In this document: positions 1 to 64,000 of the stretch, one piece after another
Position numbering within the stretch: position 1 is the stretch's first letter
Layout: every line of letters starts with the position of its first letter
Origin: an uncultured bacterium
GTDB taxonomy: Bacteria; Patescibacteriota; Andersenbacteria; UBA10190; CAIZMI01
Direction of reading: 5' to 3'
NCBI GenBank assembly: GCA_903934015.1
Contig: CAIZMI010000034.1
Span: forward strand, 20,378 to 84,377
DNA length: 64,000 nucleotides
Made by a program: the position numbers and the translations under genes
The notes under the pieces: generated by a model
Seen by the model: only the letters and a program-made list of their open reading frames with translations
The model's database searches: none
Told to the model about the DNA's origin: nothing

Positions 1-1830
1 ATCGGCCTCGCTCAGCGTATCGCCAGTGGCAAGGTTCCGGTTAATCTGATCGATAAACGTATTCTTTCATTAGATTTAGCAGCTGTATTGGCAGGCACAA
101 CTTTTCGCGGTGAATTTGAAGAACGTCTAAAAGAAATTCTGCGCGAAGTAAAAGAAACACCAAATATTCTTCTTTTTATCGATGAACTACATACTATTGT
201 TGGCGCAGGTTCCGCCGGTGGTTCTTTAGATGCCGCCAACATTCTCAAACCGGCCTTGTCGCAAGGAGATATTCAAGTAGTGGGTGCCACGACACTGGAC
301 GAATATCGAAAACATATTGAAAAAGACGCTGCCCTGGAAAGACGCTTTCAGCCGATTGTAGTACGCGAATCAACCGAAGAAGAATCAATCAGTATTTTAA
401 AAGGTGTTCGCGAAGCCTACGAAACGCATCACGGATTAGAAGTCACCGATGACGCCATTGAGGCCGCCGTTGCTTTATCCACTCGCTACATCACAGACCG
501 ATTCTTGCCGGATAAAGCTTTGGATTTACTTGACGAAGCCGCTTCCCTTGCCCGCCTAAAACTTGGAACTGAATCCAAAACCGATACCAGTGAATTACAG
601 GAAACCAAAGAAGAGCTAACGGAAACACAATCACAAAAGAATCGCGCGATTGAAGAAGAGCGCTATGAAGAAGCATTGGTTTTGAAAAAAGAAGAAAAAC
701 GGCTTGAAGAAAAAATCCATTCCCTACACACAATGCCCAAGGAAAAAAATCACGTTCACTCCATCACGCGCGATGATATCGCCTCCGTTATTGCCGAAAT
801 GACAGGCATTCCAACAACACGTCTTCTAAAAGCCGAAGAAAAAAAATTATTGCATCTCGAACGCACCATGGGCAGTCGCATCGTCGGTCAAAAAGACGCC
901 ATCAATACTGTCGCTCGTTTTATTCGTCGCTCTCGCTCCGGTATCGCCAATCCAAATCGCCCCGTCGGTTCTTTTATTTTCCTCGGTCCAACCGGTGTTG
1001 GAAAAACTGAACTGGCGAAAGTTTTAGCGCGCGAAATATATGAAGACGAAGACGCCTTGATTCGTGTTGATATGTCCGAATTTATGGAAGCACATGCTGT
1101 TTCTCGTTTGATTGGCGCCCCGGCCGGCTATGTTGGCTACGAAGAAGGTGGCAAACTCACAGAAAAGATTCGTCGTCGCCCCTACTCTATTGTCCTATTT
1201 GATGAAATTGAAAAAGCCCACCATGACGTTTTCAACATTCTTCTTCAAATTATGGAAGAAGGAGAGCTTACCGACACGCACGGGAAAAAAGCGAATTTCC
1301 GTAACACTATTGTTATACTAACCTCCAACATTGGTTCACAAGAACTGGCAAAAGAAGCAAAGATGGGCTTTGGCGTTACGGATGAAAAAGAAAAGAAAGA
1401 ATCGCAAGAACGTTACGATGAAGTAAAACAACGTGTTATGGGAAACTTGCGCGAAGAAATGGCCCCCGAACTTCTTTCCCGCATTGATCAAATAGTAGTT
1501 TTCCGCCCACTCGGTCTACCGGAATTACGTCGCATCACTGCTCTCAATTTGGAAGAACTCAAAGAACGTCTCCGCAAGCAACGTCTTGAGGCAACAATTT
1601 CCAATGACATCCGTGACCAAATTGCCGAACGTGCCTTTCAAAGCGGTGAAGGCGCTCGACCAATTCGTCAATTTGTCCAAGAATTTATCGAGGACCCGGT
1701 AGCCCAAAGCATTATTGAAGGGTCTATCCCCAGTGGCAATAAATTTAATATCATTTGGGAAGAAGGCAAAACCAAAATTGTCCCAATTGAATTAAAAAAA
1801 GAACAAAAGCAAAAAGTCGCCGCCTTGTAG
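1..1830 (+). CDS. clpC: ATP-dependent Clp protease ATP-binding subunit ClpC-like (AAA+ double ATPase), 5'-truncated by window edge
   Basis: The reading frame is open from nt 1 ([44 protein letters not shown]…). The D1 C-terminal region, a short middle linker, the D2 Walker A (GPTGVGKT) and sensor motifs are present. Stop at 1828-1830. Confidence 0.9.
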
Positions 1831-1945
1831 GGGCAATTCCAGCCGTCGCTAAAGCTATGGCCGGCAGGCATGAATTGCCCACATAGATAGCATAAAAATT
1901 TGTAAACATTTATTAAAAAAATCCACCAGTATCAACTGATGGCAT

Positions 1946-2437
1946 TTAGCGCCTCTGTCCGCAAAGCTGTTGCAGTTGCACTTCTTGGCGTGCGATATTT
2001 TCAACCCGCCTTAATTCCGGTTGCTTCAAATGTTCTGCTTCCTTCCAAATTTCAACAAGCTCCCTGAAACCATAGATACCGTCCCGCCACATGCGCACCA
2101 ACATCAGTATCGCGTTGTCGCTAGCTTTTTGAATACCCACAATTTCAGGATCACATTCAACAAAGCACTCTTGATCCATTCCCACCCCACTCAACCGGAA
2201 ATCGAAGGCGATATAATCCATTACCGCCGTCAGGTTGCGTCGCCTAATCATGCGACCGTCTTGCTCATAATAAGAAAGTTGCAGTATGGGCGATCCGACT
2301 CTTGGTAACCGCATCACGACATAAAGTTCACCGAGCGTCGGCTTAAAACTCTGCAAATCCGCTTGTAAGAAAATCTTGGTCACGTGAGAAACCCTTTTCA
2401 AAAAAAGAAAGAACCAGTACCAAAAACCCGCCACCAT
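1946..2437 (-). CDS. hypothetical protein
   Basis: 163-aa ORF on the opposite strand between clpC and comF; no recognisable motif. Confidence 0.3.
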   Translation of the reverse strand: MVAGFWYWFFLFLKRVSHVTKIFLQADLQSFKPTLGELYVVMRLPRVGSPILQLSYYEQDGRMIRRRNLTAVMDYIAFDFRLSGVGMDQECFVECDPEIVGIQKASDNAILMLVRMWRDGIYGFRELVEIWKEAEHLKQPELRRVENIARQEVQLQQLCGQRR

Positions 2438-2518
2438 TTATTAGCATATAATAATAAAAGACACAAGCCAAAAATACTGCTGATTCCCTTCTTTACCAAG
2501 GAAGGGTGTGGGTAGATT

Positions 2519-3286
2519 TTGTTGGTAATTTGTCATTATTGTGTTAAAAAATTAACAATGACCACACACGCCACCGTCAAAACAGTAAAAAAACTTCACA
2601 ATATTATTATCGACCTTCTTTTCCCGCCCGCTTGTGTGGGCTGTGATAATTTTGGCCCCTGGCTTTGTGACGATTGCCTTAAAAACATCGGCGCCCCGAT
2701 TGAAACCTGTATTTTTTGCAATGAAAAAACATTGCACGGACTTACCTGTGGTGATTGCCGGAAACACAACAGCTTAACAGGTATCATCAGCATTGGTGGC
2801 TACAAAAATCCGGTATTAAGAAACAGTATCCATGCCCTTAAATTTTCAGGCGTGCGCGATATCGCCGAACCATTAGGAGATTTGTTAGCTAAGAGCATCT
2901 TAAAAACTTTAGGGAGCGATTTAAACGGTTTTTCCATTATTCCCATGCCATTACATAAAAAACGGGAAAGAGAACGCGGTTTTAACCAATCGGCATTACT
3001 CGCCGACAGAATCTCTTCCTTGCTTTCCATTCCAGTCGCCAACCTTTTAATCCGCGAAAAAGCCACGACGCCTCAAGCGTCTCTCAATTCAAAAATGTTA
3101 GACTTGCGCCAAGAAAATATTGCTGATGCATTTATTATCAACCCGGAATATACGGCAATAATGCCTAAAAAAATAATTATCTTAGATGACGTAGCAACCA
3201 GTGGCTCAACCCTCAACGAAGCAACAAAATTATTAGGTGAAAAAGGAGTAAAAGAAATCTGGGGCGCGGTGGTTTGCCGAGGATAG
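2519..3286 (+). CDS. comFC: ComF-family competence protein (phosphoribosyltransferase domain, N-terminal Cys-rich zinc finger)
   Basis: N-terminal CxxC…CxxC pairs and a C-terminal PRTase motif (IIILDDVATSGSTLNEA). The alternative start at 2558 is equally possible. Confidence 0.8.
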   Translation: MLVICHYCVKKLTMTTHATVKTVKKLHNIIIDLLFPPACVGCDNFGPWLCDDCLKNIGAPIETCIFCNEKTLHGLTCGDCRKHNSLTGIISIGGYKNPVLRNSIHALKFSGVRDIAEPLGDLLAKSILKTLGSDLNGFSIIPMPLHKKRERERGFNQSALLADRISSLLSIPVANLLIREKATTPQASLNSKMLDLRQENIADAFIINPEYTAIMPKKIIILDDVATSGSTLNEATKLLGEKGVKEIWGAVVCRG

Positions 3287-3299
3287 ATTAGGAACGTTT

Positions 3300-3440
3300 C
3301 GCCCACTTCCGATGTGGTGCCGAGGCACTTCATCGGAAGTGGTGTAGGTTAGTAGCGTCGTAACGACGATACGCGAACCTAAACCACATCGAAGGAGATG
3401 CTTGACCCTGCGAGGGTTGCCGATAAAGCACCACCTTCGA
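3300..3440. other. three consecutive stem-loops (possible terminator or structured RNA) downstream of comF
   Basis: Three inverted repeats: cacttccgatg…catcggaagtg; ggtt…cgtcgtaacgacg…aacc; ccacatcgaagg…ccttcgatgtgg with inner accctgcgagggt. Confidence 0.4.
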
Positions 3441-3580
3441 TGTGGCTACTACGCCCAATATCCTCAACCGTTGAACGGATATAAAAACGCAAGTATTGTA
3501 TAACTAGCTTTAACATGGCAATCTTGAAAAGCGGTTCGTAGTTATCCGATTTCCAATCTCTGATATCCGAATTCCGCGCT

Positions 3581-3711
3581 GGAGAGGTGCCAGAGTGGCC
3601 GAATGGGCGTCCCTGGAAAGGACGTAAGTCCGAAAGGGCTTCGCGAGTTCGCCCACGCACCACGCAGGGTGCGGGGCGCCCAGAACCCAACGTGGTTCTG
3701 TGGCGAATCTC
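3581..3711 (+). pseudogene. tRNA-Ser(GGA) pseudo-copy with a 54-nt insertion in the T-loop and a divergent 3' end
   Basis: The first 70 nt are identical to the intact tRNA-Ser downstream (ggagaggtgccagagtggccgaatgggcgtccctggaaaggacgtaagtccgaaagggcttcgcgagttcg). A 54-nt hairpin-containing insert follows, then aatctc, then sequence that cannot pair with the acceptor 5' strand. Confidence 0.55.
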
Positions 3712-3751
3712 CTACCTATTCTTTAAAACTTTAGAAAAAATAATCAGCTTT

Positions 3752-3837
3752 GGAGAGGTGCCAGAGTGGCCGAATGGGCGTCCCTGGAAAGGACGTAAGT
3801 CCGAAAGGGCTTCGCGAGTTCGAATCTCGCCCTCTCC
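3752..3837 (+). tRNA. tRNA-Ser (anticodon GGA), type II with long variable arm
   Basis: Acceptor ggagagg/cctctcc; anticodon loop ctGGAaa; variable-arm hairpin gtaagtccgaaagggcttc; T-arm gcgag-ttcgaat-ctcgc. Confidence 0.85.
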
Positions 3838-3848
3838 GCAAAAATAAT

Positions 3849-3877
3849 GAAACGCCCTTGCGGCGTTTTGTTATTTT
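3849..3877 (+). terminator. rho-independent terminator after tRNA-Ser
   Basis: Hairpin aaacgcc-cttgc-ggcgttt followed by a T-rich tract tgttatttt. Confidence 0.6.
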
Positions 3878-3885
3878 GCCTGAGC

Positions 3886-3950
3886 AACCAACTGCTTGGC
3901 TCACGGCGAGATTTGAACGGCAAGCGATATCTCGCTCGACTGAATACGAA
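3886..3950 (+). repeat. tRNA-linked module 2, Ser copy: hairpin containing aactgcttg, then an antisense Ser T-arm (gcgagatttgaac), then a gaacggcaagcgat hairpin
   Basis: Same architecture as 6305-6365 downstream of tRNA-Lys (caactgcttg…gaatcgaacggcgagcgat). Confidence 0.5.
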
Positions 3951-4398
3951 GTATCGCAATCCCTAAAATTTGACTGAAATCGAGGGACTAGACACACTAA
4001 AACAAGTTGTTCTATTAGAAAATCCTTGAACAGGAGGCTGTTGATCATGTATAGAACACTCTTTTTGTGGTGGGTTGGGCAAAAACGCAAATTTCAAGCC
4101 TCGTTCGTCCACATTCGGCAACTTCTCTGGTTTCACGTGCGATTGCGCGGTAACGACTTTCATCCGTCACTACAACTTAACGCGAAGCGACGTTCTTCAA
4201 TGACACAGAGCGAACAAGATGGTTACGATTTGGAACTTACTCGGCGTCGCAGTTTGGCTCGCGAACTTGAACTGAAAAATGAAGACCTTGCCCGCACGCG
4301 CTTAGCAAACACTAAGACCTAATCTCTCAGTGTTTTTTTAACTTCCCTTTTTGCTTTATTTATCCTACGCTGGCCATATCAATCCTTAATCAAAATTA

Positions 4399-5157
4399 AT
4401 GTTTTACTACATTTTAATCGCCATCGTCGTCCTAATTTTCAGCTCTCTACGCATCATCAAAGAATACGAGCGTGCGGTAGTGTTCTTCCTTGGTAAATAT
4501 CAAGCCGTCCGTGGCCCCGGTCTCATCTTTCTTATTCCTGTTTTGGAGAAAATGAACAAGACCACCCTTCGCACAATCACGATGAATATTCCATCGCAAA
4601 AAATCATTACCCGTGACAACGTCTCTATCGATATCGCAGCGGTTGCCTACTATCACATTGTCGACCCGATGAAATCGGTAATTGCCATCGAAAACGTCTA
4701 CGATGCCGTGAATCAAATCAGTCAAACGACCGTTCGTAATGTTGTTGGTCAGTTTACACTCGACCAACTGCTCGCCCAAACCAGCGCCATCAATGTCCAA
4801 ATCAAGAACGTAATCGATGAACACACTGAACCATGGGGAGCGCAAGTAACAGCAGTGGAAATAAAAGACATCGTTCTGCCGGACAACATGCAACGCGCAA
4901 TGGCGAAGGAGGCCGAAGCCGAACGCGAACGTCGCGCCAAGGTTGTTGCTGCCGAAGGTGAATTCCAAGCTGCCCAAAAACTCGGCGAAGCGGCGGATTT
5001 AATCGCCGCCCATCCGGTGGCATTGCAATTAAGAACACTCCAAACAATGGCGGAAATCAGCGTGGAGAAAAATTCCACAATCATCTTCCCCGCCCAATTT
5101 ATGACAACAGTCCAAGAGGCAGTAAAAATGATATCCAATGACGGAATAATTAAATAA
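4399..5157 (+). CDS. SPFH/band-7 (stomatin/prohibitin-like) membrane protein
   Basis: N-terminal TM helix, SPFH core, and a C-terminal coiled coil (AEAERERRAKVVAAEGE). Confidence 0.85.
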   Translation: MFYYILIAIVVLIFSSLRIIKEYERAVVFFLGKYQAVRGPGLIFLIPVLEKMNKTTLRTITMNIPSQKIITRDNVSIDIAAVAYYHIVDPMKSVIAIENVYDAVNQISQTTVRNVVGQFTLDQLLAQTSAINVQIKNVIDEHTEPWGAQVTAVEIKDIVLPDNMQRAMAKEAEAERERRAKVVAAEGEFQAAQKLGEAADLIAAHPVALQLRTLQTMAEISVEKNSTIIFPAQFMTTVQEAVKMISNDGIIK

Positions 5158-5318
5158 CCGCGACAAACACATCAATACTAACCCACACCACTTCCAATAA
5201 AGGCCATCCGTGGTCACATTGGAAGTGGGTGCGACAATTCAAATTTGCCTTAATTTATAAGCACTTACATATTTTTTACCTGTTCAACTAATTAAAACAT
5301 CTGTGCTATTATTATGGC

Positions 5319-5888
5319 ATGGCAAAACCAACACTGGATTTGCGCCCAAACAGCACAAATGAAACAGAGATTGATGAAGAAATAGCACAATCACCCGCTC
5401 GTTCTGGTGGCAGCTTAAGCCATGGCCAAATTTATTTGGAATGGGAAGCGCCGGAATATGTTATTTATAAAAAAACTACTGTTTGGTATATCGGTTTCGG
5501 AGTTATGTTGGCGTTACTTCTTTCCATTGCGTTTATTATGCAAAGTTTCCTTACCGGAATTATTTTCCTGCTATCTGGTATACTAATCTTTTTTCACAGT
5601 GAACGACCGCCAAAAATCGTTTCATATGATCTGCGTACCACAGGAATAAGAATCGATTCCCGCATTTATCTTTATCGCGAATTATCAGCCTTCAATATTG
5701 TTGAACACGGTTCCAGTATTTACTTGCTATTAAAAAGCAAGCGCCTTTTAATGCCGTTAATCCACATTCCTCTCGCCGATAACCTTAACCATGAAGAAGT
5801 TTTGGACGCCATTTCTAATCACCTGCCCCAAGATCCGGATTTTGTTGAACCGTTAGCGGATGTGTTAGCGCACTGGCTGGGATTTTAA
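5319..5888 (+). CDS. hypothetical membrane protein
   Basis: 189-aa ORF with two predicted TM helices, co-oriented with the band-7 gene; no recognisable motif. Confidence 0.45.
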   Translation: MAKPTLDLRPNSTNETEIDEEIAQSPARSGGSLSHGQIYLEWEAPEYVIYKKTTVWYIGFGVMLALLLSIAFIMQSFLTGIIFLLSGILIFFHSERPPKIVSYDLRTTGIRIDSRIYLYRELSAFNIVEHGSSIYLLLKSKRLLMPLIHIPLADNLNHEEVLDAISNHLPQDPDFVEPLADVLAHWLGF

Positions 5889-6084
5889 AAAAACAAAACA
5901 TACAACTAACAACAAATGAAGGTTGTATTTTTTCATAAAATAAAGCAGAATAGGTTATCGTTTTACGCGCTCGTAGCTTCCCACTCCGCTCAATCTCTGG
6001 ATTGAGCTACGAGGGACAAGTATTGGAATAATAAACCATTGCCTGTCCACCGTAGCTCCGTTCCGCAGAATGGAGCGAAGGTGG

Positions 6085-6157
6085 GCGCTCGTAGCTCAAT
6101 TGGCAGAGCAGGGGCCTCTTAAGCCCAAGGTTGAAGGTTCGATTCCTTCCGAGCGCA
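6085..6157 (+). tRNA. tRNA-Lys (anticodon CTT)
   Basis: Acceptor gcgctcg/cgagcgc; D-arm gctc-aattggc-agagc; anticodon loop ctCTTaa; T-arm gaagg-ttcgatt-ccttc; discriminator A. Confidence 0.85.
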
Positions 6158-6426
6158 CTCTCGTTGATTAGTTTTGCGAAGCAAAACAATCCAAACGTAC
6201 ATAAAATAGCTCCACGTCCTGTGGAGCTATTTTACACAAGAATCAATGAACTCCGAAAGTTTGCGACAAGAGACGCAAAATTTCGGAGCTACCTTTGATT
6301 GCAACACAACTGCTTGTGTTGCGTGAAGGAATCGAACGGCGAGCGATGTTATGCAGAACCGCTCGCCGATGGCCAGATACTTGCGTATCAACGCGAGTTT
6401 CGAGGCCGATTCCTTCCGAGCGCACT
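6158..6426 (+). repeat. tRNA-Lys-linked miniature element ending in a 20-nt direct repeat of the tRNA 3' end
   Basis: cgattccttccgagcgcact occurs at 6140-6159 (inside the tRNA) and again at 6407-6426. In between are the conserved module 1 (two hairpins, acgtacataaaat, ttttacacaagaatca), a ctccgaaa…tttcggag hairpin, the aactgcttg hairpin, and an antisense T-arm gaaggaatcgaac. Confidence 0.6.
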
Positions 6427-6478
6427 AATATTAAACAAGCGCAGACCAAAGTCCGCGCTTATTTTTTATTTTAAATAA

Positions 6479-6691
6479 CTATTTTACGAGCTCAACAACA
6501 GATACTTTCAATACCGCGGCAATATTCTTAAGCGTCAAAATTGTCGGGTTTCCATTATCACCGGATTCAATCTTAGAAATTGTAATGTTTGATACATCCG
6601 CTTTTTTTGCCAATTCCGCCTGAGAAATCTTTCTTTCTTGTCGAAAGGCTCTGATACGCTTAGCGAATGGTTGTAGGGGCTTTTTTGCCAT
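6479..6691 (-). CDS. XRE-family helix-turn-helix transcriptional regulator (Cro/cI-like)
   Basis: 70-aa protein with a typical HTH_3 segment (ISQAELAKKADVSNITISKIESGD). Confidence 0.8.
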   Translation of the reverse strand: MAKKPLQPFAKRIRAFRQERKISQAELAKKADVSNITISKIESGDNGNPTILTLKNIAAVLKVSVVELVK

Positions 6692-6727
6692 ATGTTTTAT
6701 TTGATAAATTATAAAATGGTACTGCTT

Positions 6728-6761
6728 ATAGTATTAGAGTGTTCCAAGTGTGTCAACACTC
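6728..6761 (-). promoter_or_regulatory. sigma70-like promoter overlapped by a 7-bp-arm palindromic operator, upstream of the XRE gene
   Basis: Minus strand reads TTGACA, a 17-nt spacer, then TACTAT. The palindrome gagtgtt…aacactc overlaps the -35 box. Confidence 0.4.
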
Positions 6762-6799
6762 CTGTATGTAACCACCCACAGGTTAAAGCAAACAACGCA

Positions 6800-6833
6800 T
6801 TAAGGTCCGACCCTTGCAAAGGTCGGACCTTAA
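6800..6833. repeat. 34-bp near-perfect palindrome (copy 1 of 2)
   Basis: ttaaggtccgacccttgcaaaggtcggaccttaa. The second copy at 50788-50821 is perfect. Confidence 0.7.
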
Positions 6834-7022
6834 TCACGAAGAACACAACACGACGGCAATATTTGCTGATACAAACAAAATTCCTCCACCCGTGAACGGT
6901 TACTCCCGTATCTTCTGTTACAAACCGAAACCGACGGGGCGACAAAACAAACCCTCGCTATCCCTGTGACTAAGCGTCAAAAAACGATAAATTTTTTTAT
7001 TATGTCTGCCCCCCAACCTCTC

Positions 7023-7436
7023 CTATTTAATAATGTCTCTTTTTATTAAATCCGGTAATATTTTATTTCTGATAATCGGCGATACCCTATCTGTTACCAA
7101 ACCTTCCCTTCCCAACCAACTGAATTTCACTATCTCGTGCGAAGGAATTGGAACACCTACTATTTTACCAACATACAGCCGTATCGAAACGTCCTTGGTT
7201 GCATCTCCGGCGGCCACATCAACATATTCACCAACAAACTCCAAACTTTCTTTATCCAGCCGAACAGCAAGCTCTTCTCTGATCTCGCGAGCCAGACAAA
7301 CAATATCAGATTCACCATCTTCAATCCGCCCTCCAGGCAAAATATAGTCCGTGGTAAAATTATCCTTTTCACAAACCATGAACATTTTCTGATCTTCCGA
7401 CAATAGAAGTAACCCCACCTTGTTAAAATAAGCCAT
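7023..7436 (-). CDS. Nudix hydrolase
   Basis: Nudix box GGRIEDGESDIVCLAREIREELAV. Confidence 0.8.
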   Translation of the reverse strand: MAYFNKVGLLLLSEDQKMFMVCEKDNFTTDYILPGGRIEDGESDIVCLAREIREELAVRLDKESLEFVGEYVDVAAGDATKDVSIRLYVGKIVGVPIPSHEIVKFSWLGREGLVTDRVSPIIRNKILPDLIKRDIIK

Positions 7437-7466
7437 TTATTAAAGTATAATAGACAAATAATTTAA

Positions 7467-7748
7467 CTATTTTCCCTTATCCCCAATATTATTTTTTGGA
7501 ATAAACATGGAAACACCGCATCGCGCGCATATCCTACCGATTTTATCCTGCACCAACAAACGAATACCCAAAATTTCCAAACCTATAAATATCACCCATG
7601 ACCCTGGCACCAACGGTATTAGATGAATAATCAAACCAAAAACAACCAGTGAAAGACCAAGAACAACCCTTAGCTTGGACCTTTCCTTTATTTGGTCATA
7701 TATTTTACCCATGATTTTAAAGTAAGCAATCGTCCAATCGTTGCTCAA
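7467..7748 (-). CDS. small hypothetical membrane protein
   Basis: 93-aa ORF with a hydrophobic core (LVVFGLIIHLIPLVPGSWVIFIGL). Confidence 0.35.
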   Translation of the reverse strand: MSNDWTIAYFKIMGKIYDQIKERSKLRVVLGLSLVVFGLIIHLIPLVPGSWVIFIGLEILGIRLLVQDKIGRICARCGVSMFIPKNNIGDKGK

Positions 7749-8517
7749 TCCTCTTTTTTGCGTCCAAAACAGGCTTTAAGGAAACTTCTTCAACCAAGTG
7801 ATCCTCCACACTATACCCAAAAGGATTATCAAGATCCTTAATAAAATAGATCATATAAATCAAAATAAAACTAACGAAAGAAACAAAAAACACACTTTCG
7901 TAAAATGGATCCATTTTAATAAAAATCAAACCAATCACAAGTACTGCCGTAATTATCTCGGCGATAGCATAACCTGTCCCCAGAAACGATGTTTCCCTTA
8001 TTGTGTGGATACGAATAATCATTTTCCTTAACATATTCTGCTCCTGCTTCAAACGAACAATAAAATTGGCTTGCGTCAAACCTTCAAAAACTAAAAAATT
8101 ATCATTAAATGAAGACAATAACTTCATCACATTATCCGTACGTTCTTTTTTATAAAACCATTTTATCAATGTCTCATTAAACAGCGCCAATTTCCTTAAA
8201 TAATTCTTCGCCTCTTCGTTCTTTTTTCCGGCAAAAATAATCGACCCTTCATCCGCCATTGTTTCCAGACTCGCAGCCAAATCGCCCGGTAATTTTTCGC
8301 TTTCCTTATAATCAACCAGAGTTCCCGAAATCAAAAAACCGATTAAAAATATATTGGCGGAAATAATTGCCGTAAACAACGAGTTTAAGGTTAAAAACTC
8401 GAAAGCCGAATAATGCACGACAAATTTTACCAAAACAATTGCAACAACCATTGGAATTGTTTTCAATGCCAAACGCCAACGCGAATTTAAGGGGATTTTA
8501 TTGAGAAGTTTTTGCAT
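7717..8517 (-). CDS. hypothetical integral membrane protein
   Basis: 266 aa with multiple TM segments; no diagnostic motif. Confidence 0.5.
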   Translation of the reverse strand: MQKLLNKIPLNSRWRLALKTIPMVVAIVLVKFVVHYSAFEFLTLNSLFTAIISANIFLIGFLISGTLVDYKESEKLPGDLAASLETMADEGSIIFAGKKNEEAKNYLRKLALFNETLIKWFYKKERTDNVMKLLSSFNDNFLVFEGLTQANFIVRLKQEQNMLRKMIIRIHTIRETSFLGTGYAIAEIITAVLVIGLIFIKMDPFYESVFFVSFVSFILIYMIYFIKDLDNPFGYSVEDHLVEEVSLKPVLDAKKRIEQRLDDCLL

Positions 8518-8538
8518 TATTAATTCGAGAACAATTAA

Positions 8539-9192
8539 CTACTTGCCGACTTCCCGATTTTTACCTAACCTTGTTTTAACAAATTCATAAATAATCGGCA
8601 CCACCGAAAGACCAATAATCACCAAGATCACAAGTGAGAAATTTTCTTTAACTGCGGGAATGTTCCCAAAGAAATACCCGATTAGTGTAAAACTAAACAC
8701 CCACACAAAACCCCCCGTTGCATTATAATAAATAAATTTTCGATACTCCATCTGCCCAAGACCAGCCACAAATGGAGCAAATGTCCTGACAATCGGCACA
8801 AAGCGTGCCAAGAAGATTGTTTTCCCGCCGTGCTTTTGGTAGAAGGCATTAGTTTTATCGATATGCGCTTGATTAATCGGAATCCTCGGGCTATCAATCA
8901 ATTTCTGCCCAAAATAGTAGCCGATCCAATAATTAACCGTATCACCCAAAAATGCTGCCCCCCAAAGCAAAAACAAAAGACCAACGATATTAAACGACCC
9001 AATCGCCGCAAAAGCCCCGGCAGCAAAAAGCAACGAGTCACCAGGAAGCAACGGTAAGAAGACCAAACCCGTCTCCGCAAAAACAATTAAAAACAGAATC
9101 AAATATGCAAAAACACCATATTGAGTAATTATTTCTCCCAAATGAGTATCAATATGCAAAATAAAGTTAAATATCGCCGAAATTATACCCAT
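8539..9192 (-). CDS. DedA/TVP38 family membrane protein
   Basis: Conserved FAETGLVFLPLLPGDSLLFAAGAFAA and an FLARFVP motif. Confidence 0.85.
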   Translation of the reverse strand: MGIISAIFNFILHIDTHLGEIITQYGVFAYLILFLIVFAETGLVFLPLLPGDSLLFAAGAFAAIGSFNIVGLLFLLWGAAFLGDTVNYWIGYYFGQKLIDSPRIPINQAHIDKTNAFYQKHGGKTIFLARFVPIVRTFAPFVAGLGQMEYRKFIYYNATGGFVWVFSFTLIGYFFGNIPAVKENFSLVILVIIGLSVVPIIYEFVKTRLGKNREVGK

Positions 9193-9282
9193 GGAAATAT
9201 TGTTCGTGAGAGATAAAAACTATGCACACTTTTCAATTTTTTAAGGATATCATGACCACCCCATTTGGCCAACGCACCCCAA

Positions 9283-9849
9283 TTAACCACCAAACTTGAT
9301 TACCCACTGTTTAAACTTAATAACACCATCTTTATTGTGTTTTTTAATTCCCGCCAATATTTCTTCACTACTTTTTTCCACTGCCCCACCGTCACCTTTT
9401 TTAGAAAAAAATTTATCAGAAAAGCAAATAATCTCTTCCTCTATCGTGACCGGTTGCATATTACGTTTTGGCAATTTCAATTTCTGATTTTCAATATCTT
9501 CAACCGACAACCCCACACCAACATGTCGCTCACAAACAAGAGCGTGCTTTGCAAGACCTTCTTTTTCCAACAACTCTCTTCCTAAGTAGCCGTGACAAAT
9601 GTAGGGCATCGTTCCATGACAATCAATCTCAGGAGCACTGGTTAAAAATATCCCCACGTCATGCAACATCCCCGCTTCTTCAATAAACTGCATATCGGGA
9701 TTAAATTGTGGTACCTTCCTTGCAACCTCAAGCGCCTTGTTTGTCACCGCCAAACTGTGCGCCAATAAAATCGAATAAGCCCGCGAATCGGGCAAGTAGT
9801 ATTTTTGCAGTAATTTAATGGGTTCCATTTTTAAATTTTTCAGAACCAT
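9283..9849 (-). CDS. HD-domain phosphohydrolase
   Basis: H…HD motif (LLAHSLAV…MLHDVGI). The start is taken at the internal Met (MVLKNLKMEPIKLL) to avoid overlapping the upstream gene. Confidence 0.7.
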   Translation of the reverse strand: MVLKNLKMEPIKLLQKYYLPDSRAYSILLAHSLAVTNKALEVARKVPQFNPDMQFIEEAGMLHDVGIFLTSAPEIDCHGTMPYICHGYLGRELLEKEGLAKHALVCERHVGVGLSVEDIENQKLKLPKRNMQPVTIEEEIICFSDKFFSKKGDGGAVEKSSEEILAGIKKHNKDGVIKFKQWVIKFGG

Positions 9850-9883
9850 AAAATCGACTTCTTTTCGAATAACAAAAAATTTC

Positions 9884-11053
9884 CTATCGATTTCCTTTTG
9901 CCCGATTGTGCGTCTTACACAACATCTCACAATTTTTAGCTGTTGTTTTACCACCCTTGCTCCACGCCGATACGTGATCGGCTTCCATTTCACCAAAACT
10001 CCAAATTTTACACTTGTTAGCATCATGGCCAATTACACAATTTGAGCAATTTGATTGACCTTTTTTCTCTGCTTTAGCGGTCTGTGTTGAGTAAATACTT
10101 CTCTTTGTTGCTTCATCAAAGATTCGAACGTCAAGCAATTTTGTGTCAGTGGAGCCGCCGAGAATATACTCAAAAATGCCTTTGCGATTTTTGACGTACG
10201 GATCACCATAGAGCTTTCGTACCTCGCCTGTCACCTTAACGGGATCATAAGCTTTCTTATGGTATTGCTCATATAGTCGCCCCCACTCCAGTCCTCGCAT
10301 CTCACTTTCAACATCTATAAACACACTTGAAACCCAATCAACTACACTACCGAAATACCTTTTCAGCTCGGCAACATTTTTATCAAAACGATGTCGGCTC
10401 ATATAATCGCCAACGTTGCCTTTGCTTACCCAATCAAGCGCACGCTCCAAAAAATCCTGCCTGTTAACACTACCCGCTACATACGCGCCCCATTTTTGGA
10501 TGTTGGCATTTTGGCTATTGCTAAACTCTTCTTTACCAAGCGTCACAAATGGCCCAGAATACACGGCGTTAAGCAACTCCTGATTATTAAGTGGAACTCC
10601 GGCGATGTTGATTGTTTTAAACCATTCTTTTATCTCGCTTTCTTTCCCTTCGCATTCGTAAATAAGCAATGTTGTTATTAAAATTTTATCCTGCTTGTCT
10701 TTTGCCATACCACTAAAATTTTGTGGATTGCCGTTTTCATCTTTGATGGCAAATTTATCAGTCACAAAACGTCCAATACTTGTTATACGTTGTTGCCCAT
10801 CCAAAACTTCCAGCCCATCGTCATCGACTTTATTAAAATAAATTAGGCCAATCGGATAGCCCTTAAGGATTGACTCAATAACAGCTACTTCTTTTTTACC
10901 GCCGTCGGAAGAATATATGTAGTTGCGCTGATATTCTGGCTGAATCGTTAATTTGCCAGACAAGCCAAACAACCCCTTGCCCTCCAATTCGTTATAAACG
11001 AATCCTTCGCAAATAGCTTTGATGGTAATTTCGATTTTCAAAGTAGTTTTCAT
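9884..11053 (-). CDS. DUF262 (ParB-like, DGQQR motif) plus C-terminal HNH endonuclease; GmrSD-like nuclease
   Basis: The [11 protein letters not shown] motif is in the N-terminal half. The C-terminus has an HNH signature ([14 protein letters not shown]…[11 protein letters not shown]…[15 protein letters not shown]). The start codon at 11053-11051 lies 1 nt after the upstream methyltransferase stop. Confidence 0.7.
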
Positions 11054-11054
11054 A

Positions 11055-12230
11055 TTATTTTTTTTTATGTCTAATGAGTACTCTTTGATAAACTTTTTCA
11101 TGTAAACCAGCTCGAATAACTACTCCACTTGCATTCAAATCATAAACTCCCCTTTTTTTGAATTTATCTAAATATGCTTGCTTACATTCCGTTGATTTGT
11201 ACACTTTTGTTTTTAGTTTATATAAATCTTCGTTTTCACACATCCCAACAATACCAAACTGTTCTGGGGAGTGTTTATCAAGAAAACTAATCGGTACACC
11301 CATTAATCCGTTGTAATCACTTGGAATATTTTTTACTAAAGATACTTCTAAGGCATTATAATTATCGTATTTTTCAAATGGTTTTTTCGTTACAAACTTA
11401 ATAATCTCGGCTTCAGTCATGAGTGGCAACGGCTGATGACGACGTCCATGATCAAGATTGGTGAACCAACGAACACCTTGCACTCGGGTGATATAAACTT
11501 TCTTACCTCTCTCATTTGTTTTAATTTCACGAACTTGATCCAAATTAGCAATCTTTTCGGGTATCTCAAAAAACATCGCGCCAGCATTGACTTTGTAATT
11601 GTTGCCCAACCACACTTTATTCTCTTTAATTAGTGGAAATATTTCTTTGTAGGTAATTGCATTCAAGTTGCCAATGATCAAAAACTTTTTATCATAATCA
11701 ACAAGTTGTTTTATATACTCGCGAAACAGGCTAAACGGAGGATTTGTTACCACAATATCAGACTGCTTCAGAAATTCTATAGATTCATTGCTACGGAAAT
11801 CGCCGTTTCCTTTAAGCAGAGTTGTTACATTTTGATCCTGCCTCAACAAACACTCTATATCCTCAAGGTTTACTGCACCATCATTATTTAAATCTTTTAC
11901 CTCATTGATTTCAATTTTGAACGGCTGTTTTCTAGTGAACCTTCTTAATCCTTCTATCCCAGACAACGGAAATATAGTGCCGGTAATAGGTGATGGAACA
12001 TAACTTGTAGTAATAAGTTTTTTAAGTCCAATATTATTGAATTTTAATACAAAGTATTTGAAAAAATTACTTTCATACGGATCGTCACAGTTGCAATACA
12101 CTACTTTGCCTCGAAACACATCAGGATTGTATTCCAAATACGCTTCAATCTCTTTCTGGATATCTACGAATTGCGTATAGAACTCGTCGTTCTTTACTCT
12201 TTTTGCGTTAGTAAGATTTTTGTTTGCCAT
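11055..12230 (-). CDS. DNA methyltransferase, adenine-type (EcoRI-methylase-like N-terminus, NPPF catalytic motif)
   Basis: KNDEFYTQ near the N-terminus and the motif IV sequence [13 protein letters not shown]. Confidence 0.75.
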
Positions 12231-12245
12231 AATTTTATTCCTATT

Positions 12246-12452
12246 CTACGGATAAAATTCAAATTCGCTCATTATTTTTTTATTATCGACAATCTGCTCC
12301 TGTATCGCATCTCGAACAGAAGCAATCATCTCGATATCCCACTTTATTTTTTTGGACGAAGGAATAAAACTTTGCATCAATTCGAAAATTTGATTATCAA
12401 CAAAATCCTGCCTTTCTATTTGCTTATTAGTTAATTTGGACATTTTTATCAT
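12246..12452 (-). CDS. small hypothetical protein (69 aa)
   Basis: The ORF is trimmed to its internal Met because the longer version overlaps tRNA-Ser(GCT). Confidence 0.25.
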   Translation of the reverse strand: MIKMSKLTNKQIERQDFVDNQIFELMQSFIPSSKKIKWDIEMIASVRDAIQEQIVDNKKIMSEFEFYP

Positions 12453-12465
12453 TTTTCCGTTTATT

Positions 12466-12552
12466 ATTTCATTTGCGGAGAGGGTGGGATTCGAACCCAC
12501 GAAACCCTTGCGGGTTTAATGCATTAGCAAAGCATCCTCGTAGGCCTCTTGA
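12466..12552 (-). tRNA. tRNA-Ser (anticodon GCT), type II
   Basis: Minus-strand ggagagg acceptor; long variable-arm hairpin aaaccc-gcaa-gggttt; T-arm gtggg-ttcgaat-cccac. The anticodon loop ttGCTaa is closed by a weak T-T pair. Confidence 0.75.
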
Positions 12553-12580
12553 GTACCTCTCCTTGCGTAAAAACCATACC

Positions 12581-13633
12581 TTATTTGTTCATCTTTCTCA
12601 AGTGCTTTGGATTATGAGAACCAATAAGTTCTATGTATTGTTTTACAGCTGCCCTACTCTCGATAAAAATATCTCGATCCCGCATATTTGCCCAAACACC
12701 GATTTTGCGGAGAGATTCGTGAACTGAATTAAGCAAAGGCGGAGAAGCGGATGTAAAACTAATCTTTTTGTAGCGATAATCTTTGCCTCTTATACGATAT
12801 TGATGCCAATAAACCGAACCATCCGTATCAAAAAGACCTCGAATACAAGGAATTAAATAATTCCGCTTTCTCTTGATCCACATTGGAATATCTATTTTTT
12901 GTCTAATTTTGTTTCCCTTAACCAGACCCAAGTGTTCTATACAAAAGTGAACCATCTCCGTCCGGCTTACGCGATAATCGTTTGCTAAAGCATCTTTACT
13001 AATTATCACGCTCGGTCTAACTCCAAACAATTTCTGAATTAAACTGCATACAAAGATACCGTATTCATGATCATCATACCTGTGTAACGTAACAGTTAGT
13101 TGATAACGGGTTATTCCACCATCACCAAGCATCAATCCGACAAACTCGGCTAATTCCGGTGATTTCATAGGCTTTCTAAACGGCAAACTTTTCCAAAGTA
13201 TTTTGTGTTCTTGATATTTCCCTTTCTCATTCCACCATTTTGTCCACTGCACTCGGCGATAATCCTCATCCATACCAATCCGTCCATATTTTTTAAACAT
13301 TGCTTTACCACCCAAACTGCCAATTTTTTCAAGGCGTTTATTCCATTTTAATAAACTGGCAGAGGTAGGTATTTGTACTCCGCTTTTTTGAGCTAGCGTT
13401 TTAGCGTGGATAAATGACATGTGATACTTCTCTCTCTTCCAATCACAAAGCGTACGCCTATTAATGGCCAACAAACCGGCTAAGAATGGTGTTGATACAT
13501 TTAATTTTGAAGCAACGTTTTCAATAAATTTGCGTTGCTCTTCAGGTTCAAAAATGATCCTGTCTAACTTATCCACTTCATCTATCATGTGGTAATTATA
13601 CAACAAATACGAACATTTTACGAACGTCATTGT
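12581..13633 (-). CDS. double-motif LAGLIDADG homing endonuclease, free-standing
   Basis: Two LAGLIDADG motifs, FVGLMLGDGGI and IRGLFDTDGSV. The start is taken at the internal Met (MTFVKC…) because the 5' extension of the ORF covers a conserved structured non-coding element. Confidence 0.7.
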   Translation of the reverse strand, partial: TMTFVKCSYLLYNYHMIDEVDKLDRIIFEPEEQRKFIENVASKLNVSTPFLAGLLAINRRTLCDWKREKYHMSFIHAKTLAQKSGVQIPTSASLLKWNKRLEKIGSLGGKAMFKKYGRIGMDEDYRRVQWTKWWNEKGKYQEHKILWKSLPFRKPMKSPELAEFVGLMLGDGGITRYQLTVTLHRYDDHEYGIFVCSLIQKLFGVRPSVIISKDALANDYRVSRTEMVHFCIEHLGLVKGNKIRQKIDIPMWIKRKRNYLIPCIRGLFDTDGSVYWHQYRIRGKDYRYKKISFTSASPPLLNSVHESLRKIGVWANMRDRDIFIESRAAVKQYIELIGSHNPKHLRKMNK

Positions 13634-13639
13634 TTTTGC

Positions 13640-13737
13640 ACAATCCGATTCTTGTGCAAAACAGCATTCGCGTTTAGCGAATGCTGTTTTGTGTACATTT
13701 TTTTGTTTCACTAAGCGAAACAAATCTCGAGTGTCCC
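13640..13737 (-). repeat. conserved tRNA-linked module 1 (Arg-locus copy)
   Basis: The minus strand reads ctcgagatttgtttcgcttagtgaaac…aatgtacacaaaaca, a hairpin (cagcattcg…cgaatgctg), then ttttgcacaagaatcgga. The element at 63660-63760 after tRNA-Glu is near-identical, and the Lys copy at 6158-6245 is related. Confidence 0.6.
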
Positions 13738-13830
13738 CGGCAGGACTTGGCCTCGCCTCAAAAATACTGATGTATTTTTGGGCTGGCCACCGCCTCGTGT
13801 TATCTTCGAATAACACTCCGGCGTTCAAGT
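13712..13830 (-). repeat. palindromic element: inverted copies of the tRNA-Arg 3' end (15 bp, ccccggcaggacttg) flanking a two-hairpin core
   Basis: The core (cgccggagt…hairpin…acgaggcggtggccagccc…hairpin…gaggcgaggcc) also occurs inside the interrupted tRNA-Arg copy at 14035-14137. Both hairpins show compensatory base changes between the two copies. Confidence 0.55.
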
Positions 13831-13889
13831 CCTGCCGGGGGATTTAGAAAAAAGACAATCGCACCGCGATTGCCATTTTTCTAAATCTG

Positions 13890-13963
13890 TGTCCCCGGCA
13901 GGACTTGAACCTGCAACCTTCAGCTCCGCAAGCTGACGCTCTGTCCAGTTGAGCTACAGAGAC
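13890..13963 (-). tRNA. tRNA-Arg (anticodon GCG, inferred)
   Basis: Acceptor gtctctg pairs with cggggac through two G-U pairs. D-arm gctc-aactggac-agagc; anticodon stem tcagc/gctga with loop ttGCGga; T-arm gcagg-ttcaagt-cctgc; discriminator A. Confidence 0.7.
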
Positions 13964-14017
13964 ATAATTAGTCTCTTTTTTGTAATGATATCATTTTAAT
14001 TCTTTTTTGAAATCTAC

Positions 14018-14190
14018 CAAGCCGGCAGGACTTGGCCTCGCCTCTCGGAGTGTTGATACACTCCTCGGGCTGGCCACCGCCTCGTATTGCTTGCGAGCAA
14101 TACTCCGGCGCTGAAAAACCATTAAGGGTTTTTCAGCCTGCAACCTTCAGCTCCGCAAGCTGACGCTCTGTCCAGTTGAGCTACAGAGAC
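14018..14190 (-). pseudogene. interrupted tRNA-Arg copy: nucleotides 1-53 identical to the intact gene, a ~105-nt structured insert in the T-loop, then 12 nt of tRNA identity before diverging
   Basis: Plus strand cctgcaaccttcagctccgcaagctgacgctctgtccagttgagctacagagac matches the intact copy. The insert replaces ttc of the T-loop. The 3' acceptor strand is cggcttg, which cannot pair with the 5' strand. Confidence 0.55.
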
Positions 14191-14270
14191 ATAATTAGTC
14201 TCTTTTGACCTCTTCTTGATTACTTGCTAACAGATAATGACACAAATATCTCAAACCGGCAATATCAATA

Positions 14271-14828
14271 TCAAACTCTGGGATTAGCCTTATTTGGCAT
14301 CCGACTTCGTCCCTTATTTCCCGATGCCACTGCGCGAAGAACAATATCACGATCAGTTGCATAAGTAATTTTTCTTAATGCTTCCCTGACTGGCATCCAA
14401 CGCGCTTCAAGCAACCCTTCTTCCGCCTGCGCATGCAATTCACCATCTAGTGATTCCATTAAATAATAATGAACGGTCTTTGTAATTCGTCCGCGTTCAG
14501 TAAAAAAATGATAACGAGTAGAACCAAGTTGACGCTTAAGAACAAGATTGCTAAGACCCAACTCTTCCTGACTTTCGCGCACAGCGGCTTGATCCTGTGT
14601 TTCTCCTAACGCAATTTCTACGTGACCCTTAGGCAAAATCCACACTTCGCCACGTGCGTGCTCTGTTCTTAAGAGCGCAACATGCACCCTCCCATCAATC
14701 CTGCGCACAACAACACCACCGGCAGACTCTTCCGACACACCCGCCACTTTGCAATGTGGTTTTTTGAGTAGCCGTGAAGAACCAGTTTCATTTTCCGGCG
14801 GTTTTGTTGTCCCCAATAAATCATTCAT
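14271..14828 (-). CDS. Nudix hydrolase
   Basis: Nudix box GHVEIALGETQDQAAVRESQEELG. Confidence 0.8.
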   Translation of the reverse strand: MNDLLGTTKPPENETGSSRLLKKPHCKVAGVSEESAGGVVVRRIDGRVHVALLRTEHARGEVWILPKGHVEIALGETQDQAAVRESQEELGLSNLVLKRQLGSTRYHFFTERGRITKTVHYYLMESLDGELHAQAEEGLLEARWMPVREALRKITYATDRDIVLRAVASGNKGRSRMPNKANPRV

Positions 14829-14832
14829 ATAA

Positions 14833-16626
14833 TTAATTTGTTTTTATTATTACTGGTTTTACCGGAATAACGATCTTTGGTTTAGGCGTCGACAATGGAA
14901 GAGGTGTTGGTGTCGGCGCCACAACAACTTTTTCCGCGTTAGCCGCCACAACGTGAGGAAATAGCGCCGGTGATTTATATGAACTTAAAATTATATCTTC
15001 CCTAACCATCTGCCCCGCTTTATAAACTTGCTGCACTAAACGCGCTTTTACAGAACCACTCGCCGTTCGATCATAAGAAGTTGGTCCTACAATTTTAACT
15101 TCCCTGCCATCCGATGTACCCCAAAATTCAAAAAACAATTTCGTTCCCTCAACTCTTGTCTGAATAAGAATATTAGCCGGTGTGTCGTTAACAAATTTCA
15201 AATCGGTCCCGTCTTTCCAGGTGCGCTGATTAGGATAAATCGTTGCGTCAAAACCGGGCGCGCCATAATACGCTACAGGATAAGCGTGATTACTGCGTTC
15301 TACTATTTGCAAACCCGACAAAATGGCAGCACGAAAAGCCGTCGTTGATACCTGACAAAGACCGCCACCATATTCCGGCGTTGTCACATTTTCCTTAATT
15401 ACTAATTCCGGTTTGTATCCGGTGGCTTTACCAACCGGCCCCAAATTTTCATTAAAAGCGAAAGTTGTACCCGGTGGAATCAACACACCGTTAAAGCGTT
15501 CCGCTCCCACTTTGATATTATGAACGCGATTAACCGGGCTTCCGCGAAAATTAGTTTCCCCGGTGCTCAACAATGTCGTAATCCCAAGGCGATCTATATC
15601 CACCGTTGATGCCACCTTAGACTTACTGACACTAAGCGCCAAATTAGCCTCCGTTTGACCACTTTCCACTGCAGACCGAATAGTAACGATACTTCCTTCT
15701 ACGTTTAATTCTTGACCTTCCTGGGCTGGCACAAATACTGTTACCCGATTATTCTCCATCGCAAAACTAGCATCTCGTGTTTCTTTTTGAACCTGCGAAA
15801 CAATTGTGCTTTGTAAATAATCCCTTAATAAATTTTGGGAAAAAGTCACCACTGGCTTACCGTCAACACGTTCCAATAAAAGTAATTGCGCAAAATTCGC
15901 TTTCGGAACTTCAATTGTTTGAACACCCGCCTTTAAAACAAAAGTACTCGCAAGAATTTTCTCAACCTTAGGTTTTAACTCAAGCGCCTGTTGATCATCA
16001 ACCTCAGGTTGCGTAGGTAACAAAGTTAGCTCCACCGGCGCAATATCACCCGCGTTATAACGCGCCAGAACGTCAGACGCGAGTTTTCGCCGATCAATCA
16101 GTTCACCTGATTGTGAAGAAGTAAGTTGTAATTTTCCGGAATCATCCACCACCCAATTAGCTGATTGCGGAGTTTTAATCTGGCCATTTAAAACATCTTC
16201 TAGATATTTATCAAAAATCGGCTTATAAACCAACACCTGCAAAGGTACTTTTTTATTCACAAAACCACTAACTGATTCATTTAACCAAATCGCTCCAGCG
16301 CGTGGCTTTCCAAAATTAATTGCTGTTGTAACCGCCGTTTTTACCTGCGGACTGACACCAATTTCAGTAAATGTTGGTTCTGCCACCAACACACCGCCAA
16401 TATTTAACTTAATCCTTGCCGTATACCTCTCTCGCTCTTGCTCACGCACCTTTGCCTCAGAAAAAACGGCATCTAAATTGCCAACAAAAACGTCGTTTAT
16501 CCAAACATGAGGCAAAATACGTGTTTTATAATAAGAAGTTACAAAACCCAAAACTCCAAAACAGAGTACTAAAACCCCAATCACGCCAAATATTCCCCAA
16601 TAGATTATTGCTTTTTTTCGCTTCAT
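14833..16626 (-). CDS. VanW-like protein with N-terminal TM anchor
   Basis: VanW signature GGGLCQVSTTAFRAA, an N-terminal signal/TM segment, and a Pro/Thr-rich C-terminus. Confidence 0.75.
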   Translation of the reverse strand: MKRKKAIIYWGIFGVIGVLVLCFGVLGFVTSYYKTRILPHVWINDVFVGNLDAVFSEAKVREQERERYTARIKLNIGGVLVAEPTFTEIGVSPQVKTAVTTAINFGKPRAGAIWLNESVSGFVNKKVPLQVLVYKPIFDKYLEDVLNGQIKTPQSANWVVDDSGKLQLTSSQSGELIDRRKLASDVLARYNAGDIAPVELTLLPTQPEVDDQQALELKPKVEKILASTFVLKAGVQTIEVPKANFAQLLLLERVDGKPVVTFSQNLLRDYLQSTIVSQVQKETRDASFAMENNRVTVFVPAQEGQELNVEGSIVTIRSAVESGQTEANLALSVSKSKVASTVDIDRLGITTLLSTGETNFRGSPVNRVHNIKVGAERFNGVLIPPGTTFAFNENLGPVGKATGYKPELVIKENVTTPEYGGGLCQVSTTAFRAAILSGLQIVERSNHAYPVAYYGAPGFDATIYPNQRTWKDGTDLKFVNDTPANILIQTRVEGTKLFFEFWGTSDGREVKIVGPTSYDRTASGSVKARLVQQVYKAGQMVREDIILSSYKSPALFPHVVAANAEKVVVAPTPTPLPLSTPKPKIVIPVKPVIIKTN

Positions 16627-16736
16627 TGAGCGTAAACTTATAAGTCAGATCTAAATATAATTTACATAGAAACTACATAAGACGCAAGACAAGAGTCGCG
16701 AATAAAAATACCATCCGTGGTCTTGCCTAGTGTTTT

Positions 16737-16916
16737 AGGCAACTGACTTAAATAAATTGTCAATATTCTGTTCAATACGCTTTGAATACGAGTACTGCGA
16801 CCGAACGAAAGCTTGAAGCGTACTAGCAGTACGTTAAGAGATTTAGTGACCGAGCAGTGCTTGTAGTCAAAGATGTATAGAAAATAAGATGGATAGGTTA
16901 TTTACGTCAGTCGCCT
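16737..16916. repeat. MITE-like 180-bp element with ~19-bp terminal inverted repeats (copy 1)
   Basis: About 80% identical over its full length to 57719-57898. The ends are aggcaactgacttaaataa and ttatttacgtcagtcgcct. Confidence 0.65.
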
Positions 16917-16920
16917 TAGC

Positions 16921-17331
16921 CTAAAGATACTTTTCAATTAACATTTTTGTTGCGTCTGTAATAGCGATTCTAAATAGTTCATCTTTAGTAAAATAACCCG
17001 CACCGGCCCCTTCTTGCACGGTGATATCACTCCACTCAACCGGTTTATTGTAGTGCACAACATATACTGCTCTATCATCCTTTGGACGCAATTCTCCCAC
17101 TAAATTAAAATATTCTGATCCAGCATAAATATTCAACTCTTCTTTAGTTTCTCGAACCGCACCAACAATAGGATCCTCATCTTCTGTAAGACCACCACCA
17201 AAAAAATTCCACTTTAGAGGATTACAAATACCTTCCGAGCCATCTCGCATTTGAACAAGGTATTTTCCGCTTGAATTTTGCATAATCGTATTTACACTCT
17301 TCTTCATATCAATAACAATTGTAAACCCCAT
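16921..17331 (-). CDS. Nudix hydrolase
   Basis: Nudix box GGGLTEDEDPIVGAVRETKEELN. Confidence 0.75.
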   Translation of the reverse strand: MGFTIVIDMKKSVNTIMQNSSGKYLVQMRDGSEGICNPLKWNFFGGGLTEDEDPIVGAVRETKEELNIYAGSEYFNLVGELRPKDDRAVYVVHYNKPVEWSDITVQEGAGAGYFTKDELFRIAITDATKMLIEKYL

Positions 17332-17464
17332 TAAACATAAAAAAAAGAGAAAGCATTTGTTCCTTATCTAAGTATTCAGATGAAGATCGAAGCAAGATCG
17401 AATAAAAAAGCGCACTCGATGAATTGAGTACGCAAGAGGCGAAAGAACGGCCAGTCTCCATGTT

Positions 17465-18187
17465 TTACGATGTAGGTGAAGTTGGTGCTACCACACCAAA
17501 GCGAAAACATGGTTGGTAAAGCTGATCTGGATTTTCTGTCAAAAACAAACTTCGCCCCATGAATTCTCGCCTAGCAACCAGTTTAAGCACAATGTCTGTG
17601 TATATGGGGTTTTCTTCAAAAGGAACCATCTTCAGGACATTGACCAAACCTCGACTGCTCAAGTTTTCAATGAAGTGGGAAACTCCAGGCTCTTTGCGTG
17701 GAATCTCGTGTATTTCTGGTTTGAGCCGAGAAATATCAGATCTACTCGTAATAGCCCTCTCCAGGTTTTCCAGAAACGAACGCAGAAGACGTGATGAATG
17801 TTGTGAAAAAACCTCCTTCCATTGTTCAGGAATATTTTCAGGGTGTACTACCCCACTCCATGACTGAGACAGAGAATGACACCATACCATAGCATCATAC
17901 TTTTTTGCTTCGTTCACGGTTGCAGTGAGTTCCAATGTCGGCAGTCTTGCAACGGCTGCTTGGATATCTGCAAAAGCAACGATTTCAGATGGGTACTTGA
18001 AATCTGGAATCCGGCCGAACATTTCATGGATGCCGAAGAGCCACTCTAGGTACTGCCCGACGTGTTCGGTCTGTCTGTTATGAACACAAACTAGCGTATC
18101 AACGTCCGAGTACCTTTTGTCTTTTTCAACAGCGAAGCTGCCGAAGATGTAGGCAAAAACCAGTTGGTCTCCAAAAATGCGCTGCAC
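17465..18187 (-). CDS. nucleotidyltransferase-fold protein (polymerase-beta-like NTase)
   Basis: The GSFAVEKDKRYSDVDTLV segment has the G[SG]…D.D signature. Composition is GC-richer than neighbours, and the gene abuts the IS3 left end. Confidence 0.55.
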   Translation of the reverse strand: MQRIFGDQLVFAYIFGSFAVEKDKRYSDVDTLVCVHNRQTEHVGQYLEWLFGIHEMFGRIPDFKYPSEIVAFADIQAAVARLPTLELTATVNEAKKYDAMVWCHSLSQSWSGVVHPENIPEQWKEVFSQHSSRLLRSFLENLERAITSRSDISRLKPEIHEIPRKEPGVSHFIENLSSRGLVNVLKMVPFEENPIYTDIVLKLVARREFMGRSLFLTENPDQLYQPCFRFGVVAPTSPTS

Positions 18188-18269
18188 GGCTTCCTGAAAT
18201 TGAGCCGTTATGACTTCATGTTCTATAGTGGTACCCAGAAACTGGACAGCCAGCTAAGATACAAAAGTT

Positions 18270-18566
18270 ATGCAAAATACTATAAAAAGACAGCACTCAC
18301 CAGAGTTCAAATCGCAAGTAGCAATAGAGGCGATAAAAGAAGTTGAGACGATTGCACAGATCGCATCCAAGCATTCAATCCACCCGACCCAAATCAACAA
18401 GTGGAAAAAAATAGCACAGGATGGTTTGGCCATATTGTTCTCCGGCAAACAAGATGTCGAGCTGAAGAAAAAAGATGAGCTGATTGAACAGTTATACAAA
18501 AAAATCGGTAAACGTGAGGTCGAACTTGATTGGCTTAAAAAAAAGACTGGCCTTCTCGACAACTGA
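18270..18566 (+). CDS. IS3-family transposase OrfA (HTH plus leucine zipper)
   Basis: MQNTIKRQHSPEFKSQVAIEAIKE… matches the IS3 OrfA N-terminus. A slippery A6G run sits at 18539-18545. Confidence 0.8.
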   Translation: MQNTIKRQHSPEFKSQVAIEAIKEVETIAQIASKHSIHPTQINKWKKIAQDGLAILFSGKQDVELKKKDELIEQLYKKIGKREVELDWLKKKTGLLDN

Positions 18567-19386
18567 AAAACGCAGTTTGATCGAGCAAGAAAACCCCGCG
18601 CTTTCCATCGCTTCGCAATGTTCTTTATTAAAACTTCCGCGTTCCACATTCTACTTTCCGCCTAAGTTAATTCTGCCGGAAAAGTCCGTTACGCTGATGC
18701 ATAATATCGATGAGATCTATACTGATTTCCCGTACTATGGTGGCAGAAAGATTAAGGTGGAATTGGTAAAACGTTTCAAGAAGATTGTCGGTCGCAAAAC
18801 AATCCGCAAGCTGATGCGGATCATGGGTCTGGAAGCGATCTATCCGAAGCCAAACACGAGCAAACCAAATCAGCAACATGCTACTTACCCGTATCTCCTG
18901 AAGGGTATCATCGCCGCTTATTCCAATCATATTTGGGGCACTGATATCACATACATCCGGGCTGGCAAATACTGGTTTTATCTTTCGGCAATTCTTGACT
19001 GGCATTCCCGTTATGTTGTCAGCTGGACGCTGTCCGAAAATATCGATACCGCGCTTTGTTTGGAAACTCTGGAAAAAGGACTGGCAATTGCCAAACCCCT
19101 TATCCACAATTCCGATCAAGGCAGTACATATACGGCGGAGGAATATCTAAACCATCTCAAGCAAGCCGAGGTGCAAATCAGTATGGATGGTGTTGGCAGA
19201 TGCATGGACAACATCTTCACGGAACGATTATGGCGGACGGTGAAATACGAAGAAGTCTATCTGCACGCGTACGGCAGTTTCAAAGAAGCTATGCAATCGT
19301 TGAAATTATACTTTAATACATACAACGAAAAACGGGTGCATCAAGCACTCGAATACCGCACACCGGCAGAAGTGTACTTTAAATAA
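18484..19386 (+). CDS. IS3-family transposase OrfB (DDE integrase core, rve)
   Basis: DDE region …HNSDQGSTYTAEEY…ERLWRTVKYEEVY… OrfB is in the +1 frame relative to OrfA, not the expected -1. Confidence 0.75.
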   Translation: MNSYTKKSVNVRSNLIGLKKRLAFSTTEKRSLIEQENPALSIASQCSLLKLPRSTFYFPPKLILPEKSVTLMHNIDEIYTDFPYYGGRKIKVELVKRFKKIVGRKTIRKLMRIMGLEAIYPKPNTSKPNQQHATYPYLLKGIIAAYSNHIWGTDITYIRAGKYWFYLSAILDWHSRYVVSWTLSENIDTALCLETLEKGLAIAKPLIHNSDQGSTYTAEEYLNHLKQAEVQISMDGVGRCMDNIFTERLWRTVKYEEVYLHAYGSFKEAMQSLKLYFNTYNEKRVHQALEYRTPAEVYFK

Positions 19387-19470
19387 TAAGTTAAATTTTA
19401 CTCAAGAAAGGAGGTGGTGAAAATTCTATCTTAGATTTGCCCAAATACTGTCTTGACACTGGTTACCACT

Positions 19471-20721
19471 TTATTCCCAGCTTCCTTTTGTTCTAGAAAC
19501 ACCGGCAAACATTTGTTGTCCACGAGGAGATAAAAAGTTGTAAATCTCACGAGGAATTAACAGGGGTTTGGCAATCCGTAATCCTCGGTACGCAACTGAC
19601 GATGCTCCAGGACTGTAACCACCAAACTCTTCAGTACCTCGTTCAATGTCGTGGATAGTACGATCTTTTAGGATGATGCTTCCACATACTCCAGTGACGT
19701 AATCACTTTCGCCAAACAGGGAAACATACATCTCCTTTTCTTGATAGCGAGTATTAGGATCGCTGAAGTAGAGAGCCAGTTCACGATCATGTTCATACTC
19801 GGTTACCAGAAAGAGCGGGGCGTACAACTCCGTGAAGTTCTGCAGTTGACGGAGGGAGACTCTGACAACACATGGGCACATGACATTATGTTTCAGATCA
19901 ATCTGTCCACCGTATATAATCTCTCCTCCTTGTTGTCGCATTTCAGAGATCAGATTTGCGACATCAAGCAACGAGGAAGCTTCAAACAGTGGACCCACAA
20001 CGACATCATCTGCTGTGTAATCTTTATCGCAGCGTACCTGAGCGAGTTTTTTCAGCAAGCTCTTTACGTAGGCATCGACGATTGAACTGTGTACTAAGAT
20101 AATATCTGGACCAGCACAGTCTTGCCCGTTGTTGAACAACTTGACCTGCAGTGTTTTTTTGACAGCAAGGTCAAGATCTGCGCTAGGAGTTACCACCAGA
20201 GGGTTGTGACCCACACCGCTGAACAAAAGCAGTGTATCTTTGCTACAGGCTTTTCGGATACGCAGGAAGTTCTCGTACTTACCAGTAAAAAGAACAACAG
20301 AAGCATTTGCACAGTGTTCAATAAGAAAATCATCTCGTGAACCTTCAAAGGCTTGAATGTTTGAATAATACTCCCCGAGGGAGAGCCGTTCAAACAATTC
20401 AGCAAATAACTCTTTCATCCGCTGAGGAGGACGAACCATCAGCGACACAGATTGGTATGCAGGGAGGGCTGCAAATAGAACGAATGAATACAGAGGAAGG
20501 TTCAGAGGCAGGAAGGTTGCAGTTTTTTGGGCAAGAGGAGTGATTGGGAAGTACTGTTGGATTTCTCCGATACTTCTCAATGCTTCAATAGAACGCCTCA
20601 CTTCATCATCGACGACTTCTTTGCTTTGGTACTTGCGAAGAATTTCGTGAATTATAGCAACGTTCAATTCCAGGTGACCAGCAAAAGACTGAGCATGATC
20701 GACCACATTGGTGTACAGCAT
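19471..20721 (-). CDS. aldehyde dehydrogenase superfamily / acyl-CoA reductase-like protein
   Basis: Catalytic NNGQDCAGPD motif; 416 aa; GC-richer than the surrounding genome. Its stop codon abuts the IS3 right end. Confidence 0.65.
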   Translation of the reverse strand: MLYTNVVDHAQSFAGHLELNVAIIHEILRKYQSKEVVDDEVRRSIEALRSIGEIQQYFPITPLAQKTATFLPLNLPLYSFVLFAALPAYQSVSLMVRPPQRMKELFAELFERLSLGEYYSNIQAFEGSRDDFLIEHCANASVVLFTGKYENFLRIRKACSKDTLLLFSGVGHNPLVVTPSADLDLAVKKTLQVKLFNNGQDCAGPDIILVHSSIVDAYVKSLLKKLAQVRCDKDYTADDVVVGPLFEASSLLDVANLISEMRQQGGEIIYGGQIDLKHNVMCPCVVRVSLRQLQNFTELYAPLFLVTEYEHDRELALYFSDPNTRYQEKEMYVSLFGESDYVTGVCGSIILKDRTIHDIERGTEEFGGYSPGASSVAYRGLRIAKPLLIPREIYNFLSPRGQQMFAGVSRTKGSWE

Positions 20722-20855
20722 CGAATTTCTCCCTTGGTTGTGAATGAGCTTTCAGTAACTGAATACATAGAGACACCTAAAACCTATTTTCAAGTCATTT
20801 TGCTTGACTATTAATCATAATCATTTTATAAGTTAATGCAAATCAACCTATTCTT

Positions 20856-21626
20856 ATGATGAAGCTTACATTTATTGGCAGTGGTTGCTGGCAAGGAATT
20901 CCAGCGCCTTTTGGCGATGATGAAATTAGCAAAAAAGTAGAATGGGGTTCGAAGGATTTTCGTTTTAGAACATCGCTTCATGTCGAAACTGAAAATGCAA
21001 AAAGTATTATTCTAGAAGCAACACCAGATATTCGATTACAGTCTTGGAAATTCAAACTGAAGAAACCAGATGCTATCATTATCTCACATTGGCATTGGGA
21101 TCATTTGTTCGGCTTACTTGATTTAGACTGGTTTGTCTCAAAAAACCCACTTGTTGTATATGGAAATAGTGTAACAAAAGATTGGTATGACAAGAGAATG
21201 GGTCATATTAAGGTTGATTTTCAGGTATTCAAATCTTACAAATCATTCCAGATCGATAATATTAAAATTACTCCCCTAGAGGTGAATCACGTCGACAAAA
21301 CTGACGGCTTCTTGCTTGAAGACATGAATACGGGGAAGAAAATGGCATATCTTTCTGACCTTCATGGAATACCAGAAAGAACTAACCAGCTTATTAAAAA
21401 TAGTGATTTAGTCATCACCGATGCCACCTACTTAGCTTCGTATATTAATGATGATCCAACGCATTTACAGAAGGATCAGATTGTTCCCTTTCTGGAAAAG
21501 TTAAGTGCCAATGAGATTATTCTTACTAATATAGGTTCATATCAAGGCATGACACATGACGACTTTGAAAAAAAGTTTTCGCAATATACGATTGCATACG
21601 ATGGGATGGAACGACAATCCTCATAA
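20856..21626 (+). CDS. MBL-fold metallo-hydrolase
   Basis: HWHWDH metal-binding motif. Confidence 0.75.
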   Translation: MMKLTFIGSGCWQGIPAPFGDDEISKKVEWGSKDFRFRTSLHVETENAKSIILEATPDIRLQSWKFKLKKPDAIIISHWHWDHLFGLLDLDWFVSKNPLVVYGNSVTKDWYDKRMGHIKVDFQVFKSYKSFQIDNIKITPLEVNHVDKTDGFLLEDMNTGKKMAYLSDLHGIPERTNQLIKNSDLVITDATYLASYINDDPTHLQKDQIVPFLEKLSANEIILTNIGSYQGMTHDDFEKKFSQYTIAYDGMERQSS

Positions 21627-21734
21627 ACATTTCATATAAAACAATGAATCTCCCCCGAGCACCACACCCGGAGCATTAGAAAAAAATCAAACAAACAACT
21701 AATTTATTTTGTTATTTCGATTCCACGCTGAAAC

Positions 21735-23267
21735 CTAGTTTTCTCCCGGTTTATAACCGACAGTTACGTTCGTTCCTACCGGCAGAGCATCTTTTGAGCC
21801 CTCAATCGGTAAGCGCACAAAGAAAGTTGAACCACGACCAAGCCCCGGACTGTCTACCCAGATATCACCATGATGTTCACGACAAATTTTGCGCGCTACG
21901 TACAAACCCAACCCTGAACCATCAGTGTGGTACTTTTCCGCTCCACCCACACGGGTGAATTTCACGAACAAACGACCAATATCCTCTGCGGTCACCCCCT
22001 TGCCAGTGTCCTGAACTGAAAAAGTAAGAAAATCATCTTCTCGAATCACCCTAACATCGACTTGTCCTGAATTTGTGTACTTAATTGCGTTATCCACGAC
22101 ATTTAATACAACTTGTCGAATACGTTGAGAGTCAGCAACCACATGAGGCATACCAGCTTCGGATTGGTGAAAGTTCAAAACCAAATTCTTTTTCTTTGCG
22201 TTTGGCGAAAGTTCTGTGACAATTTCTTGTGCCATTTTTGCCAAATCCACCGACCGAAGCGACAGTTCCAACCTCCCACTTTCGATCCGCGACACATCCA
22301 AAAGATTTTTAATAAGCTCAATCAAACGTTCACTCGACTGGTATAGAATTTCCATAATCGGTTGTTGCTTAACACTCACTTTTCCATAATCCCCTTCTTG
22401 CACCATCGAAAGATAGCCTTTAATCGCCGTTAACGGTGTGTAAAGCTGATGCGAAGCAATGCTTAAAAACTCACTCTTGGCTTTATCCAATTGGGCCAAA
22501 CGATCATTTGCTTCACGTAAGTCTTCAGTGGTTTTTTGTAAATCCTCATAAATTTTGGATTTGTAAATTGCCAACGAAACAAGACCAATAATACCGGAAA
22601 TAGCTTCCCTCTCGTATTGTGAAAGATTATTTAGATCACGACTGGCTGTGAGAATTAAAACGCCTAATGCCTGTTTACTTTGCGAAAGAGGATAAATCAG
22701 CGAACTCTTAAGATTTTTCCCCACCGATGTTTTGGCCACCTGCTCAACAAAAGAAACAGGATAAACACTGGAATATCCATCGATAACATGGGCTTGATGT
22801 TCCCGCATTGCCTCCTTGGCGATATCCACATTCTGCAGTGACTCTTCAAAATTATCTAATGTTTTCTTCTTCAGAATCTTATTTATTTCCGACACGGGAG
22901 ATGTAACCGAAAGCCAACGCATCTTGTCATCATTATTATCATTTCTAAATACGGAAATAGCAGCCAATTCATAACCGAGCTCTTGCCCAATAGCGATTGT
23001 TACCCTTGATGACATATCTTCCATACCAATAGATGTCATAGAAACTTCATCCAATTTTCTAAGTAAAGCCAGTGTCTTGTTACGAATAGCTAATTCCGCG
23101 TTGCGCTTATACAACTCGCGATTTACCTGAGACAGCAAACCTCCCTCACCATCAATTTGCTCATCGTTATTTTCCTTCTTTTTACTTTTCGGATACTTAT
23201 CCACACGCATAAAAAGTAGCTCTTTTATTTTTCCAAGGAAACCGTTACTCATGTTTTTATTATACAT
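21735..23267 (-). CDS. sensor histidine kinase (GAF-like N-terminal region, HisKA, HATPase_c)
   Basis: H-box LSIASHQLYTPLTAIKGY; the N, G1 and G2 boxes are present (DTGKGV…GSGLGL). The start is uncertain; an alternative start lies at 23315. Confidence 0.8.
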   Translation of the reverse strand: MYNKNMSNGFLGKIKELLFMRVDKYPKSKKKENNDEQIDGEGGLLSQVNRELYKRNAELAIRNKTLALLRKLDEVSMTSIGMEDMSSRVTIAIGQELGYELAAISVFRNDNNDDKMRWLSVTSPVSEINKILKKKTLDNFEESLQNVDIAKEAMREHQAHVIDGYSSVYPVSFVEQVAKTSVGKNLKSSLIYPLSQSKQALGVLILTASRDLNNLSQYEREAISGIIGLVSLAIYKSKIYEDLQKTTEDLREANDRLAQLDKAKSEFLSIASHQLYTPLTAIKGYLSMVQEGDYGKVSVKQQPIMEILYQSSERLIELIKNLLDVSRIESGRLELSLRSVDLAKMAQEIVTELSPNAKKKNLVLNFHQSEAGMPHVVADSQRIRQVVLNVVDNAIKYTNSGQVDVRVIREDDFLTFSVQDTGKGVTAEDIGRLFVKFTRVGGAEKYHTDGSGLGLYVARKICREHHGDIWVDSPGLGRGSTFFVRLPIEGSKDALPVGTNVTVGYKPGEN

Positions 23268-23466
23268 GATTATTCTCCAGCAGTCTTCGTTTAAGAAAAA
23301 GAAAAAACCAGCCACAAACTGCCATGGCTGGTTGTTGTGTTGTGTTGTTGACTTTTAATATAAAGATACTATGATAACCTATCGCCTTTAAGTTTGACCT
23401 TTAACAATCACAAAATTTCCTTGATACAATACGCAGGTCAAGGACTTCCCAAATGGAGAATGTACA

Positions 23467-23943
23467 ATGACACGTTTTATTGAGATTCCTGGGCAGGTCG
23501 TTATAGGCACACAAGCCGCTTCCGGAACTAAATATTTTTCTGAACATGGAGGAACAATAGCGCTTCAAAGAACTCATTTCGAGCAAGCGGGAGTCGACTT
23601 GACTAGAATCCATAACGGAACTGTTAATGTTGATATAAAACCACTCTCGTTTTATATCAAAAAGCCAACAATCATTGTTCCAAATGTTTACTGGCATCCA
23701 ATTTACAGAGACAGGTCAGAAACATTCTGGTTCGTTGAATGCATACTTCATTTTCAAGATAATGAGTATGAAGGCTTCGTATATTATCCACATCCTAGCA
23801 CAAAGATAGGTATCTCTCCTGGAAAATCAGTAATCGAGACACTAATACCGTTCATTTCAAATTTGAATTATGGAAGTTTAGTTGCACTAAAACTTCCCGA
23901 CGATCGGATAGAGATAGAAAGACAAAACGAAAGTATCATATAG
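23467..23943 (+). CDS. hypothetical protein
   Basis: 158-aa ORF; no recognisable motif. Confidence 0.35.
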   Translation: MTRFIEIPGQVVIGTQAASGTKYFSEHGGTIALQRTHFEQAGVDLTRIHNGTVNVDIKPLSFYIKKPTIIVPNVYWHPIYRDRSETFWFVECILHFQDNEYEGFVYYPHPSTKIGISPGKSVIETLIPFISNLNYGSLVALKLPDDRIEIERQNESII

Positions 23944-24001
23944 TCTTTCGATTTGCTCTACCCCCTTGCGTATTTGAGGGGGATTTTTATTAACCATAAT
24001 C

Positions 24002-24889
24002 ATGAATATGAAATTAGACAAACAGGCCAATGTGGAAAAAGTAATAATTCTACCCTTCTATGGTGAATTTGGTTGGTTTTTAAATTCACATATTAGGCTT
24101 GCCCATTATTTTATTGCTTCAAACAAAATAGTATGCTGTCGAAAAGGCGAAGAGGTCTACTTCCCCTCTGCGAATAACTTTTTCTATGACTGGAAGGACA
24201 TATTTGAAGACTATGAAAAGTGTGGTTTTCGGAATACGTGGCCAATTAGCCCTTCATTCAAAGCAACTGCCGAAGAAGAAAGACTTAAAACAAAACTTAA
24301 AAGTTTATATCCAGAACACCGATTATTAGACTTCCAATATGCAATCCCCCCAGAATTAGTACAATATTTTCCCATACCGATACAATTCAAAAAGAAATAT
24401 GGTATTAAAGTTGATATCGTTATTTGCGCACGCAAAAGACACGCCACAGGCAATTTCGGTGACCATGGAATAAGAAATTTTGAAAAATGGCCACAAGTAA
24501 TTGTTCCCCTGCTACAAAAAGGATACAGAATTGGTATTGTTGGAAAAAAAGAGACATCTTATGACTATTCAGTTTTTGATACACGTAGCTGGGAATACAA
24601 AGACAACAACAGTGCAATTTTTGAAATGCTAAGCTCTGCCCGCATATATATCGGAACAGATACTGGGCCAACACACCTAGCAGCGCTATTAAAAACACCG
24701 ATGATTCTCTTCCGTAACGAGAATGAAACCTTGAGTCCTAATTTGCTTAATAATTGTATATTACCCATCGCACGCAACCAAAATTTTTACGCTGAAATAG
24801 TGTCAGATGGCTGGAACAATCCTACAAAAGTTGTAGAAACCACTTGCAGATATTTAAACAAAACTACTTCCTCTCAAGAATTTCTCTGA
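24002..24889 (+). CDS. glycosyltransferase family 9-like (heptosyltransferase-type) protein
   Basis: GTDTGPTHLAALLKTPMI resembles the GT9 motif G.DSGPMHLAAA. Tentative. Confidence 0.45.
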   Translation: MNMKLDKQANVEKVIILPFYGEFGWFLNSHIRLAHYFIASNKIVCCRKGEEVYFPSANNFFYDWKDIFEDYEKCGFRNTWPISPSFKATAEEERLKTKLKSLYPEHRLLDFQYAIPPELVQYFPIPIQFKKKYGIKVDIVICARKRHATGNFGDHGIRNFEKWPQVIVPLLQKGYRIGIVGKKETSYDYSVFDTRSWEYKDNNSAIFEMLSSARIYIGTDTGPTHLAALLKTPMILFRNENETLSPNLLNNCILPIARNQNFYAEIVSDGWNNPTKVVETTCRYLNKTTSSQEFL

Positions 24890-25622
24890 TCTGTAATAAT
24901 TTACTTTGCGGTATTGCAATTAATGTTTGTATGCCAGAGTCCCATTGGTAAGGTTTCTGCCCACTGCCCATTACACACAATCCATATTCTTCAAAACAAA
25001 GACTGATTGGCGATAAATCCCATATTTTCGCAGTTTTATTAAAGTAGGCATTATTTTCTTGCGACACGATAGATAACGCATTATCAACACAAGACCAACG
25101 ATCACTTACTATGAAGTCTTGTTTTTTTAGAATTGGGGCAAACCCATTATCGTCAGCAATAATACTCAAATCCTGCGTCTTGTCTAAATTAATATGCTTT
25201 CTTTGTCCATTAACAAAAACTCCTTTATTGCGTTGTGCGGTAACAAGCATATCTTTAAAGGGATTATAAAGAACAGATAACTGAACTTTATCTTCCGTGA
25301 TACGCGCGATCATAACCCCACAATCTTTTACACCATGCGTAAAATTATGCGTGCCATCAAGCGGATCAATAATCCAAATATTTTTTGCGTCAATCGTTTT
25401 TAACAATCCCTTTTCTTCCGCTATAATTCCATCTTCCGGGAAATTTATTTGAATTTGTTCAATAATATACGCTTCTGAACGTAAATCCGCGTCAGTAGCA
25501 AAATCGTTTGCTCCCGATCCTTTAATGTGTCGTTTAAGCTTTTGCCCAAAATAATTCTTGATTATTTCTCCAGCCTTACTCGCCATCTCAACGGCCAGTT
25601 CCAATGGTGTAATCATAATCAC
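24864..25622 (-). CDS. inositol monophosphatase family protein
   Basis: WIIDPLDGTHNF metal-binding motif. Confidence 0.8.
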   Translation of the reverse strand: MIMITPLELAVEMASKAGEIIKNYFGQKLKRHIKGSGANDFATDADLRSEAYIIEQIQINFPEDGIIAEEKGLLKTIDAKNIWIIDPLDGTHNFTHGVKDCGVMIARITEDKVQLSVLYNPFKDMLVTAQRNKGVFVNGQRKHINLDKTQDLSIIADDNGFAPILKKQDFIVSDRWSCVDNALSIVSQENNAYFNKTAKIWDLSPISLCFEEYGLCVMGSGQKPYQWDSGIQTLIAIPQSKLLQIREILERK

Positions 25623-25660
25623 GCAAGAAACTAAAGACGATTTTTTTACAAATTATCTAA

Positions 25661-25951
25661 CTACTTGAGAATCTGTGGAATTTCTTCCTGGGAAGCAAAT
25701 TGGAGCAAAGGACGCACAGCATCTCGACAAACCTCACGAGAAAGTTTTCCGAAAAGTTTTTCGTATTGACCGACCAGATTTTCCAAAACAACCTTAGCAT
25801 CGCCATCAATGTGCACTTCATGTGTTTGTGCATTCAAATTTAGACCCTTTACCTTCTTAGCCTCCGACCAAGCCACAGGACCAATGATAGCAGCTTGTTC
25901 TTCAATGATCTTATTAACGATTTTTTCTACAGCTTCAGTCATTTGAACCAT
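25661..25951 (-). CDS. hypothetical protein
   Basis: 96-aa ORF in an operon-like arrangement with the downstream membrane protein. Confidence 0.35.
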   Translation of the reverse strand: MVQMTEAVEKIVNKIIEEQAAIIGPVAWSEAKKVKGLNLNAQTHEVHIDGDAKVVLENLVGQYEKLFGKLSREVCRDAVRPLLQFASQEEIPQILK

Positions 25952-26777
25952 CCGTTAATTTCTTAAAGACAAAACCAAGATACATTAGAGCAATAGTCAT
26001 TAATGTATATGAAAGTAAATATATATAATCGCTAACTCCACCAGAGTACACCATTTCCCTGCTAGCCCTAAAAATAAAAACATAATCAGCAATTGCCTGT
26101 GAAAAAACCGCCACCATAAGAAATAAAACAGGAAACTTCATGATTCCACCCAGAAACTTCTTTGACAACAAGTAAACCAAAATAATCAAGGAAATGTACA
26201 CTCCATCGATAATTGGTGACGCTAAATCTAAAATTATAACAACGGGGCTTGACCAGTCAAAAACATACCCTCGCAAAAAGAAAAAATAAGACGAAAAAGC
26301 CCATAACAATGGAATCAAAATCGCACCAATTCGTCCTTGATACGTTTTAAGAGCAGGTCGAATACCAAGAGAGCGAATCAACTGGATAGAACCAAAAGCA
26401 TACAAAAAACCAGTACTAAAAAAAGCAAAATCACCAATAGACGGATATGGCACTTCCATACCCAACACAATAATATAGTAAGAGTAACAAATCTGACCAA
26501 CAAATTGAGCCAATAATCCAAGAGCAAATGATCCAAAAGCTTTTCCTAAAATACTTTTAAATCCACCCCATTTTTTCGCTATCACCAATCCTGCAATACC
26601 GCCCCAGAACGCTACTGCCCCATAAACAGACGTAAAAATATCATTCTCCGTTCCACTTTGCTGACCACGAACAAACAAACTAATCCACCAAATAGTAATA
26701 ACTACAAAAAACACTATCGTAAACAAAAACAATTTCTTATTTTTCATTTCTGTAAGTGAATAATTGACTGTGTACAT
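25935..26777 (-). CDS. hypothetical polytopic membrane protein
   Basis: At least seven hydrophobic segments. Confidence 0.5.
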   Translation of the reverse strand: MYTVNYSLTEMKNKKLFLFTIVFFVVITIWWISLFVRGQQSGTENDIFTSVYGAVAFWGGIAGLVIAKKWGGFKSILGKAFGSFALGLLAQFVGQICYSYYIIVLGMEVPYPSIGDFAFFSTGFLYAFGSIQLIRSLGIRPALKTYQGRIGAILIPLLWAFSSYFFFLRGYVFDWSSPVVIILDLASPIIDGVYISLIILVYLLSKKFLGGIMKFPVLFLMVAVFSQAIADYVFIFRASREMVYSGGVSDYIYLLSYTLMTIALMYLGFVFKKLTDGSND

Positions 26778-26790
26778 CTTTTTAATATCA

Positions 26791-27732
26791 TTAATATTGT
26801 ATCATACTCTTCAACCACTGCAATACACCAGTTTTTTGTTCCAACGAATACTTTCTCATAAAAGATATTGGACGATACTGCTCTTTCATGAGCCTTATCT
26901 GACCCAGGCCCAAATCTTCTTCAAGATTTAATAAATCACAATTTCTTTCTCTCAATTTTTTCGAAGCCTCCCTCATCAAAAATGAAAAAACTCCCGTAAA
27001 GTGATAATCTGCTTTTCCAAAATGACTTACAGCTGTAGATTCGTTGCAAATTTGCGCAATCATAAACGCAATTGGTTTTTCTTGAACAAAAACCACAATA
27101 CTAATTAAATTAAAATTATCCACATACTTAAGCAGTTTTAAAAGTGCTTTTTCTTCACGTTTCGAATATGACTCTCGCACAGAATTCCACTTTTCCCAAA
27201 CATTAGTAATTACACTAAGCTCAGCACTGTCATTGAGCTCAACGACCTTCACTTCACAAGAATCGCCATATTGAGACTCAAACCTTTTTGCCAAACGCCT
27301 TTGTCTAGAATATTTTCCTCCCTCCAAAGACGCAATTTCATTAACAGAATATACATAATCAAAATTATCTCGATCTTCCTTGATTTCGACCCTCAATTCT
27401 TCGGCAGAACAAAAATTGATTGTTTCTTGCGGAATCATCCTTAAAATCGGACGAATGTTTTGTTTCTTCGCATATTTAAAAATTGATCGAATTGTTTCAG
27501 GAACCTGATTGTTTCCCAAAAATGAAAAAAATTCTTTCCCTGAAATATCATCCGTTAAACGGACCACCAAATTGTTATTCAACATTGAAAATTGACGCCT
27601 GTCATCCGTATCCCAGCAGAATAGTGAGATGAAATTAAAATCCGAATAAACCGGATAATTTTTCGTAAAATTAGTCACTTCTTCCTGATCTGTAATTTCA
27701 ATTTTCTTAAACTCCGGGAATTGTGGGATCAT
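26791..27732 (-). CDS. DUF2156-like protein (MprF C-terminal-like, GNAT-fold aminoacyl transferase); tentative
   Basis: Overall resemblance only (…YSRQRRLAKRFES…HFGKADYHFTGVFSFL…); not verified. Confidence 0.3.
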   Translation of the reverse strand: MIPQFPEFKKIEITDQEEVTNFTKNYPVYSDFNFISLFCWDTDDRRQFSMLNNNLVVRLTDDISGKEFFSFLGNNQVPETIRSIFKYAKKQNIRPILRMIPQETINFCSAEELRVEIKEDRDNFDYVYSVNEIASLEGGKYSRQRRLAKRFESQYGDSCEVKVVELNDSAELSVITNVWEKWNSVRESYSKREEKALLKLLKYVDNFNLISIVVFVQEKPIAFMIAQICNESTAVSHFGKADYHFTGVFSFLMREASKKLRERNCDLLNLEEDLGLGQIRLMKEQYRPISFMRKYSLEQKTGVLQWLKSMIQY

Positions 27733-27791
27733 TGGTTATTATAGTATAGCGTATTAACAATTTAATAAAAAACCCGACACGTGCGCTTACG

Positions 27792-28160
27792 CTAACACGG
27801 ATCGGGAGGAACAGGGATCGGCACAGGCATATGCCATTGCATGTATACAACGCCCAGGATCGCTATTACCGCTCCAACGTATACCTGTCGAGGCAGAATC
27901 TCTGAAAAAATGAACCGGCTGGCAAGAATCAGCAATACGTTGGTGCCGACGTCATAGAGGATCGCCGCTTCGAGCAAGGTCCCCTTCTTTAGCGATGCCG
28001 TCCAAATCGACAGGGCGACGTTGCAGAGCAGAAAGCCGACAACAAGATGCCAAAGCCTGCCACTATTCTTTGCCCAGTGGTTCAGGACAACATCCCCAAC
28101 CACCGCGAAAATGATCAAGACCAGAGCAAGAAAATAAAAAGCAGTTCGGGTTCCAAACAC
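27792..28160 (-). CDS. small 4-TM DMT/SMR-like membrane protein (ArnE/ArnF-like)
   Basis: 122 aa with four hydrophobic helices. The gene is strongly GC-enriched compared with its flanks. Confidence 0.45.
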   Translation of the reverse strand: MFGTRTAFYFLALVLIIFAVVGDVVLNHWAKNSGRLWHLVVGFLLCNVALSIWTASLKKGTLLEAAILYDVGTNVLLILASRFIFSEILPRQVYVGAVIAILGVVYMQWHMPVPIPVPPDPC

Positions 28161-28450
28161 AGCAACCTCCTTTAGTGACTAGGTATTTCACTTGAAAAGA
28201 ACCAAGCATTATTACACCTATATCTTTTTTTGTCAACAGCCCGTTAGTGTAACTTGCTCAATAACCAAATGACACTTAGCCATAATAAGCCAAATTTTAT
28301 AACACAAATATGGTTTTTTCAGAATGTCGTTACCTAAAATTGGCTTAATAAAGCCAAATGTATCCATGACCAGTAAGCAGTTTCTTGATCGAAACAATAA
28401 TCAAAAGACACAGCAAATATGTTTCTGTGCTATATCCTATTTCCTAGATA

Positions 28451-28873
28451 TTAATATCGAAAATTCACCTTTACATCCGCGCTTTTGCCTTGAAAAAAGT
28501 CTTGGCAAAACTTCGCTGCCTTATACGGAGGATATGCTTTACAGCTGAAAATATCTAAATAGACCGCATTTGTTTGATTTGCAAAATGACCGGAGATTAG
28601 CGATGTTTCAATCAGTTGAGTCATCGAAAAACCGGACACGCGCGGGTCTTCACCAAAATCTACCACTGTGGTTTCACCAAAGGTTTTCATATCAATAAGC
28701 ACGCAAAGTTCGCGGACAAAATCTTTTATTTTTTGCGCATCTCTGATTATTTCCGGATTACACTCCTTTAAATCCACGCAAGTAGACATCCCCCACGGGT
28801 TCTCGTTACCATACTTTTCAACAATTTCTTGGTCTTTCGATACAAAATCACCACTCAATGAATTATCATTCAT
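28451..28873 (-). CDS. speH: S-adenosylmethionine decarboxylase proenzyme, SpeH/class 1 type
   Basis: Self-cleavage and pyruvoyl region GFSMTQLIETSLISGHF…YLDIFSCKAY. Confidence 0.75.
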   Translation of the reverse strand: MNDNSLSGDFVSKDQEIVEKYGNENPWGMSTCVDLKECNPEIIRDAQKIKDFVRELCVLIDMKTFGETTVVDFGEDPRVSGFSMTQLIETSLISGHFANQTNAVYLDIFSCKAYPPYKAAKFCQDFFQGKSADVKVNFRY

Positions 28874-29454
28874 AATACTAACAATAAATAATTAATAAAC
28901 TGCGCACAACGATTATAGCAACCAGCTCGATAATATTCAACCCAACTGTATAAAAAAACACTTCACTTTTTGGATTGTTTAGCCGGATTTTACATTAACA
29001 AAAAAGTCGGCCCCTTCTGTATCCTTAAACGATTTCGTATCTTTTTTATTGATCATAAAAATCCTGCCAGTAGTACCTCCGGCAGGTTAAATGAAAAACT
29101 ATGTTCCTGTGCGAGAACGGTGAATCAAAGAACATAGCATTGATTGCGAAATCATTACGTTCCCTTGTTGCGCAAGAATTGCTTCCTCGCAAAAATTAGG
29201 CGTCTCCAATACATTCCTTTGTTGAAAACGTGAAGCATCCCAAGACGCGACTATGTAACATGTATGTTGCACCGGATTTGTCCATCCCCCAAAATCAGCA
29301 GAATGATCGGCAATAACAACGATTGTGTCGTTTTTGGAAATGCAACCCTTCGATTTATGGTGATGTCTCCGTTTATTGCTTAATTATTTGTGAAAAGTTC
29401 CAACCCGCTTTACATTATTAATATCTATGAAAAAAATGGGAAGTTAGTCAGACG

Positions 29455-30234
29455 ATGAAATTTTTCCTTTCAACCGGAATATTTTCAAAAATCTGCTCCC
29501 CCGACATTGCCGAAAAGATTGCATTAGATGCCGGTTATGACGGAATCGAACTTATGCTACCACCTCGTTATGTTTACCATCAAGAAGATACCGGCGATCT
29601 CTCTGCACTGCGCGCAACGACAATCATTCACTCAGCAAACGATTACTATGACGAATCACGATTTCACGCGGCATTAAGCGATGCGGTGAAAACAGCGCAT
29701 ACCATTAATTCCAAGCTGATCATCATTCATCCACCTTCCGCATATTTTAGTGGCCGTGAAAATATCCGCAGAGGCATCGCGCTCATTCAAAAATTACAAC
29801 AAGATACGGAACTGATAATTGCCTATGAAGTGCTCGGCATTTCATCACCAAAGACGCCAGACTCCTACCTCCACGGTTTAAAACAGCAAGGATACAAAAC
29901 ACCGCAAAAATGGGTAGATGATGTAAAACACTATAATTTAGCCGCAGTGCTCGACACCTCCCATGTGGCAAGTTGGGGAATCAATCCAACAACATTCCTT
30001 TCTCTTCTCGGTTCAAATGTCCGCCATATCCACCTTAGCGACTTCGACCCGAATACCAAAACAACCCATCTCCTGCCCGGTACGGGAAACATCAACTTAC
30101 CTGATTTCTTCCATACACTGCAGAAAGATTACCAGGACATTACTGTGACAATCGAAGTCAATCCAGTGAAGACGATGGCTGAAGGAGTAGAAATTGCAGA
30201 TAAATGTTTTACCTTCCTAAAAAAATATCAATAA
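29455..30234 (+). CDS. sugar phosphate isomerase/epimerase (xylose-isomerase-like TIM barrel)
   Basis: AP-endonuclease-2/TIM-barrel pattern with conserved Glu/His/Asp positions (…IIHPP…AYEVLG…HLSDFD…IEVN). Confidence 0.65.
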   Translation: MKFFLSTGIFSKICSPDIAEKIALDAGYDGIELMLPPRYVYHQEDTGDLSALRATTIIHSANDYYDESRFHAALSDAVKTAHTINSKLIIIHPPSAYFSGRENIRRGIALIQKLQQDTELIIAYEVLGISSPKTPDSYLHGLKQQGYKTPQKWVDDVKHYNLAAVLDTSHVASWGINPTTFLSLLGSNVRHIHLSDFDPNTKTTHLLPGTGNINLPDFFHTLQKDYQDITVTIEVNPVKTMAEGVEIADKCFTFLKKYQ

Positions 30235-30244
30235 TTCCAATGTT

Positions 30245-30937
30245 GTGCTAGACCACCCCGTAACCATTGGTGTCATGCAAAGAACATATCCTTTACACGC
30301 AAAAACACTGGAGGCGCTTCATCAGATTCCGAGCAATACGATTATTGTTGATTCAACACCGGGAAGACCGATTGTCAAGAAGAACGAAAAAATAAAGGTT
30401 ATACACACGCCGGACAAAAATGGTTTTTTTGCGATAGCTCTCCTTGTCCCATTATTTACAGAATTTCTCAATACGAAAAGCGAAAAACTATTTCTGATCG
30501 AAGGCGATCTTGTTCTATCGATGGAAAATATGATCCGCGCCGAACAATGCACGGTAAACACAAAAGTATTTTACGCCGAATCCGATCCAAAAAGTCGGCA
30601 CGCATACATTCGGAGAGAAGGGTTGGCTGGTGTCTTATTGCGCAATGAGTGCGAAAAAATACTTCACTGGATGATCTCTAAACCACCTTCAATATTTAGA
30701 AAATACCAGGGATATTGCGACACTTTTCTTTGGTATGCTGTTTCCAGCGAAACGACAGGATATTCAGCATCAACAAGCGGTCCAGACTGGATACCTGTTG
30801 TACACATGACACATGACGACTACACGCGGGTTACGAAAGTTCAGCGAAGAGATATGAAAGTATACCGCGCACGCATGGCAGAGATAATTCGTTTAGCCAT
30901 AGAATGCAATCAATTTACCTATCCAAAAAGTAACTAA
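30245..30937 (+). CDS. hypothetical protein
   Basis: 230-aa ORF directly downstream of the isomerase gene. Confidence 0.4.
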   Translation: MLDHPVTIGVMQRTYPLHAKTLEALHQIPSNTIIVDSTPGRPIVKKNEKIKVIHTPDKNGFFAIALLVPLFTEFLNTKSEKLFLIEGDLVLSMENMIRAEQCTVNTKVFYAESDPKSRHAYIRREGLAGVLLRNECEKILHWMISKPPSIFRKYQGYCDTFLWYAVSSETTGYSASTSGPDWIPVVHMTHDDYTRVTKVQRRDMKVYRARMAEIIRLAIECNQFTYPKSN

Positions 30938-30949
30938 AAGTATTTCCTG

Positions 30950-31007
30950 CCACCCGCACGAAAAACCGTTTGCCTTTTTGGATCACTTGGCCGCTTCCGA
31001 CTTTTTT
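30950..31007 (+). repeat. degenerate duplicate of the tyrS 3' end (copy 1 of 4)
   Basis: In the tyrS reading frame the reverse complement encodes …VGSGQVIQKGKRFFVRV. The TyrS C-terminus is …VKTGNKIQKGKRFFVRVG. Confidence 0.65.
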
Positions 31008-31324
31008 GATTAATGAGTTTAACAACTTATACCACAACAATACTCACTGTTTCACCACTTCAATGAAATAATTAAAAAGCTCTATTACTCTCAGGAAAAG
31101 AGCTGTCGTTTCCCGCTTATTGCTTGCGTGATGAGGAAGCATAGTAAGAAAGTGACAACTCTCCAACAACAAGGAATTAATAAAGACACGATCAGTAACG
31201 CTAGTCGGAAACACTTCTAAGGGGTTTTCCCAAAAATTAAACTTCGTATCAATATTAAATATGAAATTTTTTTGAATATTTTCTCCAGACATATCAAATT
31301 TGTCCGCGTGAATCAAACACCCCG

Positions 31325-31870
31325 CGGCAAGCCGCGGGGTATGACAGGAGGCATGGCCGTCATGTGAGGAGACGTAACTGCGCTGGGTTACCGCTCGTCT
31401 TTCCCTGGTTTTGGACGTATTGCTCAACCACCTTCCAATTACCCCGCTCGCCCACTGTGGCGAGATAAAAACCGTCACTCCAAAACTCTCCACCCCACAG
31501 ATCCTTCTTGAGCGCGGGAAATCGACGGAACAACTGTATTGCCGTGACGCTTTTGAAAATTCGGACCGCTTGTGAACCACTCATCTTTGGTGGAAAAGAG
31601 CAGAGCAGATGGATGTGATCACCGTCTGTACCTATTTTTTCAAACGTAATTTCGAAGCGTTCCGTGATTTCCCGCGCGATCTGCACAATGGCGAGCGGGA
31701 TTTCGTCAGTCAGTAAAGCTTTTCTGTATTTAACAGGAAAGACGAGGTGATAGTGAGAGGTATAGACATGATGATAACCATGAAGGACGGCCATGCGTTA
31801 ATTCTATACTGGAAACCAATGGTTTCCAGACCTTCCTTTACAAGGACCCCGCGGCAAGCCGCGGGGTAAG
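31325..31870 (-). mobile_element. IS200/IS605-family element bounded by identical subterminal hairpins
   Basis: ccccgcggcaagccgcgggg occurs at 31330-31349 and 31847-31866, flanking tnpA. Confidence 0.8.
31360..31794 (-). CDS. tnpA: IS200/IS605 family transposase TnpA (Y1 HUH)
   Basis: HUH motif GDHIHLL plus YHLVFPVKYRKALL and WGGEFWSDGFYLATVG. Confidence 0.85.
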   Translation of the reverse strand: MAVLHGYHHVYTSHYHLVFPVKYRKALLTDEIPLAIVQIAREITERFEITFEKIGTDGDHIHLLCSFPPKMSGSQAVRIFKSVTAIQLFRRFPALKKDLWGGEFWSDGFYLATVGERGNWKVVEQYVQNQGKTSGNPAQLRLLT

Positions 31871-32685
31871 ATAAAAATATAATCATATAATCCGTGAAAC
31901 GAATGAAGTAGCTTCCCAAGATCGTATTCAATCGGCATCCTGGTTGCGCCATTTGGATCCACAAACTTCACGGAATCACCATTAATCAATATGTTTCCGA
32001 AATGTAAATCACCATGGATAAATCCGACACTTTGCGGTACAAATTTTTCTAAATATCTTTCTTGAGAAATTTTTTCCATTATCAGCGGTACGCCCAAATA
32101 TTCACAGCCATTAATAACAACATTCTTTAGGGCTAGTAATTCTCTTAACCATAAGATGCATTTTGCCTCATTCATTCTAAGACTTATCTTTCGCCAATAT
32201 AATCGTTCAATTTCGACTGCACCCAGAGTGAAAATATTTTTCGAATTATACAGTTCAAACAATATTTCCACGCTCTTTGCCACGTATTTTTTCAAATCAT
32301 CAAAACCAATATTATTATCACAAAAGACGCTTCCGAGAGAACGAAACTGTTCCAAAAATTCCAGCTCATAAATCGCCAAATACTGATCATAAAAGCCACC
32401 ATGAAAACATGGGGCAACATTATTATTAGCACCCAAAGACCGGTACCATTCGATTTCTTTAGAGGTTGTATCCGGCAGATATCCACTCTCCGCTTTCATA
32501 ACCCTCAACCCAAAGCGACTTTTGAAAACAACCAAAAGCGCCTTTGTATTATCTTCTTCGATAAATTTTACGACTCTTTCGCCAAGTATCCTATTAAAAC
32601 TCAGTTTAAGTTCGTCTTTGGTTAAGTGTGTTTTGGTTGATTTCAGCGATTCAATGGCCTCACAGTAAACATCAGACGTAGCCAT
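31804..32685 (-). CDS. aminoglycoside-phosphotransferase-like / choline-kinase-like protein kinase-fold enzyme; 3' end disrupted by the IS200 element
   Basis: Brenner motif HGDLHFGNIL and a downstream VDPNG. The last ~18 codons (…GLPRGPCKGRSGNHWFPV) are translated from the IS200 terminal hairpin. Confidence 0.65.
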   Translation of the reverse strand: MATSDVYCEAIESLKSTKTHLTKDELKLSFNRILGERVVKFIEEDNTKALLVVFKSRFGLRVMKAESGYLPDTTSKEIEWYRSLGANNNVAPCFHGGFYDQYLAIYELEFLEQFRSLGSVFCDNNIGFDDLKKYVAKSVEILFELYNSKNIFTLGAVEIERLYWRKISLRMNEAKCILWLRELLALKNVVINGCEYLGVPLIMEKISQERYLEKFVPQSVGFIHGDLHFGNILINGDSVKFVDPNGATRMPIEYDLGKLLHSFHGLYDYIFILPRGLPRGPCKGRSGNHWFPV

Positions 32686-33217
32686 AAAATTTGGCCGTAT
32701 GCCAAGCAATAAGCAGTGTCGGGTCCACAATGGCACCCCTCTTTAGTAAATCATCCAATTTTTCTTTTCTGACGATCCTTTCCTGTACCCTTTCCACGGA
32801 AGATGTTTGCCTCCCACTGACTTTTTCCATCTCATTCGAGAAAAAAATATGCAACATTCCATCAGATCTTCCCGGACGCATATAATAACTAACCAGTTTC
32901 TTAATTTTTTTGGGCTTATACCCCGTTTCTTCTATACATTCCCTGATTGCGGTTGCTTTGGGGCTTTCACCGGCATTTACCTTTCCTCCAGGAAGGTCAT
33001 AAATCCAAGAATCAATAGGAAATCTGTATTGATACGTCAAAAGCACGTCTCCCTCTTTCGGAACCAATAAAACCGCAGCTGCATCTTTTGAGCGATTTAC
33101 GGCATATTTTATTGTCTCCCCGTCGGGTAATTTCACAGTTTCCTCATAAAGGGGAAAGGGTTCGCCGTATATTGGCTGACTATGCACAATTTTCCATTTC
33201 TTGTTGATTGACTTCAT
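32672..33217 (-). CDS. Nudix hydrolase (ADP-ribose-pyrophosphatase-like)
   Basis: Nudix box GGKVNAGESPKATAIRECIEETG. Confidence 0.8.
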   Translation of the reverse strand: MKSINKKWKIVHSQPIYGEPFPLYEETVKLPDGETIKYAVNRSKDAAAVLLVPKEGDVLLTYQYRFPIDSWIYDLPGGKVNAGESPKATAIRECIEETGYKPKKIKKLVSYYMRPGRSDGMLHIFFSNEMEKVSGRQTSSVERVQERIVRKEKLDDLLKRGAIVDPTLLIAWHTAKFYGYV

Positions 33218-33311
33218 TTCAATGCTTGTTAATATACAATAATATTAAAGTTCGCTATCCGTAAACTATAGAACATTACACCAACTCCTTACAAGCATTA
33301 CTCAAAAGACC

Positions 33312-34421
33312 ATGCAAGAAAGTCTATCATTCAACTATAAGAAGAATTTCAATAAAGAGATTAAAATATACTTTTCGCAAGATAGTGCGAAAATTGTTGC
33401 TGACATATGTGGGTATTTAGGTACTGACCGAATTTTTATTGTTGCCGACAACGGCTTTAAAAACAACCACTCACACCGCCTTAAACAAAATCTATCAATT
33501 AAATTCCCCACTAAAGTACTAAATATAACCGCAAAAGAAATTAAGAAAAAATTATCCACCCTTCACAATTTGTCAGAAAAGATTATTGCCAATGGAGCGA
33601 CAAATAAATCAGTAATAATTTCGTTGGGCGGAGGACTGGTTGGAAATATCGCCGGCATGTTGGCGGGATTATTGTTTAGGGGCGTCCCGTTAATTCACAT
33701 ACCAACAACAGTTCTTTCGCAGGCGGATAGCGCAACGGACGTAAAACAGTCCGTCAATTGTGAAAACATAAAAAACGGGATGGGAATATATTATCCGCCT
33801 GTTGCCGTAATTATTGATGTGAATTTATTAAAAACACTCCCTGAACGCGAAGTCAGATCGGGTTTGGCGGAAATAATCAAGCATGCCCTGGCACAAGATG
33901 AAGATCTTCTTAGGTATTTATACAGAAAAGTCCCCACTCAAAAAATAAATGCGCCCACGCTTGAACGAATAATTGCCAGAACAATATCGCTCAAAATCGA
34001 ACACTGGAAAAACACGCCGGATATGTGGAGCGAGGAAGCAGTCAAAAAACCGGAAAGATTAACTCATCTTGGACACACGACGGGGAAAATTTTAGAGATT
34101 CTTCAACAAGATAAAATAACTCACGGCGAGGCAATCAGCCACGGAATGATAATCGAAGCCATCGCATCAAAAAAACTTGGAATTGGAAACGAGCAAATAA
34201 TTACCGAGATGAAAAAAGTATTTGGACGCTTTCAATTGCTTTATCCCCTCAAGAAAAACATTAATAGCTCTTCAGTTATTTATGGTCTTTATGGAAATAA
34301 AAACAAACAAAAAAATCCGATATTTGCTTTATTAAAAAATTTGGGTGTTCCAAAAACCGTTTCAACTTCAATAAATCCAGATATATTAAAAGAAGCACTG
34401 CTTGAATATGGAATCAAATAA
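33312..34421 (+). CDS. 3-dehydroquinate-synthase-like sugar phosphate cyclase (DHQS/DOIS/EEVS/DDGS superfamily)
   Basis: Glycine-rich NAD-binding motif SLGGGLVGNIAGMLAG; 369 aa; metal-binding His/Glu pattern in the C-terminal half. Confidence 0.7.
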   Translation: MQESLSFNYKKNFNKEIKIYFSQDSAKIVADICGYLGTDRIFIVADNGFKNNHSHRLKQNLSIKFPTKVLNITAKEIKKKLSTLHNLSEKIIANGATNKSVIISLGGGLVGNIAGMLAGLLFRGVPLIHIPTTVLSQADSATDVKQSVNCENIKNGMGIYYPPVAVIIDVNLLKTLPEREVRSGLAEIIKHALAQDEDLLRYLYRKVPTQKINAPTLERIIARTISLKIEHWKNTPDMWSEEAVKKPERLTHLGHTTGKILEILQQDKITHGEAISHGMIIEAIASKKLGIGNEQIITEMKKVFGRFQLLYPLKKNINSSSVIYGLYGNKNKQKNPIFALLKNLGVPKTVSTSINPDILKEALLEYGIK

Positions 34422-35190
34422 GAAAATAGTCATCTTATCAATACGCCGAAAACATTTTCCCAATACCACTCATATTGTTGAAAAACTGAAACGAGCAGGC
34501 GTGAATGTAATACACCCAAAAACGATAAGAGATTTTGAAAAAGCATGCAAAGTGATCAGTTCAAACGATATTATAATCACACTTTATTTTTCGAAAAATA
34601 ATAGCTTTAGAAAACAACTGGTAGCACTAGAAAAGAAGGGGTGCATGTTAATGGATCATCCCAACAAAATGCGGCTTACGGAAAACAGAAAGAAAACTAT
34701 GGAGTTATTGTCAAAGTCAAATATCAAGATTCCAAATTTCTATTTTGGACACCCTGACTGTATTCCAAATCATTTAGGAAATAAGCTGGTAATCAAACAT
34801 CCATTTGGACTTGCTATTGGTTTTATCGATACTAAGAGAGCTAGAGAAATTAACCAAAAGAACATTTACGTCGAAGAAATCCTTTTAAATCCCAAAAAAA
34901 CCGTCCGTTGTATCACTTACGTGTTTGGTATGGTGTTCACAAGAATCAAAAAGGACAAATTTGATATTGGTTTTGCCGATATACCGGGAACAGAGCCAAA
35001 AACGAGCACTTCGAAAAAAGATAGAATACTGGCGCAAAAGGTGCACAAACTTACCGGTATGGAATTATTCAACGTGGATTTAATCGACGAAGTTGTTATC
35101 GAGATAAATTGTTGTCCAAATTTTTTCTTGTACGACTCCATCGTCAAACATTTTGTTAAAAGAATTATAGAACTTTCGCAGAAACAATGA
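34402..35190 (+). CDS. ATP-grasp fold ligase
   Basis: LVIKHPFGLAIG, IYVEEIL, and LFNVDLIDEVVIEINCCPNF. The gene overlaps the cyclase stop codon. Confidence 0.6.
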   Translation: MNMESNKKIVILSIRRKHFPNTTHIVEKLKRAGVNVIHPKTIRDFEKACKVISSNDIIITLYFSKNNSFRKQLVALEKKGCMLMDHPNKMRLTENRKKTMELLSKSNIKIPNFYFGHPDCIPNHLGNKLVIKHPFGLAIGFIDTKRAREINQKNIYVEEILLNPKKTVRCITYVFGMVFTRIKKDKFDIGFADIPGTEPKTSTSKKDRILAQKVHKLTGMELFNVDLIDEVVIEINCCPNFFLYDSIVKHFVKRIIELSQKQ

Positions 35191-35993
35191 CGAACAATTA
35201 TGTAAATAACAAAAATGAAGTAAGGATGGTTTCAAAAGTAAGAAATAATTATTTCAGAAAATTTGTCGATTTTATTATCAAACAATCCTGCCTTAAAATG
35301 GATTCTGTCGTTGTTGACACCCCTTGTGGTACGGGAGAAATGACACAGTTATTGTTGAAAAAGGGGGTCGGAAAGAAATATTATCTTCTCGATATAAACC
35401 CATTTATGACAAAGGAGGCGCGAAATCGTTTACCGAAAAAATCAACCATTATTACCGGCGATGCCAACAATATTGCAAACTTTATTCCTGAAAGAGTCGA
35501 TACTATCTTTTGCTTAAACGGATTTCATATTTATCTATCCCGAAAGCGACAGTTTCTAAAGGGGTGTTACAAAATTCTAAGGCCCGGAGGAACTCTGATT
35601 TTTGACGTGTCAACAAAGGGATTAAACAATGAACAATCAAAAAGGTTTTTAGTGAAAGAAAACGCTGAAATGCGCATCCTATCCAGAAACAAATTTATTA
35701 AATATTGCGCGCTCAAATTGGCTAACCATAATACTTTGAAAAATTACCAAAACCTTCTCAGAGAAGCAGGCTTTTCAATTAAGACAGTAAAAATGTTTGA
35801 CACATGGAAAAGTGTCGATGAATTGGTGGATGAAACCACAAAAATACCTGGACGCCTACGCTCTCGACTATTGAACACCACAGATAAACAACGTGTGACA
35901 ATCTACAAGGAAGCCAACGAGGTTGCAAAGCAAGAAACCGGAATAAAACGCATCGAACACAACAGAATATTTTTTGTCGCAAAAAAACCATAG
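35187..35993 (+). CDS. class I SAM-dependent methyltransferase
   Basis: Motif I VVDTPCGTGEMTQLL. The start overlaps the ATP-grasp stop codon (ATGA). Confidence 0.8.
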   Translation: MTNNYVNNKNEVRMVSKVRNNYFRKFVDFIIKQSCLKMDSVVVDTPCGTGEMTQLLLKKGVGKKYYLLDINPFMTKEARNRLPKKSTIITGDANNIANFIPERVDTIFCLNGFHIYLSRKRQFLKGCYKILRPGGTLIFDVSTKGLNNEQSKRFLVKENAEMRILSRNKFIKYCALKLANHNTLKNYQNLLREAGFSIKTVKMFDTWKSVDELVDETTKIPGRLRSRLLNTTDKQRVTIYKEANEVAKQETGIKRIEHNRIFFVAKKP

Positions 35994-36032
35994 CACGGTG
36001 ATCAACACACTTTGTCTAAAAATTATGTCTTG

Positions 36033-36110
36033 CCCCGCCCGCGCGAAAACCTTTTACCTTTTTGGATCACTTGGTCACTTCCGACTTTTTGGTCGATTGT
36101 TTTCGCGACT
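36033..36110 (+). repeat. degenerate duplicate of the tyrS 3' end (copy 2 of 4; longest)
   Basis: The reverse complement translates to EVAKTIDQKVGSDQVIQKGKRFSRGRGKT. The TyrS C-terminus is VVKSIEQKVKTGNKIQKGKRFFVRVG. Confidence 0.65.
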
Positions 36111-36270
36111 TCCCCACTCATTTTTTATCCAATTTGCCGGCATAAAAAACCGGAATCAGGGACTCCGGCGAAACCATGCCACCATTCTCCGTGACGTTCC
36201 AGAAGATATCCACAAAGACTACAGTGACGCCCAGTAGCTTTTTCTAAATCAAAATGTTATAAATATAAAC

Positions 36271-36669
36271 ATGAATAAGAAATTAGTGATTTGTGCAAGT
36301 GCTTCATTTGAAAATGAAATTGTGGATTGGAAAAACAAGTTAGAAAACAATGGTTATGAGGTAATAAAATACCCCACGAAAATTAATGATGATCTCGTTA
36401 ATAAATACAAAAAGGAGTTTTCTGAACACTACGAAGCTATTACACGGACAGATGTTCTCCTTGCACTTAATTTAGATAAAAAAGGAATACCTGGTTATAT
36501 CGGAGCTGGTGTCTTTGCGGAAATTGCTTTTGGCATCGGTCTGAATCGAGCACTAAAAAAGAATATAGAGATCTATTATCTAAACTCATTCCCCAAAGAC
36601 GCCTTTCCCTATTCGGATGAATTAAAACTTTGGCAGGAGTTGGGCTGGATAAAACAGTTCCGCCCATAA
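36271..36669 (+). CDS. nucleoside 2-deoxyribosyltransferase-like protein; tentative
   Basis: GAGVFAEIAFGIGLNRAL resembles the NDT-family D.GT.FE.G.A motif. Confidence 0.4.
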   Translation: MNKKLVICASASFENEIVDWKNKLENNGYEVIKYPTKINDDLVNKYKKEFSEHYEAITRTDVLLALNLDKKGIPGYIGAGVFAEIAFGIGLNRALKKNIEIYYLNSFPKDAFPYSDELKLWQELGWIKQFRP

Positions 36670-36715
36670 ATAAAAACCGTACACGTTGTACGGCTGATAT
36701 TTTTTTGCGTCGATC

Positions 36716-38005
36716 TCACTGCCAATTTTCGACAAGGAATTGTTCTAGCACCCCGTAAGACCCTTCAAGTTGCGCAAAGTCTTCATCATCACCCCACCAG
36801 TGATAGTTGTTATGGTGGATATGGTATCTTTCCCAGCTAGACCCATTGTCGGGAATGTTGAGATTGAAAGCCTTCGCATTCCTGAAAACATACGAACCCG
36901 GTAATGGCACAAAGCGGAACAGGGATACCCTGTCAACCATCGGCGCAATATCTTTCAGGAGAGAAATTGTCTCATTTGTACTTTCCAGATTTTCACCGGG
37001 AAAGCCATGCACTAGAAAGATCTTGACCATCAAACCTACTGATATGGCAAGATTAACAGCTCTTCTGATTTGGTTAGTCGTCACATTCTTACCCATTGCC
37101 TGCAACATTCGTTCACTGCCGGATTCCACCCCAAATTTCAACTCAATACATCCCGCATCGTGCAAACACTCAAGCAGTTCATAATCAACCGTATCAACTC
37201 TGGAAAGCGCAGACCATTTCAGATTGAGACTTTCTACGGCTCTGCAGATTTCCCTCACCATCTTTTTGTTGATAATGAAGTTATCGTCAACTACCGCGAA
37301 GCCATCAATACCGTATCTGCGTTTGAGATGCTCGAGCTCCATTCTAACATTCTCGCCAGATCGACACTGAACCCTTTTTTGATAAACTGCGCAGAAATGA
37401 CAAGAAAATGGGCATCCTCGACTCATCATAATATGTGCCATTTTCATATCAGTATTTGCCAAACGATCATGCATAATTAAGTCCGACTCGTCGAGCAAAT
37501 GCCTCGCCGGAAAAGGAAGCCAATCTATCCCCTTTTCAAGAGAACGGCTTGCGGTCGTCTTTGGTGACTGATCGACCAAGTAGCCTACCCCTCTAATACT
37601 CGAAAAATCCCCAGTAGAATGTGCTCGTACGATTTCTACTAAGGTTTTTTCTCCGCTTCCTATCGCAACAACATCAGCCCGAAAATCCACAAGCGTTTCT
37701 TCTGGATAGAAACTGGCATGAACTCCACCAACCGCAATTGTAGTATTGGATGAATACATACCCCCAAACCTCGCCCTTTGGACAATCCCGTAAGTCGCCG
37801 AGGATGGGGTGCTAAACCCGACAACGTCATAACCCTGAAAATCACAACTATTTTCCCCCTCGTTAATCTTGAAGATTTTCACTTCAATATTATTTTCTTC
37901 AAGGAAAGCCGCGAGGTACAAAACACCAAACGGAGGAAATTCTTTTCTCTTTTCCTTAAAACGAGCAAGTTCGTAAACCTCTGGATAAACGAGAGCAACT
38001 CGCAT
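36716..38005 (-). CDS. B12-binding radical SAM enzyme (class B)
   Basis: N-terminal cobalamin-binding Rossmann-like domain. CxxxCxxC cluster motif SRGCPFSCHFCAV. Confidence 0.8.
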   Translation of the reverse strand: MRVALVYPEVYELARFKEKRKEFPPFGVLYLAAFLEENNIEVKIFKINEGENSCDFQGYDVVGFSTPSSATYGIVQRARFGGMYSSNTTIAVGGVHASFYPEETLVDFRADVVAIGSGEKTLVEIVRAHSTGDFSSIRGVGYLVDQSPKTTASRSLEKGIDWLPFPARHLLDESDLIMHDRLANTDMKMAHIMMSRGCPFSCHFCAVYQKRVQCRSGENVRMELEHLKRRYGIDGFAVVDDNFIINKKMVREICRAVESLNLKWSALSRVDTVDYELLECLHDAGCIELKFGVESGSERMLQAMGKNVTTNQIRRAVNLAISVGLMVKIFLVHGFPGENLESTNETISLLKDIAPMVDRVSLFRFVPLPGSYVFRNAKAFNLNIPDNGSSWERYHIHHNNYHWWGDDEDFAQLEGSYGVLEQFLVENWQ

Positions 38006-38174
38006 GTTAGACCCTTTCTACTTATTCAATTATTGAAAATGCAATCAGAGCCACAGAACTTGGCAACTTACAATATTATATGCGGATGATCAAGGCTTTC
38101 TACTTACAAGGTGTCAACGCTAAATGACAGAATATCAATCAGTTACCACCTCTCAGTTAATTGTTGGCACCTGA

Positions 38175-38591
38175 TCAGATTTTTTTCTTTTCGGAAAGCC
38201 ACCCAATCAACATCGTCTTTAAACTTTCCGGAAGTAATTTAACTTTATTCAACGACTTTATTTCAATAAACTCGAAACTTATGTGATTTTCCCTGCTCAC
38301 AATTTTTTCTGTACCAATTTCGACAACAAACACTAAATTTAATTCGTGATGTTTCGTTCCATTCTGTTTAAATATGTTTTCGACTACACCAACAGATTCT
38401 CCTAATTTCGCAACAGTTCCTAATTCTTCTCTAATTTCCCTTGCAAGCGCTTTTTGGGCCGACTCCCCAAATTCTATATGACCACCCGGTAAAAAACACC
38501 AGTCGGCCTCTTTGGCCTTGCACACTAACAATTTATCCCCCGAAACAATCACCGCGCGTACAATATTCTCGATAAAAAGATGGCTATCCAT
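38175..38591 (-). CDS. Nudix hydrolase
   Basis: Nudix box GGHIEFGESAQKALAREIREELG. Confidence 0.8.
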   Translation of the reverse strand: MDSHLFIENIVRAVIVSGDKLLVCKAKEADWCFLPGGHIEFGESAQKALAREIREELGTVAKLGESVGVVENIFKQNGTKHHELNLVFVVEIGTEKIVSRENHISFEFIEIKSLNKVKLLPESLKTMLIGWLSEKKKI

Positions 38592-38702
38592 ATTTTATAC
38601 CCTAGCAGATATTAACATTCTTTTCACTCGAGGATTTTTACAAACTTGAGATATCACCCTCAAACTTGTAATGTACTAATACAAGCATTTTCATTAGATT
38701 AA

Positions 38703-39263
38703 ATGGCCACGAAATATACAAAAGACGAAAATGAAATAATTGAAAAAGCAATTCTTTTTCTTGTTACCGAATATGAAAAAACTGGATCCAATGAAAAACC
38801 GGTAATATTTCATAGTCTGCGCGTCGCTTGCAAGCTTGTGGAAGTTGGCGCATCAGCCACTATTGTTACCGCCGCCATTCTGCATGATTTAATTGAAGAC
38901 ACCAATGTTGATTTTGAGCGAATAAAAAATATTTTTGGCAGTGATGTCGCAAAGCTCGTCGACGCCGTTTCTTTTAAACCAAATATCGTTGACAAAGAAG
39001 AACGATATAAAGAAATGTTCGAAAGAACAAAAAATGCCGGAACAGATGCACTTAAAATCAAATGTGCAGATATTTTAGATAACAGTAGCTATTACTCATT
39101 CGGCCTTGACCAAGAACACGAAAAACGCTTGATAAACAAGCTAAAATATTTTTTGTTTATTGCAGAACCACAATTAGACGATTTTCCCCTCTTTCAATTA
39201 CTGAATGAACGTTATCAAACATTACTCACCCAATTTAATAACGACAATAAAAAGCCAATATAA
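38703..39263 (+). CDS. HD-domain (p)ppGpp-hydrolase-like small alarmone hydrolase (RelA/SpoT HD domain only)
   Basis: FHSLRVACKLVE…AAILHDLIEDT matches the Rel/Spo hydrolase HD motif. Confidence 0.65.
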   Translation: MATKYTKDENEIIEKAILFLVTEYEKTGSNEKPVIFHSLRVACKLVEVGASATIVTAAILHDLIEDTNVDFERIKNIFGSDVAKLVDAVSFKPNIVDKEERYKEMFERTKNAGTDALKIKCADILDNSSYYSFGLDQEHEKRLINKLKYFLFIAEPQLDDFPLFQLLNERYQTLLTQFNNDNKKPI

Positions 39264-39299
39264 TGTTCACACGACTTATTTTTTTAACCACACATTAAT

Positions 39300-39622
39300 A
39301 TGAAATTTAAAGATTTAATCTCTAAAGCACTAGTGATCAGAGCTACGTATGGCGAGTATGAAGAAAAAACCTATGGCAAAAGGTGGACTAAAGAAAATAC
39401 CGCCGAGGACTTTGTTGGAGACGTGGGTGATTTAATGAATTTGGTGCTGGTCAAACAAGGAGTACGGCAAATAGAGGAGATTGATAAATAATCGCGCACG
39501 AATTATCTGATTGTTTATGGTCAATTATAGTTTTGGCTCAGTTCTATAATTTTGATTTGGAGTCCGCTTTTTTAACAAACATAGATGAATTAAAGTCTTT
39601 TATCGAAAATAAGATTAAATAA
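39300..39622 (+). pseudogene. MazG-like NTP pyrophosphohydrolase with a single-A frameshift
   Basis: N-terminal part ends …VGDLMNLVLVKQGVRQIEEIDK at the stop at 39489-39491. The C-terminal part continues in the -1 frame (IAHELSDCLWSIIVLAQFYNFDLESAF…). One extra A in the gataaataatc run would fuse the two parts. Confidence 0.55.
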
Positions 39623-39637
39623 AAATAATTTTGTCAG

Positions 39638-40027
39638 TCACACAGAATGAGATTTCCGTAGCCCAATTGCGAGACTGCTGATACAAAGCGCGTGATCAAA
39701 CTTTCCACTGACAATCATTTTCCACAACTTGTCCTCATCAATGAAACTGCAATTTATTACTTCCGCAGGATCTTCTTTTGGTTGAGAAATCTTAACCGGG
39801 TTTTTGACGAGAAAAACAAACATCTTATTGCTCTGTCTGGCTGGATTTGGTGACACCGTACCAACAAAAGAAAAATCTCCCGTATAACCAGTCTCCTCTA
39901 ATAATTCCCTTTTCGCGGCTTCAAGCGGATTTTTGTCTTTTTCATCCACGGCACCGCATGGCAATTCATAGCTCACTTTGCCAATTCCGTGACGATACAT
40001 AATAAGGAGAGACTTTTGTTCCGTCAC
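39638..40027 (-). CDS. Nudix hydrolase
   Basis: Nudix box GAVDEKDKNPLEAAKRELLEETG. Confidence 0.8.
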   Translation of the reverse strand: MTEQKSLLIMYRHGIGKVSYELPCGAVDEKDKNPLEAAKRELLEETGYTGDFSFVGTVSPNPARQSNKMFVFLVKNPVKISQPKEDPAEVINCSFIDEDKLWKMIVSGKFDHALCISSLAIGLRKSHSV

Positions 40028-40374
40028 TGGTCACACAATCATCCGCACGCACCTTAATCCATCGATCAGATAATACATAACGAGACCGCAGCACTTTCCA
40101 AGGCTTAATAATCTTTTTAAAATTTTTGACTAATTTCATGAACTTTCCAGGTTAGTTATTATCATTCCCTTTATGAATCATCCACTGATTTAACCCTAAC
40201 CACTTTCTTATTTTATTTCAATAACCTCGCCCTATCGGTGGTAGATACGAGCATACAGATTGAATATTTTCATTCGATGTTATCACAAAACTTAACTTAT
40301 TAAGTATAAAATTATTTGTGATACTTTTAAAAGTGACTATTTACCAAAAACGGTAATGAACCTAAAGTATCAAT

Positions 40375-40995
40375 ATGCAAAGTCATAACCCTAATCCCGA
40401 CGATAAATTAATTTGGACGGAAATATCAAGAAAACAATTATTCGAGAAATTTTCTCGTGGCATTGATGATGTTGTCTTCAAATTTCCTGATAATCAAATA
40501 CACCATTATTTTATTAAAAATGAGCCGGACACGGTCTGCACACTGGCTTTTGATCAAAATAATCAGGTTATTTTGGCACAACAATTTCGACCCGGTCCAC
40601 AAAAGGTTCTTCTCACGCTCCCTGGAGGAGGCCTAGAGCCTGGTCATGATCCCATTTCAAGTGCCACAAGAGAACTAATGGAAGAGGTTGGTTACGAAAG
40701 CCATCTCAATCTCACTGCAACCTTTTTTGATGACGGGTACTCTACAAGCAGACGCTATTGTTTTTTAGCTGTAAATTGTACGAAAACAAATATCCAAAAA
40801 CTAGATCCGACAGAATTTATCAACACTGTTCAACTGCCCATTGATATCTTTATGGATGAACTCCGAAACGGAAGTATTACTGATCCGGAAGCAGCCTATG
40901 CTGCAATAGATTTTATTAATAAAAATGCGGATTCTCGGAAAGAATACAGCGACTTAAGTGAGTTGTTCAAAAAAACAATATATACGGCTTATTAA
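40375..40995 (+). CDS. Nudix hydrolase
   Basis: Nudix box PGGGLEPGHDPISSATRELMEEVG. Confidence 0.8.
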   Translation: MQSHNPNPDDKLIWTEISRKQLFEKFSRGIDDVVFKFPDNQIHHYFIKNEPDTVCTLAFDQNNQVILAQQFRPGPQKVLLTLPGGGLEPGHDPISSATRELMEEVGYESHLNLTATFFDDGYSTSRRYCFLAVNCTKTNIQKLDPTEFINTVQLPIDIFMDELRNGSITDPEAAYAAIDFINKNADSRKEYSDLSELFKKTIYTAY

Positions 40996-41383
40996 AAAAC
41001 CCTCCATGTTGAGAGGGCTTGTAATAATACAATTATCAGTTTTGAATCAATGGGGTGACACAAAAAGAAAAACAAAAAAGCGTGGTAAGCCTCATCAAGG
41101 GGTTGATAATAGAAGAAATTTTCCTTAAACAAGAGTAGTTTGTCTACCGTTATATCTAGTCCAATTTCCTCTTTGACCTCGCGCTTTAAAGCGTCCTCCA
41201 TTTTTTCTCCGACTTCCATCCCGCCCCGGGAAACCAAAGTTTACCATTACTTTTGTTTCGCATCGTTACAACCTTACCTTGCTCCAAAATAATACCGTAA
41301 ACGCTGGGTCGGAAATAAAACTTCTCGAGAGGAACATCCACCATTTCGTCAAAATTATTTTTGCAAGAAATAAATTTGTCCAT
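40992..41383 (-). pseudogene. Nudix hydrolase split by a frameshift in a G-run inside the Nudix box
   Basis: N-terminal fragment ends …KLWFPGAGWKSEKKWRTL. The C-terminal fragment begins VSRGGMEVGEKMEDALKREVKEEIG. One extra G in ggggcggg restores PGGGMEVGEK…. Confidence 0.55.
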
Positions 41384-41436
41384 TAGTCAACTATTTACAG
41401 AATGGTACCAAACGTGCGTTATTGCAACTGACACCA

Positions 41437-41739
41437 TTAGTTTCCCAAATGTCTCTGCAATAAAAATTTTGTCGTTAACTTTAATTTTCTATCAATGCGT
41501 AAATCATCCACGATTACTGCCAAATTTTGCCAATCTTCTTCTGTGAAATAACGCCACAACAGACGGTTGATGAAACGACTGTAATATTGACGTTCTTCCG
41601 CCGTGTTCCGCCATGGCTGTTTGCACAACATTCCGTCTCAGTTGGTCAGTGCCTCAATATCCGAGGGCGAATAATTCATCATAAATATAGTTTATCATTA
41701 ACGCCCGTGATATTGTTAATCTTGGCTATGCACAATTAA
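41437..41739 (-). pseudogene. paralog of the 80-aa small protein at 43719-43961, with TGG to TGA nonsense change
   Basis: Reads MMNYSPSDIEALTN-stop-DGMLCKQPWRNTAEERQYYSRFINRLLWRY…, about 90% identical to the intact copy. The stop codon sits where the paralog has Trp. Confidence 0.5.
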
Positions 41740-41819
41740 TATTTGCATGAATTTGACAACATAGGTCTCGTCCGTAACAGCCAAATTCGCGTTAATTTTA
41801 CTGTTTTGAATTATGCTTT

Positions 41820-41853
41820 TACAAAAAACCGCTTGCCTTTTGGGATTATTTGG
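41820..41853 (+). repeat. degenerate duplicate of the tyrS 3' end (copy 3 of 4)
   Basis: The reverse complement encodes GQIIPKGKRFFVKA followed by a stop. Confidence 0.5.
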
Positions 41854-41886
41854 CCAAATTTTTACACAAAAAAAGATCGGCTATCA

Positions 41887-42444
41887 CTAACCGATCTCAC
41901 AACCTCTTGATCTAAGAAAACGCATTAACGCCTCACTCGCATGAAAAAAGGTCCCGTTATTGGCGATCTCGATGTCCGCCAGTGAAACAACTTCGGCCAT
42001 TCCCGCTTCCGTCTTAAATCGGTCAATGAGACGCATTTCTGCAATCGCCACATCCAATGAACAACTCAAGCGTCGTTGCATATTAGATTGCCGACGATCA
42101 ACTGAAGCATGAATCAAAACAGTTAGGCAATTTGCACCAGGAAATGCTTCCACTATCCCCTGTTTCAACCAGGGATCGTAGCAACCATCAATCACAACAC
42201 TTACGCCTTTCTCCAGCATTTGCTGAAGAATAACGAGTGTTTTTTTGCGTGCACATTGCACTAAATGATTAGTACCGGCTTTTTTCCACCAGTCTCTAAC
42301 ATGCTTTTCCCCAGCAAACACCGCCAGTTCGTGCAACAACGCTCGTTCCTTGATTATCTGCCAACGAGGATCGGCTTCAACCAGCGCCTTCGCGATAGTT
42401 GATTTTCCCGTCCCGCTCGGTCCAGTGAGCAAAAGAATGAACAT
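41887..42444 (-). CDS. P-loop NTPase / small-molecule kinase-like protein
   Basis: Walker A LLLTGPSGTGKSTIA at the N-terminus. GC-richer than neighbours. Confidence 0.55.
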   Translation of the reverse strand: MFILLLTGPSGTGKSTIAKALVEADPRWQIIKERALLHELAVFAGEKHVRDWWKKAGTNHLVQCARKKTLVILQQMLEKGVSVVIDGCYDPWLKQGIVEAFPGANCLTVLIHASVDRRQSNMQRRLSCSLDVAIAEMRLIDRFKTEAGMAEVVSLADIEIANNGTFFHASEALMRFLRSRGCEIG

Positions 42445-42889
42445 TTCTCTTTTCCCTCCAAAAATCCGCGACTATTTGTTTTGTGCCGACAATGGTTTTT
42501 AATTTTTTCAGCTCCTTATTACTTACCCACTTGTAGACTTTGTGTTCATCGCTAAGTTGCAAAATTCCATCGCAACCAACCAAAAAAACAATACGCACAA
42601 TCAAGTAGCTGATGCCGTTTGTTTTAGTCAAAATCTGCGTTACTGTCAATGGCTCACTTTTAACGACCACCAACCCCGTCTCCTCTTTGACCTCCCTCTC
42701 CATTGCCTCTCGCGCCACCTCCCGCACCTCCAATTTGCCTTCGGGAAGTTGCCACAAACCCCTGAAAGATTTGTGATTTATACTGCGTTTCAACATCAAA
42801 ATACGACTGTTTTTATCGACAATAATCGCTGAAGCAACTAATTTAATTTGCGTTAAATCAGGTATGTTCATTTTGTAATTTTTGCGCAT
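42377..42889 (-). CDS. Nudix hydrolase
   Basis: Nudix box EGKLEVREVAREAMEREVKEETG. The C-terminal 68 nt overlap the downstream kinase ORF, so the true 3' end is uncertain. Confidence 0.65.
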   Translation of the reverse strand: MRKNYKMNIPDLTQIKLVASAIIVDKNSRILMLKRSINHKSFRGLWQLPEGKLEVREVAREAMEREVKEETGLVVVKSEPLTVTQILTKTNGISYLIVRIVFLVGCDGILQLSDEHKVYKWVSNKELKKLKTIVGTKQIVADFWREKRNVHSFAHWTERDGKINYREGAG

Positions 42890-43697
42890 AAGTTCGCATA
42901 CGTGCGACAACCTCTCTCACCTTTAACCAATTTTCATCCAAGTTTTTTTCTGCCAAATCCAAATGCAAAAATAATTGGCGAAATGATTCTTTGTAAGGTG
43001 CCCCTTCTAACAAAGGAAATGAACTGTAACCAACCTCGCGGTCTTCTTCAACCTCGCGAATATCATCGATCAGTTGCATGGCAACGCCATACCCATTAGC
43101 AAAACCCAAGGCTTTTTCTCTGACATCTTCACGCTCGGCCAAAGCGCACCCAAATAAAGCACCAATGGAATTAAACACACAAATATGTTCTATCCCCGGG
43201 CGATAATCACTAAAGTTTGTCGCTTTGTTTTCCCAAAGCAATGAAATATTCTTCCGCTGATAATAATGGTTCAAATTAATCTGCTGTAACAATATATCCA
43301 ACGCCTTCTTCTTATCCATTTCAATCAACATCCTTGTGCCTTCAATCGCCATAATATTCCCCGCAAAAACCAGGCACGACACTAAATCCCTTTCTTTGGG
43401 CATTTCGTCAACAATGTCATCGTGTGTCGAAATCGGTAGCATTGTCATCCCCAGCGCGATCAATGCCTTATCATCAACAGATTTTCCGGTTAAATCAAAA
43501 TGAAAAGCTTCACAAATGACCATCGGCGCCAAAGCGATTACTTTTTTCGGAAGAACAATAAACAATTTTTCTAAACCGGCATCAGGATATGATTTTACAA
43601 CTTCCGCAACTACCGGAATTAGCAACTCACGATAGCGCGTAACGTCGCCGTACAAATCTCCAACCAAACTTGATGTACCACCAACTTTTGATGACAT
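42858..43697 (-). CDS. polyprenyl synthetase family protein (short-chain trans-isoprenyl diphosphate synthase-like)
   Basis: Two Asp-rich motifs, HDDIVDE and QLIDDIREVEED. Confidence 0.7.
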   Translation of the reverse strand: MSSKVGGTSSLVGDLYGDVTRYRELLIPVVAEVVKSYPDAGLEKLFIVLPKKVIALAPMVICEAFHFDLTGKSVDDKALIALGMTMLPISTHDDIVDEMPKERDLVSCLVFAGNIMAIEGTRMLIEMDKKKALDILLQQINLNHYYQRKNISLLWENKATNFSDYRPGIEHICVFNSIGALFGCALAEREDVREKALGFANGYGVAMQLIDDIREVEEDREVGYSSFPLLEGAPYKESFRQLFLHLDLAEKNLDENWLKVREVVARMRTYAQKLQNEHT

Positions 43698-43718
43698 ATA
43701 ATTCCTTAATTATAACCC

Positions 43719-43961
43719 TTATTTCAAATGTCTTCGCAATAAAAATTTTGTGGTGAGTTTTAGTTTTCTGTCTATGCGCAAATCATCAACGATTTTTGCC
43801 AAATTTTGCCAATCTTCTTCTGTCAAATAACGCCACAACAGACGGTTGATGAAGCGACTGTAATATTGACGTTCTTCCGCTGTATTCCGCCATGGCTGTT
43901 TGCACAACATTCCGTCCCAGTTGGTTAACGCCTCAAGATCCGAAGATGAATAGTTCATCAT
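43719..43961 (-). CDS. small conserved hypothetical protein (80 aa) translationally coupled to the upstream NTase gene
   Basis: ATGA overlap with the 43958-44629 gene. A pseudogenised paralog lies at 41437-41739. Confidence 0.5.
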   Translation of the reverse strand: MMNYSSSDLEALTNWDGMLCKQPWRNTAEERQYYSRFINRLLWRYLTEEDWQNLAKIVDDLRIDRKLKLTTKFLLRRHLK

Positions 43962-44629
43962 AAGGTCGTACTGTTAATTAATTTATCTATTTGTGCTGTA
44001 ACTAATTCAATATTTGTTATGCCGTCACGTAAAAACATCTCCGGCCTTAATTGAAACTGCTCCCTTTTCGCAACAAGCTCGCTTAATAATTTTTCTTCAC
44101 CAATCGTTCCCAAACGAAATTTCTTTTCTGCGATTTCAGCAAGATTACGAAGAGACCAATTTTGTTTTTTTGTAAGAAAGGCAATATCGATATAATCCTT
44201 AATTTCATCTCGCGAACAAAGCGCCGACGCTTTGCCGGCGGCCGCATCTTCCAAACTCGCCGTTGCCAATGTTCCAAACACTACAAAGCTCCCAATTTGG
44301 GAAATATTATCGTGTACCGCGTCAATCACCATTCCACTGGCCTTATCCATCCAACCGCGATCAGTATCGACAATTTGATCAACACCAAAAAGCTCTTGCG
44401 CCAAACGGTGCAACCGGATCATCCGTTGGTTAAATACAAGCGCATCAACTTCCGGATAAGTAAAAAAATCAAGATCATTTGATTGTCGCGGAACAATACC
44501 CAACGCTTTTAATAATGTGCCACCGGTCAAATAAAAAGTACGCGCCAGTTCAACATCGTCAGCCACGTTTTTAATCACCTCCAATTGCGGTTCAGTTAAA
44601 TCTTGCAACTCATCAATTGTTCTAATCAT
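43958..44629 (-). CDS. nucleotidyltransferase of the AbiEii/DUF1814-like toxin family
   Basis: YLTGGTLLKALGIVPRQSNDLDFF resembles the AbiEii GGTAL…R.S.D.DF motif. Confidence 0.55.
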   Translation of the reverse strand: MIRTIDELQDLTEPQLEVIKNVADDVELARTFYLTGGTLLKALGIVPRQSNDLDFFTYPEVDALVFNQRMIRLHRLAQELFGVDQIVDTDRGWMDKASGMVIDAVHDNISQIGSFVVFGTLATASLEDAAAGKASALCSRDEIKDYIDIAFLTKKQNWSLRNLAEIAEKKFRLGTIGEEKLLSELVAKREQFQLRPEMFLRDGITNIELVTAQIDKLINSTTL

Positions 44630-44692
44630 ATTTTAAGTTTAACCTATCGCCATACGTAAGTACAGAATAAACGCGCCTGCAAAAAAAGATAC

Positions 44693-45889
44693 TTATCCCA
44701 CCCGCACGAAAAATCGTTTGCCCTTTTGGATTTTATTACCTGTTTTAACTTTTTGTTCAATTGATTTTACAACTTCTTCGTCGATTTTAACCGCGCCCTG
44801 TTCAACCAATTGACGCGCTTTTGTTTTGCTCGTGGCGATTTTACTTTCTACTAACGCATCGACAATCGTCATGCCGGCAACTTTAGCTGTTGGCATTTCA
44901 TCTGGCGTTGTTTTCTTCTGAAAAACATTCACAAAGTAGTCTTGCGCTTCTTTAGCCGCCGCTTCCCCTGCATACATTTTTACCAACTCGGAAGCCAGGG
45001 CCATCTTGATATCGCGTGGATTCGTTTTACCGGCTTTTAATTCCTTGGCATATGTTTCCACCTGTTCCATCGGTAAACGTGTGCAATGCTCAAAATACGT
45101 GACAATTAGGCCATCTGGAACACTCATCACCTTCCCAAACATGTCGTTCGGCGCATCAGTGAGATTGATCGTGTTGCCCCAACTGGAGCTCATCTTGCGA
45201 CCGTCCGTACCCAATACCAAATTTGTCATCACGATGTCTTGCGATTCTTGTCCGTAGTGTTTTTGAATTTCTCTACCGGCCAACAAATTGAAACGTTGAT
45301 CCGTACCACCTAGTTCGACATCGGATTTCACCGCCACGCTGTCATAACCTTGCATCAAGGGATATAAAAGTTCGCGCAACGAAACACGACTTCCCTCTTT
45401 CAGGCGTTTGCTGATATTTTCACGCGCAATAAATTCGGCCAAGGAAAAATAATTAGCAAGCCGACCAATTTCCGCAAAACCCAATTTCTTAAGCCAAGAG
45501 GAATTATATTGCACTTCCGCTTTTTCAAGATCCAAAATTTTCCCGGCCTGTTCAACGTAGGTTTTCATGTTCTTGGCGATTTCTTGCTCCTCCAACATTT
45601 TCCGTTCGCTTTCCTTGTCGGAAGTATCACCAATTACGCCCGTAAAATCACCGACAATGAAAACTACTTGGTGTCCAAGCTTTTGGAAATCGCGCAATTT
45701 GAGCAGTGTTACTGAACGACCAATGTGAAGATTAGGGCTAGTCGGATCAATCCCCAATTTAACCCGCAGTTGTTTTCCCGATAACAACTGTTCTTCCAGA
45801 TGTTTTTTATCGATAACCTCATTAACACCGCGTGTTAACAATTCACTAATGGCTTCTTTGTCGGTACTTAATTCCATAACATTCAGCAT
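44693..45889 (-). CDS. tyrS: tyrosyl-tRNA synthetase
   Basis: HIGH motif (PTSPNLHIGRSV) and KMSKS motif (KMSSSWGN). C-terminal S4 domain ending KGKRFFVRVG. Confidence 0.9.
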   Translation of the reverse strand: MLNVMELSTDKEAISELLTRGVNEVIDKKHLEEQLLSGKQLRVKLGIDPTSPNLHIGRSVTLLKLRDFQKLGHQVVFIVGDFTGVIGDTSDKESERKMLEEQEIAKNMKTYVEQAGKILDLEKAEVQYNSSWLKKLGFAEIGRLANYFSLAEFIARENISKRLKEGSRVSLRELLYPLMQGYDSVAVKSDVELGGTDQRFNLLAGREIQKHYGQESQDIVMTNLVLGTDGRKMSSSWGNTINLTDAPNDMFGKVMSVPDGLIVTYFEHCTRLPMEQVETYAKELKAGKTNPRDIKMALASELVKMYAGEAAAKEAQDYFVNVFQKKTTPDEMPTAKVAGMTIVDALVESKIATSKTKARQLVEQGAVKIDEEVVKSIEQKVKTGNKIQKGKRFFVRVG

Positions 45890-45919
45890 AGCGGATTCCC
45901 GCTTAAGCAGGAATACCCG

Positions 45920-46249
45920 TTATAAAGGATTCCTTCCTGCTTGCAACAGAACCCTTTGTTCCTCAATTATTTTTCGGAAAGATTCATCAACTCGATTCAA
46001 ATCAACCAAATCGACTTTAATTGGTAAATTCGATTCGGAAAAAACATCTGCCATTAATCCCAATACTTTCGAATCAATCGGTTTCTCACAGTCAATAGCC
46101 AAATCAAGATCAGAAGCTGGTTTTGCCTTTCCACTTATTCGTGAACCAAAAACCCAAACAGCGCAACTTGAAACATGAGTGCGTAAAATGTTATTCACAA
46201 TCTCCAATTGTTCCGAACTTAAATCAATTTTTTTAGTTGCTTCGTTCAA
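45920..46249 (-). CDS. minimal nucleotidyltransferase (MNT/HI0073-like)
   Basis: NTase signature VFGSRISGKAKPASDLDLAID. Confidence 0.7.
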   Translation of the reverse strand: MNEATKKIDLSSEQLEIVNNILRTHVSSCAVWVFGSRISGKAKPASDLDLAIDCEKPIDSKVLGLMADVFSESNLPIKVDLVDLNRVDESFRKIIEEQRVLLQAGRNPL

Positions 46250-46628
46250 GGTTTTCCAGTAAATATTTCGCTTCCGTTAAAAATGGTTCCGCAAAAGAAT
46301 AAACGTGCGTCGCCACCTTCACATCATATGTATGTGATGTTTGATTTCGCGCTTTTCGATATTCAAACCATTGTTCGACATTTTTAACATATCCCCGTTC
46401 AAACGCAGTTCGTAAAATGTCGTTATATATCATTTGATCAACATTGTCGTTGTGCTTCATTTCCAAAACCCTTTTAATAAATTTTACCGCCAGTTCATGG
46501 GAATATTCAAAACGCTGAATCACGCCATCGCGGGATAATTCGTTTTCCGGTTCTTTTTTCGCGCGCAAAAGCCCTTCTTCAAGCTGTTTCAGAGCATTTT
46601 TAAGTGGAGTGAGATCCAGTACGTTCAT
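46233..46628 (-). CDS. HEPN-domain protein (HI0074-like NTase substrate-binding family)
   Basis: Rx4HxY HEPN motif RNQTSHTYD near the C-terminal third. Start taken at the internal Met. Confidence 0.6.
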   Translation of the reverse strand: MNVLDLTPLKNALKQLEEGLLRAKKEPENELSRDGVIQRFEYSHELAVKFIKRVLEMKHNDNVDQMIYNDILRTAFERGYVKNVEQWFEYRKARNQTSHTYDVKVATHVYSFAEPFLTEAKYLLENLERSN

Positions 46629-46686
46629 AAAGTCAGTGTACAACCAATTGCGCCAATGTTCCAAATTCCATATCCTGAAGAGTACT

Positions 46687-47724
46687 ATGACATTTGCCGA
46701 ATATTGCCAACAAAATAACGACGCTATACTCAAAACAATCGTGAATTATCTTCCTGAACGCGAACCGCTTGGCCATTACCAAGTTGCGCGGGAATACACG
46801 TTGCGCAAAGGGAAATATGCGCGACCAAATCTGGCACTGCTTTGGACGGAACTTTTTGGCGAATCAAAAGAAATTGTATTCCCCTTTGCTTGTGGTATCC
46901 AAATGGCAGAAGACTGGTTTTTGATGCAAGACGATTGGATGGATCAAAACGAAATGCGACGCGGAAAACCAACCGCCCATTTACTTTATGGCGCGTCCGC
47001 CACGATCAATGCCAGCAATTCGGTTCAAGCGTCGATGTGGAAGATGGTGCATGAGGGGACGTTACAAACCCACCCCCGCCCTCCCTTATCCGGGAGGGAA
47101 ACGACGACGCGACTTTTTGATAAATTCTACGACATTATTAACGTGACTATTGAGGGACAGTATCTAGATTTGAAATTAACTGAACGAAAAATTACCGATT
47201 TTACCCTCGAAGATTACTGGCAATCAATCCACGCCAAGGCGGCCTACTATTCCGTTTATGGGCCAATGCAACTCGGCGCAATCTCGGCGGGACAACCGGA
47301 AAATGTGGTAGAAAAAATCGCGGACTACGGAGAAAAAATCGGTCGTGCTTTTCAACTAAAGGATGATATTCTCGATTGTACTTCAAACGAAGAAACGCTT
47401 GGAAAAACAATTGGAAATGATGTTTTAGAAGGCACAAAGACGGCCATTCTTTGGCATTGTATTCAAAAAGCTAGCTCACAGGATTTAGAAAAACTACAAG
47501 CAATCTATGCGAAAAAACGAACAGAGAAAACTGCTGATGAAATTGGTTATGTCTTGGATTTGTTTAATACCACTGGCAGTATCACTTATGCCGAGCACTT
47601 AACCGATTCCCTGGCAAAAGAAGCGATGTTGGAATTTGAAAAACAAACGACAAGCCTCCCCGAAACGGAGTTAAAAGACACTGCTCGCGATGCGATACTT
47701 AAAATGACTCAACGAGAAAAATAA
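46687..47724 (+). CDS. polyprenyl (geranylgeranyl/farnesyl) diphosphate synthase
   Basis: First Asp-rich motif LMQDDWMDQNEMRRGKP and second FQLKDDILD. Start taken at the internal Met. Confidence 0.8.
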   Translation: MTFAEYCQQNNDAILKTIVNYLPEREPLGHYQVAREYTLRKGKYARPNLALLWTELFGESKEIVFPFACGIQMAEDWFLMQDDWMDQNEMRRGKPTAHLLYGASATINASNSVQASMWKMVHEGTLQTHPRPPLSGRETTTRLFDKFYDIINVTIEGQYLDLKLTERKITDFTLEDYWQSIHAKAAYYSVYGPMQLGAISAGQPENVVEKIADYGEKIGRAFQLKDDILDCTSNEETLGKTIGNDVLEGTKTAILWHCIQKASSQDLEKLQAIYAKKRTEKTADEIGYVLDLFNTTGSITYAEHLTDSLAKEAMLEFEKQTTSLPETELKDTARDAILKMTQREK

Positions 47725-47727
47725 AAA

Positions 47728-48519
47728 CTACAAACTATCCGCGATTTTGCGAATAATGTCTTTGTTTTGATCTAAGAGGATACTGGTCTGCAAACTTGAC
47801 GCCTGACTCTGTTTTTTCTTGGCGATAAAAATATTCGCTTCCAAAAGTGAATCAAAAGTACCCGCATCGATCCAACGACCCTTAATGATGCCGGCCTTCA
47901 ATTTACCTTCTTTGAGATAAATGTTATTCAAATCTGTAATTTCCAATTCGCCCCGCGGAGAAGGTTTTATAGTTCTTATTTTATCGTAGACAGTCGTGTC
48001 ATAGATATAAAAACCGGGTTGTCCATAGTTACTTTTTGGGTTTTGTGGCTTTTCTTCAATCGAAATCACATTCATATCTTGATCAAATTCCACCACCCCG
48101 AAACGATGCGGATCCGGCACTTCCTTGGCAAAAATTTTCGCACCCGTTCCGCTAAAATTACGAATTTCTTCCGACAGATCATCCTCAAAAATATTATCCC
48201 CAAGAATAAAAGCAATCGGCTCATTGTCGGCAAAAGTTTCCGTTAATGAAAGCCCCTGTGCCAACCCCGCCGGTTCATCCTGAATTTCATATGTAAAGCG
48301 CGCGCCAAATTCCTTACCGGAACCAAGGTAGGCCAAAAAGTCACCGGCATGATCGGGTGCCACAACAAAACAAACTTCTTTAATCCCGGCTTTCAAGAGG
48401 ATTTCCAAAGGATAGAAAATCAACGGCCTGTCATAGACATGCAAAAGCTGTTTGCTTGTTACTTTTGTGAGGGGTGCGAGACGCGTTCCCTTTCCTCCGG
48501 CTAAAATTACACCTTTCAT
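47728..48519 (-). CDS. sugar-1-phosphate nucleotidyltransferase (RmlA/GlmU-type)
   Basis: N-terminal GxGxRLxPLT motif MKGVILAGGKGTRLAPLT. Confidence 0.8.
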   Translation of the reverse strand: MKGVILAGGKGTRLAPLTKVTSKQLLHVYDRPLIFYPLEILLKAGIKEVCFVVAPDHAGDFLAYLGSGKEFGARFTYEIQDEPAGLAQGLSLTETFADNEPIAFILGDNIFEDDLSEEIRNFSGTGAKIFAKEVPDPHRFGVVEFDQDMNVISIEEKPQNPKSNYGQPGFYIYDTTVYDKIRTIKPSPRGELEITDLNNIYLKEGKLKAGIIKGRWIDAGTFDSLLEANIFIAKKKQSQASSLQTSILLDQNKDIIRKIADSL

Positions 48520-48532
48520 AGAAATAGATTAA

Positions 48533-49615
48533 TTAAACAGTCTCTGTTTGAGAAACATACTGCAAACTCTCTTGACGCACCAGTTCCTCGGTAAATTTGG
48601 CAATTAAATGGCGATTTTCCGGATCAGCAATTTGCGCCAACAATTCTTCATAGGTGGCAACACACGTACCCGCTTTGCGCACCCCAATACCACCGACAAT
48701 ATTGGCGATAAACGCGGCTTCAACCAACGACGCACCGGAAGTTAGGGCCAAAACACTTGCCGCGAGAATCGTATCACCGGCACCAGTCAAATCGAACGCC
48801 TCTGCCTTTTGAGTAGGAATAACTGCCGTCACATTGGTTGCTCTTTCGTGGATCACCGAGCCATCCGGACCAAGAGTAACAATCACATCACATTGATATT
48901 TATCACTCAAGATTTGAGCGACTTCTTCAGGTTTTGTTTTCACAGCATCAACTTTTGCCAGCGCACAAGCTTCCCACCAATTTGGTTTAAGAAGCGAAAA
49001 CATACCCGGACGATAATTTTTTTCATTACTCGGTTTTGGATCTAAAGCAATAATCATTTGCGGAAATTGCGCACGGATTTCCAAGAGAAAATTCATCAAT
49101 TCTCCACGAACAACACCCTTGTCATAATCCTGGATAAAAATGGCATTGGTTTTTGGCAAAAGGCTGTGAATATGATTTTTACACTCTTCAAAAATTCCGG
49201 TACCAATCGAATCCTTTGATTCGTTGCTGATCCGTAACAAGTGAAATTGATTATTACAATAACGCAATTTTGTCGTGGTGGGACGAGAAGAATCTTCAAT
49301 GCCAATCAAGTTGACGTTTTGTTTTACCGCCATCAATTTTCTTAATGAGTCAGCTTCCGGATCACGCCCGACAACACCGATAAGATGCACAAAACCACCC
49401 AGTAATCCGACATTCCAAGCCGCGTTTGCCGCACCACCGGGAACCTCTGTAAGACTGGGATTATGGAGATCAATCACCGGCGCTTCGGGAGAAAGCACAA
49501 CCGCTTTGCCTCGACGATATTGATCCAACATTAAATCACCTACTCCTACAATGGTTTTTTGCGGAAAGGAATTAACAATGCCCTCCAGGCGTTGTATTAC
49601 ACGTTCTACGAACAT
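48533..49615 (-). CDS. PfkB-family carbohydrate kinase (HldE/RfaE kinase-domain-like)
   Basis: PfkB signature GAGDTILAASVLALTSG and an N-terminal GG dipeptide. Confidence 0.75.
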   Translation of the reverse strand: MFVERVIQRLEGIVNSFPQKTIVGVGDLMLDQYRRGKAVVLSPEAPVIDLHNPSLTEVPGGAANAAWNVGLLGGFVHLIGVVGRDPEADSLRKLMAVKQNVNLIGIEDSSRPTTTKLRYCNNQFHLLRISNESKDSIGTGIFEECKNHIHSLLPKTNAIFIQDYDKGVVRGELMNFLLEIRAQFPQMIIALDPKPSNEKNYRPGMFSLLKPNWWEACALAKVDAVKTKPEEVAQILSDKYQCDVIVTLGPDGSVIHERATNVTAVIPTQKAEAFDLTGAGDTILAASVLALTSGASLVEAAFIANIVGGIGVRKAGTCVATYEELLAQIADPENRHLIAKFTEELVRQESLQYVSQTETV

Positions 49616-49877
49616 AAATATTGTGTTTGGAGAGTAAACTAGTGCGACTATAATGTCAATAGCAAATCACTTGACAGTGTCACAACGAGGTGGTACTTTG
49701 CGCGGTTGGCTTTGGACCCCAACGAGACCAGCGTTTTAGCCACTTTTTGTGCTTAAAACGGTGCTCTTTCACCCCGGCGACGACCCGAAAACTCGTCGCC
49801 CATTTTTTCCAGGCATCTGACCGACGTGGTCGGATGGGCTGGACGAAAATGCACTTTTGCAAGGAGAAGAAAAAGCG

Positions 49878-50723
49878 ATGATTACCGAAGTTGCCAAAAA
49901 CTGGGACGAGCTCACCAAACCCCAAAATCTCCCGCGCCTCCGGGCTATTCTGAAGCCGTCGGTACTCGAGGCAATGAACAAAGCCGACATGGAAATCCTC
50001 CTCTCACTGTTACCCAAGTACGGGCCATTGCGAGGACGAACTCCCGGCGCCTTGCGTGTTATGAGCATCGGCTACCACGCGCACATCGTCGGAACGGCGA
50101 TCGGATCGCCGTACGAAGTGGACTACGTCACCAGATTGCACAGTTGCTCGGCAACGAGCAGCATCATCCTGCGCATTCCGGAGAAATGTGGTTTTCGTGG
50201 TTTCGGTGACGTCCCCATGGGCAAAAACCTCCATTTTTTGAAAGCATTATCACTGGCGGAAGAAAAGAAACTGTTCTCCGTTGGCGAACTGGAGCTCCTC
50301 TTGCAGAAAATTTTCCGCCCGGGAACGCCCAACTCCTGGCAATGGGGTACCCCAGGTGGAGTCCACGAACCGAAGGGACCCGACGCGGTCGAGCAAGGAG
50401 TGGTCGAACTAACGGAAGAGGCAGAGGGCTTGACACTGATTGCCTCTGACGTCCTCCTCCATAACCAAATTTTCCAGTCCGGCAACATCCCGGAGTGGCA
50501 CACCATCGTGGTGATGTTGTGCAGCGGTTCCCCTGTTGTAACCGACGGCGCCCGTTCCGAGGGTATTGTGGAATACAAATCAGTACGCCTTGCACAAGCC
50601 ATCTCGGAAATCACAAACTTCGAAAGAGAAGGCGACATCAACAGCCCCAACTACATTCCGTTTGACGGGAAAATCCTCCAAGGTCTGATGATGATTGATC
50701 GCTGGACTCGGGTCATGATCTAG
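49878..50723 (+). CDS. hypothetical protein on a markedly GC-rich segment
   Basis: Roughly 280 aa with an Ala/Gly/Pro-rich composition. A structured ~190-nt leader lies upstream. Confidence 0.45.
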   Translation: MITEVAKNWDELTKPQNLPRLRAILKPSVLEAMNKADMEILLSLLPKYGPLRGRTPGALRVMSIGYHAHIVGTAIGSPYEVDYVTRLHSCSATSSIILRIPEKCGFRGFGDVPMGKNLHFLKALSLAEEKKLFSVGELELLLQKIFRPGTPNSWQWGTPGGVHEPKGPDAVEQGVVELTEEAEGLTLIASDVLLHNQIFQSGNIPEWHTIVVMLCSGSPVVTDGARSEGIVEYKSVRLAQAISEITNFEREGDINSPNYIPFDGKILQGLMMIDRWTRVMI

Positions 50724-50737
50724 TGATGAAGGGAAAA

Positions 50738-50780
50738 CCGAAAACCCGAAGCCGGACACAAACTCGTGTCCGGTATTTTT
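50738..50780 (+). terminator. rho-independent terminator
   Basis: Hairpin ccggacacaaactcgtgtccgg followed by tatttttttaa. Confidence 0.6.
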
Positions 50781-50787
50781 TTAATAT

Positions 50788-50821
50788 ATTACGTATCTTA
50801 AGGTCCGACCTTTGCAAAGGT
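50788..50821. repeat. 34-bp perfect palindrome (copy 2 of 2)
   Basis: ttaaggtccgacctttgcaaaggtcggaccttaa. Confidence 0.7.
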
Positions 50822-50844
50822 CGGACCTTAATGCGATTGTTTTT

Positions 50845-51852
50845 CTATTTTCTCAGCCTCTCCAGATCCGCGTCTACCATCAACTTTGCCAATTCTTCAA
50901 AACTGACTTTTGGTTCCCAACCTAATTCCCTTTTGGCTTTACCAAAGTCACCGCGAGAAGCGGTTATTTCCGTCGGACGCTTAAAGGCATCATCCGAAAA
51001 AACGTGTTCTTCCCAATTCAAACCAACGTGTGCGAATGCAATCTGACAAAATTCTTTAATCGAATGCAAAGTGTTCGTCGCGATAATGTAATCGTCCGGC
51101 TTTTCTTGTTGCATAATTCTCCACATCGCATCAACATATTCTTTGGCATAGCCCCAATCACGCATGGCGTCCAAATTGCCCATGTGTACTTTACCATCGC
51201 GCACGAGCGATTGACCGGATTCGTCCAATGGCGGATCCGTGATCCCTAATTTTATACAAGCAACCGCGGTGGTAATTTTTCGACTGACAAAATGCAAACC
51301 ACGACGCGGACTCTCGTGATTAAATAAAATACCGGCACAAGTGAACATCCCAAAAGACTCGCGATAATTGCGCATCATTAAATGCGCGTAAAGCTTGGCA
51401 ATACCGTATGGATTATTTGCCAAGAATGGTGTTTGTTCATCCATTACCTCCTGATGCACGCCACCAAAAATCTCACGACTGGAACCCTGATAAAATTTAC
51501 ACGCCGGCACGAAACGACGGATTGATTCTAACAAACGTACAACTCCCAAAGCTGTCACTTCTCCGGTATAAATTGGATGGGTCCAACTATCGGCCGGAAC
51601 GGATTGAGCGGCTAAATTATAAACTTCATCCGGCTGATGTTTTTGAATGACGTTATCAAGAGAACTACTATCGATTAAATCCGCATACTCGATAACAATT
51701 TTTCCCTTTAAATGCTTAATATTCGCACGTTCACTTTCTGAAGTACGTCTCAATGTGCCCACAACCTTATAGCCTTTTTCAACCAACAGATCCGCCAAAT
51801 ACGATGCGTCTTGCCCGCTCACCCCTGTAATAATCGCTGTTTTTGTGCTCAT
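50845..51852 (-). CDS. gmd: GDP-mannose 4,6-dehydratase
   Basis: N-terminal ITGVSGQDASYLADLL motif; SDR catalytic YGIAK; characteristic GMD segments. Confidence 0.9.
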   Translation of the reverse strand: MSTKTAIITGVSGQDASYLADLLVEKGYKVVGTLRRTSESERANIKHLKGKIVIEYADLIDSSSLDNVIQKHQPDEVYNLAAQSVPADSWTHPIYTGEVTALGVVRLLESIRRFVPACKFYQGSSREIFGGVHQEVMDEQTPFLANNPYGIAKLYAHLMMRNYRESFGMFTCAGILFNHESPRRGLHFVSRKITTAVACIKLGITDPPLDESGQSLVRDGKVHMGNLDAMRDWGYAKEYVDAMWRIMQQEKPDDYIIATNTLHSIKEFCQIAFAHVGLNWEEHVFSDDAFKRPTEITASRGDFGKAKRELGWEPKVSFEELAKLMVDADLERLRK

Positions 51853-52145
51853 GAGAAATTTTTCACTTAAAATTAATGTTCGAATCGCCTTGGCAAATAG
51901 TCCGTTGACGCATTCGAATTCCTACCCCTAGTTTACGAAAAATGTATTAATGACGCAATTATCCAATATTACGTAAAACTATAAAAACATGACCATTATA
52001 ATACGTATTTGTCAATCACTATTGACACTAATTTTTTAAGGGGGGATAATAAAAACTCCCAACAACGTATTAGATTAACCAATTAACATAATATTTTTTA
52101 ATAATACGGCTGATAATAGTAATTAATGTTAATATTAACTGACAA

Positions 52146-52421
52146 ATGTATAACACCAATCTCCCAACTAACAACTTAAGCACCGAATACATGGCGCGTT
52201 TATTTCGCACACCCGTTAACACAATAATTGGCACCCTCGACCTTCTTCGTGAAGGTGCTTTCGATAAGCTAGATGAGGAAAAAAAGACAGAATTACTTAA
52301 TAACGCTTATGCCAAAGCAAAAAAACTGAATGAATACATCAACTACAGCATTTGCGACGATCGACACTGCATGGATAATACGTGTAAGATACACTTTCCT
52401 GACACTGCTAATAATGAATAA
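52146..52421 (+). CDS. small hypothetical protein with a degenerate HisKA-like segment
   Basis: ARLFRTPVNTIIGTLDLL resembles an H-box with the His replaced by another residue. Weak. Confidence 0.25.
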   Translation: MYNTNLPTNNLSTEYMARLFRTPVNTIIGTLDLLREGAFDKLDEEKKTELLNNAYAKAKKLNEYINYSICDDRHCMDNTCKIHFPDTANNE

Positions 52422-52612
52422 GTTTAGAGGCTAATTACAACTTACAAAGCCCTAATCTCATCAAATTTTCAATTATCAATTCCCAATTTTCAATTACGAC
52501 GTCGCACTTTGATAATTTAAGAATTGATAATTATTTGAAAATTGGTAATTGAACATTGAAAATTTTGAGTGCAAATCATTTTTTTGCTTCAAAATTTATC
52601 GACTTCCTAATT

Positions 52613-53923
52613 TCAATCTTCTTCCACTGATATATCCGCTCCCAGATCGGCGAGTTTTTCAACTAAGTGGTCAAATCCCCTTTCCAGTTTTTCCACACCC
52701 TTAATTCGTGTTGTGCCATCAGCAATCAATGCCGCGAGTATGTAGGCAAAAGCCGAATGAATATCTGAAATATTCAGATTACCCCCTTTAAGGGCTACTG
52801 GCCCTTTTATTATCGCGCTGTGTTTTTCGCCGGTATTTTTAAAACGACACTCACTGCTTCCCAAACATTCAGCAAAAATCTGAATATCCGCCCCCATTTT
52901 TACCAAATCATCCGTGTAACTAAAATGCTGTTCATGCACCGTTTCGTGTAAAACTGATGCGCCATTGCATTGCGTTAATACAACCGAAAAAGGCGGTTGC
53001 CAATCAGTCATAAAACCGGGATGTACGCCGGTTTCCAAGTTAATGGCTTTTAGTTCACCTTCATGCGAAAAAGCAATACCCTCATCAATGACGCTAAAGT
53101 TTCCACCGATTTTTCTAATCACATTCATTAATGTTTGATTTTCATCTTGTACTGCACCTTTAATAAAAATACTTCCCTGTGTTGCGATAGCCACGCACGC
53201 AAATGAAGCCACCTCAATACGATCCGGAATAATGCTGTGTTCTGCCCCATTAAGAAAACCAACACCTTCAATCACAAACACCCTTCCGGGTTCGTGAAAA
53301 ATTACCGCGCCCATCTTCTGCAATAAATTCGTCAAATCAATAATTTCCGGTTCCACGGCCACGTTTTTTATGACCGTCTTCCCTTCCGCTAAAACAGCTG
53401 CCAGTAATAAATTCTCAGTTGCAGATACACTCGGATATGGAAGTACGATTGAAGCACCTTTCAATTTTTCGGAACGAAAAAAAAGCGTATTATCTTTTTC
53501 CTCCACTTTCGCTCCCATCGCTTTGTAACCTTCAATGTGATAATCCACCGGTTTCTCCGCGCCTTTTAACGAACCATCCAACGGAATTTCTGCGTGACCA
53601 AAACGATGTAAAAGTGGCGCCGCCAAAAGCATTGGCAAACGATTTCTGCCGTGCCACTCCACCGATGCTCTACTATCCCGTACCTCCGGCGTCGTTAAGT
53701 GCATAAACTTATTTTCCTTATCCCAAGTAATTTGGGTACCGATTTTTTCCAGCATTTCCATCGTACTCTGCACTTCTCCAATATCAGGAACATTCTTTAG
53801 ACGAATCGGATCAAACGAAAGCAGTGACGCAATCATCATTTTTGTGACTGCGTTTCTGGAACCACTGACATTTACTTGACCGTGTAATTGGTTTCCTCCT
53901 TTTATGATGTATGTTTTTGGCAC
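52613..53923 (-). CDS. murA: UDP-N-acetylglucosamine 1-carboxyvinyltransferase (paralog 1)
   Basis: MPKTYIIKGGNQLHGQVNVSGSRNAVTKMMIASLL… and a conserved catalytic-loop region. Confidence 0.9.
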   Translation of the reverse strand: MPKTYIIKGGNQLHGQVNVSGSRNAVTKMMIASLLSFDPIRLKNVPDIGEVQSTMEMLEKIGTQITWDKENKFMHLTTPEVRDSRASVEWHGRNRLPMLLAAPLLHRFGHAEIPLDGSLKGAEKPVDYHIEGYKAMGAKVEEKDNTLFFRSEKLKGASIVLPYPSVSATENLLLAAVLAEGKTVIKNVAVEPEIIDLTNLLQKMGAVIFHEPGRVFVIEGVGFLNGAEHSIIPDRIEVASFACVAIATQGSIFIKGAVQDENQTLMNVIRKIGGNFSVIDEGIAFSHEGELKAINLETGVHPGFMTDWQPPFSVVLTQCNGASVLHETVHEQHFSYTDDLVKMGADIQIFAECLGSSECRFKNTGEKHSAIIKGPVALKGGNLNISDIHSAFAYILAALIADGTTRIKGVEKLERGFDHLVEKLADLGADISVEED

Positions 53924-53959
53924 ACGTTAATATTATCACATGTGCCGATTAACCGTAGA

Positions 53960-54001
53960 CCACTCCAGGAGCGGAGCAACCTTGCTCCGCTCCTGGAGTG
54001 G
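53960..54001. terminator. long palindromic hairpin (ccactccaggagcggagcaa…ttgctccgctcctggagtgg); probable terminator of the 54129-54944 gene
   Basis: 20-bp stem. A related hairpin lies at 55138-55179. Confidence 0.45.
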
Positions 54002-54128
54002 TGCAAAGGTTCGTTTAGAATCAATCAAACATCCCCCGTCGCCAAGGCTATGGGGGATTATCTTCTTTGAAAAGAAAAAAATCTCCCGTTCGAAGAACGG
54101 GAGAGAAAGAACACTCTGAATGAGCAAA

Positions 54129-54944
54129 CTACGCGGCCAATGAGCAGACATACTGTGCCAATGTCGTTGCGTAACGAATCGCAACTGTCGCAAGCAACAC
54201 GACTGCGGTCAGCAACTTCTTAAGCCATTGCGCAGCGCCGGTTTGTTTCTCAACATGAGCCGGATTTTTCGGATCGAGCTCGCGTTGGCGACTCCACAAG
54301 CGTTCCGATTCCCTTGCGGCCTCAATTGCGTCTCCATGACGGCCGATTTTTTCGAGAATTTTGCTTTTCCAGTGGTTCGCAGCTGCGCGATGATGAACGT
54401 TCATGTCACCGTCACCGTAACGTGCAAGGGCTCCCCCAATGAGAATTTTTGCGTGATGAAAGTGTTGTTCGGAATCAGAACCTCCTTTTTCACCAAGTGC
54501 TAAGAAAAACCGAGCGCCATTGTGCCACAAGTTGGCGGTGGAAACATCTGTTCCCTGATGACGGATAACACGCGCAAGGACATCAGACGATGCAATTGTG
54601 CTATCGGCGTCCCGCGCCCTGATTATGATCGCGTTACAAGAATTTACCGTGTCACCAAGCTCTGCGCACAGCGCAATCAGTGTTTCGTCATTTTTGTACC
54701 CTGGCGCGTATGCCGCCAGATACATCAAACACTCACGTGCCCACACAAAACTCCCAGCCTGGTTGGCAAAATCGAAAGCCTCCGCGTACTTTTTGAGTCG
54801 GTAGAAACACCACGCACCTAAGGCAAACAACTCACTCCGCTCTTGACCTTCGACCCCCCCCCGAAGCTCTTTTTCGACCGCTTCAAGGGCTTCCAAAAAT
54901 TTACTGCCGTCGTAAAGACTTGACCGAATCTCTGTCGCTTTCAT
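54129..54944 (-). CDS. hypothetical protein with C-terminal TM helix; GC-rich
   Basis: Ala/Arg-rich sequence with a C-terminal LLTAVVLLATVAI segment. Start taken at the internal Met. Confidence 0.45.
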   Translation of the reverse strand: MKATEIRSSLYDGSKFLEALEAVEKELRGGVEGQERSELFALGAWCFYRLKKYAEAFDFANQAGSFVWARECLMYLAAYAPGYKNDETLIALCAELGDTVNSCNAIIIRARDADSTIASSDVLARVIRHQGTDVSTANLWHNGARFFLALGEKGGSDSEQHFHHAKILIGGALARYGDGDMNVHHRAAANHWKSKILEKIGRHGDAIEAARESERLWSRQRELDPKNPAHVEKQTGAAQWLKKLLTAVVLLATVAIRYATTLAQYVCSLAA

Positions 54945-55055
54945 GTGCGACCTCCTTTTTGTTAACGAACAACTCGCCACCTTTCTAACATTAATCTGCA
55001 CCATAGTAAGGTGTCAGGTACTTTTTCCCTTAAGAAAAAGTACCTGACACCCTTC

Positions 55056-56504
55056 TTATATTACAAACTCAATCGGTTCCGGGGGTAATGGAATTTGTTC
55101 TTTTTCAGAATACTCTATCGACACTTGCGAACCAGCACCACCTACGAGGTGGAGCAAGTTTGCTCCACCTCGTAGGTGGTCGGAGGCTTCATCCACCACT
55201 TGAATATCCGCGCCTAAACCGCGCAGTTTTTCGACCAATGATTCGTAACCACGTTCAAGTTGATCCACACCACTGATGACCGATGTCCCCTGCGCCATCA
55301 AGGCAGCAATGACATAAACAAATCCTGCCCTCAAATCCGGCACAACCAAATCCACGGCTTTCAAATTAACTGGACCGCGCACTGCTACGCTGTGCTGGTA
55401 ATTCATTCCTTGAAAACGACAGTTATGACCGCCTAAACAATCGGTAAATAAATTTACGTCCGCGCCCATTTTCTTCAAGCCATCAAAATATCCAAAACGT
55501 TTTTCGTGCACCGTTTCATGCACGACCGACATGCCTTCCGCCTGCATCAAAAGCAACGAAAATGGCGGTTGCCAGTCGGTCATAAACCCCGGATGTGTTC
55601 CGGTTTCCATCGTTACGCCTTTCATCTGACCGGTCGAATAAAACCAAATACCGTCATTACTAATTTCAAAAGCCCCGCCGATTTTTCGCAACATATTCAA
55701 GAACGTACGCATACCATGTTGACTTACACCCTTAACAAGAACACTTCCCTTCGTGGCAATTGCCGCGCAAGCAAAAGAAGCTGCCTCAATTCGGTCTGGA
55801 GCAACGCGATGCTCTGCTCCATTGAGTTTAGCCACTCCTTCAACAACAAATGTCCGTTCCGGTTCCAAGAAAATAATCGCGCCCATCTTCTGAAGCAAAT
55901 CAACAAGCTCAATAATTTCCGGCTCGATAGCGGCATTTTTAATAACCGTTTTTCCTTCCGCCAAAACAGCACCAAGCAATAAACTCTCTGTCGTCATGAC
56001 GCTTGGGTATGGCAATTCAATCACCGCGCCATGTAGTTTGTTTGCCTTAAACACTATCGTGTTGCCATTCTCAACTATTTCCGCGCCCATTGCCCGGTAA
56101 CCAGTGATGTGGAAATCAACCGGTCGCGGACCAATCTTGTCGCCACCTTCTATGGGAATTTCGGCATGACCAAAACGATGCAAAAGAGGACCGGCCAATA
56201 AAATTGGAATTCTGTGTTTGCCGGAAAAAACAGCTGGAACTGTACTGGTTTGCAATGTCGGAGAAACAAGATGCACAGATGATTCCTTTGTGCCGTCCCA
56301 CATTGCCTGCGCGCCAAGGGAATTGAGCAAACTCATTGTTAACTCAACTTCCCCGATATGAGGGATATTAGAAAGTTTCACCGGTTCTTTTGTTAGAAGC
56401 GAAGCCACCATCATTTTTGTAACGGTATTTTTAGAGCCACCAACGGTAACAGACCCCTTTAAAGGGTTTCCACCAGTTACGATATATTGATTTGACATAG
56501 ACAA
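55056..56504 (-). CDS. murA: UDP-N-acetylglucosamine 1-carboxyvinyltransferase (paralog 2) with ~45-aa C-terminal extension
   Basis: MSMSNQYIVTGGNPLKGSVTVGGSKNTVTKMMVASLL… The extension (…HLRGGANLLHLVGG…) is translated through the palindromic hairpin at 55138-55179. Confidence 0.85.
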   Translation of the reverse strand: MSMSNQYIVTGGNPLKGSVTVGGSKNTVTKMMVASLLTKEPVKLSNIPHIGEVELTMSLLNSLGAQAMWDGTKESSVHLVSPTLQTSTVPAVFSGKHRIPILLAGPLLHRFGHAEIPIEGGDKIGPRPVDFHITGYRAMGAEIVENGNTIVFKANKLHGAVIELPYPSVMTTESLLLGAVLAEGKTVIKNAAIEPEIIELVDLLQKMGAIIFLEPERTFVVEGVAKLNGAEHRVAPDRIEAASFACAAIATKGSVLVKGVSQHGMRTFLNMLRKIGGAFEISNDGIWFYSTGQMKGVTMETGTHPGFMTDWQPPFSLLLMQAEGMSVVHETVHEKRFGYFDGLKKMGADVNLFTDCLGGHNCRFQGMNYQHSVAVRGPVNLKAVDLVVPDLRAGFVYVIAALMAQGTSVISGVDQLERGYESLVEKLRGLGADIQVVDEASDHLRGGANLLHLVGGAGSQVSIEYSEKEQIPLPPEPIEFVI

Positions 56505-56561
56505 AGTATTATGTTCCCAAAATGATTTTTTGTCAACCCCTCAAAATTACCCTTTTTGTGC

Positions 56562-57074
56562 CTATTTTACGCGATAAAGATAGACTTTCCCCACGCCATC
56601 AATACTCTTCTCTGCTTCAACCTGCCAATCTTTTATGGGAAAAGTATACGTAACAATTCGTGTGCCAGGCTTTAATTTTTTCTGCAATTCCCGCATCAAA
56701 TTTGGAAGTGTTTGAGGCATCAGAAATAAAAACAATACATTTACATTCGACATGTTGGCAGCAAAACCATCCCGCAACTTAACAGAACCTTTTACGCTAT
56801 TTCGCAACAGCGTAATTTTTGCCAACAACCAAAGGAATGGCGATAGCTCATAACCGATTACTTTTGCCCCTCGTTTGGCCGCCATCACCAAAACACGACC
56901 ATCTCCCGCACCAATATCAACTAAAGTATCCCCTGCTTTTACCTGCGCCAAATCCAATGCGACTTCCACTGCTTTTTTTGGGGTTGGAACATAAGGTGCG
57001 CCCTTCCATGCCGCCAAGGCTGTCATTGCGCCCGCTAGAAGCAAGATAAAATAAATAAACCAACCGATGGTCAT
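56562..57074 (-). CDS. small class I SAM-dependent methyltransferase with N-terminal TM helix
   Basis: Motif I LVDIGAGDGRVLVMAAKRGAKVIGYELSP. Confidence 0.65.
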   Translation of the reverse strand: MTIGWFIYFILLLAGAMTALAAWKGAPYVPTPKKAVEVALDLAQVKAGDTLVDIGAGDGRVLVMAAKRGAKVIGYELSPFLWLLAKITLLRNSVKGSVKLRDGFAANMSNVNVLFLFLMPQTLPNLMRELQKKLKPGTRIVTYTFPIKDWQVEAEKSIDGVGKVYLYRVK

Positions 57075-57167
57075 ATGATTTTAAATAAAATTGTCTCACG
57101 CCCGATACTAACGGGCAATTCATGAATTGCCCCTACAATAGACCCCGTTTCAATAAAAATAATTCTC

Positions 57168-57674
57168 CTAAAATCCACGAACCTTTACCTTCTTTGTGAG
57201 AAGCGCGTCGGCCTTAGGAATCCGAATTGTAAGAATTCCGTCCTTTAAAGATGCGTCAGCTTTTTCCGAAACAATATCAACAGGCAAAATAATCGAACGG
57301 GAAAAAGATCCCCAATAGCATTCGCGATAAAAATAGTCTTCTTCCGTTACTTCTTCATCGTGACGCCTGGTACCACGAATTGTCACCATGTCATTAGTAA
57401 TCGAAACGTCCAAATCATCAGGTTTTACCCCGGCAATGGTTGACTTAACAACAATGAATTCGGGTGTTTGATAAACATCAACAGTTAACTGCCCTTCTTG
57501 TTCATCCATCGCGCCATTTTTTTCTGCACGGGTTATCGGTAAGCTTTTCGATGGTTCAATTTTTTCATCGTCGGAACGCATTTCCACAACTTGCTCGTCA
57601 TCATCACCCTCGATGTCAACATCGTGGCCGGCCGAACCTGTTAGGCGTTGAAATAGTGATCTTCGTTCTCCCAT
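57168..57674 (-). CDS. Hsp20/alpha-crystallin family small heat-shock protein
   Basis: ACD core (…VDVYQTPEFIVVKSTIAGVKPDDLDVSITNDMVTIRG…LKDGILTIRIPK). Confidence 0.85.
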   Translation of the reverse strand: MGERRSLFQRLTGSAGHDVDIEGDDDEQVVEMRSDDEKIEPSKSLPITRAEKNGAMDEQEGQLTVDVYQTPEFIVVKSTIAGVKPDDLDVSITNDMVTIRGTRRHDEEVTEEDYFYRECYWGSFSRSIILPVDIVSEKADASLKDGILTIRIPKADALLTKKVKVRGF

Positions 57675-57718
57675 ATAGAAACATTATAACAAAAACCCTA
57701 CAAAAATACCAACTACTT

Positions 57719-57898
57719 AGGCGACAGACATAAATAACATTTCCATATTCTGTTCAATACGCTCTGAATACGGTTACTGCGATTGAACAAAATCTTGAGG
57801 CGTACTGTAAGTACGATGAGAGATTTTGTGATTGAGTAGTAATTGTAGTCAGAGATGTAGTGGACATAAGATGGATAGGTTATTTACGTCCGTCGCCT
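57719..57898. repeat. MITE-like 180-bp element with terminal inverted repeats (copy 2)
   Basis: Ends are aggcgacagacataaataac and gttatttacgtccgtcgcct. The element abuts the valS stop codon. Confidence 0.65.
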
Positions 57899-60635
57899 AA
57901 ATCCTCTTTATCAAAGTATCCAAAGCAGTAATCCCATTCTGTTGTTTTTCTAGATCAAGTTTTTTTGCAACAAGTAGTTCCCGCTGTTGCTGAACCACAT
58001 TAACCGGCGCCTTGTCACCCATCTGTATCAAGCGTTGCTCCAATTTAATAATTTCTTCCTGCGCTTTTTTAGTATCTGACTCCATAGTAATCAGCCTTTC
58101 CTTAAGAGGCAAAGTTGAAAGTGTCTCAGTGGTCAAAGCAATCTTTGAACAATATGTTGCCGGCAATGACACCCATTTTGCGCCATTTTCTTTTTCAACA
58201 ACTTCTGAAAAATTACTTAATTGCGCAATCGCAGGCCATAACGGTTTTAGATTCCTTTCTGTTTGTAGAAGAATCACTGGCTTTGTACCATTTGGGATTC
58301 CCAATAAATTCCTTATGCTGCGTAGCTCGCCAACAATTGCTTGGAAATATTTAATCTCCTTAATTTCTTTTTTCCTAGACTTAGCAAATTTCGGCCATGC
58401 CGTATTGATCAACATTCCTTTTTTGTCTCCAAAATCCTTCCAAAGCTCTTCAGTGACAAACGGCATAAAAGGATGCAAAAGCACCAGGCATTTTTTAAAC
58501 ACGTCTTTAGCAACATTTGCACTCGTAAGTCCCGGCACCTTACTCACTTCAATGTACCAATCGGCAAATTCATCCCAAATGAAGGCGTGCAGCATTCTTG
58601 TTGCATCACCAAAACGAAACTCATCCAGAGCCACAGTTACTTCTTCAGACACTGTTTCAAGCCGCTGCAAAATCCAATTATCAAATAAGGTCGGGGCTGT
58701 TTTGGCCTTCTTTGCCGAACCAATATACTTTCCAATATTCCATAATTTGTTAGCAAAATTTCGTCCAACCCGCACAGCATTTTCATCAAAACGCAAAGCC
58801 TGCTGATCTTGCTGTGTTTGGATCAACAGACCAAAACGCACCGCGTCTGCGCCATACTGATTAATTAAATCTATTGGATCAATCCCAGTACCCAAAGATT
58901 TACTCATCCTCTGCCCTTTCAGATTCAATACTGTTGGGTGAATAATGACATTCTTAAATGGAATTTGTTGGCTCAAATTTTTCTTGCCGTATTGTTTAGC
59001 GGGTAAATATTTATTCTTATCGGTAAATTCAAGCCCTGAAAAAACCATTCGAGTAACCCAGAGCGCCATAATATCACGCGCCGTCGCCAAAACTGATGTC
59101 GGGTAAAAACGTGCCAAATCATCCGTCATTTCCGGCCATCCAAAAACAGCAAAAGGCCAAAGAGCGGAAGAAAACCAAGTATCTAAAACATCAGGATCTT
59201 GAATAAAATCCGTACCACCACAATCCAGACACTTCTTTGGTTTTACTGAAGAAAACACAACGTGTCCGTTCGTCTTAATCATTCGTTTATCATCATTCGT
59301 CATTCTTCCAGTCTGGCAATACCAAACTGGCAACTGGTGCCCCCACCATAGCTGTCGCGAGACACACCAATCTTTCACTCCGGTTAACCAATCCAAATAC
59401 ACTTTTTTCCAACGCTGAGGTTCAAAATTAATCAAATCTTTTTCCGCAACGATTATAGCCGGTTTTGCCAACGGTCCCATTTTCACAAACCATTGCTTGG
59501 AAACAAGTGGTTGAATAACGGTACTGCAACGATCACACAACGACACATTGTGACGAATTTTTTCCGGCTCACCTTTCAATAATTGTAGTTCCTGTAATTT
59601 TTGCAAAACTTTCTCACGGGCTTCAGATGTAGGTAACCCAACATATTCCAACCCAACAGCTTGGGTCATTTTTCCATCTTCACCAATCACATTAATCACC
59701 TGCAATTTTTGACGTTCACCGATTTCCCAATCAGTCTGGTCGTGTGCCGGAGTAACTTTTACTGCGCCCGTACCAAAAGTTTTGTCGACCGCATGGTCAG
59801 CAACAATTGGAATTTCGCGGTTCGTTAACGGCAGTTTGATTTTCTTTCCAACCAATTCTTGATAACGCCCATCACTCGGATAAACTGCCACCGCCGTATC
59901 TCCCAACATCGTTTCCGGGCGCGTAGTCGCAACAACCACCGAACCGGAACCATCGACCAATGGATAAATAAGATTATAGATTAAGCCGTCACGCTCTTCA
60001 TGTTTTACTTCCAAGTCAGAAATGGATGATGCGCAACGTGGGCACCAATTTACAATGCGATCACCACGGTAAATTAATCCTTTTTTTGCGTAATGAATAA
60101 AGGCCTCTTGCACGGCGCGCACATATTCTTTGTCCATAGTGAATCGCTCGCGCGACCAATCACAAGAAGAACCAACACGACGCAACTGTTTACTAATTGT
60201 GGTTCCCGACTGCCCTTTCCACTGCCACACCCGTTCGATAAATTTTTCGCGACCCAAATCATGGCGCGTCAAACCTTCCTTTTTTAATTGTTTTTCAACA
60301 ACATTCTGCGTAGCAATACCGGCATGATCCATTCCTGGAATCCAGACCGTATCGTCCCCCTTCATGCGGTGATAGCGAATCAAGGCATCCTGCATTGAAG
60401 CATTCAAAGCATGCCCCATATGCAATGAACCGGTAACATTTGGTGGCGGAATTACAATCGAAAAAGACTTTTTTCCACGTGGTTTTTTCACGGCCGGCTG
60501 AAAAGCCTTAGCACGCTCCCAAGCTTTATAAATCTTCTCCTCGGTTAAAGAAGGATCATAAGGCCGTGCGCTTCCCCTCTTTATTAAAGAGGGGCTAGGG
60601 GAGATTTTCTCCGTGTTTTTAGTAGCCATTGACAT
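57897..60635 (-). CDS. valS: valyl-tRNA synthetase
   Basis: HIGH-class motif PPPNVTGSLHMGHAL; KMSKS motif; C-terminal coiled coil. Confidence 0.95.
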   Translation of the reverse strand: MSMATKNTEKISPSPSLIKRGSARPYDPSLTEEKIYKAWERAKAFQPAVKKPRGKKSFSIVIPPPNVTGSLHMGHALNASMQDALIRYHRMKGDDTVWIPGMDHAGIATQNVVEKQLKKEGLTRHDLGREKFIERVWQWKGQSGTTISKQLRRVGSSCDWSRERFTMDKEYVRAVQEAFIHYAKKGLIYRGDRIVNWCPRCASSISDLEVKHEERDGLIYNLIYPLVDGSGSVVVATTRPETMLGDTAVAVYPSDGRYQELVGKKIKLPLTNREIPIVADHAVDKTFGTGAVKVTPAHDQTDWEIGERQKLQVINVIGEDGKMTQAVGLEYVGLPTSEAREKVLQKLQELQLLKGEPEKIRHNVSLCDRCSTVIQPLVSKQWFVKMGPLAKPAIIVAEKDLINFEPQRWKKVYLDWLTGVKDWCVSRQLWWGHQLPVWYCQTGRMTNDDKRMIKTNGHVVFSSVKPKKCLDCGGTDFIQDPDVLDTWFSSALWPFAVFGWPEMTDDLARFYPTSVLATARDIMALWVTRMVFSGLEFTDKNKYLPAKQYGKKNLSQQIPFKNVIIHPTVLNLKGQRMSKSLGTGIDPIDLINQYGADAVRFGLLIQTQQDQQALRFDENAVRVGRNFANKLWNIGKYIGSAKKAKTAPTLFDNWILQRLETVSEEVTVALDEFRFGDATRMLHAFIWDEFADWYIEVSKVPGLTSANVAKDVFKKCLVLLHPFMPFVTEELWKDFGDKKGMLINTAWPKFAKSRKKEIKEIKYFQAIVGELRSIRNLLGIPNGTKPVILLQTERNLKPLWPAIAQLSNFSEVVEKENGAKWVSLPATYCSKIALTTETLSTLPLKERLITMESDTKKAQEEIIKLEQRLIQMGDKAPVNVVQQQRELLVAKKLDLEKQQNGITALDTLIKRI

Positions 60636-60704
60636 AAAGTAAGTACCTGAGTAAGATACCTTGTTCCGCGTGTTCTTTCAATTTTTTCTGTACGGAGAAC
60701 GACA

Positions 60705-60995
60705 ATGCCTGCTCATGCAGTCGCAATCACCTGCGAGTCGAATAGCGAAGCCCTGAAAGTCGCCACAGATACGGTCAATCACCTGCGAAACGGCACTGAG
60801 GCGGTACAAATATTGTACCGAAACGCAGATGATATCAATCGGGTGAAGGTCTACATTCCGGGGATAGCCCTCGAAGATGAAGAATTCACCATTTCCGAAA
60901 CAAAAATTGGGGACCCAAATTCTTCGGAACATATTATGTGTCATGTCCTCACAATCACCCGCAAGCCCCCGAAGGACATACCACAACCCTATTGA
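60705..60995 (+). CDS. hypothetical protein
   Basis: 96-aa ORF followed by a plus-strand terminator (gccgc-taaccac-gcggc plus a T-run) at ~61017-61050. It is preferred over the overlapping minus-strand ORF. Confidence 0.35.
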   Translation: MPAHAVAITCESNSEALKVATDTVNHLRNGTEAVQILYRNADDINRVKVYIPGIALEDEEFTISETKIGDPNSSEHIMCHVLTITRKPPKDIPQPY

Positions 60996-61196
60996 TCCGA
61001 TGGTACTGATAAACCCCGCCGCTAACCACGCGGCTTTTTTTATTTTATTTTGCATCTGCAAAATAAAATAACCCTGCGCTTTTACCCTGAGCCGAGTCGA
61101 AGGGTGTCGAAGGGTATTACGTATGCGGTATGTTGTATTTAGTATGCTGTATAAACGCGACGCCGATACCACATACAGCATACCGAATACCGCATC

Positions 61197-62186
61197 CTAC
61201 GCCGGCATCTCAATGCCGAGTAAAGCTGCCGCGCCTATCATTGCCGCATTATCCGTACAATATTTTATCGGTGGGACAATGAATTGTGTATCACCCAAAG
61301 CCGTTTTCATTGTTTCACGCAGTTTTGTATTGGCAGCCACACCACCGGCAATGATTACTTCTTGCGCACCTTCTTGTTGTACAGCTTTTAATGTTTTTTG
61401 TATCAGAATATCGACAATCGCATTTTGTGCGCTGGCGGCCACATCTGCTTTTTCTTGCAATGATAATTTTTTATCACGAATTGCGTAATAAACGGATGTT
61501 TTCAATCCCGAAAAACTAAAATCTAAATCTTCCGAATTAAACATCGGTCGCGGAAAATCAAATGCTTTTCCATAACCTTGCAATGCTAATTTTGCCAATT
61601 CCGGACCACCAGGATATGGAAGTTCCAATAATCGTGCAATTTTATCAAACGCTTCACCGGCCGCGTCGTCTCTTGTCTGACCAAGTAATTTCATTTCCAG
61701 TTTTTCATTCAACTGAAAAAGTTGCGTGTGACCACCAGAAACAACAAGTACAGTCGCGGGAAACTTGTGAATAATTGTTTCTTTCTCTGAGGACAACCAC
61801 GCAGCAGCAATATGCCCAGCAATATGATGTACCGGCACAAACGGCTTATTCCAGGCAGCCGCCAACGCCCACCCAGCCGTTTCTCCCACCACCAACGCTG
61901 GTCTCAGCCCCGGTTGCGTAGTTGTTACAATGGCATCAATTTCTTCTTTCGTAATTCCTGCCCGTTTCACTGCTTCCGCAATTACAGGAATAATCGCCTC
62001 AACATGCGCCCGTGCCGCCACCTCTGGCACTACCCCGCCCGTAATCTTATGAATATCAATCTGCGAAGAAACAATGGACGACAAAACGACGATTGATTGA
62101 TGATTAATGATTAATGATTGATGAAGTTCAACGACCGCTACGGCGGTTTCATCACAAGATGTTTCAATTGCTAAAACGCGTTTCAT
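61197..62186 (-). CDS. tsaD: tRNA N6-adenosine threonylcarbamoyltransferase
   Basis: MKRVLAIETSCDETAVAVVE… and conserved His/Asp metal-binding positions. Confidence 0.9.
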   Translation of the reverse strand: MKRVLAIETSCDETAVAVVELHQSLIINHQSIVVLSSIVSSQIDIHKITGGVVPEVAARAHVEAIIPVIAEAVKRAGITKEEIDAIVTTTQPGLRPALVVGETAGWALAAAWNKPFVPVHHIAGHIAAAWLSSEKETIIHKFPATVLVVSGGHTQLFQLNEKLEMKLLGQTRDDAAGEAFDKIARLLELPYPGGPELAKLALQGYGKAFDFPRPMFNSEDLDFSFSGLKTSVYYAIRDKKLSLQEKADVAASAQNAIVDILIQKTLKAVQQEGAQEVIIAGGVAANTKLRETMKTALGDTQFIVPPIKYCTDNAAMIGAAALLGIEMPA

Positions 62187-62272
62187 AGCTGAAAATGTAG
62201 CACTAGAAACCAAAAACGAGAAATTAAAAATATAAAACTGACTTAATTTTTCTAATTTCCAACAACTCCTAC

Positions 62273-62662
62273 TTACACACCGACGCGCTCACCCACAAAT
62301 TTCTGAACGACTTTTACAAGATCAATTGGCAAAAGATCTGCTTTTAGCAAAACATTTTTTGCACCCAAAGCCAACGCTTCTTTTTCCATTCCATCAAACT
62401 GTGCGTTTGAAAGTAAAATTACCGGTCCGTTTGGAATTTTTGACGATTCGACATTTAACCGACGAAGCACGCCCATACCATCCAATTTAGGCATCAATAA
62501 ATCAAGAAGAATCACCGCGTACCCCCCACTACTTGCTTTCACCAGCGCTTCTTCTCCGTCCTGCGCCACATCAACCTCAAAACCGTTGCGTGTAAGAACG
62601 ATATTGTACATATTGCGTAATGCTTCATCGTCTTCTACTAAAAGAACTTTACTTTGAGACAT
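62273..62662 (-). CDS. single-domain response regulator (receiver domain only)
   Basis: REC motifs VLLVEDDEAL, phospho-Asp context ILLDLLMP, and a K-box. Confidence 0.85.
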   Translation of the reverse strand: MSQSKVLLVEDDEALRNMYNIVLTRNGFEVDVAQDGEEALVKASSGGYAVILLDLLMPKLDGMGVLRRLNVESSKIPNGPVILLSNAQFDGMEKEALALGAKNVLLKADLLPIDLVKVVQKFVGERVGV

Positions 62663-62771
62663 AAATTATTAGAAAAAGATTAATATTTAGCCAAAAACCC
62701 GACTATCAATTTATTATAGCTTATCACAAATCGAAGCAGTAGATACCCCGAACATAAACAAATAAATTATT

Positions 62772-63462
62772 TCAGCCTGTAGATATTCCAAAAATATACC
62801 CACGAATCATGCAAAACAATTTTCTATCGTTAACCCTAATATGAATTGTGCCAAACGGAAGCGCGTACGTCGGTCTTTTATGCTTACTTGCACGACTTAC
62901 CGCAACAGAAACCCAAAACATCTCTACCGGCAATCCGATAACGTTAGCCCAATAAACCTTTGCTTTTCCTGCGTCAACGTTTGGGTGGATAATTATGCCT
63001 GGCTTTATGTTTTCATCTTTTACACATAAAATTTCTCGCAAATATCTCATAAACACCTTCACCATACAAAGATCGGAATTTACGAATGTTACTAATTGAT
63101 ACCCCTTTGAAAGTTGTTTATTTACACCCTCCCCCCCAATACAACGACGTTCCGATCATTAATAAGTCTCTTTTTGAAAGCCTTCCGATTTCCTGTTCCG
63201 CATCCTTATAAATAATATTATTCTCACGAATAATTGCTGCGGTTCGTCTTTTATTAAATTCCGTTAAATTTTTCTCTTTTGACTGACTCGTAAGACGCCT
63301 CAACCTATTCCTTGCTTTAATCCCCAACTCAATATCACGAAACCAAAAACTTAATGTCCCTTTTGATAAAATGTCTAATTGGTTCATTATTTCGCCATAA
63401 CTCTTGCCCTGCTTTCTTAAATCAATTGCCATTTTCTTTTTGACGTTAAGTACCTTTGTCAT
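62772..63462 (-). pseudogene. HTH-containing protein split by a frameshift in a G7 run
   Basis: The 114-aa N-terminal ORF (HTH AIDLRKQGKSYGEIMNQLDILSKGT) ends …LYWGGGCK. Deleting one G in gggggggag reads …LYWGEGVNKQLSKGYQLVTFVNSDLCMVKVFMRYL… straight into the 62772-63065 ORF. Confidence 0.5.
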
Positions 63463-63587
63463 AACCTAATAATACCATATTCTGGAGTACTATTTTATCT
63501 TATTCAGACTATAGAATAATCATCTACGTAAAATATAACCCTTCTTGCCATAATAGTTATAATTCATTATTCTATAGTCACGATTTT

Positions 63588-63659
63588 GGCCCTATCGTCT
63601 AACGGCTAGGACACGAGACTTTCATTCTCGTAATCGGGGTTCGATTCCCCGTGGGGCTA
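63588..63659 (+). tRNA. tRNA-Glu (anticodon TTC)
   Basis: Anticodon stem cgaga/tctcg with loop ctTTCat; T-arm cgggg-ttcgatt-ccccg; acceptor 3' strand tggggct; 4-nt variable loop. Confidence 0.8.
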
Positions 63660-63964
63660 CTCGAGATTTGTTTCGCTTAGCGAAACTATATAATGTACAC
63701 AAAACAACCAAACATCCCGTTTGGTTGTTTTGCACAAGAATCGAAGAACTCCGAGACTCTAGGCGCTCGATAGCGCCGAGTCTCGGAGCAGCATTGATTA
63801 ATGCCCTTTACGGGTGTTTTTAAATATCTTCTGTCGAATATGGGGAATCGAACGGTATTTTGAAAACATGAACTGCTTCATGTTTTCAAAAACCGAGGCT
63901 TCGCAGGAGGAGTTGCGCATCGAGCCGAAGCGAGGCGCAGCGACGGAAGCGAAGGATTCCCCGT
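63660..63964 (+). repeat. tRNA-Glu-linked miniature element: conserved module 1 plus hairpins, an antisense T-arm, and a 19-nt direct repeat of the tRNA 3' end
   Basis: Contains ctcgagatttgtttcgcttagcgaaac…aatgtacacaaaaca, a hairpin, then ttttgcacaagaatcgaa. A hairpin ctccgagactc…gagtctcggag follows, then the antisense T-arm ggggaatcgaac. cgattccccgtggggctac occurs at 63641-63659 and again at 63946-63964. Confidence 0.6.
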
Positions 63965-64000
63965 GGGGCTACCAAGTAATAAAAACACCGTGCCAAAAGC

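Follow-up and report, generated by a model that had tools for sequence, protein, structure and literature searches.

Why does the 3' end of tyrS recur, far downstream of the intact gene, in an uncultured Patescibacteria (CPR) bacterium? An earlier note on this DNA reported three displaced copies and interpreted them as attR sites left by islands that had integrated site specifically, one after another, at the end of tyrS. Here, we analyzed the whole 64-kb stretch of DNA (referred to as the window) together with the tyrS loci of relatives.

Results

The end of tyrS is present in four displaced copies

We searched the window with a 105-nt nucleotide profile built only from genuine tyrS 3' ends of nine genomes, with the window copies left out. 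The resident gene and four displaced segments were matched:

44693-45889, minus strand: tyrS, intact, 398 aa (translation; Pfam tRNA-synt_1b, SYY_C-terminal, and S4 domains; nhmmer E = 1.2e-24)
41815-41861, minus strand: copy c3, 47 nt (nhmmer E = 5e-8; profile positions 52-98)
36034-36116, minus strand: copy c2, 83 nt (nhmmer E = 1.4e-12; profile positions 18-101)
30949-31029, minus strand: copy c1, 81 nt (nhmmer E = 1.2e-12; profile positions 22-101)
28944-28995, minus strand: copy c0, 52 nt (nhmmer E = 5e-6; tblastn E = 0.023; profile positions 47-98)

The TyrS C-terminus reads ...VVKSIEQKVKTGNKIQKGKRFFVRVG (translation of the 398-aa ORF), and the segment that recurs downstream is the final ~105 nt of the gene (44694-44797). 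All four copies lie on the tyrS strand, and the reading frame is retained; c3 translates as GQIIPKGKRFFVKA*, and c2 carries a 1-nt deletion close to its end. Searching the window by tblastn with the last 59 TyrS residues gave same-strand matches at 31028-30951 (E = 7e-6), 36124-36047 (E = 2e-5), and 41936-41817 (E = 2e-4), with peptides as quoted in the earlier note, so that the three reported places were confirmed by both methods (profile E of 1e-12, 1e-12, and 5e-8). Missing from that count was c0, the most decayed copy, with which the array spans 28.9-44.7 kb. A 26-nt core, ATCCAAAAAGGCAAACGGTTTTTCGT, occurs three times at ≤3 mismatches (0 expected in 100 shuffles).

The copies come in two discrete lengths, c1 and c2 starting ~85 nt before the stop position and sharing a distinctive left half, and c3 and c0 starting ~53-58 nt before it. 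Beyond the tyrS-derived part they have no arm sequence in common, the repeat unit ending where tyrS homology ends, and their flanks (400 nt upstream, 300 nt downstream) showed no mutual similarity (z ≤ 2.3); on its tyrS-proximal side, c1 directly adjoins an IS200 element, which takes up its upstream flank. Over a 34-nt stretch, c1 and the resident tyrS end share 94% identity. Copies c3, c2, and c0 are 64 to 66% identical to the resident end (c3, 64%; c2, 66%) versus 73 to 77% to the real ends of relatives, and they are therefore not recent local duplicates. Copy c2 is 77% identical to c1 and 73.5% identical to the real ends of relatives L096 and L218. When the profile was run over 216 loci (2.1 Mb), 101 gave a match, and more than one copy was found only in the window's own population; ~100 tyrS loci of relatives had no extra copy.

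We considered whether the copies might instead be a functional or chance intergenic motif, such as a terminator or regulatory element resembling the tyrS end. Terminator-like hairpins lie 12 to 70 nt upstream of c0, c2, and c3, and the core contains an A5...T5 partial dyad. However, the hairpins fall outside the copies, no Rfam family matched at the copies, the reading frame is retained, the profile of genuine tyrS ends matches over 80 nt of coding sequence with E values down to 1e-12, and c3 is contiguous with a flank orthologous to tyrS-downstream DNA. The profile matches and the c3 flank effectively refute this reading, to which we assign only a very slight probability. The copies are real and specific to this lineage, and they derive from tyrS; they are not the generic intergenic repeat that the earlier note had named as a refuting alternative.

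The array was added between tyrS and a conserved backbone

In relatives whose TyrS is 80 to 91% identical, the order of the genes ahead of tyrS is collinear with the window. Past the stop codon the DNA and genes differ in every relative examined, including five in which the upstream synteny is kept (L090, L092, L094, L095, and L096). The first backbone gene past the array is:

28451-28873, minus strand: AdoMet decarboxylase gene (Pfam)

In L095, this gene lies 1.26 kb past the tyrS stop codon, and L095 positions 4067-4513 match window positions 28898-28452 at 82%. The backbone is rejoined at window position 28898 in L095 and at 28109 in L183, only 1.2 to 1.7 kb after their tyrS genes, versus ~15.8 kb from tyrS in the window, where c0 sits at the distal junction. 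By blastn, L095 collinearity resumes at 28898; reading the spacers by eye, it may begin near 28935. L095 and L183 therefore represent the empty site, both being without the 15.8 kb, with a proximal boundary at the tyrS end and a distal boundary within about 10 to 45 nt of c0; this comparison covers the outer ends of the whole array, and no strain with only some of the blocks was found. The block next to c0 (block 1, below) has no counterpart at the corresponding position of either genome. Every contig of the same population overlapping the array agrees with the window except at one mismatch, and none shows a deletion variant. We conclude that ~15.8 kb was added between tyrS and its conserved downstream backbone, as the comparison of gene order with relatives suggested in the earlier note brings out.

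One internal copy can also be tied to a former gene end. Copy c3 and ~700 nt behind it are orthologous to the DNA following the real tyrS in L095 and L217: the flank is homologous to the spacer after their tyrS and continues with the same spacer, AbiEii, small-gene, and Nudix arrangement, and in L217 the small gene and the DNA downstream of it are collinear with window positions 41684-41108 (79.8%). This orthology identifies c3 as a displaced former gene end. Given the synteny, the location of c0 at the distal junction, and the orthology of c3, the earlier note was right to frame the array as serial insertion at the 3' end of tyrS, and the copies are very probably the scars of such insertion.

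Four blocks carry cargo that is not clearly foreign

The copies divide the array into four blocks, about 2.0, 5.0, 5.7, and 2.8 kb long from distal to proximal:

41862-44692, minus strand: block 4, nearest tyrS (Pfam; terminator scan)
43958-44629: AbiEii-like NTase (Pfam)
43719-43961: 80-aa partner of the AbiEii-like NTase (small gene)
42858-43697: polyprenyl-synthase-like gene, 279 aa
42377-42910: Nudix (Pfam)
41887-42444: P-loop kinase (Pfam)
41873-41898: terminator hairpin (terminator scan)

36117-41814, no strand assigned: block 3 (Pfam)
41685-41814: spacer S1'
41446-41684: small-gene pseudocopy
41034-41383: frameshifted Nudix
40375-40995: Nudix
39638-40139: Nudix
38703-39263: HD_4 hydrolase
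38175-38591: Nudix
36716-38005: B12-binding radical SAM
36271-36669: 132-aa ORF
36149-36169: hairpin

31030-36033, no strand assigned: block 2 (Pfam, NCBIfam)
31360-31794: IS200 Y1 transposase
31804-32736: APH-type kinase
32672-33217: Nudix
33312-34421: AroB-like sugar-phosphate cyclase
34402-35190: weak RimK-like ORF
35187-35993: methyltransferase

28996-30948, no strand assigned: block 1, most distal (Pfam; terminator scan)
30245-30937: 230-aa ORF without assigned family
29455-30234: xylose-isomerase-like TIM barrel (Pfam)
29063-29086: terminator hairpin (terminator scan)

This content agrees broadly with the earlier gene list, in which the ATP-grasp call has as its sole basis a weak RimK-family match. 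The cargo is not clearly foreign: the tetranucleotide composition of the blocks, which the earlier note had suggested checking, is backbone-like, and several genes are orthologous to genes downstream of tyrS in relatives. In L096 (TyrS 91%), the gene directly after tyrS is a 279-aa gene with 87% nucleotide identity to that of block 4; orthologues of block 3 Nudix genes lie downstream of tyrS in L090 and L092; and an L092 gene is 50% identical at the protein level to the block 2 Nudix. At their proximal ends, blocks 3 and 4 resemble the ordinary tyrS-downstream chromosome of relatives. The blocks contain none of the phage structural, replication, or lysis genes that would mark a prophage or satellite, only Nudix, kinase, cyclase, methyltransferase, radical SAM, HD, and AbiEii-like ones.

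The small gene is present in duplicate (43725-43963 versus 41446-41684; 239 nt, gapless, 89% identity), and one copy is pseudogenized, with codon 15 changed from TGG to TGA. The earlier note had recognized this pair and placed it at the tyrS-distal ends of the intervals; both copies in fact sit at the tyrS-proximal ends. The pseudogenes of block 3 indicate that decay is under way. Because each small gene shortly follows a tyrS end, and because the region holds many Nudix paralogues, we considered a local segmental duplication, by which the tyrS 3' end and the DNA downstream were copied in situ by unequal crossing-over or replication slippage and the units afterwards diverged, lost genes, and were shuffled. 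The blocks are, however, not collinear paralogues: they have only the 239-nt small gene in common, without similar genes or flanks beyond it, and the Nudix genes belong to different subfamilies (~27% identity). Local duplication also predicts equal divergence, whereas c3 and the resident end are 64% identical and the small-gene pair 89%, and the greater similarity of c3, c2, and c0 to relatives' tyrS ends counts against it as well. The data also lean toward the genes of each block grouping with different relatives and not with one another. Tandem segmental duplication was rejected for lack of collinear paralogy, and an origin by local copying is improbable.

No recombinase or attP-like copy was found for the array

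In agreement with the earlier note, neither a tyrosine nor a serine recombinase turned up in a Pfam scan of nearly all ORFs of at least 110 aa in the 64-kb window. That note had suggested looking for an integrase beyond 30 kb or elsewhere; none was found in the 10 kb past the right end of the window, and no integrase was found in the tyrS-downstream DNA examined in nine close relatives. For 112 Patescibacteria ORFs located just after tyrS, the listing of 25 Pfam families, extending to those with two matching ORFs, included no integrase. Excisionase, relaxase, and replication genes were likewise absent from every block and from the ORFs scanned across the window, in which the transposases are of the IS200 Y1 and IS3-type DDE (rve) types. 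Two scans of viral contigs for an attP-like copy were empty. In a metagenome scan, the non-tyrS sequences among the matches listed were unrelated proteins sharing IQKGKRFF, none an attP-like copy. The same genome does contain a perfect 20-nt direct repeat of a tRNA-Lys 3' end, a classic site-specific footprint, with no integrase nearby. Our literature search did not find tyrS paired with an integration site, integrase, and genomic island. With no integrase, attP-like copy, or common arm sequence, the designation of the copies as attR sites of site-specific islands is unproven.

Discussion

The array most likely records four successive insertions, ~16 kb in total, and the four displaced copies would be former tyrS 3' ends. 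Four times, a block bearing its own last ~50 to 85 nt of tyrS would have recombined within the resident terminal segment; the incoming end would complete tyrS, keeping this essential gene intact, and the old end with everything behind it would be pushed downstream. Repeats of this process would have stacked the four blocks between tyrS and its original neighbor, the AdoMet decarboxylase gene, making c0, the farthest from tyrS, the oldest scar. The catalyst may have been a site-specific recombinase that either disappeared from the blocks or acted in trans, and the product would be a tandem stack of degraded islands without an integrase, of the cis-mobilizable-element (CIME) type, in a lineage undergoing gene loss. 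We infer the order of events, a crossover within the conserved core, and the nature of the recombinase.

We give integrase-mediated insertion, in which islands accumulated in tandem and their integrase was lost, about an even chance. The two discrete copy lengths and the left half common to c1 and c2 fit defined att homology blocks, and the tRNA-Lys repeat, the decay of block 3, and the established accretion model count in its favor. Against it stand the lack of a recombinase, attP, or arm sequence in our searches, the native-like composition, the resemblance of the starts of blocks 3 and 4 to relatives' chromosomes, and L095, where the spacer, AbiEii, and small-gene arrangement is present without a distal scar.

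The main rival explanation is that the tyrS 3' ends of related strains, with their own downstream genes, were added through terminal tyrS homology without any integrase. This could occur by a Campbell-type single crossover of a circularized fragment or, after one scar exists in the population, by a double crossover with the tyrS body as the left arm and the donor scar and recipient real end as the right arm, which would insert the donor block, delete nothing, and make a new scar. The block starts are orthologous to native tyrS followers (block 4 in L096; block 3 in L217 and L095, including the intergenic DNA immediately past the stop codon), and over their full length the copies look like genuine tyrS alleles from the clade. 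The native-like tetranucleotide composition, the end of the repeat unit at the end of tyrS homology, and the absence of a recombinase gene wherever examined (window, 10 kb beyond its right end, and tyrS-adjacent ORFs) are consistent with this route. Moreover, the site varies in every relative examined, all without a scar, suggesting a hotspot normally served by homologous recombination. However, the first anchor-duplicating event needs its own explanation, a homology of only 50 to 85 nt at ~65 to 77% identity is a poor RecA substrate, and homologous recombination does not by itself account for four events in one lineage versus 0 in about 100 other tyrS loci. Site-specific activity is further suggested by the tRNA-Lys repeat and by copies of two discrete lengths. 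We regard this route as possible but less likely.

Remnants of ICEs and IMEs (CIMEs) accrete in tandem at the 3' ends of protein-coding genes, an established model exemplified by the ICESt1/ICESt3-related elements at fda in Streptococcus thermophilus (PMC5704250). As in such arrays, the direct repeats here are the 3' end of a target gene that is kept intact, several integrase-less tandem blocks are each bounded by these repeats, and new arrivals insert at the copy belonging to the intact gene; the same-orientation copies of the tyrS end around each block, together with the intact tyrS, conform to the pattern of such an island array. Unlike in those arrays, no block or nearby DNA holds an integrase, conjugation, or mobilization gene, we found no functional partner element, the repeats measure 50 to 85 nt with 63 to 77% identity instead of forming short cores that are nearly identical, the blocks resemble the native chromosome of close relatives, and host and target are a Patescibacteria (CPR) bacterium and tyrS. 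Islands targeting tRNA genes and actinomycete integrative plasmids have long att identity (about 58 bp in pSAM2, about 112 bp in SLP1), a tyrosine integrase next to att, and a known attP. The present locus is similar in that their attP bears a long target-gene 3' end that restores the gene, the displaced end becomes attR, and arrays are possible; it differs in that neither integrase nor attP was found and the target encodes a protein. Integrase-free transfer hotspots between core genes, and homology-facilitated illegitimate recombination in natural transformation, offer a third comparison. As at these hotspots, a conserved gene serves as homologous anchor, all relatives vary strongly in the DNA right behind it, the donor DNA comes from close relatives, and mobile-element genes are absent. 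Such processes normally replace or delete recipient DNA without duplicating the anchor, whereas here the anchor end is duplicated four times.

The type of scar is known, its target gene tyrS is unreported, and no integrase gene was found. Patescibacteria (CPR) have tiny genomes with few recognizable mobile elements, and gene gain in them is therefore poorly documented. At this locus, four acquisitions at a single site are recorded in order and amount to ~16 kb, in a genome that probably measures ~1 Mb. They brought in Nudix hydrolases, a cyclitol-type cluster of small size, a B12-dependent radical SAM enzyme, and modules resembling toxin-antitoxin systems. Within this clade, the 3' end of tyrS emerges as a hotspot for insertion. 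Should an integrase come to light, tyrS would simply join the list of target sites; should there be none, the array would illustrate, in nature, gene capture that is additive and homology armed. In the latter event, which we put forward tentatively, a block between tyrS and a tyrS-end scar would be a portable cassette that, just as tentatively, ordinary homologous recombination could add to any related genome at the tyrS end, leaving one scar each time. CPR bacteria are thought to depend on DNA uptake, and under this reading the ordered scars would provide a legible history of gene flow between their strains.

Decayed tyrS 3' ends recur downstream of tyrS

An earlier note had claimed that the 3' end of tyrS recurs three times on the same strand, as attR scars left by serial island integration. 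Searching the window by tblastn with the last 59 TyrS residues, we recovered three extra same-strand matches (31028-30951, 36124-36047, and 41936-41817; E values of 7e-6 to 2e-4) encoding the peptides quoted in that note, and a 26-nt core occurred 3 times at ≤3 mismatches (0 in 100 shuffles). Because circularity was to be avoided, an independent nucleotide profile was built from the authentic tyrS 3' ends of the window and eight relatives (nine in all), leaving the copies out. This profile bore out the three listed copies (c1 to c3) and added a fourth that had been missed (c0, the most distal from tyrS).

tyrS, its 3'-end copies, and the blocks between them
44693-45889, minus strand: tyrS, 398-aa ORF
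41862-44692: block 4, AbiEii-like gene and 80-aa partner, 279-aa gene, Nudix gene, P-loop kinase
41815-41861, tyrS strand (minus): c3, profile E 5e-8
36117-41814: block 3, decayed c3 unit, four Nudix genes (some frameshifted), HD_4 hydrolase, B12-binding radical SAM enzyme, 132-aa ORF
36034-36116, tyrS strand (minus): c2, profile E 1.4e-12
31030-36033: block 2, IS200 transposase, APH-type kinase, Nudix gene, operon of AroB-like cyclase, weak RimK-like ORF, and methyltransferase
30949-31029, tyrS strand (minus): c1, profile E 1.2e-12
28996-30948: block 1, TIM-barrel gene and unknown 230-aa gene
28944-28995, tyrS strand (minus): c0, profile E 5e-6

Copies c1 and c2 start ~85 nt before the stop position, and c3 and c0 ~53-58 nt before it; the left half GTCGGAAGYGRCCAAGTGATCCAAAAAGG is distinctive to and common to c1 and c2. 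With a site-specific recombinase, junctions would fall at one fixed position within ATCCAAAAAGGCAAACGGTTTTT. Two extensions were rejected: that of c0 to 29105-29176, a weak tblastn similarity supported by neither a longer profile nor Pfam S4, and that of c3 to 41936, a stretch overlapping the kinase gene 3' end and a terminator, where the profile backs only 41815-41861. No copy had an Rfam match. Strong terminator-like hairpins were observed on the minus strand at 29063-29086, 36149-36169, and 41873-41898, 12-70 nt on the tyrS-proximal side of c0, c2, and c3; thus, at these copies the block ends in a terminator immediately ahead of the scar. Directly upstream of the hairpin before c2 there is no minus-strand gene to terminate.

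Gene order around tyrS in relatives

Judged by its TyrS relatives, the window belongs to the Patescibacteria (CPR), close to the Paceibacteria and Moranbacteria. Closer relatives were found by protein search (TyrS identity 71-91%). Gene order 5' of tyrS was conserved (HSP20, methyltransferase, two EPSP-synthase-family genes, epimerase, PfkB, NTP-transferase, polyprenyl synthase, tyrS), and the DNA right after the tyrS stop codon was different in every relative.

DNA following the tyrS stop codon in relatives' loci (TyrS identity in parentheses)
L090: MazG-like gene, then LytB
L092: methyltransferase, then LytB
L096 (91%): 279-aa gene of window 42858-43697, at 87% nt identity
L095 (86%): 220-nt spacer, AbiEii-like and small gene, AdoMet decarboxylase
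L217 (85%): spacer of L095, DUF4143 ATPase, AbiEii-like and small gene, Nudix gene
L183 (84%): Nudix-like gene and amino-acid kinase
L218 (83%): DUF4143 ATPase on the opposite strand

Collinearity with the window resumes at 28898 in L095 (AdoMet decarboxylase, LPG-synthase C-terminal domain gene, histidine kinase, and VanW) and at 28109 in L183. In both, the rejoining point lies only 1.2-1.7 kb past tyrS; therefore, ~15.8 kb (44692 to about 28900) is extra in the window. The synteny comparison that the earlier note had proposed thus identified two relatives without this DNA, and c0 is located at its distal junction.

A gene pair at 45920-46733, encoding a nucleotidyltransferase and an NTase-substrate-binding protein (MNT/HEPN-like), separates the polyprenyl synthase gene from the start of tyrS. 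It also occurs in L095, and at least its substrate-binding gene in L218, and it is absent from L090, L092, L094, and L096; therefore, the 5' side of tyrS is variable as well.

The earlier note had suggested seeking composition breaks at the copy positions; none was larger than the spread among control chunks of the backbone. In tetranucleotide usage, the blocks correlated with the backbone at 0.87-0.93, versus 0.85-0.93 for the controls. In L090 and L092, orthologues of several block genes are found 5-8 kb past tyrS. The block DNA was most likely acquired from close relatives, not from phages or distant donors. A chromosomal donor would be marked by a genuine tyrS ending in ...KVGSGQVIQKGKRFF with block 2 or block 3 genes behind it. 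When used as a probe for the c3 region of the closest relative, the P-loop kinase gave only a self match and one 59% match on a 1.5-kb contig.

Nudix-domain genes and pseudogenes number nine in 64 kb, unusually many for a small genome (7023-7436, 14271-14828, 16921-17331, 32672-33217, 38175-38591, 39638-40139, 40375-40995, 41034-41383, and 42377-42910). At least 41034-41383 is frameshifted, and perhaps 39638-40139.

The AbiEii-like pair at 43719-44629 also occurs in L086, L088, L089, L095, and L217. In each case, the gene for the 223-aa AbiEii-like nucleotidyltransferase overlaps by 4 nt a downstream gene for a protein of 80-86 aa without Pfam or NCBIfam matches, for which only 11 homologues were recovered among 5.8 billion proteins. 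In canonical AbiEi/AbiEii systems, AbiEi is larger and is encoded upstream; the present pair differs in size and gene order. We rejected the small protein as an island-family marker, given its fixed partner in varied genomic contexts without linkage to tyrS; it marks a module of toxin-antitoxin-like type rather than a family of islands.

c3 is a former tyrS end

Approximately 130 nt past the c3 stop codon align with the spacer after the real tyrS of L095 and L217. Beyond this spacer lie a small-gene copy (41446-41684; 89% identical to 43725-43963, with a TGG-to-TGA change) and then a frameshifted Nudix gene, the AbiEii-like gene having been deleted nearly wholly. From small gene to Nudix gene, L217 is collinear with this stretch (79.8% over 578 nt). 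Therefore, c3 once formed a genuine tyrS end, still carries the native downstream DNA of that end, and was displaced by the 2.8 kb now separating it from tyrS. This contiguous orthologous flank, together with the profile scores, excludes the idea that the copies are a functional or chance motif unrelated to tyrS, to which we assign almost no credence.

Compared with the tyrS end that the window now carries, copies c3, c2, and c0 show only 64-66% identity, versus 73-77% to relatives' real ends; c1 and c2 are closest to each other (77%). Thus, the copies did not arise by recent local duplication of the resident end. Duplication of a segment in situ is very improbable, since collinearity fails and this divergence pattern contradicts it.

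When the profile was run against all 216 loci then fetched (2.1 Mb), 101 matched; tyrS itself was located in roughly 100-150 of the 216 loci by separate tblastn. More than one match per contig was found only in the window's own population, and tblastn found no extra copies in 80 GTDB loci. The copies are specific to the window's lineage. Two candidate sources for comparison were set aside: GTDB representative genomes were too distant to supply an empty site (best TyrS identity 66%, no synteny, no extra copies), and same-population contigs (L001-L005) had ≤1 mismatch to the window and no presence/absence variation.

Other repeats and variable segments

A perfect 20-nt direct repeat, CGATTCCTTCCGAGCGCACT, occurs at 6140-6159 and 6407-6426 (none expected by chance). 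It spans the 3' end of tRNA-Lys(ctt) (6085-6158), with the second copy 267 nt downstream, and resembles an att footprint; its neighbourhood lacks an integrase. Between tRNA-Lys and tRNA-Ser(gct), a ~6-kb block (6413-12472) carries genes for Nudix, VTT-domain, and HD proteins, a GmrSD-like/HNH nuclease, and an EcoRI-type adenine methylase. In L183, only ~220 nt separate the homologues of its two flanks, and the block thus appears absent there, although DNA nearby is rearranged. Possibly the block represents a distinct restriction or defence island next to a tRNA gene.

An intergenic imperfect palindrome of ~185 nt (16735-16917 and 57717-57900; termini TTAGGCGAC...GTCGCCTAA) also occurs in L092 and L183 at 76-86% identity, had no Rfam match, and resembles a MITE or long hairpin element. 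A 415-aa LAGLIDADG_3-domain ORF (12581-13828) lies between tRNA-Ser(gct) and tRNA-Arg(gcg) and is conserved, with 73% nt identity, in L183. An IS3-family DDE (rve) transposase (18254-19386) sits within a ~5-kb segment (16689-21735) that also carries aldehyde dehydrogenase, MBL-fold hydrolase, and nucleotidyltransferase genes. L095 and L183 both lack this segment, whose tetranucleotide composition correlates least well with the backbone (0.785).

Mechanism of array formation

The array anatomy very probably results from repeated recombination within the terminal tyrS segment. In each round, incoming DNA would bring a new tyrS end and push the old end downstream, and repeated rounds would yield an ordered array of blocks and scars.

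As to the catalyst, we give roughly even chances to a site-specific recombinase, since lost or acting in trans. Accretion of cis-mobilizable elements (CIMEs) at gene 3' ends is a classic, well-documented origin of such arrays (PMC5704250). The two discrete copy lengths, the left half shared by c1 and c2, and the tRNA-Lys repeat in the same genome, where an integrase is likewise missing, also favor such an enzyme. Against it, the search for an integrase that the earlier note had advised yielded no tyrosine or serine recombinase among scanned ORFs of the 64-kb window, in 10 kb past its right end, or downstream of tyrS in nine close relatives, and no integrase family was among 25 families listed for 112 tyrS-adjacent ORFs. 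Two viral-contig scans revealed no attP-like sequence, the non-tyrS matches listed in a metagenome scan were unrelated proteins sharing IQKGKRFF, and the copies' arms share no similarity outside the tyrS-derived part. Moreover, the proximal ends of blocks 3 and 4 resemble ordinary chromosome of relatives.

The main competing explanation, integrase-free homologous recombination, would, given one existing scar, add a block flanked by tyrS and a scar to a related genome by normal double crossover. It agrees with both the native-like cargo and the missing integrase; however, the first duplication is left unexplained, as are four events here versus none in about 100 other loci. We consider it possible but rather unlikely.

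The locus behaves like tandem CIME accretion at a gene 3' end. However, CIME arrays have a defining recombinase, which was searched for and not found here, and neither an attP nor an excision product is known, so CIME membership is not established. Literature searches (tyrS with integration site, integrase, and genomic island) returned no report of tyrS as an integration target. The value of the locus lies mainly in documenting, clearly and in order, how a CPR genome gained genes, and in offering a case on which integrase-free additive capture could be tested.

Follow-up and report, generated by a model that had tools for sequence, protein, structure and literature searches.

What pathway is served by a patescibacterial operon in which a sugar-phosphate cyclase with the DHQS fold, an ATP-grasp enzyme and a methyltransferase are encoded together? 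The operon comes from contig CAIZMI010000034.1 (GCA_903934015.1), of which positions 20,378 to 84,377 of the forward strand were analysed; this stretch of 64,000 nt is called the window below. An initial annotation had seen a cyclase other than AroB, a single operon and a cyclitol-type product, all of which stood, while its mycosporine/gadusol proposal and, apart from a kinase, its choice of neighbouring genes did not. A cyclitol-type pathway is still the best reading, and we lean towards the view that the operon encodes the opening steps of a pathway to a cyclitol (carbasugar), a pathway that has so far been seen only in Patescibacteria.

Gene organization of the cyclase locus

Three overlapping, co-directional genes were confirmed, and their families agree with Pfam and fold matches. 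The cyclase (33312..34421, + strand, 369 aa), which contains SLGGGLVGNIAG, is followed by an ATP-grasp enzyme of an orphan family (34402..35190, + strand, 262 aa) and a class I SAM-dependent methyltransferase (35187..35993, + strand, 268 aa; Methyltransf_11/25/12, E ~1e-15). Gene callers choose ATG 34408 as the start of the ATP-grasp gene, which gives an overlap of 14 nt with the cyclase, and the methyltransferase is translationally coupled to the ATP-grasp gene via a 4-nt overlap (ATGA). With these two overlaps, all three genes make up a single operon with translational coupling.

A NUDIX hydrolase of the ADP-ribose/ADP-sugar pyrophosphatase type (32672..33217, - strand; Pfam NUDIX) is transcribed divergently from the cyclase. 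It scores 81 bits against ADP-ribose pyrophosphatases in PDB and its Nudix box (residue 78) is intact. The 94 bp between the two genes (33218..33311, from gene coordinates) is presumed to be a bidirectional promoter region; promoter-like matches at 33208-33235 (+) and 33294-33265 (-) are not enriched compared with shuffled sequences.

The cyclase forms a separate branch

The cyclase matches DHQ_synthase (2e-30) and DHQS_C (9e-20) in Pfam, and the catalytic and metal residues of the superfamily are complete (R123, D139, K145, N155, E187, K190, K228, H255 and H271). Its active site carries the signature ERLTHLGHTxGK (E248, R249, H252, H255 and K259 in the window), which is near-invariant across about 42 clade members in a fingerprint alignment. 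In this signature, His takes the place of Asn268 of DHQS or Glu243 of DOIS, and Lys that of His275 or His250. In an NJ tree built with partial reference sequences, and with EboD, EVS and aminoDHQS representatives outside the set, the clade is monophyletic (support 99/100; named members all Patescibacteria) and groups with DOIS at 51–69/100, apart from DHQS and distant from EEVS/DDGS. Judged by sequence, the cyclase belongs to a branch of the sugar-phosphate cyclases that had not been described before and has so far been found only in Patescibacteria.

By both sequence and phylogeny the nearest enzyme is DOIS, which acts on glucose 6-phosphate, and the best match in PDB is the DOIS BtrC (2D2X/2GRU; 160 bits, E 5.6e-46, ~33% identity). 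The two enzymes are alike in fold and in superfamily catalytic and metal residues, and have a GGGLxGN turn in common, where DHQS, ValA and DDGS have GGGxxxD. The locus could then belong to a 2-deoxystreptamine-type aminocyclitol (aminoglycoside-like) pathway, with the cyclase as a DOIS that converts glucose 6-phosphate to 2-deoxy-scyllo-inosose. APH-fold kinases and glycosyltransferases are common in aminoglycoside clusters, and in one relative (L010) a DegT aminotransferase lies 4 kb from the cyclase module. However, Glu243 of BtrC, which we take to be a DOIS-specific residue, aligns with His252 of the window and His250 with Lys259, and practically every clade member shows both replacements. 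At -7/-6, counted from the second metal histidine, DOIS has G-L and the clade E-R, and the bootstrap for the sister relationship is just 51–69%. Unlike in the BtrC system, no companion aminotransferase or DOIA dehydrogenase adjoins the cyclase in the window, nor in most relatives. An aminoglycoside-like product is thus unlikely.

Conserved partners of the cyclase

Conservation of the module was counted over 15 distinct contexts. NUDIX is the most conserved and tightest partner of the cyclase, with an ortholog in 13 of 15 contexts; beyond the window, 12 distinct loci have an ortholog of 38–65% identity next to the cyclase, and the copy in L012 is distantly related (26%). This Saccharibacteria locus also contains a true ValA-like EEVS (384 bits) beside its cyclase of the CPR clade. 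The APH-like kinase, correctly picked out as a neighbour by the initial annotation, is a conserved partner as well (13 of 15 contexts, including the split copy of the window and a distant copy in L012). Since the order kinase(-)-NUDIX(-)|cyclase(+)-ATP-grasp(+) is repeated in six other loci at merely 41–65% protein identity, it is conserved beyond chance.

Conservation of the other two operon genes had also been assumed. For the ATP-grasp gene this was borne out, because in the window's subclade every locus (7 of 7) has it after the cyclase, and non-conservation in relatives cannot be held against it. The methyltransferase comes next in only 2 of these 7 loci, with its ortholog at the same position only in L047, the closest relative (47% identity).

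A sugar-1-phosphate nucleotidyltransferase occurs in 8 of 15 contexts, a GT1 glycosyltransferase in three lineages, and a UDP-Galp mutase and a HAD protein in one context each. The nucleotidyltransferase and GT1 of the relatives are absent from the window, in which the nearest NTP_transferase is RmlA-like and 13 kb away. An aldolase, transaldolase or aldolase-like gene lies at most two genes from the module in 6 of 15 contexts. These could be housekeeping genes whose proximity to the module is a coincidence of small genome size, and the transaldolase (TAL) adjacency comes mostly from one lineage (L010, L013 and L045), judged by high NUDIX/TAL identity. The NUDIX gene, the conserved nucleotidyltransferase, GT1 and aldolases, and the insertion described below had been overlooked at first.

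In the window, the kinase gene is interrupted by an IS200/IS605-family insertion (31345..31845, - strand; PF01797 Y1_Tnp) and is a pseudogene or a split gene. Intact relatives are 355–360 aa long; in tblastn, their residues ~1–285 align to an N-terminal fragment (31819..32736, ORF 31804-32736, - strand, ~285 aa; Pfam APH 3e-9) and residues ~270–358 to a C-terminal fragment (31050..31313, - strand, ~88 aa; E 1e-9 to 1e-15). The tnpA gene of the element (31360-31794) lies inside the kinase gene, a hairpin is found at 31809-31829, and a 26-bp direct repeat flanks the element (31319-31344 and 31846-31871). Because the kinase is broken by this insertion, the pathway in the window genome may be truncated, decaying or reliant on the ATP-grasp enzyme.

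The ATP-grasp family is a very small orphan, of which 1.8 billion sequences contain 25 representatives, and no ATP-grasp model was matched in a Pfam search. By fold, its nearest matches are inositol-phosphate kinases (ITPK1, PPIP5K2) and RimK/LysX/ArgX ligases, at 13–16% identity, and the RSNLHRGG stretch of a RimK-like outgroup (P0146) is not conserved in the family alignment. The enzyme may act as a ligase or as a kinase of cyclitols or sugars. Distant family members are located in heptose-type nucleotide-sugar clusters with a transaldolase, a GmhA-like SIS protein, an HddA-like GHMP kinase, a HAD protein and a nucleotidyltransferase, resembling the GDP-D-glycero-alpha-D-manno-heptose pathway (GmhA, HddA, GmhB, HddC) by matches that are all under curated cut-offs. 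Such clusters derive from sedoheptulose 7-phosphate, and their nucleotidyltransferases are related in type to that of the window's subclade, whereas the window lineage has a cyclase and an APH-fold kinase in place of the isomerase and the GHMP kinase.

A putative nucleotide-linked cyclitol pathway

The module most likely encodes a nucleotide-linked cyclitol (carbasugar) pathway, whose substrate, product, step order and tailoring roles we infer from gene content, family and fold assignments, active-site signature, tree position and neighbourhood conservation. By the mechanism of its family, the cyclase would be NAD+- and metal-dependent, and would form the carbocycle by transient oxidation of a central sugar phosphate, phosphate elimination, reduction, ring opening and an intramolecular aldol step. 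The predicted substrate is sedoheptulose 7-phosphate as the first choice, and glucose-, mannose- or another hexose-6-phosphate as the second. A C7 substrate is supported by the ER pair at -7/-6, because it is common to the clade and EEVS-like proteins and absent from DOIS; these two residues, together with the neighbourhood, suggest sedoheptulose 7-phosphate. The ATP-grasp enzyme would spend ATP on phosphorylation of the cyclitol, in the manner of ITPK1/PPIP5K, or on its activation for a ligation, and the methyltransferase would methylate the product. The APH-fold kinase and, in relatives, the sugar-1-phosphate-type nucleotidyltransferase would yield an NDP-linked form of the cyclitol or of a partner sugar, for transfer by the GT1 glycosyltransferase of relatives. 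Hydrolysis of this NDP-linked intermediate by NUDIX would serve to control its pool or to free a specific phosphate ester.

In the validamycin (ValA/ValC/ValB) and acarbose (AcbC/AcbM/AcbU/AcbJ/AcbR) pathways, a cyclase, a kinase, a nucleotidyltransferase and a (pseudo)glycosyltransferase lead to NDP-valienol. The gene sets of the clade relatives match this C7-cyclitol logic, with a HAD phosphatase in one of them. Unlike in those pathways, the window cyclase is not an EEVS and NUDIX is integral to the module; the kinase here has the APH fold, while ValC and AcbM are of the ROK/glucokinase type, and valienol pathways use GT20- or GT5-like pseudoglycosyltransferases, while the transferase of the relatives is GT1.

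The close association with NUDIX could also be read as salvage or catabolism, in which NUDIX frees a sugar phosphate from a scavenged ADP-/NDP-sugar, the cyclase and kinase turn it into a cyclitol osmolyte or carbon store, and the ATP-grasp enzyme and methyltransferase are lineage-specific additions. CPR bacteria depend on scavenging, and the region around the cyclase contains five NUDIX genes, an HD_4 protein and nucleotide-kinase-like genes. However, hydrolysis of ADP-sugars yields 1-phosphates (ribose 5-phosphate from ADP-ribose), which are not substrates for a DHQS-type mechanism, and the co-occurrence of the nucleotidyltransferase, GT1 and UDP-Galp mutase with the module points to glycoconjugate building. 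Salvage is therefore distinctly unlikely.

The mycosporine cluster (DDGS MysA, O-methyltransferase MysB, ATP-grasp MysC) has the same three enzyme classes in one operon, and the initial annotation had suggested a mycosporine-like amino acid or gadusol product, made by a DDGS/EEVS cyclase on sedoheptulose 7-phosphate, an O-methyltransferase and a MysC-type ATP-grasp enzyme that adds an amino acid. The hints of a C7 substrate (the ER pair and the heptose-type clusters) would agree with this origin, but all three enzymes are of other subfamilies. The cyclase scores 83 bits against ValA and 72 against DDGS, compared with 160 for BtrC, lies away from EEVS/DDGS in the tree and is without their residues: at -3, at +4 and at the site of K250 in DHQS it has H, K and K, where they have D or A, P, and M. 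Methyltransf_3 (PF01596), presumably the family of MysB-type O-methyltransferases, is not among the Pfam matches of the methyltransferase, and the ATP-grasp enzyme belongs to its orphan family. The conserved partners are instead NUDIX, the kinase, the nucleotidyltransferase and GT1, none of which, to our knowledge, is part of MAA clusters (Ava_3855-3858-type), so that such a product is highly improbable.

A housekeeping 3-dehydroquinate synthase (AroB) of the shikimate pathway has almost no probability left, as the initial annotation had expected: the JGI annotation reads 3-dehydroquinate synthetase and aroB is the top NCBIfam match by score, but the 206.5 bits fall under the equivalog cut-off of 305, ERLTHLGH..GK stands in place of the DHQS motif R..LN.GH..GH in a clade separate from DHQS, the 64-kb window has no aro genes (its two PF00275 genes score 446 and 473 bits with the murA model and are MurA), and CPR genomes are usually without aromatic amino-acid synthesis. 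In the relative L046, a DAHP_synth_1 gene proved to be a KDO8P synthase.

Neighbouring genes outside the module

Several neighbours had also been assigned to the cluster. An AP_endonuc_2 TIM barrel gene (29455-30234; taken for a sugar-phosphate isomerase), an IMPase-family gene (24864-25622), an AdoMet_dc-like gene (28451-28873; weak match, 30 bits) and a GT9-like gene (24002-24889; faint match) had no counterpart near the cyclase in any of the relatives examined, and we do not retain them as members. The tyrS gene of the window is located at 44693-45889 (- strand).

The B12-binding radical SAM enzyme (36716..38005, - strand; Pfam B12-binding and Radical_SAM), likewise counted in before, forms with the gene of a 132-aa protein (36271..36669, + strand) what we judge to be a separate conserved pair outside the cyclase operon. 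The 132-aa protein has no match in Pfam, NCBIfam or PDB, and a bidirectional terminator-like hairpin lies between the two genes (36675-36695). In L062/L063, an ortholog of the 132-aa protein (68% identical) is convergent with the radical SAM ortholog, in a context without cyclase, ATP-grasp enzyme or methyltransferase. The radical SAM family itself is large and spans more than 120 clusters at over 50% identity.

Organization of the cyclase operon

The operon consists of three co-directional, overlapping ORFs on the forward strand, as the initial annotation had described. The first encodes a sugar-phosphate cyclase of the 3-dehydroquinate synthase (DHQS) fold (33312–34421, 369 aa; Pfam DHQ_synthase and DHQS_C), the second an ATP-grasp protein (34402–35190, 262 aa; start ATG at 34408 according to the gene callers) and the third a class I SAM methyltransferase (35187–35993, 268 aa), which joins the second by an ATGA overlap. 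Identical copies of the cyclase protein are found in 16 contigs from several public samples. One more ORF, orf87 (35974–36237), was discarded as spurious, being predicted by no gene caller and matched by no family.

Active site and phylogeny of the cyclase

The cyclase belongs to the sugar phosphate cyclase superfamily by its two Pfam domains and the metal ligands E187, H255 and H271, and the catalytic set of the superfamily (D139, K145, N155, K190 and K228) is conserved. Its score against TIGR01357, the aroB equivalog model, is 206.5 bits, under the cut-off of 305. [quoted passage not shown] A database search retrieved about 42 proteins at 39–55% identity, after which identity falls sharply to 34–37%. 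The named members of this clade come from Daviesbacteria, Microgenomates and Saccharibacteria. When genome contigs were scanned, relatives were retrieved with the clade alignment as the query, and none with the single cyclase protein.

The active-site fingerprint was derived in this analysis from an alignment of the clade with database DHQS and DOIS proteins and with partial BtrC, ValA, DDGS and plant DHQS sequences rebuilt from HMMER printed alignments, without EboD, EVS and aminoDHQS references. Around the second metal His, the motif is R..LN.GH..GH in DHQS, GL..E.GH..GH in DOIS, (R/E)RLVDFGH..SP in EEVS and DRVIAYGH..SP in DDGS, and it reads ERLTHLGHTxGK in the window cyclase and its roughly 42 clade members. 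Two near-invariant residues of the clade stand out, namely His252, aligned with DHQS Asn268 and BtrC Glu243, and Lys259, aligned with DHQS His275 and BtrC His250. The roles of such residues in DHQS and DOIS are described in the structural literature, and we take the substrate-binding residues of DHQS to be Arg264, Asn268 and His275 (A. nidulans numbering).

None of the subfamily-specific residue sets tested is present in the cyclase. The DHQS substrate-binding motif was found neither in the window nor in the clade members, and all aligned DHQS carry R..xN.GH..GH. Glu and His at the BtrC-243 and BtrC-250 sites, which BtrC has in common with three Streptomyces proteins carrying a DOIS annotation, are likewise missing from the cyclase. 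At the sites of the EEVS/DDGS fingerprint (Asp/Ala at −3, Pro at +4 and Met at the DHQS Lys250 site), which is intact in ValA, DDGS and an EEVS-like protein of the related locus L012, the cyclase has H, K and K. Some features are shared more widely: GGGLxGN is common to the cyclase and BtrC, with GGGxxxD in DHQS, EEVS and DDGS, and the E-R pair in the cyclase motif also occurs in EEVS-like proteins.

In a bootstrapped, distance-based neighbor-joining tree, built with partial reference sequences and without EboD, EVS and aminoDHQS, the cyclase clade is monophyletic (99/100). It stands beside DOIS (51–69/100) and not inside the DOIS clade, apart from DHQS and far from ValA and DDGS. A housekeeping AroB, which the initial annotation had thought improbable, is thus disfavored by both the residue comparison and the tree, as the cyclase does not group with AroB. 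No shikimate-pathway gene was found in the 64-kb window, where both PF00275 genes are MurA. Because the catalytic and metal residues are retained together with a motif of its own, a separate clade and mixed BtrC-like and EEVS-like features, the cyclase represents a new sugar-phosphate cyclase subfamily, outside every characterised one compared.

Sugar-phosphate cyclases catalyse the entry step in the biosynthesis of aminoglycosides, of validamycin and acarbose, of sunscreens and of aromatic amino acids, and in every subfamily known so far the active site bears a diagnostic fingerprint that goes with the product. A conserved subfamily that bears a new fingerprint and is confined to ultra-small Patescibacteria (CPR), which have shed most biosynthesis, implies that the product matters to CPR biology, perhaps in host interaction or the cell envelope. 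The clade also offers testable new enzyme chemistry. Moreover, the public annotation "3-dehydroquinate synthase" on genes of this clade would falsely credit CPR with shikimate capacity when their metabolism is reconstructed. Besides the cyclase subfamily, the new elements of the operon are its accessory set (NUDIX, APH-fold kinase and orphan ATP-grasp) and the unexpected host group; no paper linking Patescibacteria or Saccharibacteria with cyclitol synthesis was present in the literature searched.

Conserved module in related loci

The neighborhood of the cyclase was surveyed in 15 distinct genomic contexts, most of them on short contigs, so that the absence of a partner is often uninformative. 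The tightest partner is the divergent NUDIX gene (32672–33217, reverse strand), whose orthologs (38–65% identity to that of the window) adjoin the cyclase in 12 other loci, with only a distant NUDIX (26% identity) in L012. The window protein has an intact Nudix box (GX5EX7REUXEEXGU, residues 78–99) and is of the ADP-ribose/ADP-sugar pyrophosphatase type, matching ADPRases in the PDB at 81 bits, and it reached no cut-off among the NCBIfam equivalog models. A kinase of the APH fold, about 355 aa long, occurs in 13 of the 15 contexts, counting the split copy of the window and a distant copy in L012, and a sugar-1-phosphate-type nucleotidyltransferase in 8 of 15.

Other partners are more scattered. 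Orthologous GT1-like glycosyltransferases are found in three lineages (L011, L045 and L046), a bona fide UDP-galactopyranose mutase in L045 and a HAD phosphatase in L013. Several loci have an aldolase-type gene adjacent to the cyclase or the module, or not far from it, and its kind varies: TAL/FSA in L010, L013 and L045, a class II ketose-bisphosphate aldolase in L046, a LacD-like class I aldolase in L008 and a GatZ-like protein in L048. In the Daviesbacteria genome, only a GT4 adjoins the cyclase.

In all 7 loci of the window's subclade (cyclases 52–55% identical), the genes run kinase(−)-NUDIX(−)|cyclase(+)-ATP-grasp(+). The gene 3' of the ATP-grasp is the methyltransferase in the window and in its closest relative L047 (the two methyltransferases being 47% identical), and a nucleotidyltransferase in L006, L008 and L049. 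L010, L044 and L046 have methyltransferases close to the cyclase; these were rejected as counterparts, being orthologous neither to that of the window nor to one another.

All the neighbors named by the initial annotation are present in the window, and several of them drop out of the cluster on comparison. The TIM-barrel gene (29455; its sugar-phosphate isomerase) and the IMPase-like (inositol monophosphatase), AdoMetDC-like (SAM decarboxylase) and GT9-like (glycosyltransferase-like) genes, together with LPG_synthase_C, have homologues in no related locus and were not accepted as module members.

Two more genes, for a 279-aa uncharacterised protein (42858–43697) and an AAA-type kinase-like protein (41887–42444), lie 8 kb from the window cyclase and recur in L008 (6550–7948; 34% and 27% identity), 2.8 kb from its cyclase operon. 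They may be further module members, or plain synteny. In addition, L012 (8680–20570; Saccharibacteria MAG JARIHL010000085.1) has a ValA-like EEVS (384 bits) next to its cyclase of the CPR clade. A ROK kinase, a TPP enzyme, several Zn-dependent dehydrogenases and an HMGL-like lyase are encoded there along with an APH kinase, a nucleotidyltransferase and a NUDIX, and the locus has the appearance of a complete set of C7-cyclitol genes in a CPR bacterium.

The APH-fold kinase gene of the window (31050–32736, reverse strand) is disrupted by an IS200/IS605 element, which interrupts its reading frame. The sequence of intact relatives is matched in the window by two separate stretches (residues ~1–285 at 32736–31819 and ~270–358 at 31313–31050), between which lies a Y1 (HUH) transposase gene of the IS200/IS605 type (31360–31794; PF01797, Y1_Tnp), and the insert is flanked by a 26-bp direct repeat (31319–31344 and 31846–31871). 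The split is identical in all public contigs listed for the organism. GT1, transaldolase and a module-type nucleotidyltransferase were not found in the 64-kb window, in which the sole NTP_transferase is RmlA-like (47728–48519).

The ATP-grasp family

The ATP-grasp protein is rare, since an exhaustive profile search of 1.84 billion proteins yielded only 25 representatives, and it matched no Pfam ATP-grasp model. An AF2 model from a 21-sequence alignment (pLDDT 92) predicts the three-domain fold of the superfamily, with the conserved Lys and the E/D-x-N motif. The conserved Lys132, Glu158 and E234-x-N236 can be read as ATP- and Mg-binding residues by analogy with RimK-type enzymes. By fold, the nearest matches are ArgX (20.1), ITPK1 (19.9), and DcsG and RimK (19.4), so that this enzyme may be a ligase or a cyclitol kinase.

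Distant members (20–30% identity) from metagenomes do not adjoin cyclases and lie in heptose-type nucleotide-sugar clusters. For example, the ATP-grasp of L051 is accompanied by a nucleotidyltransferase, a GHMP kinase, HAD, SIS_2 and transaldolase, and that of L055 and L057 by a B12-radical-SAM, a nucleotidyltransferase, a GmhA-like SIS, transaldolase and an HddA-like kinase, while L059 is a Wzy/GT2 polysaccharide cluster. Such contexts connect the family with S7P-derived, NDP-activated sugars. In L055, L057/L058 and L059, the B12-radical-SAM gene is directly downstream of the ATP-grasp on the opposite strand.

Proposed pathway and comparison with known systems

From the chemistry of its family, the cyclase would convert a sugar phosphate into a keto-cyclitol by a DHQS-type sequence. 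We infer that S7P ranks over G6P as the substrate, because of the heptose clusters of the ATP-grasp, the aldolase neighbors and the E-R pair. The ATP-grasp may then phosphorylate the cyclitol or activate it for ligation, and the methyltransferase may methylate it. In the relatives, the kinase and the nucleotidyltransferase would yield an NDP-linked species to be transferred by GT1, and the NUDIX would hydrolyse an NDP-linked intermediate, by analogy with the NUDIX enzyme GDP-mannose mannosyl hydrolase, which is found in colanic-acid clusters. On balance, we lean slightly toward a pathway that runs through nucleotide-linked intermediates to a cyclitol or carbasugar, and we are much less sure of any one substrate or product.

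A more specific scheme can be offered tentatively and is rather unlikely to hold in full. A Patescibacteria-specific cyclase class, marked by the His/Lys pair, might form a new C7 (or C6) carbocycle. After activation with a nucleotide, this sugar would become part of a secreted glycoside or a surface glycoconjugate, which could resemble a glycosidase inhibitor and serve the episymbiotic lifestyle; the orphan ATP-grasp family might carry out a new tailoring reaction common to heptose pathways.

Each known system resembles the operon in one respect. DOIS is the closest enzyme, but the cyclase departs from it in the residues tested and in clade placement. In its pathway logic the operon comes nearest to the formation of NDP-valienol for validamycin and acarbose, though the tested features place it outside that route. 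By enzyme classes, the closest is the mycosporine cluster, the reading offered by the initial annotation beside a cyclitol-like one, and here too the tested features speak against membership. The window methyltransferase has no match to Pfam Methyltransf_3 (PF01596), the family of the O-methyltransferase MysB, and its top matches are Methyltransf_11/25/12.

The B12-dependent radical SAM gene

The B12-radical-SAM protein of the window (36716–38005, reverse strand) contains PF02310 and PF04055 with the motif CPFSCHFC (CxxxCxxC), and it missed every cut-off of the named subfamily models. Its family comprises more than 120 clusters at over 50% identity, including Patescibacteria, Actinomycetes and Streptomyces. 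In the window it is convergent with a 132-aa ORF (orf132; 36271–36669, forward strand), whose product matches no family. The pair is conserved in the Patescibacteria loci L062/L063 (L062 9001–10785), where a 71%-identical ortholog again faces, in convergent orientation, an orf132 homologue of 68% identity that adjoins an unrelated APH gene, rpmE and prfA; the cyclase, ATP-grasp and methyltransferase are absent there. A terminator-like hairpin lies between the convergent radical SAM and 132-aa genes in the window. Because the orthologs pair without the cyclase operon and the hairpin parts the genes, we treat the two as a putative separate unit, and the earlier inclusion of the radical SAM enzyme in the cyclase cluster is abandoned. 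A core role in the pathway was also rejected, since the radical SAM proteins beside the distant ATP-grasp homologues are only 25–27% identical to the window enzyme and differ in length.

Other features of the window

Five NUDIX ORFs (starting at 32672, 38175, 39638, 40375 and 42377) lie within about 10 kb (32672–42910), an unusual density of nucleotide-diphosphate hydrolases, and the Nudix box is canonical in three of them. In between lie an HD_4 protein (38703–39263) and the kinase-like gene at 41887–42444 (AAA_18/AAA_33). Two paralogous murA genes (52613–53923 and 55056–56504) are about 1.1 kb apart, both over the TIGR01072 cut-off; they have the EPSP-synthase fold and are not AroA. Downstream of tyrS, a polyprenyl synthetase (46609–47724) is followed by a nucleotide-sugar cluster (47728–51852), which includes the RmlA-like nucleotidyltransferase, a GDP-mannose-4,6-dehydratase-family gene and a pfkB kinase similar to domain I of HldE (heptose-7-P kinase), which at 219 bits stays below the cut-off. 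Mobile and defence elements (9884–13963, 18484–19386 and 43958–44629) include an EcoRI-like adenine methylase, a GmrSD/HNH nuclease and an IS3-type integrase, as well as a LAGLIDADG-domain ORF located between tRNA-Ser and tRNA-Arg and an AbiEii toxin gene that adjoins tyrS (44693–45889).

Follow-up and report, generated by a model that had tools for sequence, protein, structure and literature searches.

The locus lies on the minus strand of a 64,000-nucleotide stretch of DNA, analysed as a whole and referred to here as the window. It comprises a nucleotidyltransferase (NTase) gene overlapping the gene of an 80-amino-acid protein (hereafter the small protein), directly after tyrS, and a second copy of the small gene farther downstream. 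From upstream to downstream, the features are as follows:

44693 to 45889, minus strand: tyrS, tyrosyl-tRNA synthetase (Pfam tRNA-synt_1b, E = 3e-72)
43958 to 44629, minus strand: putative toxin, NTase of the DUF1814/AbiEii family, 223 aa (Pfam, PADLOC, invariant residues, AF2, Foldseek)
43958 to 43961, minus strand: ATGA overlap, the small-gene start codon lying over the NTase stop codon (sequence; conserved)
43719 to 43961, minus strand: putative antitoxin, basic four-helix protein of 80 aa (AF2; no database relatives; downstream of the NTase)
41873 to 41898, minus strand: terminator-like hairpin with a T-run, immediately ahead of the tyrS-end remnant (weak, as terminator counts do not exceed those of shuffles)
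41780 to 41862, minus strand: tyrS 3'-end remnant and downstream spacer, head of a second accreted segment (core match; blastn to the tyrS ends of loci L006 and L092)
41684 to 41716, minus strand: deletion junction, about 770 nt missing relative to L092, covering the entire NTase ORF and the remainder of the spacer between tyrS and the NTase (colinearity)
41437 to 41682, minus strand: orphan small-gene copy 2, with TGA at codon 15 (212/238 nt identical to copy 1)

The product of the 43958-44629 gene is a DUF1814/AbiEii nucleotidyltransferase with intact catalytic residues. Residues 25-173 match the Pfam AbiEii profile PF08843 (47.9 bits against a cutoff of 22.5; E = 2.1e-12) over profile positions 8-188 of 238, all 100+ homologues of the NTase also score above the threshold of this profile, and 12 AbiEii models of PADLOC match the protein. 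The sequence holds TGGTLLKALGIVPRQSNDLDFF, and the AbiEii-type signature GGT.L…R.S.DLDF that the initial annotation had read in this gene is indeed present. Among 31 homologous sequences, residues G36, G37, S50, D52, D54, K133, D145 and D148 are invariant, so that no catalytic Asp is lacking; they make up motif I (G36-G37...S50-N-D52-L-D54) and a C-terminal motif (K133...D145..D148), and G36-G37 together with D52-L-D54 forms the pol-beta NTase motif hG[GS]-x(9-15)-DxD. In the AF2 model (pLDDT 95), G36-G37 and D52-L-D54 map to the strand-helix-strand core, and Ser50 stands two residues ahead of the catalytic Asp52, on the loop preceding strand 52-57. The best PDB folds retrieved for this model by Foldseek were the DUF1814 structures JHP933 (E = 1.8e-5, probability 1.0, TM 0.48) and MenT1/MenAT1 (8AN5_A; probability 0.98, TM 0.48/0.53), the TM values being moderate. 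Searching the NTase profile against PDB sequences gave no match, which leaves the fold search and the Pfam match as the basis for relating the NTase to MenT1 and JHP933. The spacing of K133, D145 and D148 (12 and 15 residues) is identical to that of K137, D149 and D152 in MenT1; Ser50, K133 and D148 were matched to MenT1 residues by motif position and spacing, not by residue-level structural superposition.

The small protein (80 aa, pI 9.5) represents a new family without detectable sequence or fold relatives. Its AF2 model (pLDDT 85) has four helices, and its N-terminal motif, EALTNWDG, is invariant. Searches returned (i) 11 homologues among 5.8e9 proteins and only about 5 clusters among 1.84e9 representatives, (ii) no Pfam match at E ≤ 0.1, (iii) no phmmer match to PDB sequences at E ≤ 10, and (iv) no Foldseek match of the model with E < 1 in the PDB, 8AN5 included, nor any fold match in BFVD. 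The best matches over Pfam, NCBIfam and PADLOC, Csn2 (E = 0.018) and a lytic transglycosylase (E = 0.051), are not meaningful, and the sole weak match, to phrog_32356 of PHROGs (a 43-aa family of unknown function; E = 6e-4), was judged uninformative. No DNA-binding domain is recognisable in the protein, which is neither AbiEi nor MenA1 nor DUF6922. By eye it resembles (NWD...W...Y..R.IN...DW..L) the 'NWDYD' proteins, 68 aa long, whose genes precede those of the nearest outgroup NTases. This resemblance proved unsupported, with inconsistent pairwise Smith-Waterman z-scores (-0.5 to 4.2) and a profile-profile probability of 0.2% against a 41-sequence 'NWDYD' alignment. Kinship to DUF6922, or to any other group of upstream partners, was likewise rejected (hhalign probability 0.08-1.3%).

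The two genes form a conserved unit. Starting from the NTase, the small gene was found directly downstream in 16/16 loci, and starting from the small gene, the NTase was directly upstream in 15 of the 18 informative loci; the small protein is thus not one that occurs mostly without an NTase neighbour. The ATGA overlap, noticed already in the initial annotation, is nearly universal, being kept in 13/13 loci and in 14 further metagenome loci, and is predicted to give translational coupling of the two genes. Their divergence is correlated (r = 0.75), the small protein being the more conserved of the two (mean identity 60% vs 53%; higher in 91% of pairs), and the small protein is basic while the NTase is acidic. 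The pair therefore has the generic make-up of a toxin-antitoxin system, namely two small, co-oriented, overlapping genes that occur as one unit in varied contexts. Promoter and terminator scans at the locus did not exceed shuffled expectation and revealed no distinct promoter; since the small protein also has no recognisable DNA-binding domain, autoregulation is unsupported.

As the initial annotation had stated, the large AbiEi-type partner is absent: no AbiEi-type gene adjoins the NTase in the window, its upstream neighbour being tyrS, with a 63-nt spacer and no predicted terminator between them, and the AbiEi Pfam family was not found on any neighbour in 14 contig look-ups. The hairpin at 41873-41898 closes the gene string tyrS-NTase-small-279aa-Nudix-kinase. 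A repeated sequence of the window (repeat family D3) corresponds to the 3' end of tyrS, with the true gene end at 44698-44769 and copies at 36034-36105 and 30950-31021; a fourth copy lies beside copy 2 of the small gene (core 41824-41846, with a chance expectation of 0 matches to the core pattern) and over 41716-41862 it aligns colinearly with tyrS ends and spacers in relatives. Each small-gene copy therefore sits by a tyrS end, as had been claimed. The further claim that the module forms part of a conserved island end stood for this lineage only, in which the cassette directly follows tyrS (window, L006 and L092); it failed elsewhere, and even in the window the cassette is present at only 2/4 tyrS-end copies. 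Because no tyrS-end direct repeats flank the module in L006 and L092, the cassette itself is not bounded by these repeats. An MntA/HepT (MNT-HEPN) pair is located at 45920-46733.

Across Patescibacteria, the contexts of the cassette vary: it neighbours an IS110 transposase, is inserted in the S10 ribosomal operon between rpsJ and rplC, or follows an AAA_5 giant gene or tyrS. The cassette is mobile and moves horizontally among Patescibacteria, with a patchy distribution (about 100 NTase clusters and about a dozen small-protein clusters at 90% identity among billions of proteins). No relatives were found in IMG/VR viral contigs, and phage carriage was rejected; defence-island neighbours were not found either.

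The second copy of the small gene had been described as about 90% identical and as extending from 41437 to 41739. The identity held, since homology between the copies covers 212/238 nt (89%) and is restricted to 41446-41683 against 43725-43962; the upper bound was about 57 nt too generous, the copy ending at 41682. The TGG to TGA change at a Trp codon was likewise borne out: copy 2 has an in-frame TGA at 41638-41640 in place of the invariant Trp15 codon and, as the same TGA is shared by 4 independent assemblies, it is not a sequencing error. Recoding of TGA was rejected as a reason for this stop, since in all loci the TGA of ATGA terminates the NTase at the same length of 223 aa. A 64-aa ORF starting from Met18 (41437-41631) is still open. 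Copy 2 shows a dN/dS of 0.07 (dS 0.55), pointing to purifying selection, and it carries family-consensus residues; both observations indicate that it derives from a separate functional module and not from local decay. The missing NTase partner of copy 2, also claimed from the start, is explained by the junction at 41684-41716: window positions 41862-41716 are colinear with L092 positions 2777-2988, and homology restarts at 41683, which corresponds to L092 position 3761, the NTase beside copy 2 having been cleanly deleted.

Copy 2 is one of 5 loci that keep the small gene but have a deleted or disrupted NTase, the others being L102, L098, L109 and L015 (a frameshift). In L102 (6.2 kb of a 15.9-kb contig) and L098, the orphan small gene is intact and no NTase is present in the recovered locus. 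The reverse, an NTase without the small gene, was never found among the loci surveyed (0/16 NTase-ascertained). This one-way loss fits the NTase being the toxin and the small protein the antitoxin.

Overall, family membership, catalytic residues, linkage and coupling, mobility and one-way loss make it fairly probable that the pair is a two-gene toxin-antitoxin cassette of the addiction or abortive-infection type, with the NTase as toxin and the 80-aa protein as antitoxin; of these, mobility, the conserved ATGA and one-way loss lend support to the module proposed in the initial annotation. All characterised DUF1814 NTases (AbiEii, MenT1, MenT3, MenT4) are toxins (PMC7450476, PMC10435456, bioRxiv 10.64898/2026.01.19.700257). 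In the mechanism that we propose by analogy to them, the upstream gene would provide a short DUF1814/AbiEii/MenT-class nucleotidyltransferase, which would modify tRNA 3' ends by nucleotidylation in a MenT-like manner, and putative growth inhibition by this route is likely. The small protein would be made by termination-reinitiation at the ATGA overlap; it would bind the NTase directly and thereby neutralise it, and may do so by causing the NTase to auto-phosphorylate its invariant Ser50. The equivalent phosphoacceptors are Thr39 of MenT1, Ser78 of MenT3 and Thr65 of AbiEii, whose phosphorylation is induced by MenA1, MenA3 and AbiEi, respectively (PMC11375011; bioRxiv 10.64898/2026.01.19.700257), and Ser50 of the present NTase is analogous to the T39-x-D41 arrangement of MenT1, in which the D41A, K137A and D152A mutants are inactive (PMC11375011). 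In this lineage, the cassette stands directly after tyrS, at the head of a variable region. Copy 2 would be an orphan antitoxin: a second segment made up of tyrS end, NTase and small gene would have lost the toxin gene, and the remaining small gene would recently have acquired its nonsense codon.

Besides the unsupported autoregulation, three points count against the toxin-antitoxin reading. Conservation is higher in the small protein than in the NTase, opposite to the usual pattern of fast-evolving antitoxins; a basic small protein beside an acidic NTase inverts the charge pattern that textbooks give for type II systems, although DUF6922-type pairs show the same trend; and the toxin-first gene order is unlike that of AbiE and MenAT. 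Toxin-first order is known for higBA, hicAB and mqsRA.

The first two of these points would also suit a two-component anti-phage (abortive-infection) or regulatory NTase, for which the small protein is not a neutraliser but an obligate sensor, adaptor or activator needed for function or substrate choice. A basic protein more conserved than its NTase fits a nucleic-acid- or target-binding adaptor, its invariant EALTNWDG resembles a binding site, and AbiEii relatives, whose PADLOC models match the NTase, are abortive-infection effectors. We nonetheless regard this explanation as rather unlikely, because a partner serving the NTase should vanish with it, whereas intact small genes persist in L102 and L098 and NTase-only loci were never seen; the lack of viral-contig matches and of defence-island neighbours also speaks against it. 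Much less probable still is a reversal of roles as in type VII MNT-HEPN systems, in which the small basic protein would be the toxin and the acidic NTase an enzymatic antitoxin, nucleotidylating or sequestering it. MntA/HepT provides the precedent for an NTase-type enzymatic antitoxin, and such a pair lies 1.3 kb away; the reversal would render the gene order antitoxin-first, would agree with the basic character and high conservation of the partner, both usual in toxins, and would account for the nonsense codon at the invariant Trp of copy 2, as expected of an unguarded toxin. Against this, every characterised DUF1814 NTase is a toxin, the intact orphan small genes of L102 and L098 would be intolerable if they encoded an unguarded toxin, and the NTase is never alone, though an orphan antitoxin should be harmless. 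Finally, a housekeeping tRNA-processing or repair NTase with its cofactor, tied functionally to tyrS and neither selfish nor toxic, may be given hardly any credence: the position directly after tyrS without a predicted terminator between (window, L006 and L092) and a family acting on tRNA 3' ends would agree with it, but not the patchy distribution, the unrelated contexts in other genomes, the recurring NTase deletions or the insertion in the S10 ribosomal operon.

Within the toxin-antitoxin reading, we tentatively put forward, as a possibility of limited likelihood, that the 80-aa protein defines a new family of DUF1814/MenT antitoxins without structural precedent, confined to Patescibacteria and both encoded after its toxin and more conserved than it. 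Orphans such as that at 41437-41682 might then act, or have acted, in anti-addiction, letting tyrS-linked variable segments stack or be exchanged without activation of the toxin, and, given its strong conservation, the protein might also contact a conserved cellular component such as tRNA, being at once inhibitor and substrate gate of the NTase. DUF1814 (AbiEii/MenT) toxins are widespread tRNA-modifying growth inhibitors, and their known antitoxins, AbiEi/MenA3 and MenA1, are mutually unrelated yet converge on inducing auto-phosphorylation of the toxin. If the proposal is true, the small protein, as a third partner unrelated to these two and with its gene in inverted order, would allow the generality of this mechanism to be tested, and the known antitoxin folds would be extended by that of a new small protein. 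Candidate toxin-antitoxin or defence modules specific to the reduced Patescibacteria genomes are few, and the pair is one of them; recurrent deletion of the toxin with retention of the small gene offers a sequence-only way to assign the two roles.

Among known systems, MenAT1 of Mycobacterium tuberculosis (Rv0078B-Rv0078A) likewise has a short DUF1814 NTase (MenT1, about 190 aa; PDB 8AN4/8AN5 among the best folds) with a Ser/Thr two residues ahead of the catalytic Asp and the same K...D..D spacing, and a very short helical antitoxin without a DNA-binding domain (MenA1, 68 aa, against 80 aa here; PMC10435456). In contrast, MenA1 has two helices against the four predicted for the small protein, with no similarity in sequence or fold, no sequence similarity between the NTase and MenT1 is detectable, and menA1 is mostly upstream of the toxin gene (15/21 cases; PMC10435456), whereas the small gene is downstream in all loci, nearly always with the ATGA overlap. 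AbiE (AbiEi-AbiEii of Streptococcus agalactiae/Lactococcus), MenAT3 and MenAT4 share the PF08843 family, the catalytic motifs, the bicistronic organisation and horizontal spread; they differ in having an AbiEi/COG5340 winged-helix antitoxin, none of which occurs anywhere near the present NTase, which is shorter (223 aa) and stands in inverted gene order. Outside its subfamily, the NTase comes closest (25-34% identity) to NTases of about 220 aa in the uncharacterised DUF6922 (PF21956)/'NWDYD' pairs (loci L017-L050), in which an often acidic NTase overlaps the gene of a small (68-81 aa), mostly basic partner; that partner gene lies upstream, unlike the small gene here, to which it has no detectable homology. 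The best structural match, JHP933 of Helicobacter pylori (PDB 4O8S/4OK0; Foldseek E = 2e-5, TM 0.48), is only about 19% identical in sequence and of unknown function, and the JHP933 literature found describes no small downstream partner of this kind; it is likewise a DUF1814 NTase, of similar length (227-232 aa), and its gene lies in a mobile plasticity zone.

The gene pair analysed here lies on the minus strand and consists of:

43958-44629, minus strand: NTase, a 223-aa DUF1814/AbiEii nucleotidyltransferase and putative toxin (Pfam AbiEii PF08843, E=2.1e-12, above the curated cutoff; 12 PADLOC AbiEii models)
43719-43961, minus strand: small gene (copy 1), an 80-aa ORF encoding the putative antitoxin, its start codon overlapping the NTase stop codon in ATGA

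The AbiEii-type assignment and the ATGA overlap, both proposed in the initial annotation, were thus borne out. Among 5.8 billion clustered proteins, the small protein had 11 homologues (60-85% identity), and an HMM scan of 1.84 billion representatives returned only ~5 clusters; directly upstream of it, in every inspectable contig, lies a 223-aa AbiEii gene. The NTase subfamily is wider than the small-protein family (~100 clusters, mostly Patescibacteria), and a small-gene homologue was the immediately adjacent downstream neighbour in 16/16 NTase-ascertained loci (10 from species-representative genomes, 4 further contigs, L092, a relative carrying the module directly after tyrS, and the window's own contigs). 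Independent ascertainment through the small protein yielded 19 metagenome loci, 15 of them with the NTase upstream (14 with the ATGA overlap, 1 at a distance of 160 nt), one too short and three without NTase, so that the neighbourhood check suggested initially came out in favour of the pair. The ATGA junction was kept in all 13 fully analysed loci, and the divergences of the two proteins were correlated (r=0.75). The flanking genes vary among loci (IS110 transposase, an rpsJ/rplC insertion in a Saccharibacteria MAG, a 1141-aa AAA_5 protein, inositol phosphatase, tyrS), which marks the cassette as a two-gene module that moves horizontally. No relatives of it were found in the viral contigs searched. 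In the Saccharibacteria MAG (CAZSWB010000070.1; L005/L009, 1147-2057), it sits between rpsJ (S10) and rplC (L3), in the normally invariant S10 ribosomal-protein operon.

Alignment of 31 NTase subfamily members revealed the invariant residues G36-G37, S50, D52, D54, D128, K133, R140-D141-E142, K144-D145 and D148. In the confident AF2 model (pLDDT 95), G36-G37 ends one strand, D52/D54 lie on the next, and S50 is on the preceding loop. The NTase profile had no match among PDB sequences; in Foldseek, JHP933 (E=2e-5) and MenT1/MenAT1, which are DUF1814 structures, ranked with the top hits. MenT1 activity requires D41, K137 and D152; its phosphoacceptor is T39, which precedes D41 by two residues and undergoes an antitoxin-induced auto-phosphorylation that inactivates the toxin; S78 of MenT3 and T65 of AbiEii behave likewise (PMC11375011; bioRxiv 10.64898/2026.01.19.700257). 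Compared with MenT1, S50-x-D52 and K133-(12)-D145-(3)-D148 of the NTase match exactly in position and spacing, a motif geometry suggesting that S50, D52, K133, D145 and D148 are equivalent to the MenT1-type residues.

The small protein matched nothing in Pfam, NCBIfam, PADLOC or the PDB sequences, and its predicted fold nothing in PDB or BFVD. Its AF2 model (mean pLDDT 85) comprises four helices (residues 6-19, 27-39, 48-60 and 65-78). The model is least confident in the 20 residues at the N-terminus, which contain the densest invariant run (E10-A-L-T-N-W-D16), a combination typical of segments that become ordered upon partner binding, as may be the case here. In 13/13 pairs the small protein is basic (pI 9.5-10.3) and the NTase acidic (pI 4.6-5.3), and the small protein is the more conserved of the two in 91% of pairwise comparisons.

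Overall, the pair is probably a toxin-antitoxin or abortive-infection-type cassette, in which a MenT-like tRNA 3'-end nucleotidyltransferase would act as toxin and the translationally coupled downstream protein as antitoxin, binding the toxin and perhaps inducing phosphorylation of Ser50. Points against this reading are that the small protein is unusually well conserved and basic in charge, that it lacks a recognisable DNA-binding domain, and that no promoter evidence was found for the cassette. A less likely, though serious, alternative is that the small protein serves a defence NTase as its adaptor or sensor subunit.

The pattern of gene loss bears on which gene is the toxin. The window holds a second small gene:

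41437-41682, minus strand: copy 2 of the small gene (nucleotide homology 41446-41683 vs 43725-43962, 212/238 identical)

The ~90% identity first reported for this copy thus stands, but its end is at 41682 and not at 41739. Homology between the copies is limited to the small ORF. As annotated initially, the Trp codon (TGG; Trp15) reads TGA in copy 2, and this copy is devoid of an NTase partner. The TGA is real, since it is shared by four independent metagenome assemblies of the same organism, and it is a genuine stop codon, since the NTase terminates on TGA at equal length in every relative. Positions 41862-41716 are colinear with the tyrS end and the tyrS-NTase spacer of L092, and homology restarts exactly at the small-gene start codon, ~770 nt including the whole NTase having been removed. 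Between the two copies there are 18 synonymous and 7 non-synonymous differences (dN/dS 0.07, dS 0.55), and at differing sites the family-consensus residue is usually in copy 2. Copy 2 therefore goes back to a functional module that evolved separately, and its nonsense codon is recent.

Other loci show similar losses. An intact small gene is preceded in L102 by just the last few NTase codons (…TTL*), with no NTase in the 6.2 kb recovered, and in L098 by an NTase cut to ~20 N-terminal codons and a stop; L109 lacks the NTase and has an N-terminally truncated small gene. In L015 (4001-4910; Saccharibacteria MAG CAZLVG010000003.1), a frameshift interrupts the NTase at ~residue 160, and the C-terminal part of the NTase is joined in frame to the persisting small reading frame, without stop or ATGA overlap; the module is decaying here, or else the assembly is wrong. 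Such one-sided loss would be expected if the NTase were harmful alone and the small protein a harmless antidote. Reversed, MNT/HEPN-like roles are therefore improbable, as the NTase was lost repeatedly with the small gene kept, while no NTase without small gene was found among the loci examined. A housekeeping role, as a tRNA enzyme with a link to tyrS, is very unlikely.

The nearest other NTases (loci L017-L050; ~220 aa, 25-34% identical to the window NTase) have no downstream small gene, and many have instead a 70-100-aa ORF overlapping the NTase 5' end. Some of these upstream partners match Pfam DUF6922 (PF21956; E=9e-13 and 6e-7), for which the literature searched contained no mention, and others form a 68-aa 'NWDYD' family (116 clusters; Parcubacteria-type genomes/Patescibacteria); homology to the 80-aa protein was undetectable for either group. 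The partners are mostly basic and their NTases often acidic. A further upstream group is an 81-aa 'LFWFLK...FWEDF' family, the partner families being apparently unrelated to each other. From these comparisons, short AbiEii-type NTases pair recurrently with small non-AbiEi proteins, the window subfamily being set apart from the DUF6922 and 'NWDYD' pairs by an unrelated partner located downstream. The pair is a variation on toxin-antitoxin systems of the DUF1814 type, whose toxin family is already known. Toxin-first gene order is known from other toxin-antitoxin families. A short helical partner of a DUF1814 toxin has a precedent in MenA1, the antitoxin of MenT1 (PMC10435456). The partner family, its predicted fold, its downstream position and the restriction to Patescibacteria appear to be undescribed; among the matches listed (three of four papers that name both AbiEii and Patescibacteria), the two are brought together only in passing.

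In the window lineage, the module is associated with recurrences of the tyrS 3' end:

30950-31021 and 36034-36105: tyrS 3'-end recurrences, from repeat comparison
41824-41846: degenerate core of a tyrS-end remnant (41780-41862) beside copy 2
31360-31794, minus strand: IS200-like Y1 transposase (Pfam Y1_Tnp, E=5e-34), in the third accreted segment, near the last tyrS-end remnant
45920-46249, minus strand: MNT (Polbeta NTase), and 46233-46733, minus strand: HEPN (NTase_sub_bind), an overlapping pair immediately upstream of tyrS

Zero matches to the pattern found at 41824-41846 were expected by chance, and the remnant adjoining copy 2 agrees with the tyrS-end repeat initially noted beside each small-gene copy. 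The gene order in L092 is polyprenyl synthase, HEPN, MNT, tyrS, NTase, small gene and AdoMet decarboxylase, the last 93% identical to window 28454-28873. Relative to it, the window has ~14.8 kb extra (28873-43719) that separate the small gene from the gene for the decarboxylase and are punctuated by the three tyrS 3'-end remnants; variable segments have therefore accumulated in a tandem stack behind tyrS. No gene in this insertion was recognised as an integrase. In L006, another relative with the module after tyrS, a Nudix gene comes next after the small gene, and its window homologue follows copy 2 in frameshifted form, so that the second segment is a 'tyrS-end, NTase, small, Nudix…' region captured as a copy from another strain. 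The L006 Nudix ORF is cut off by the contig end and aligns with window 41109-41383 in two different frames (80% and 92% identity), and the NTase-less segment has therefore decayed further. The proposal that the module forms part of a conserved island end holds in so far as it heads variable segments in the window lineage, but only 2/4 tyrS-end copies in the window carry it, no tyrS repeats flank it in L006 or L092, and the cassette has other locations in other phyla-level groups.

The apparently frameshifted Nudix gene (41109-41383, minus strand) lies directly downstream of copy 2. Nudix hydrolases are unusually numerous in the insertion cargo (at least 5), which further comprises a B12-binding radical SAM enzyme, an HD_4 protein, an APH-type kinase, a methyltransferase, a DHQ-synthase-like protein, a divergent polyprenyl-synthase-like protein and a P-loop kinase. 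The HEPN/MNT pair (45920-46733), whose position is conserved in L092, adds a second module, of a classical toxin-antitoxin type. Near-identical tandem repeats with tRNA sequence occur at 13905-13979 and 14132-14206 (97% identical; within 13889-14206; only one tRNA-Arg called) and at 3573-3651 and 3744-3822 (96% identical; within 3573-3839; only one tRNA-Ser called), and a 54-nt inverted repeat (13685-13738 and 63653-63706; 89% complementary) lies beside tRNA genes ~50 kb apart.
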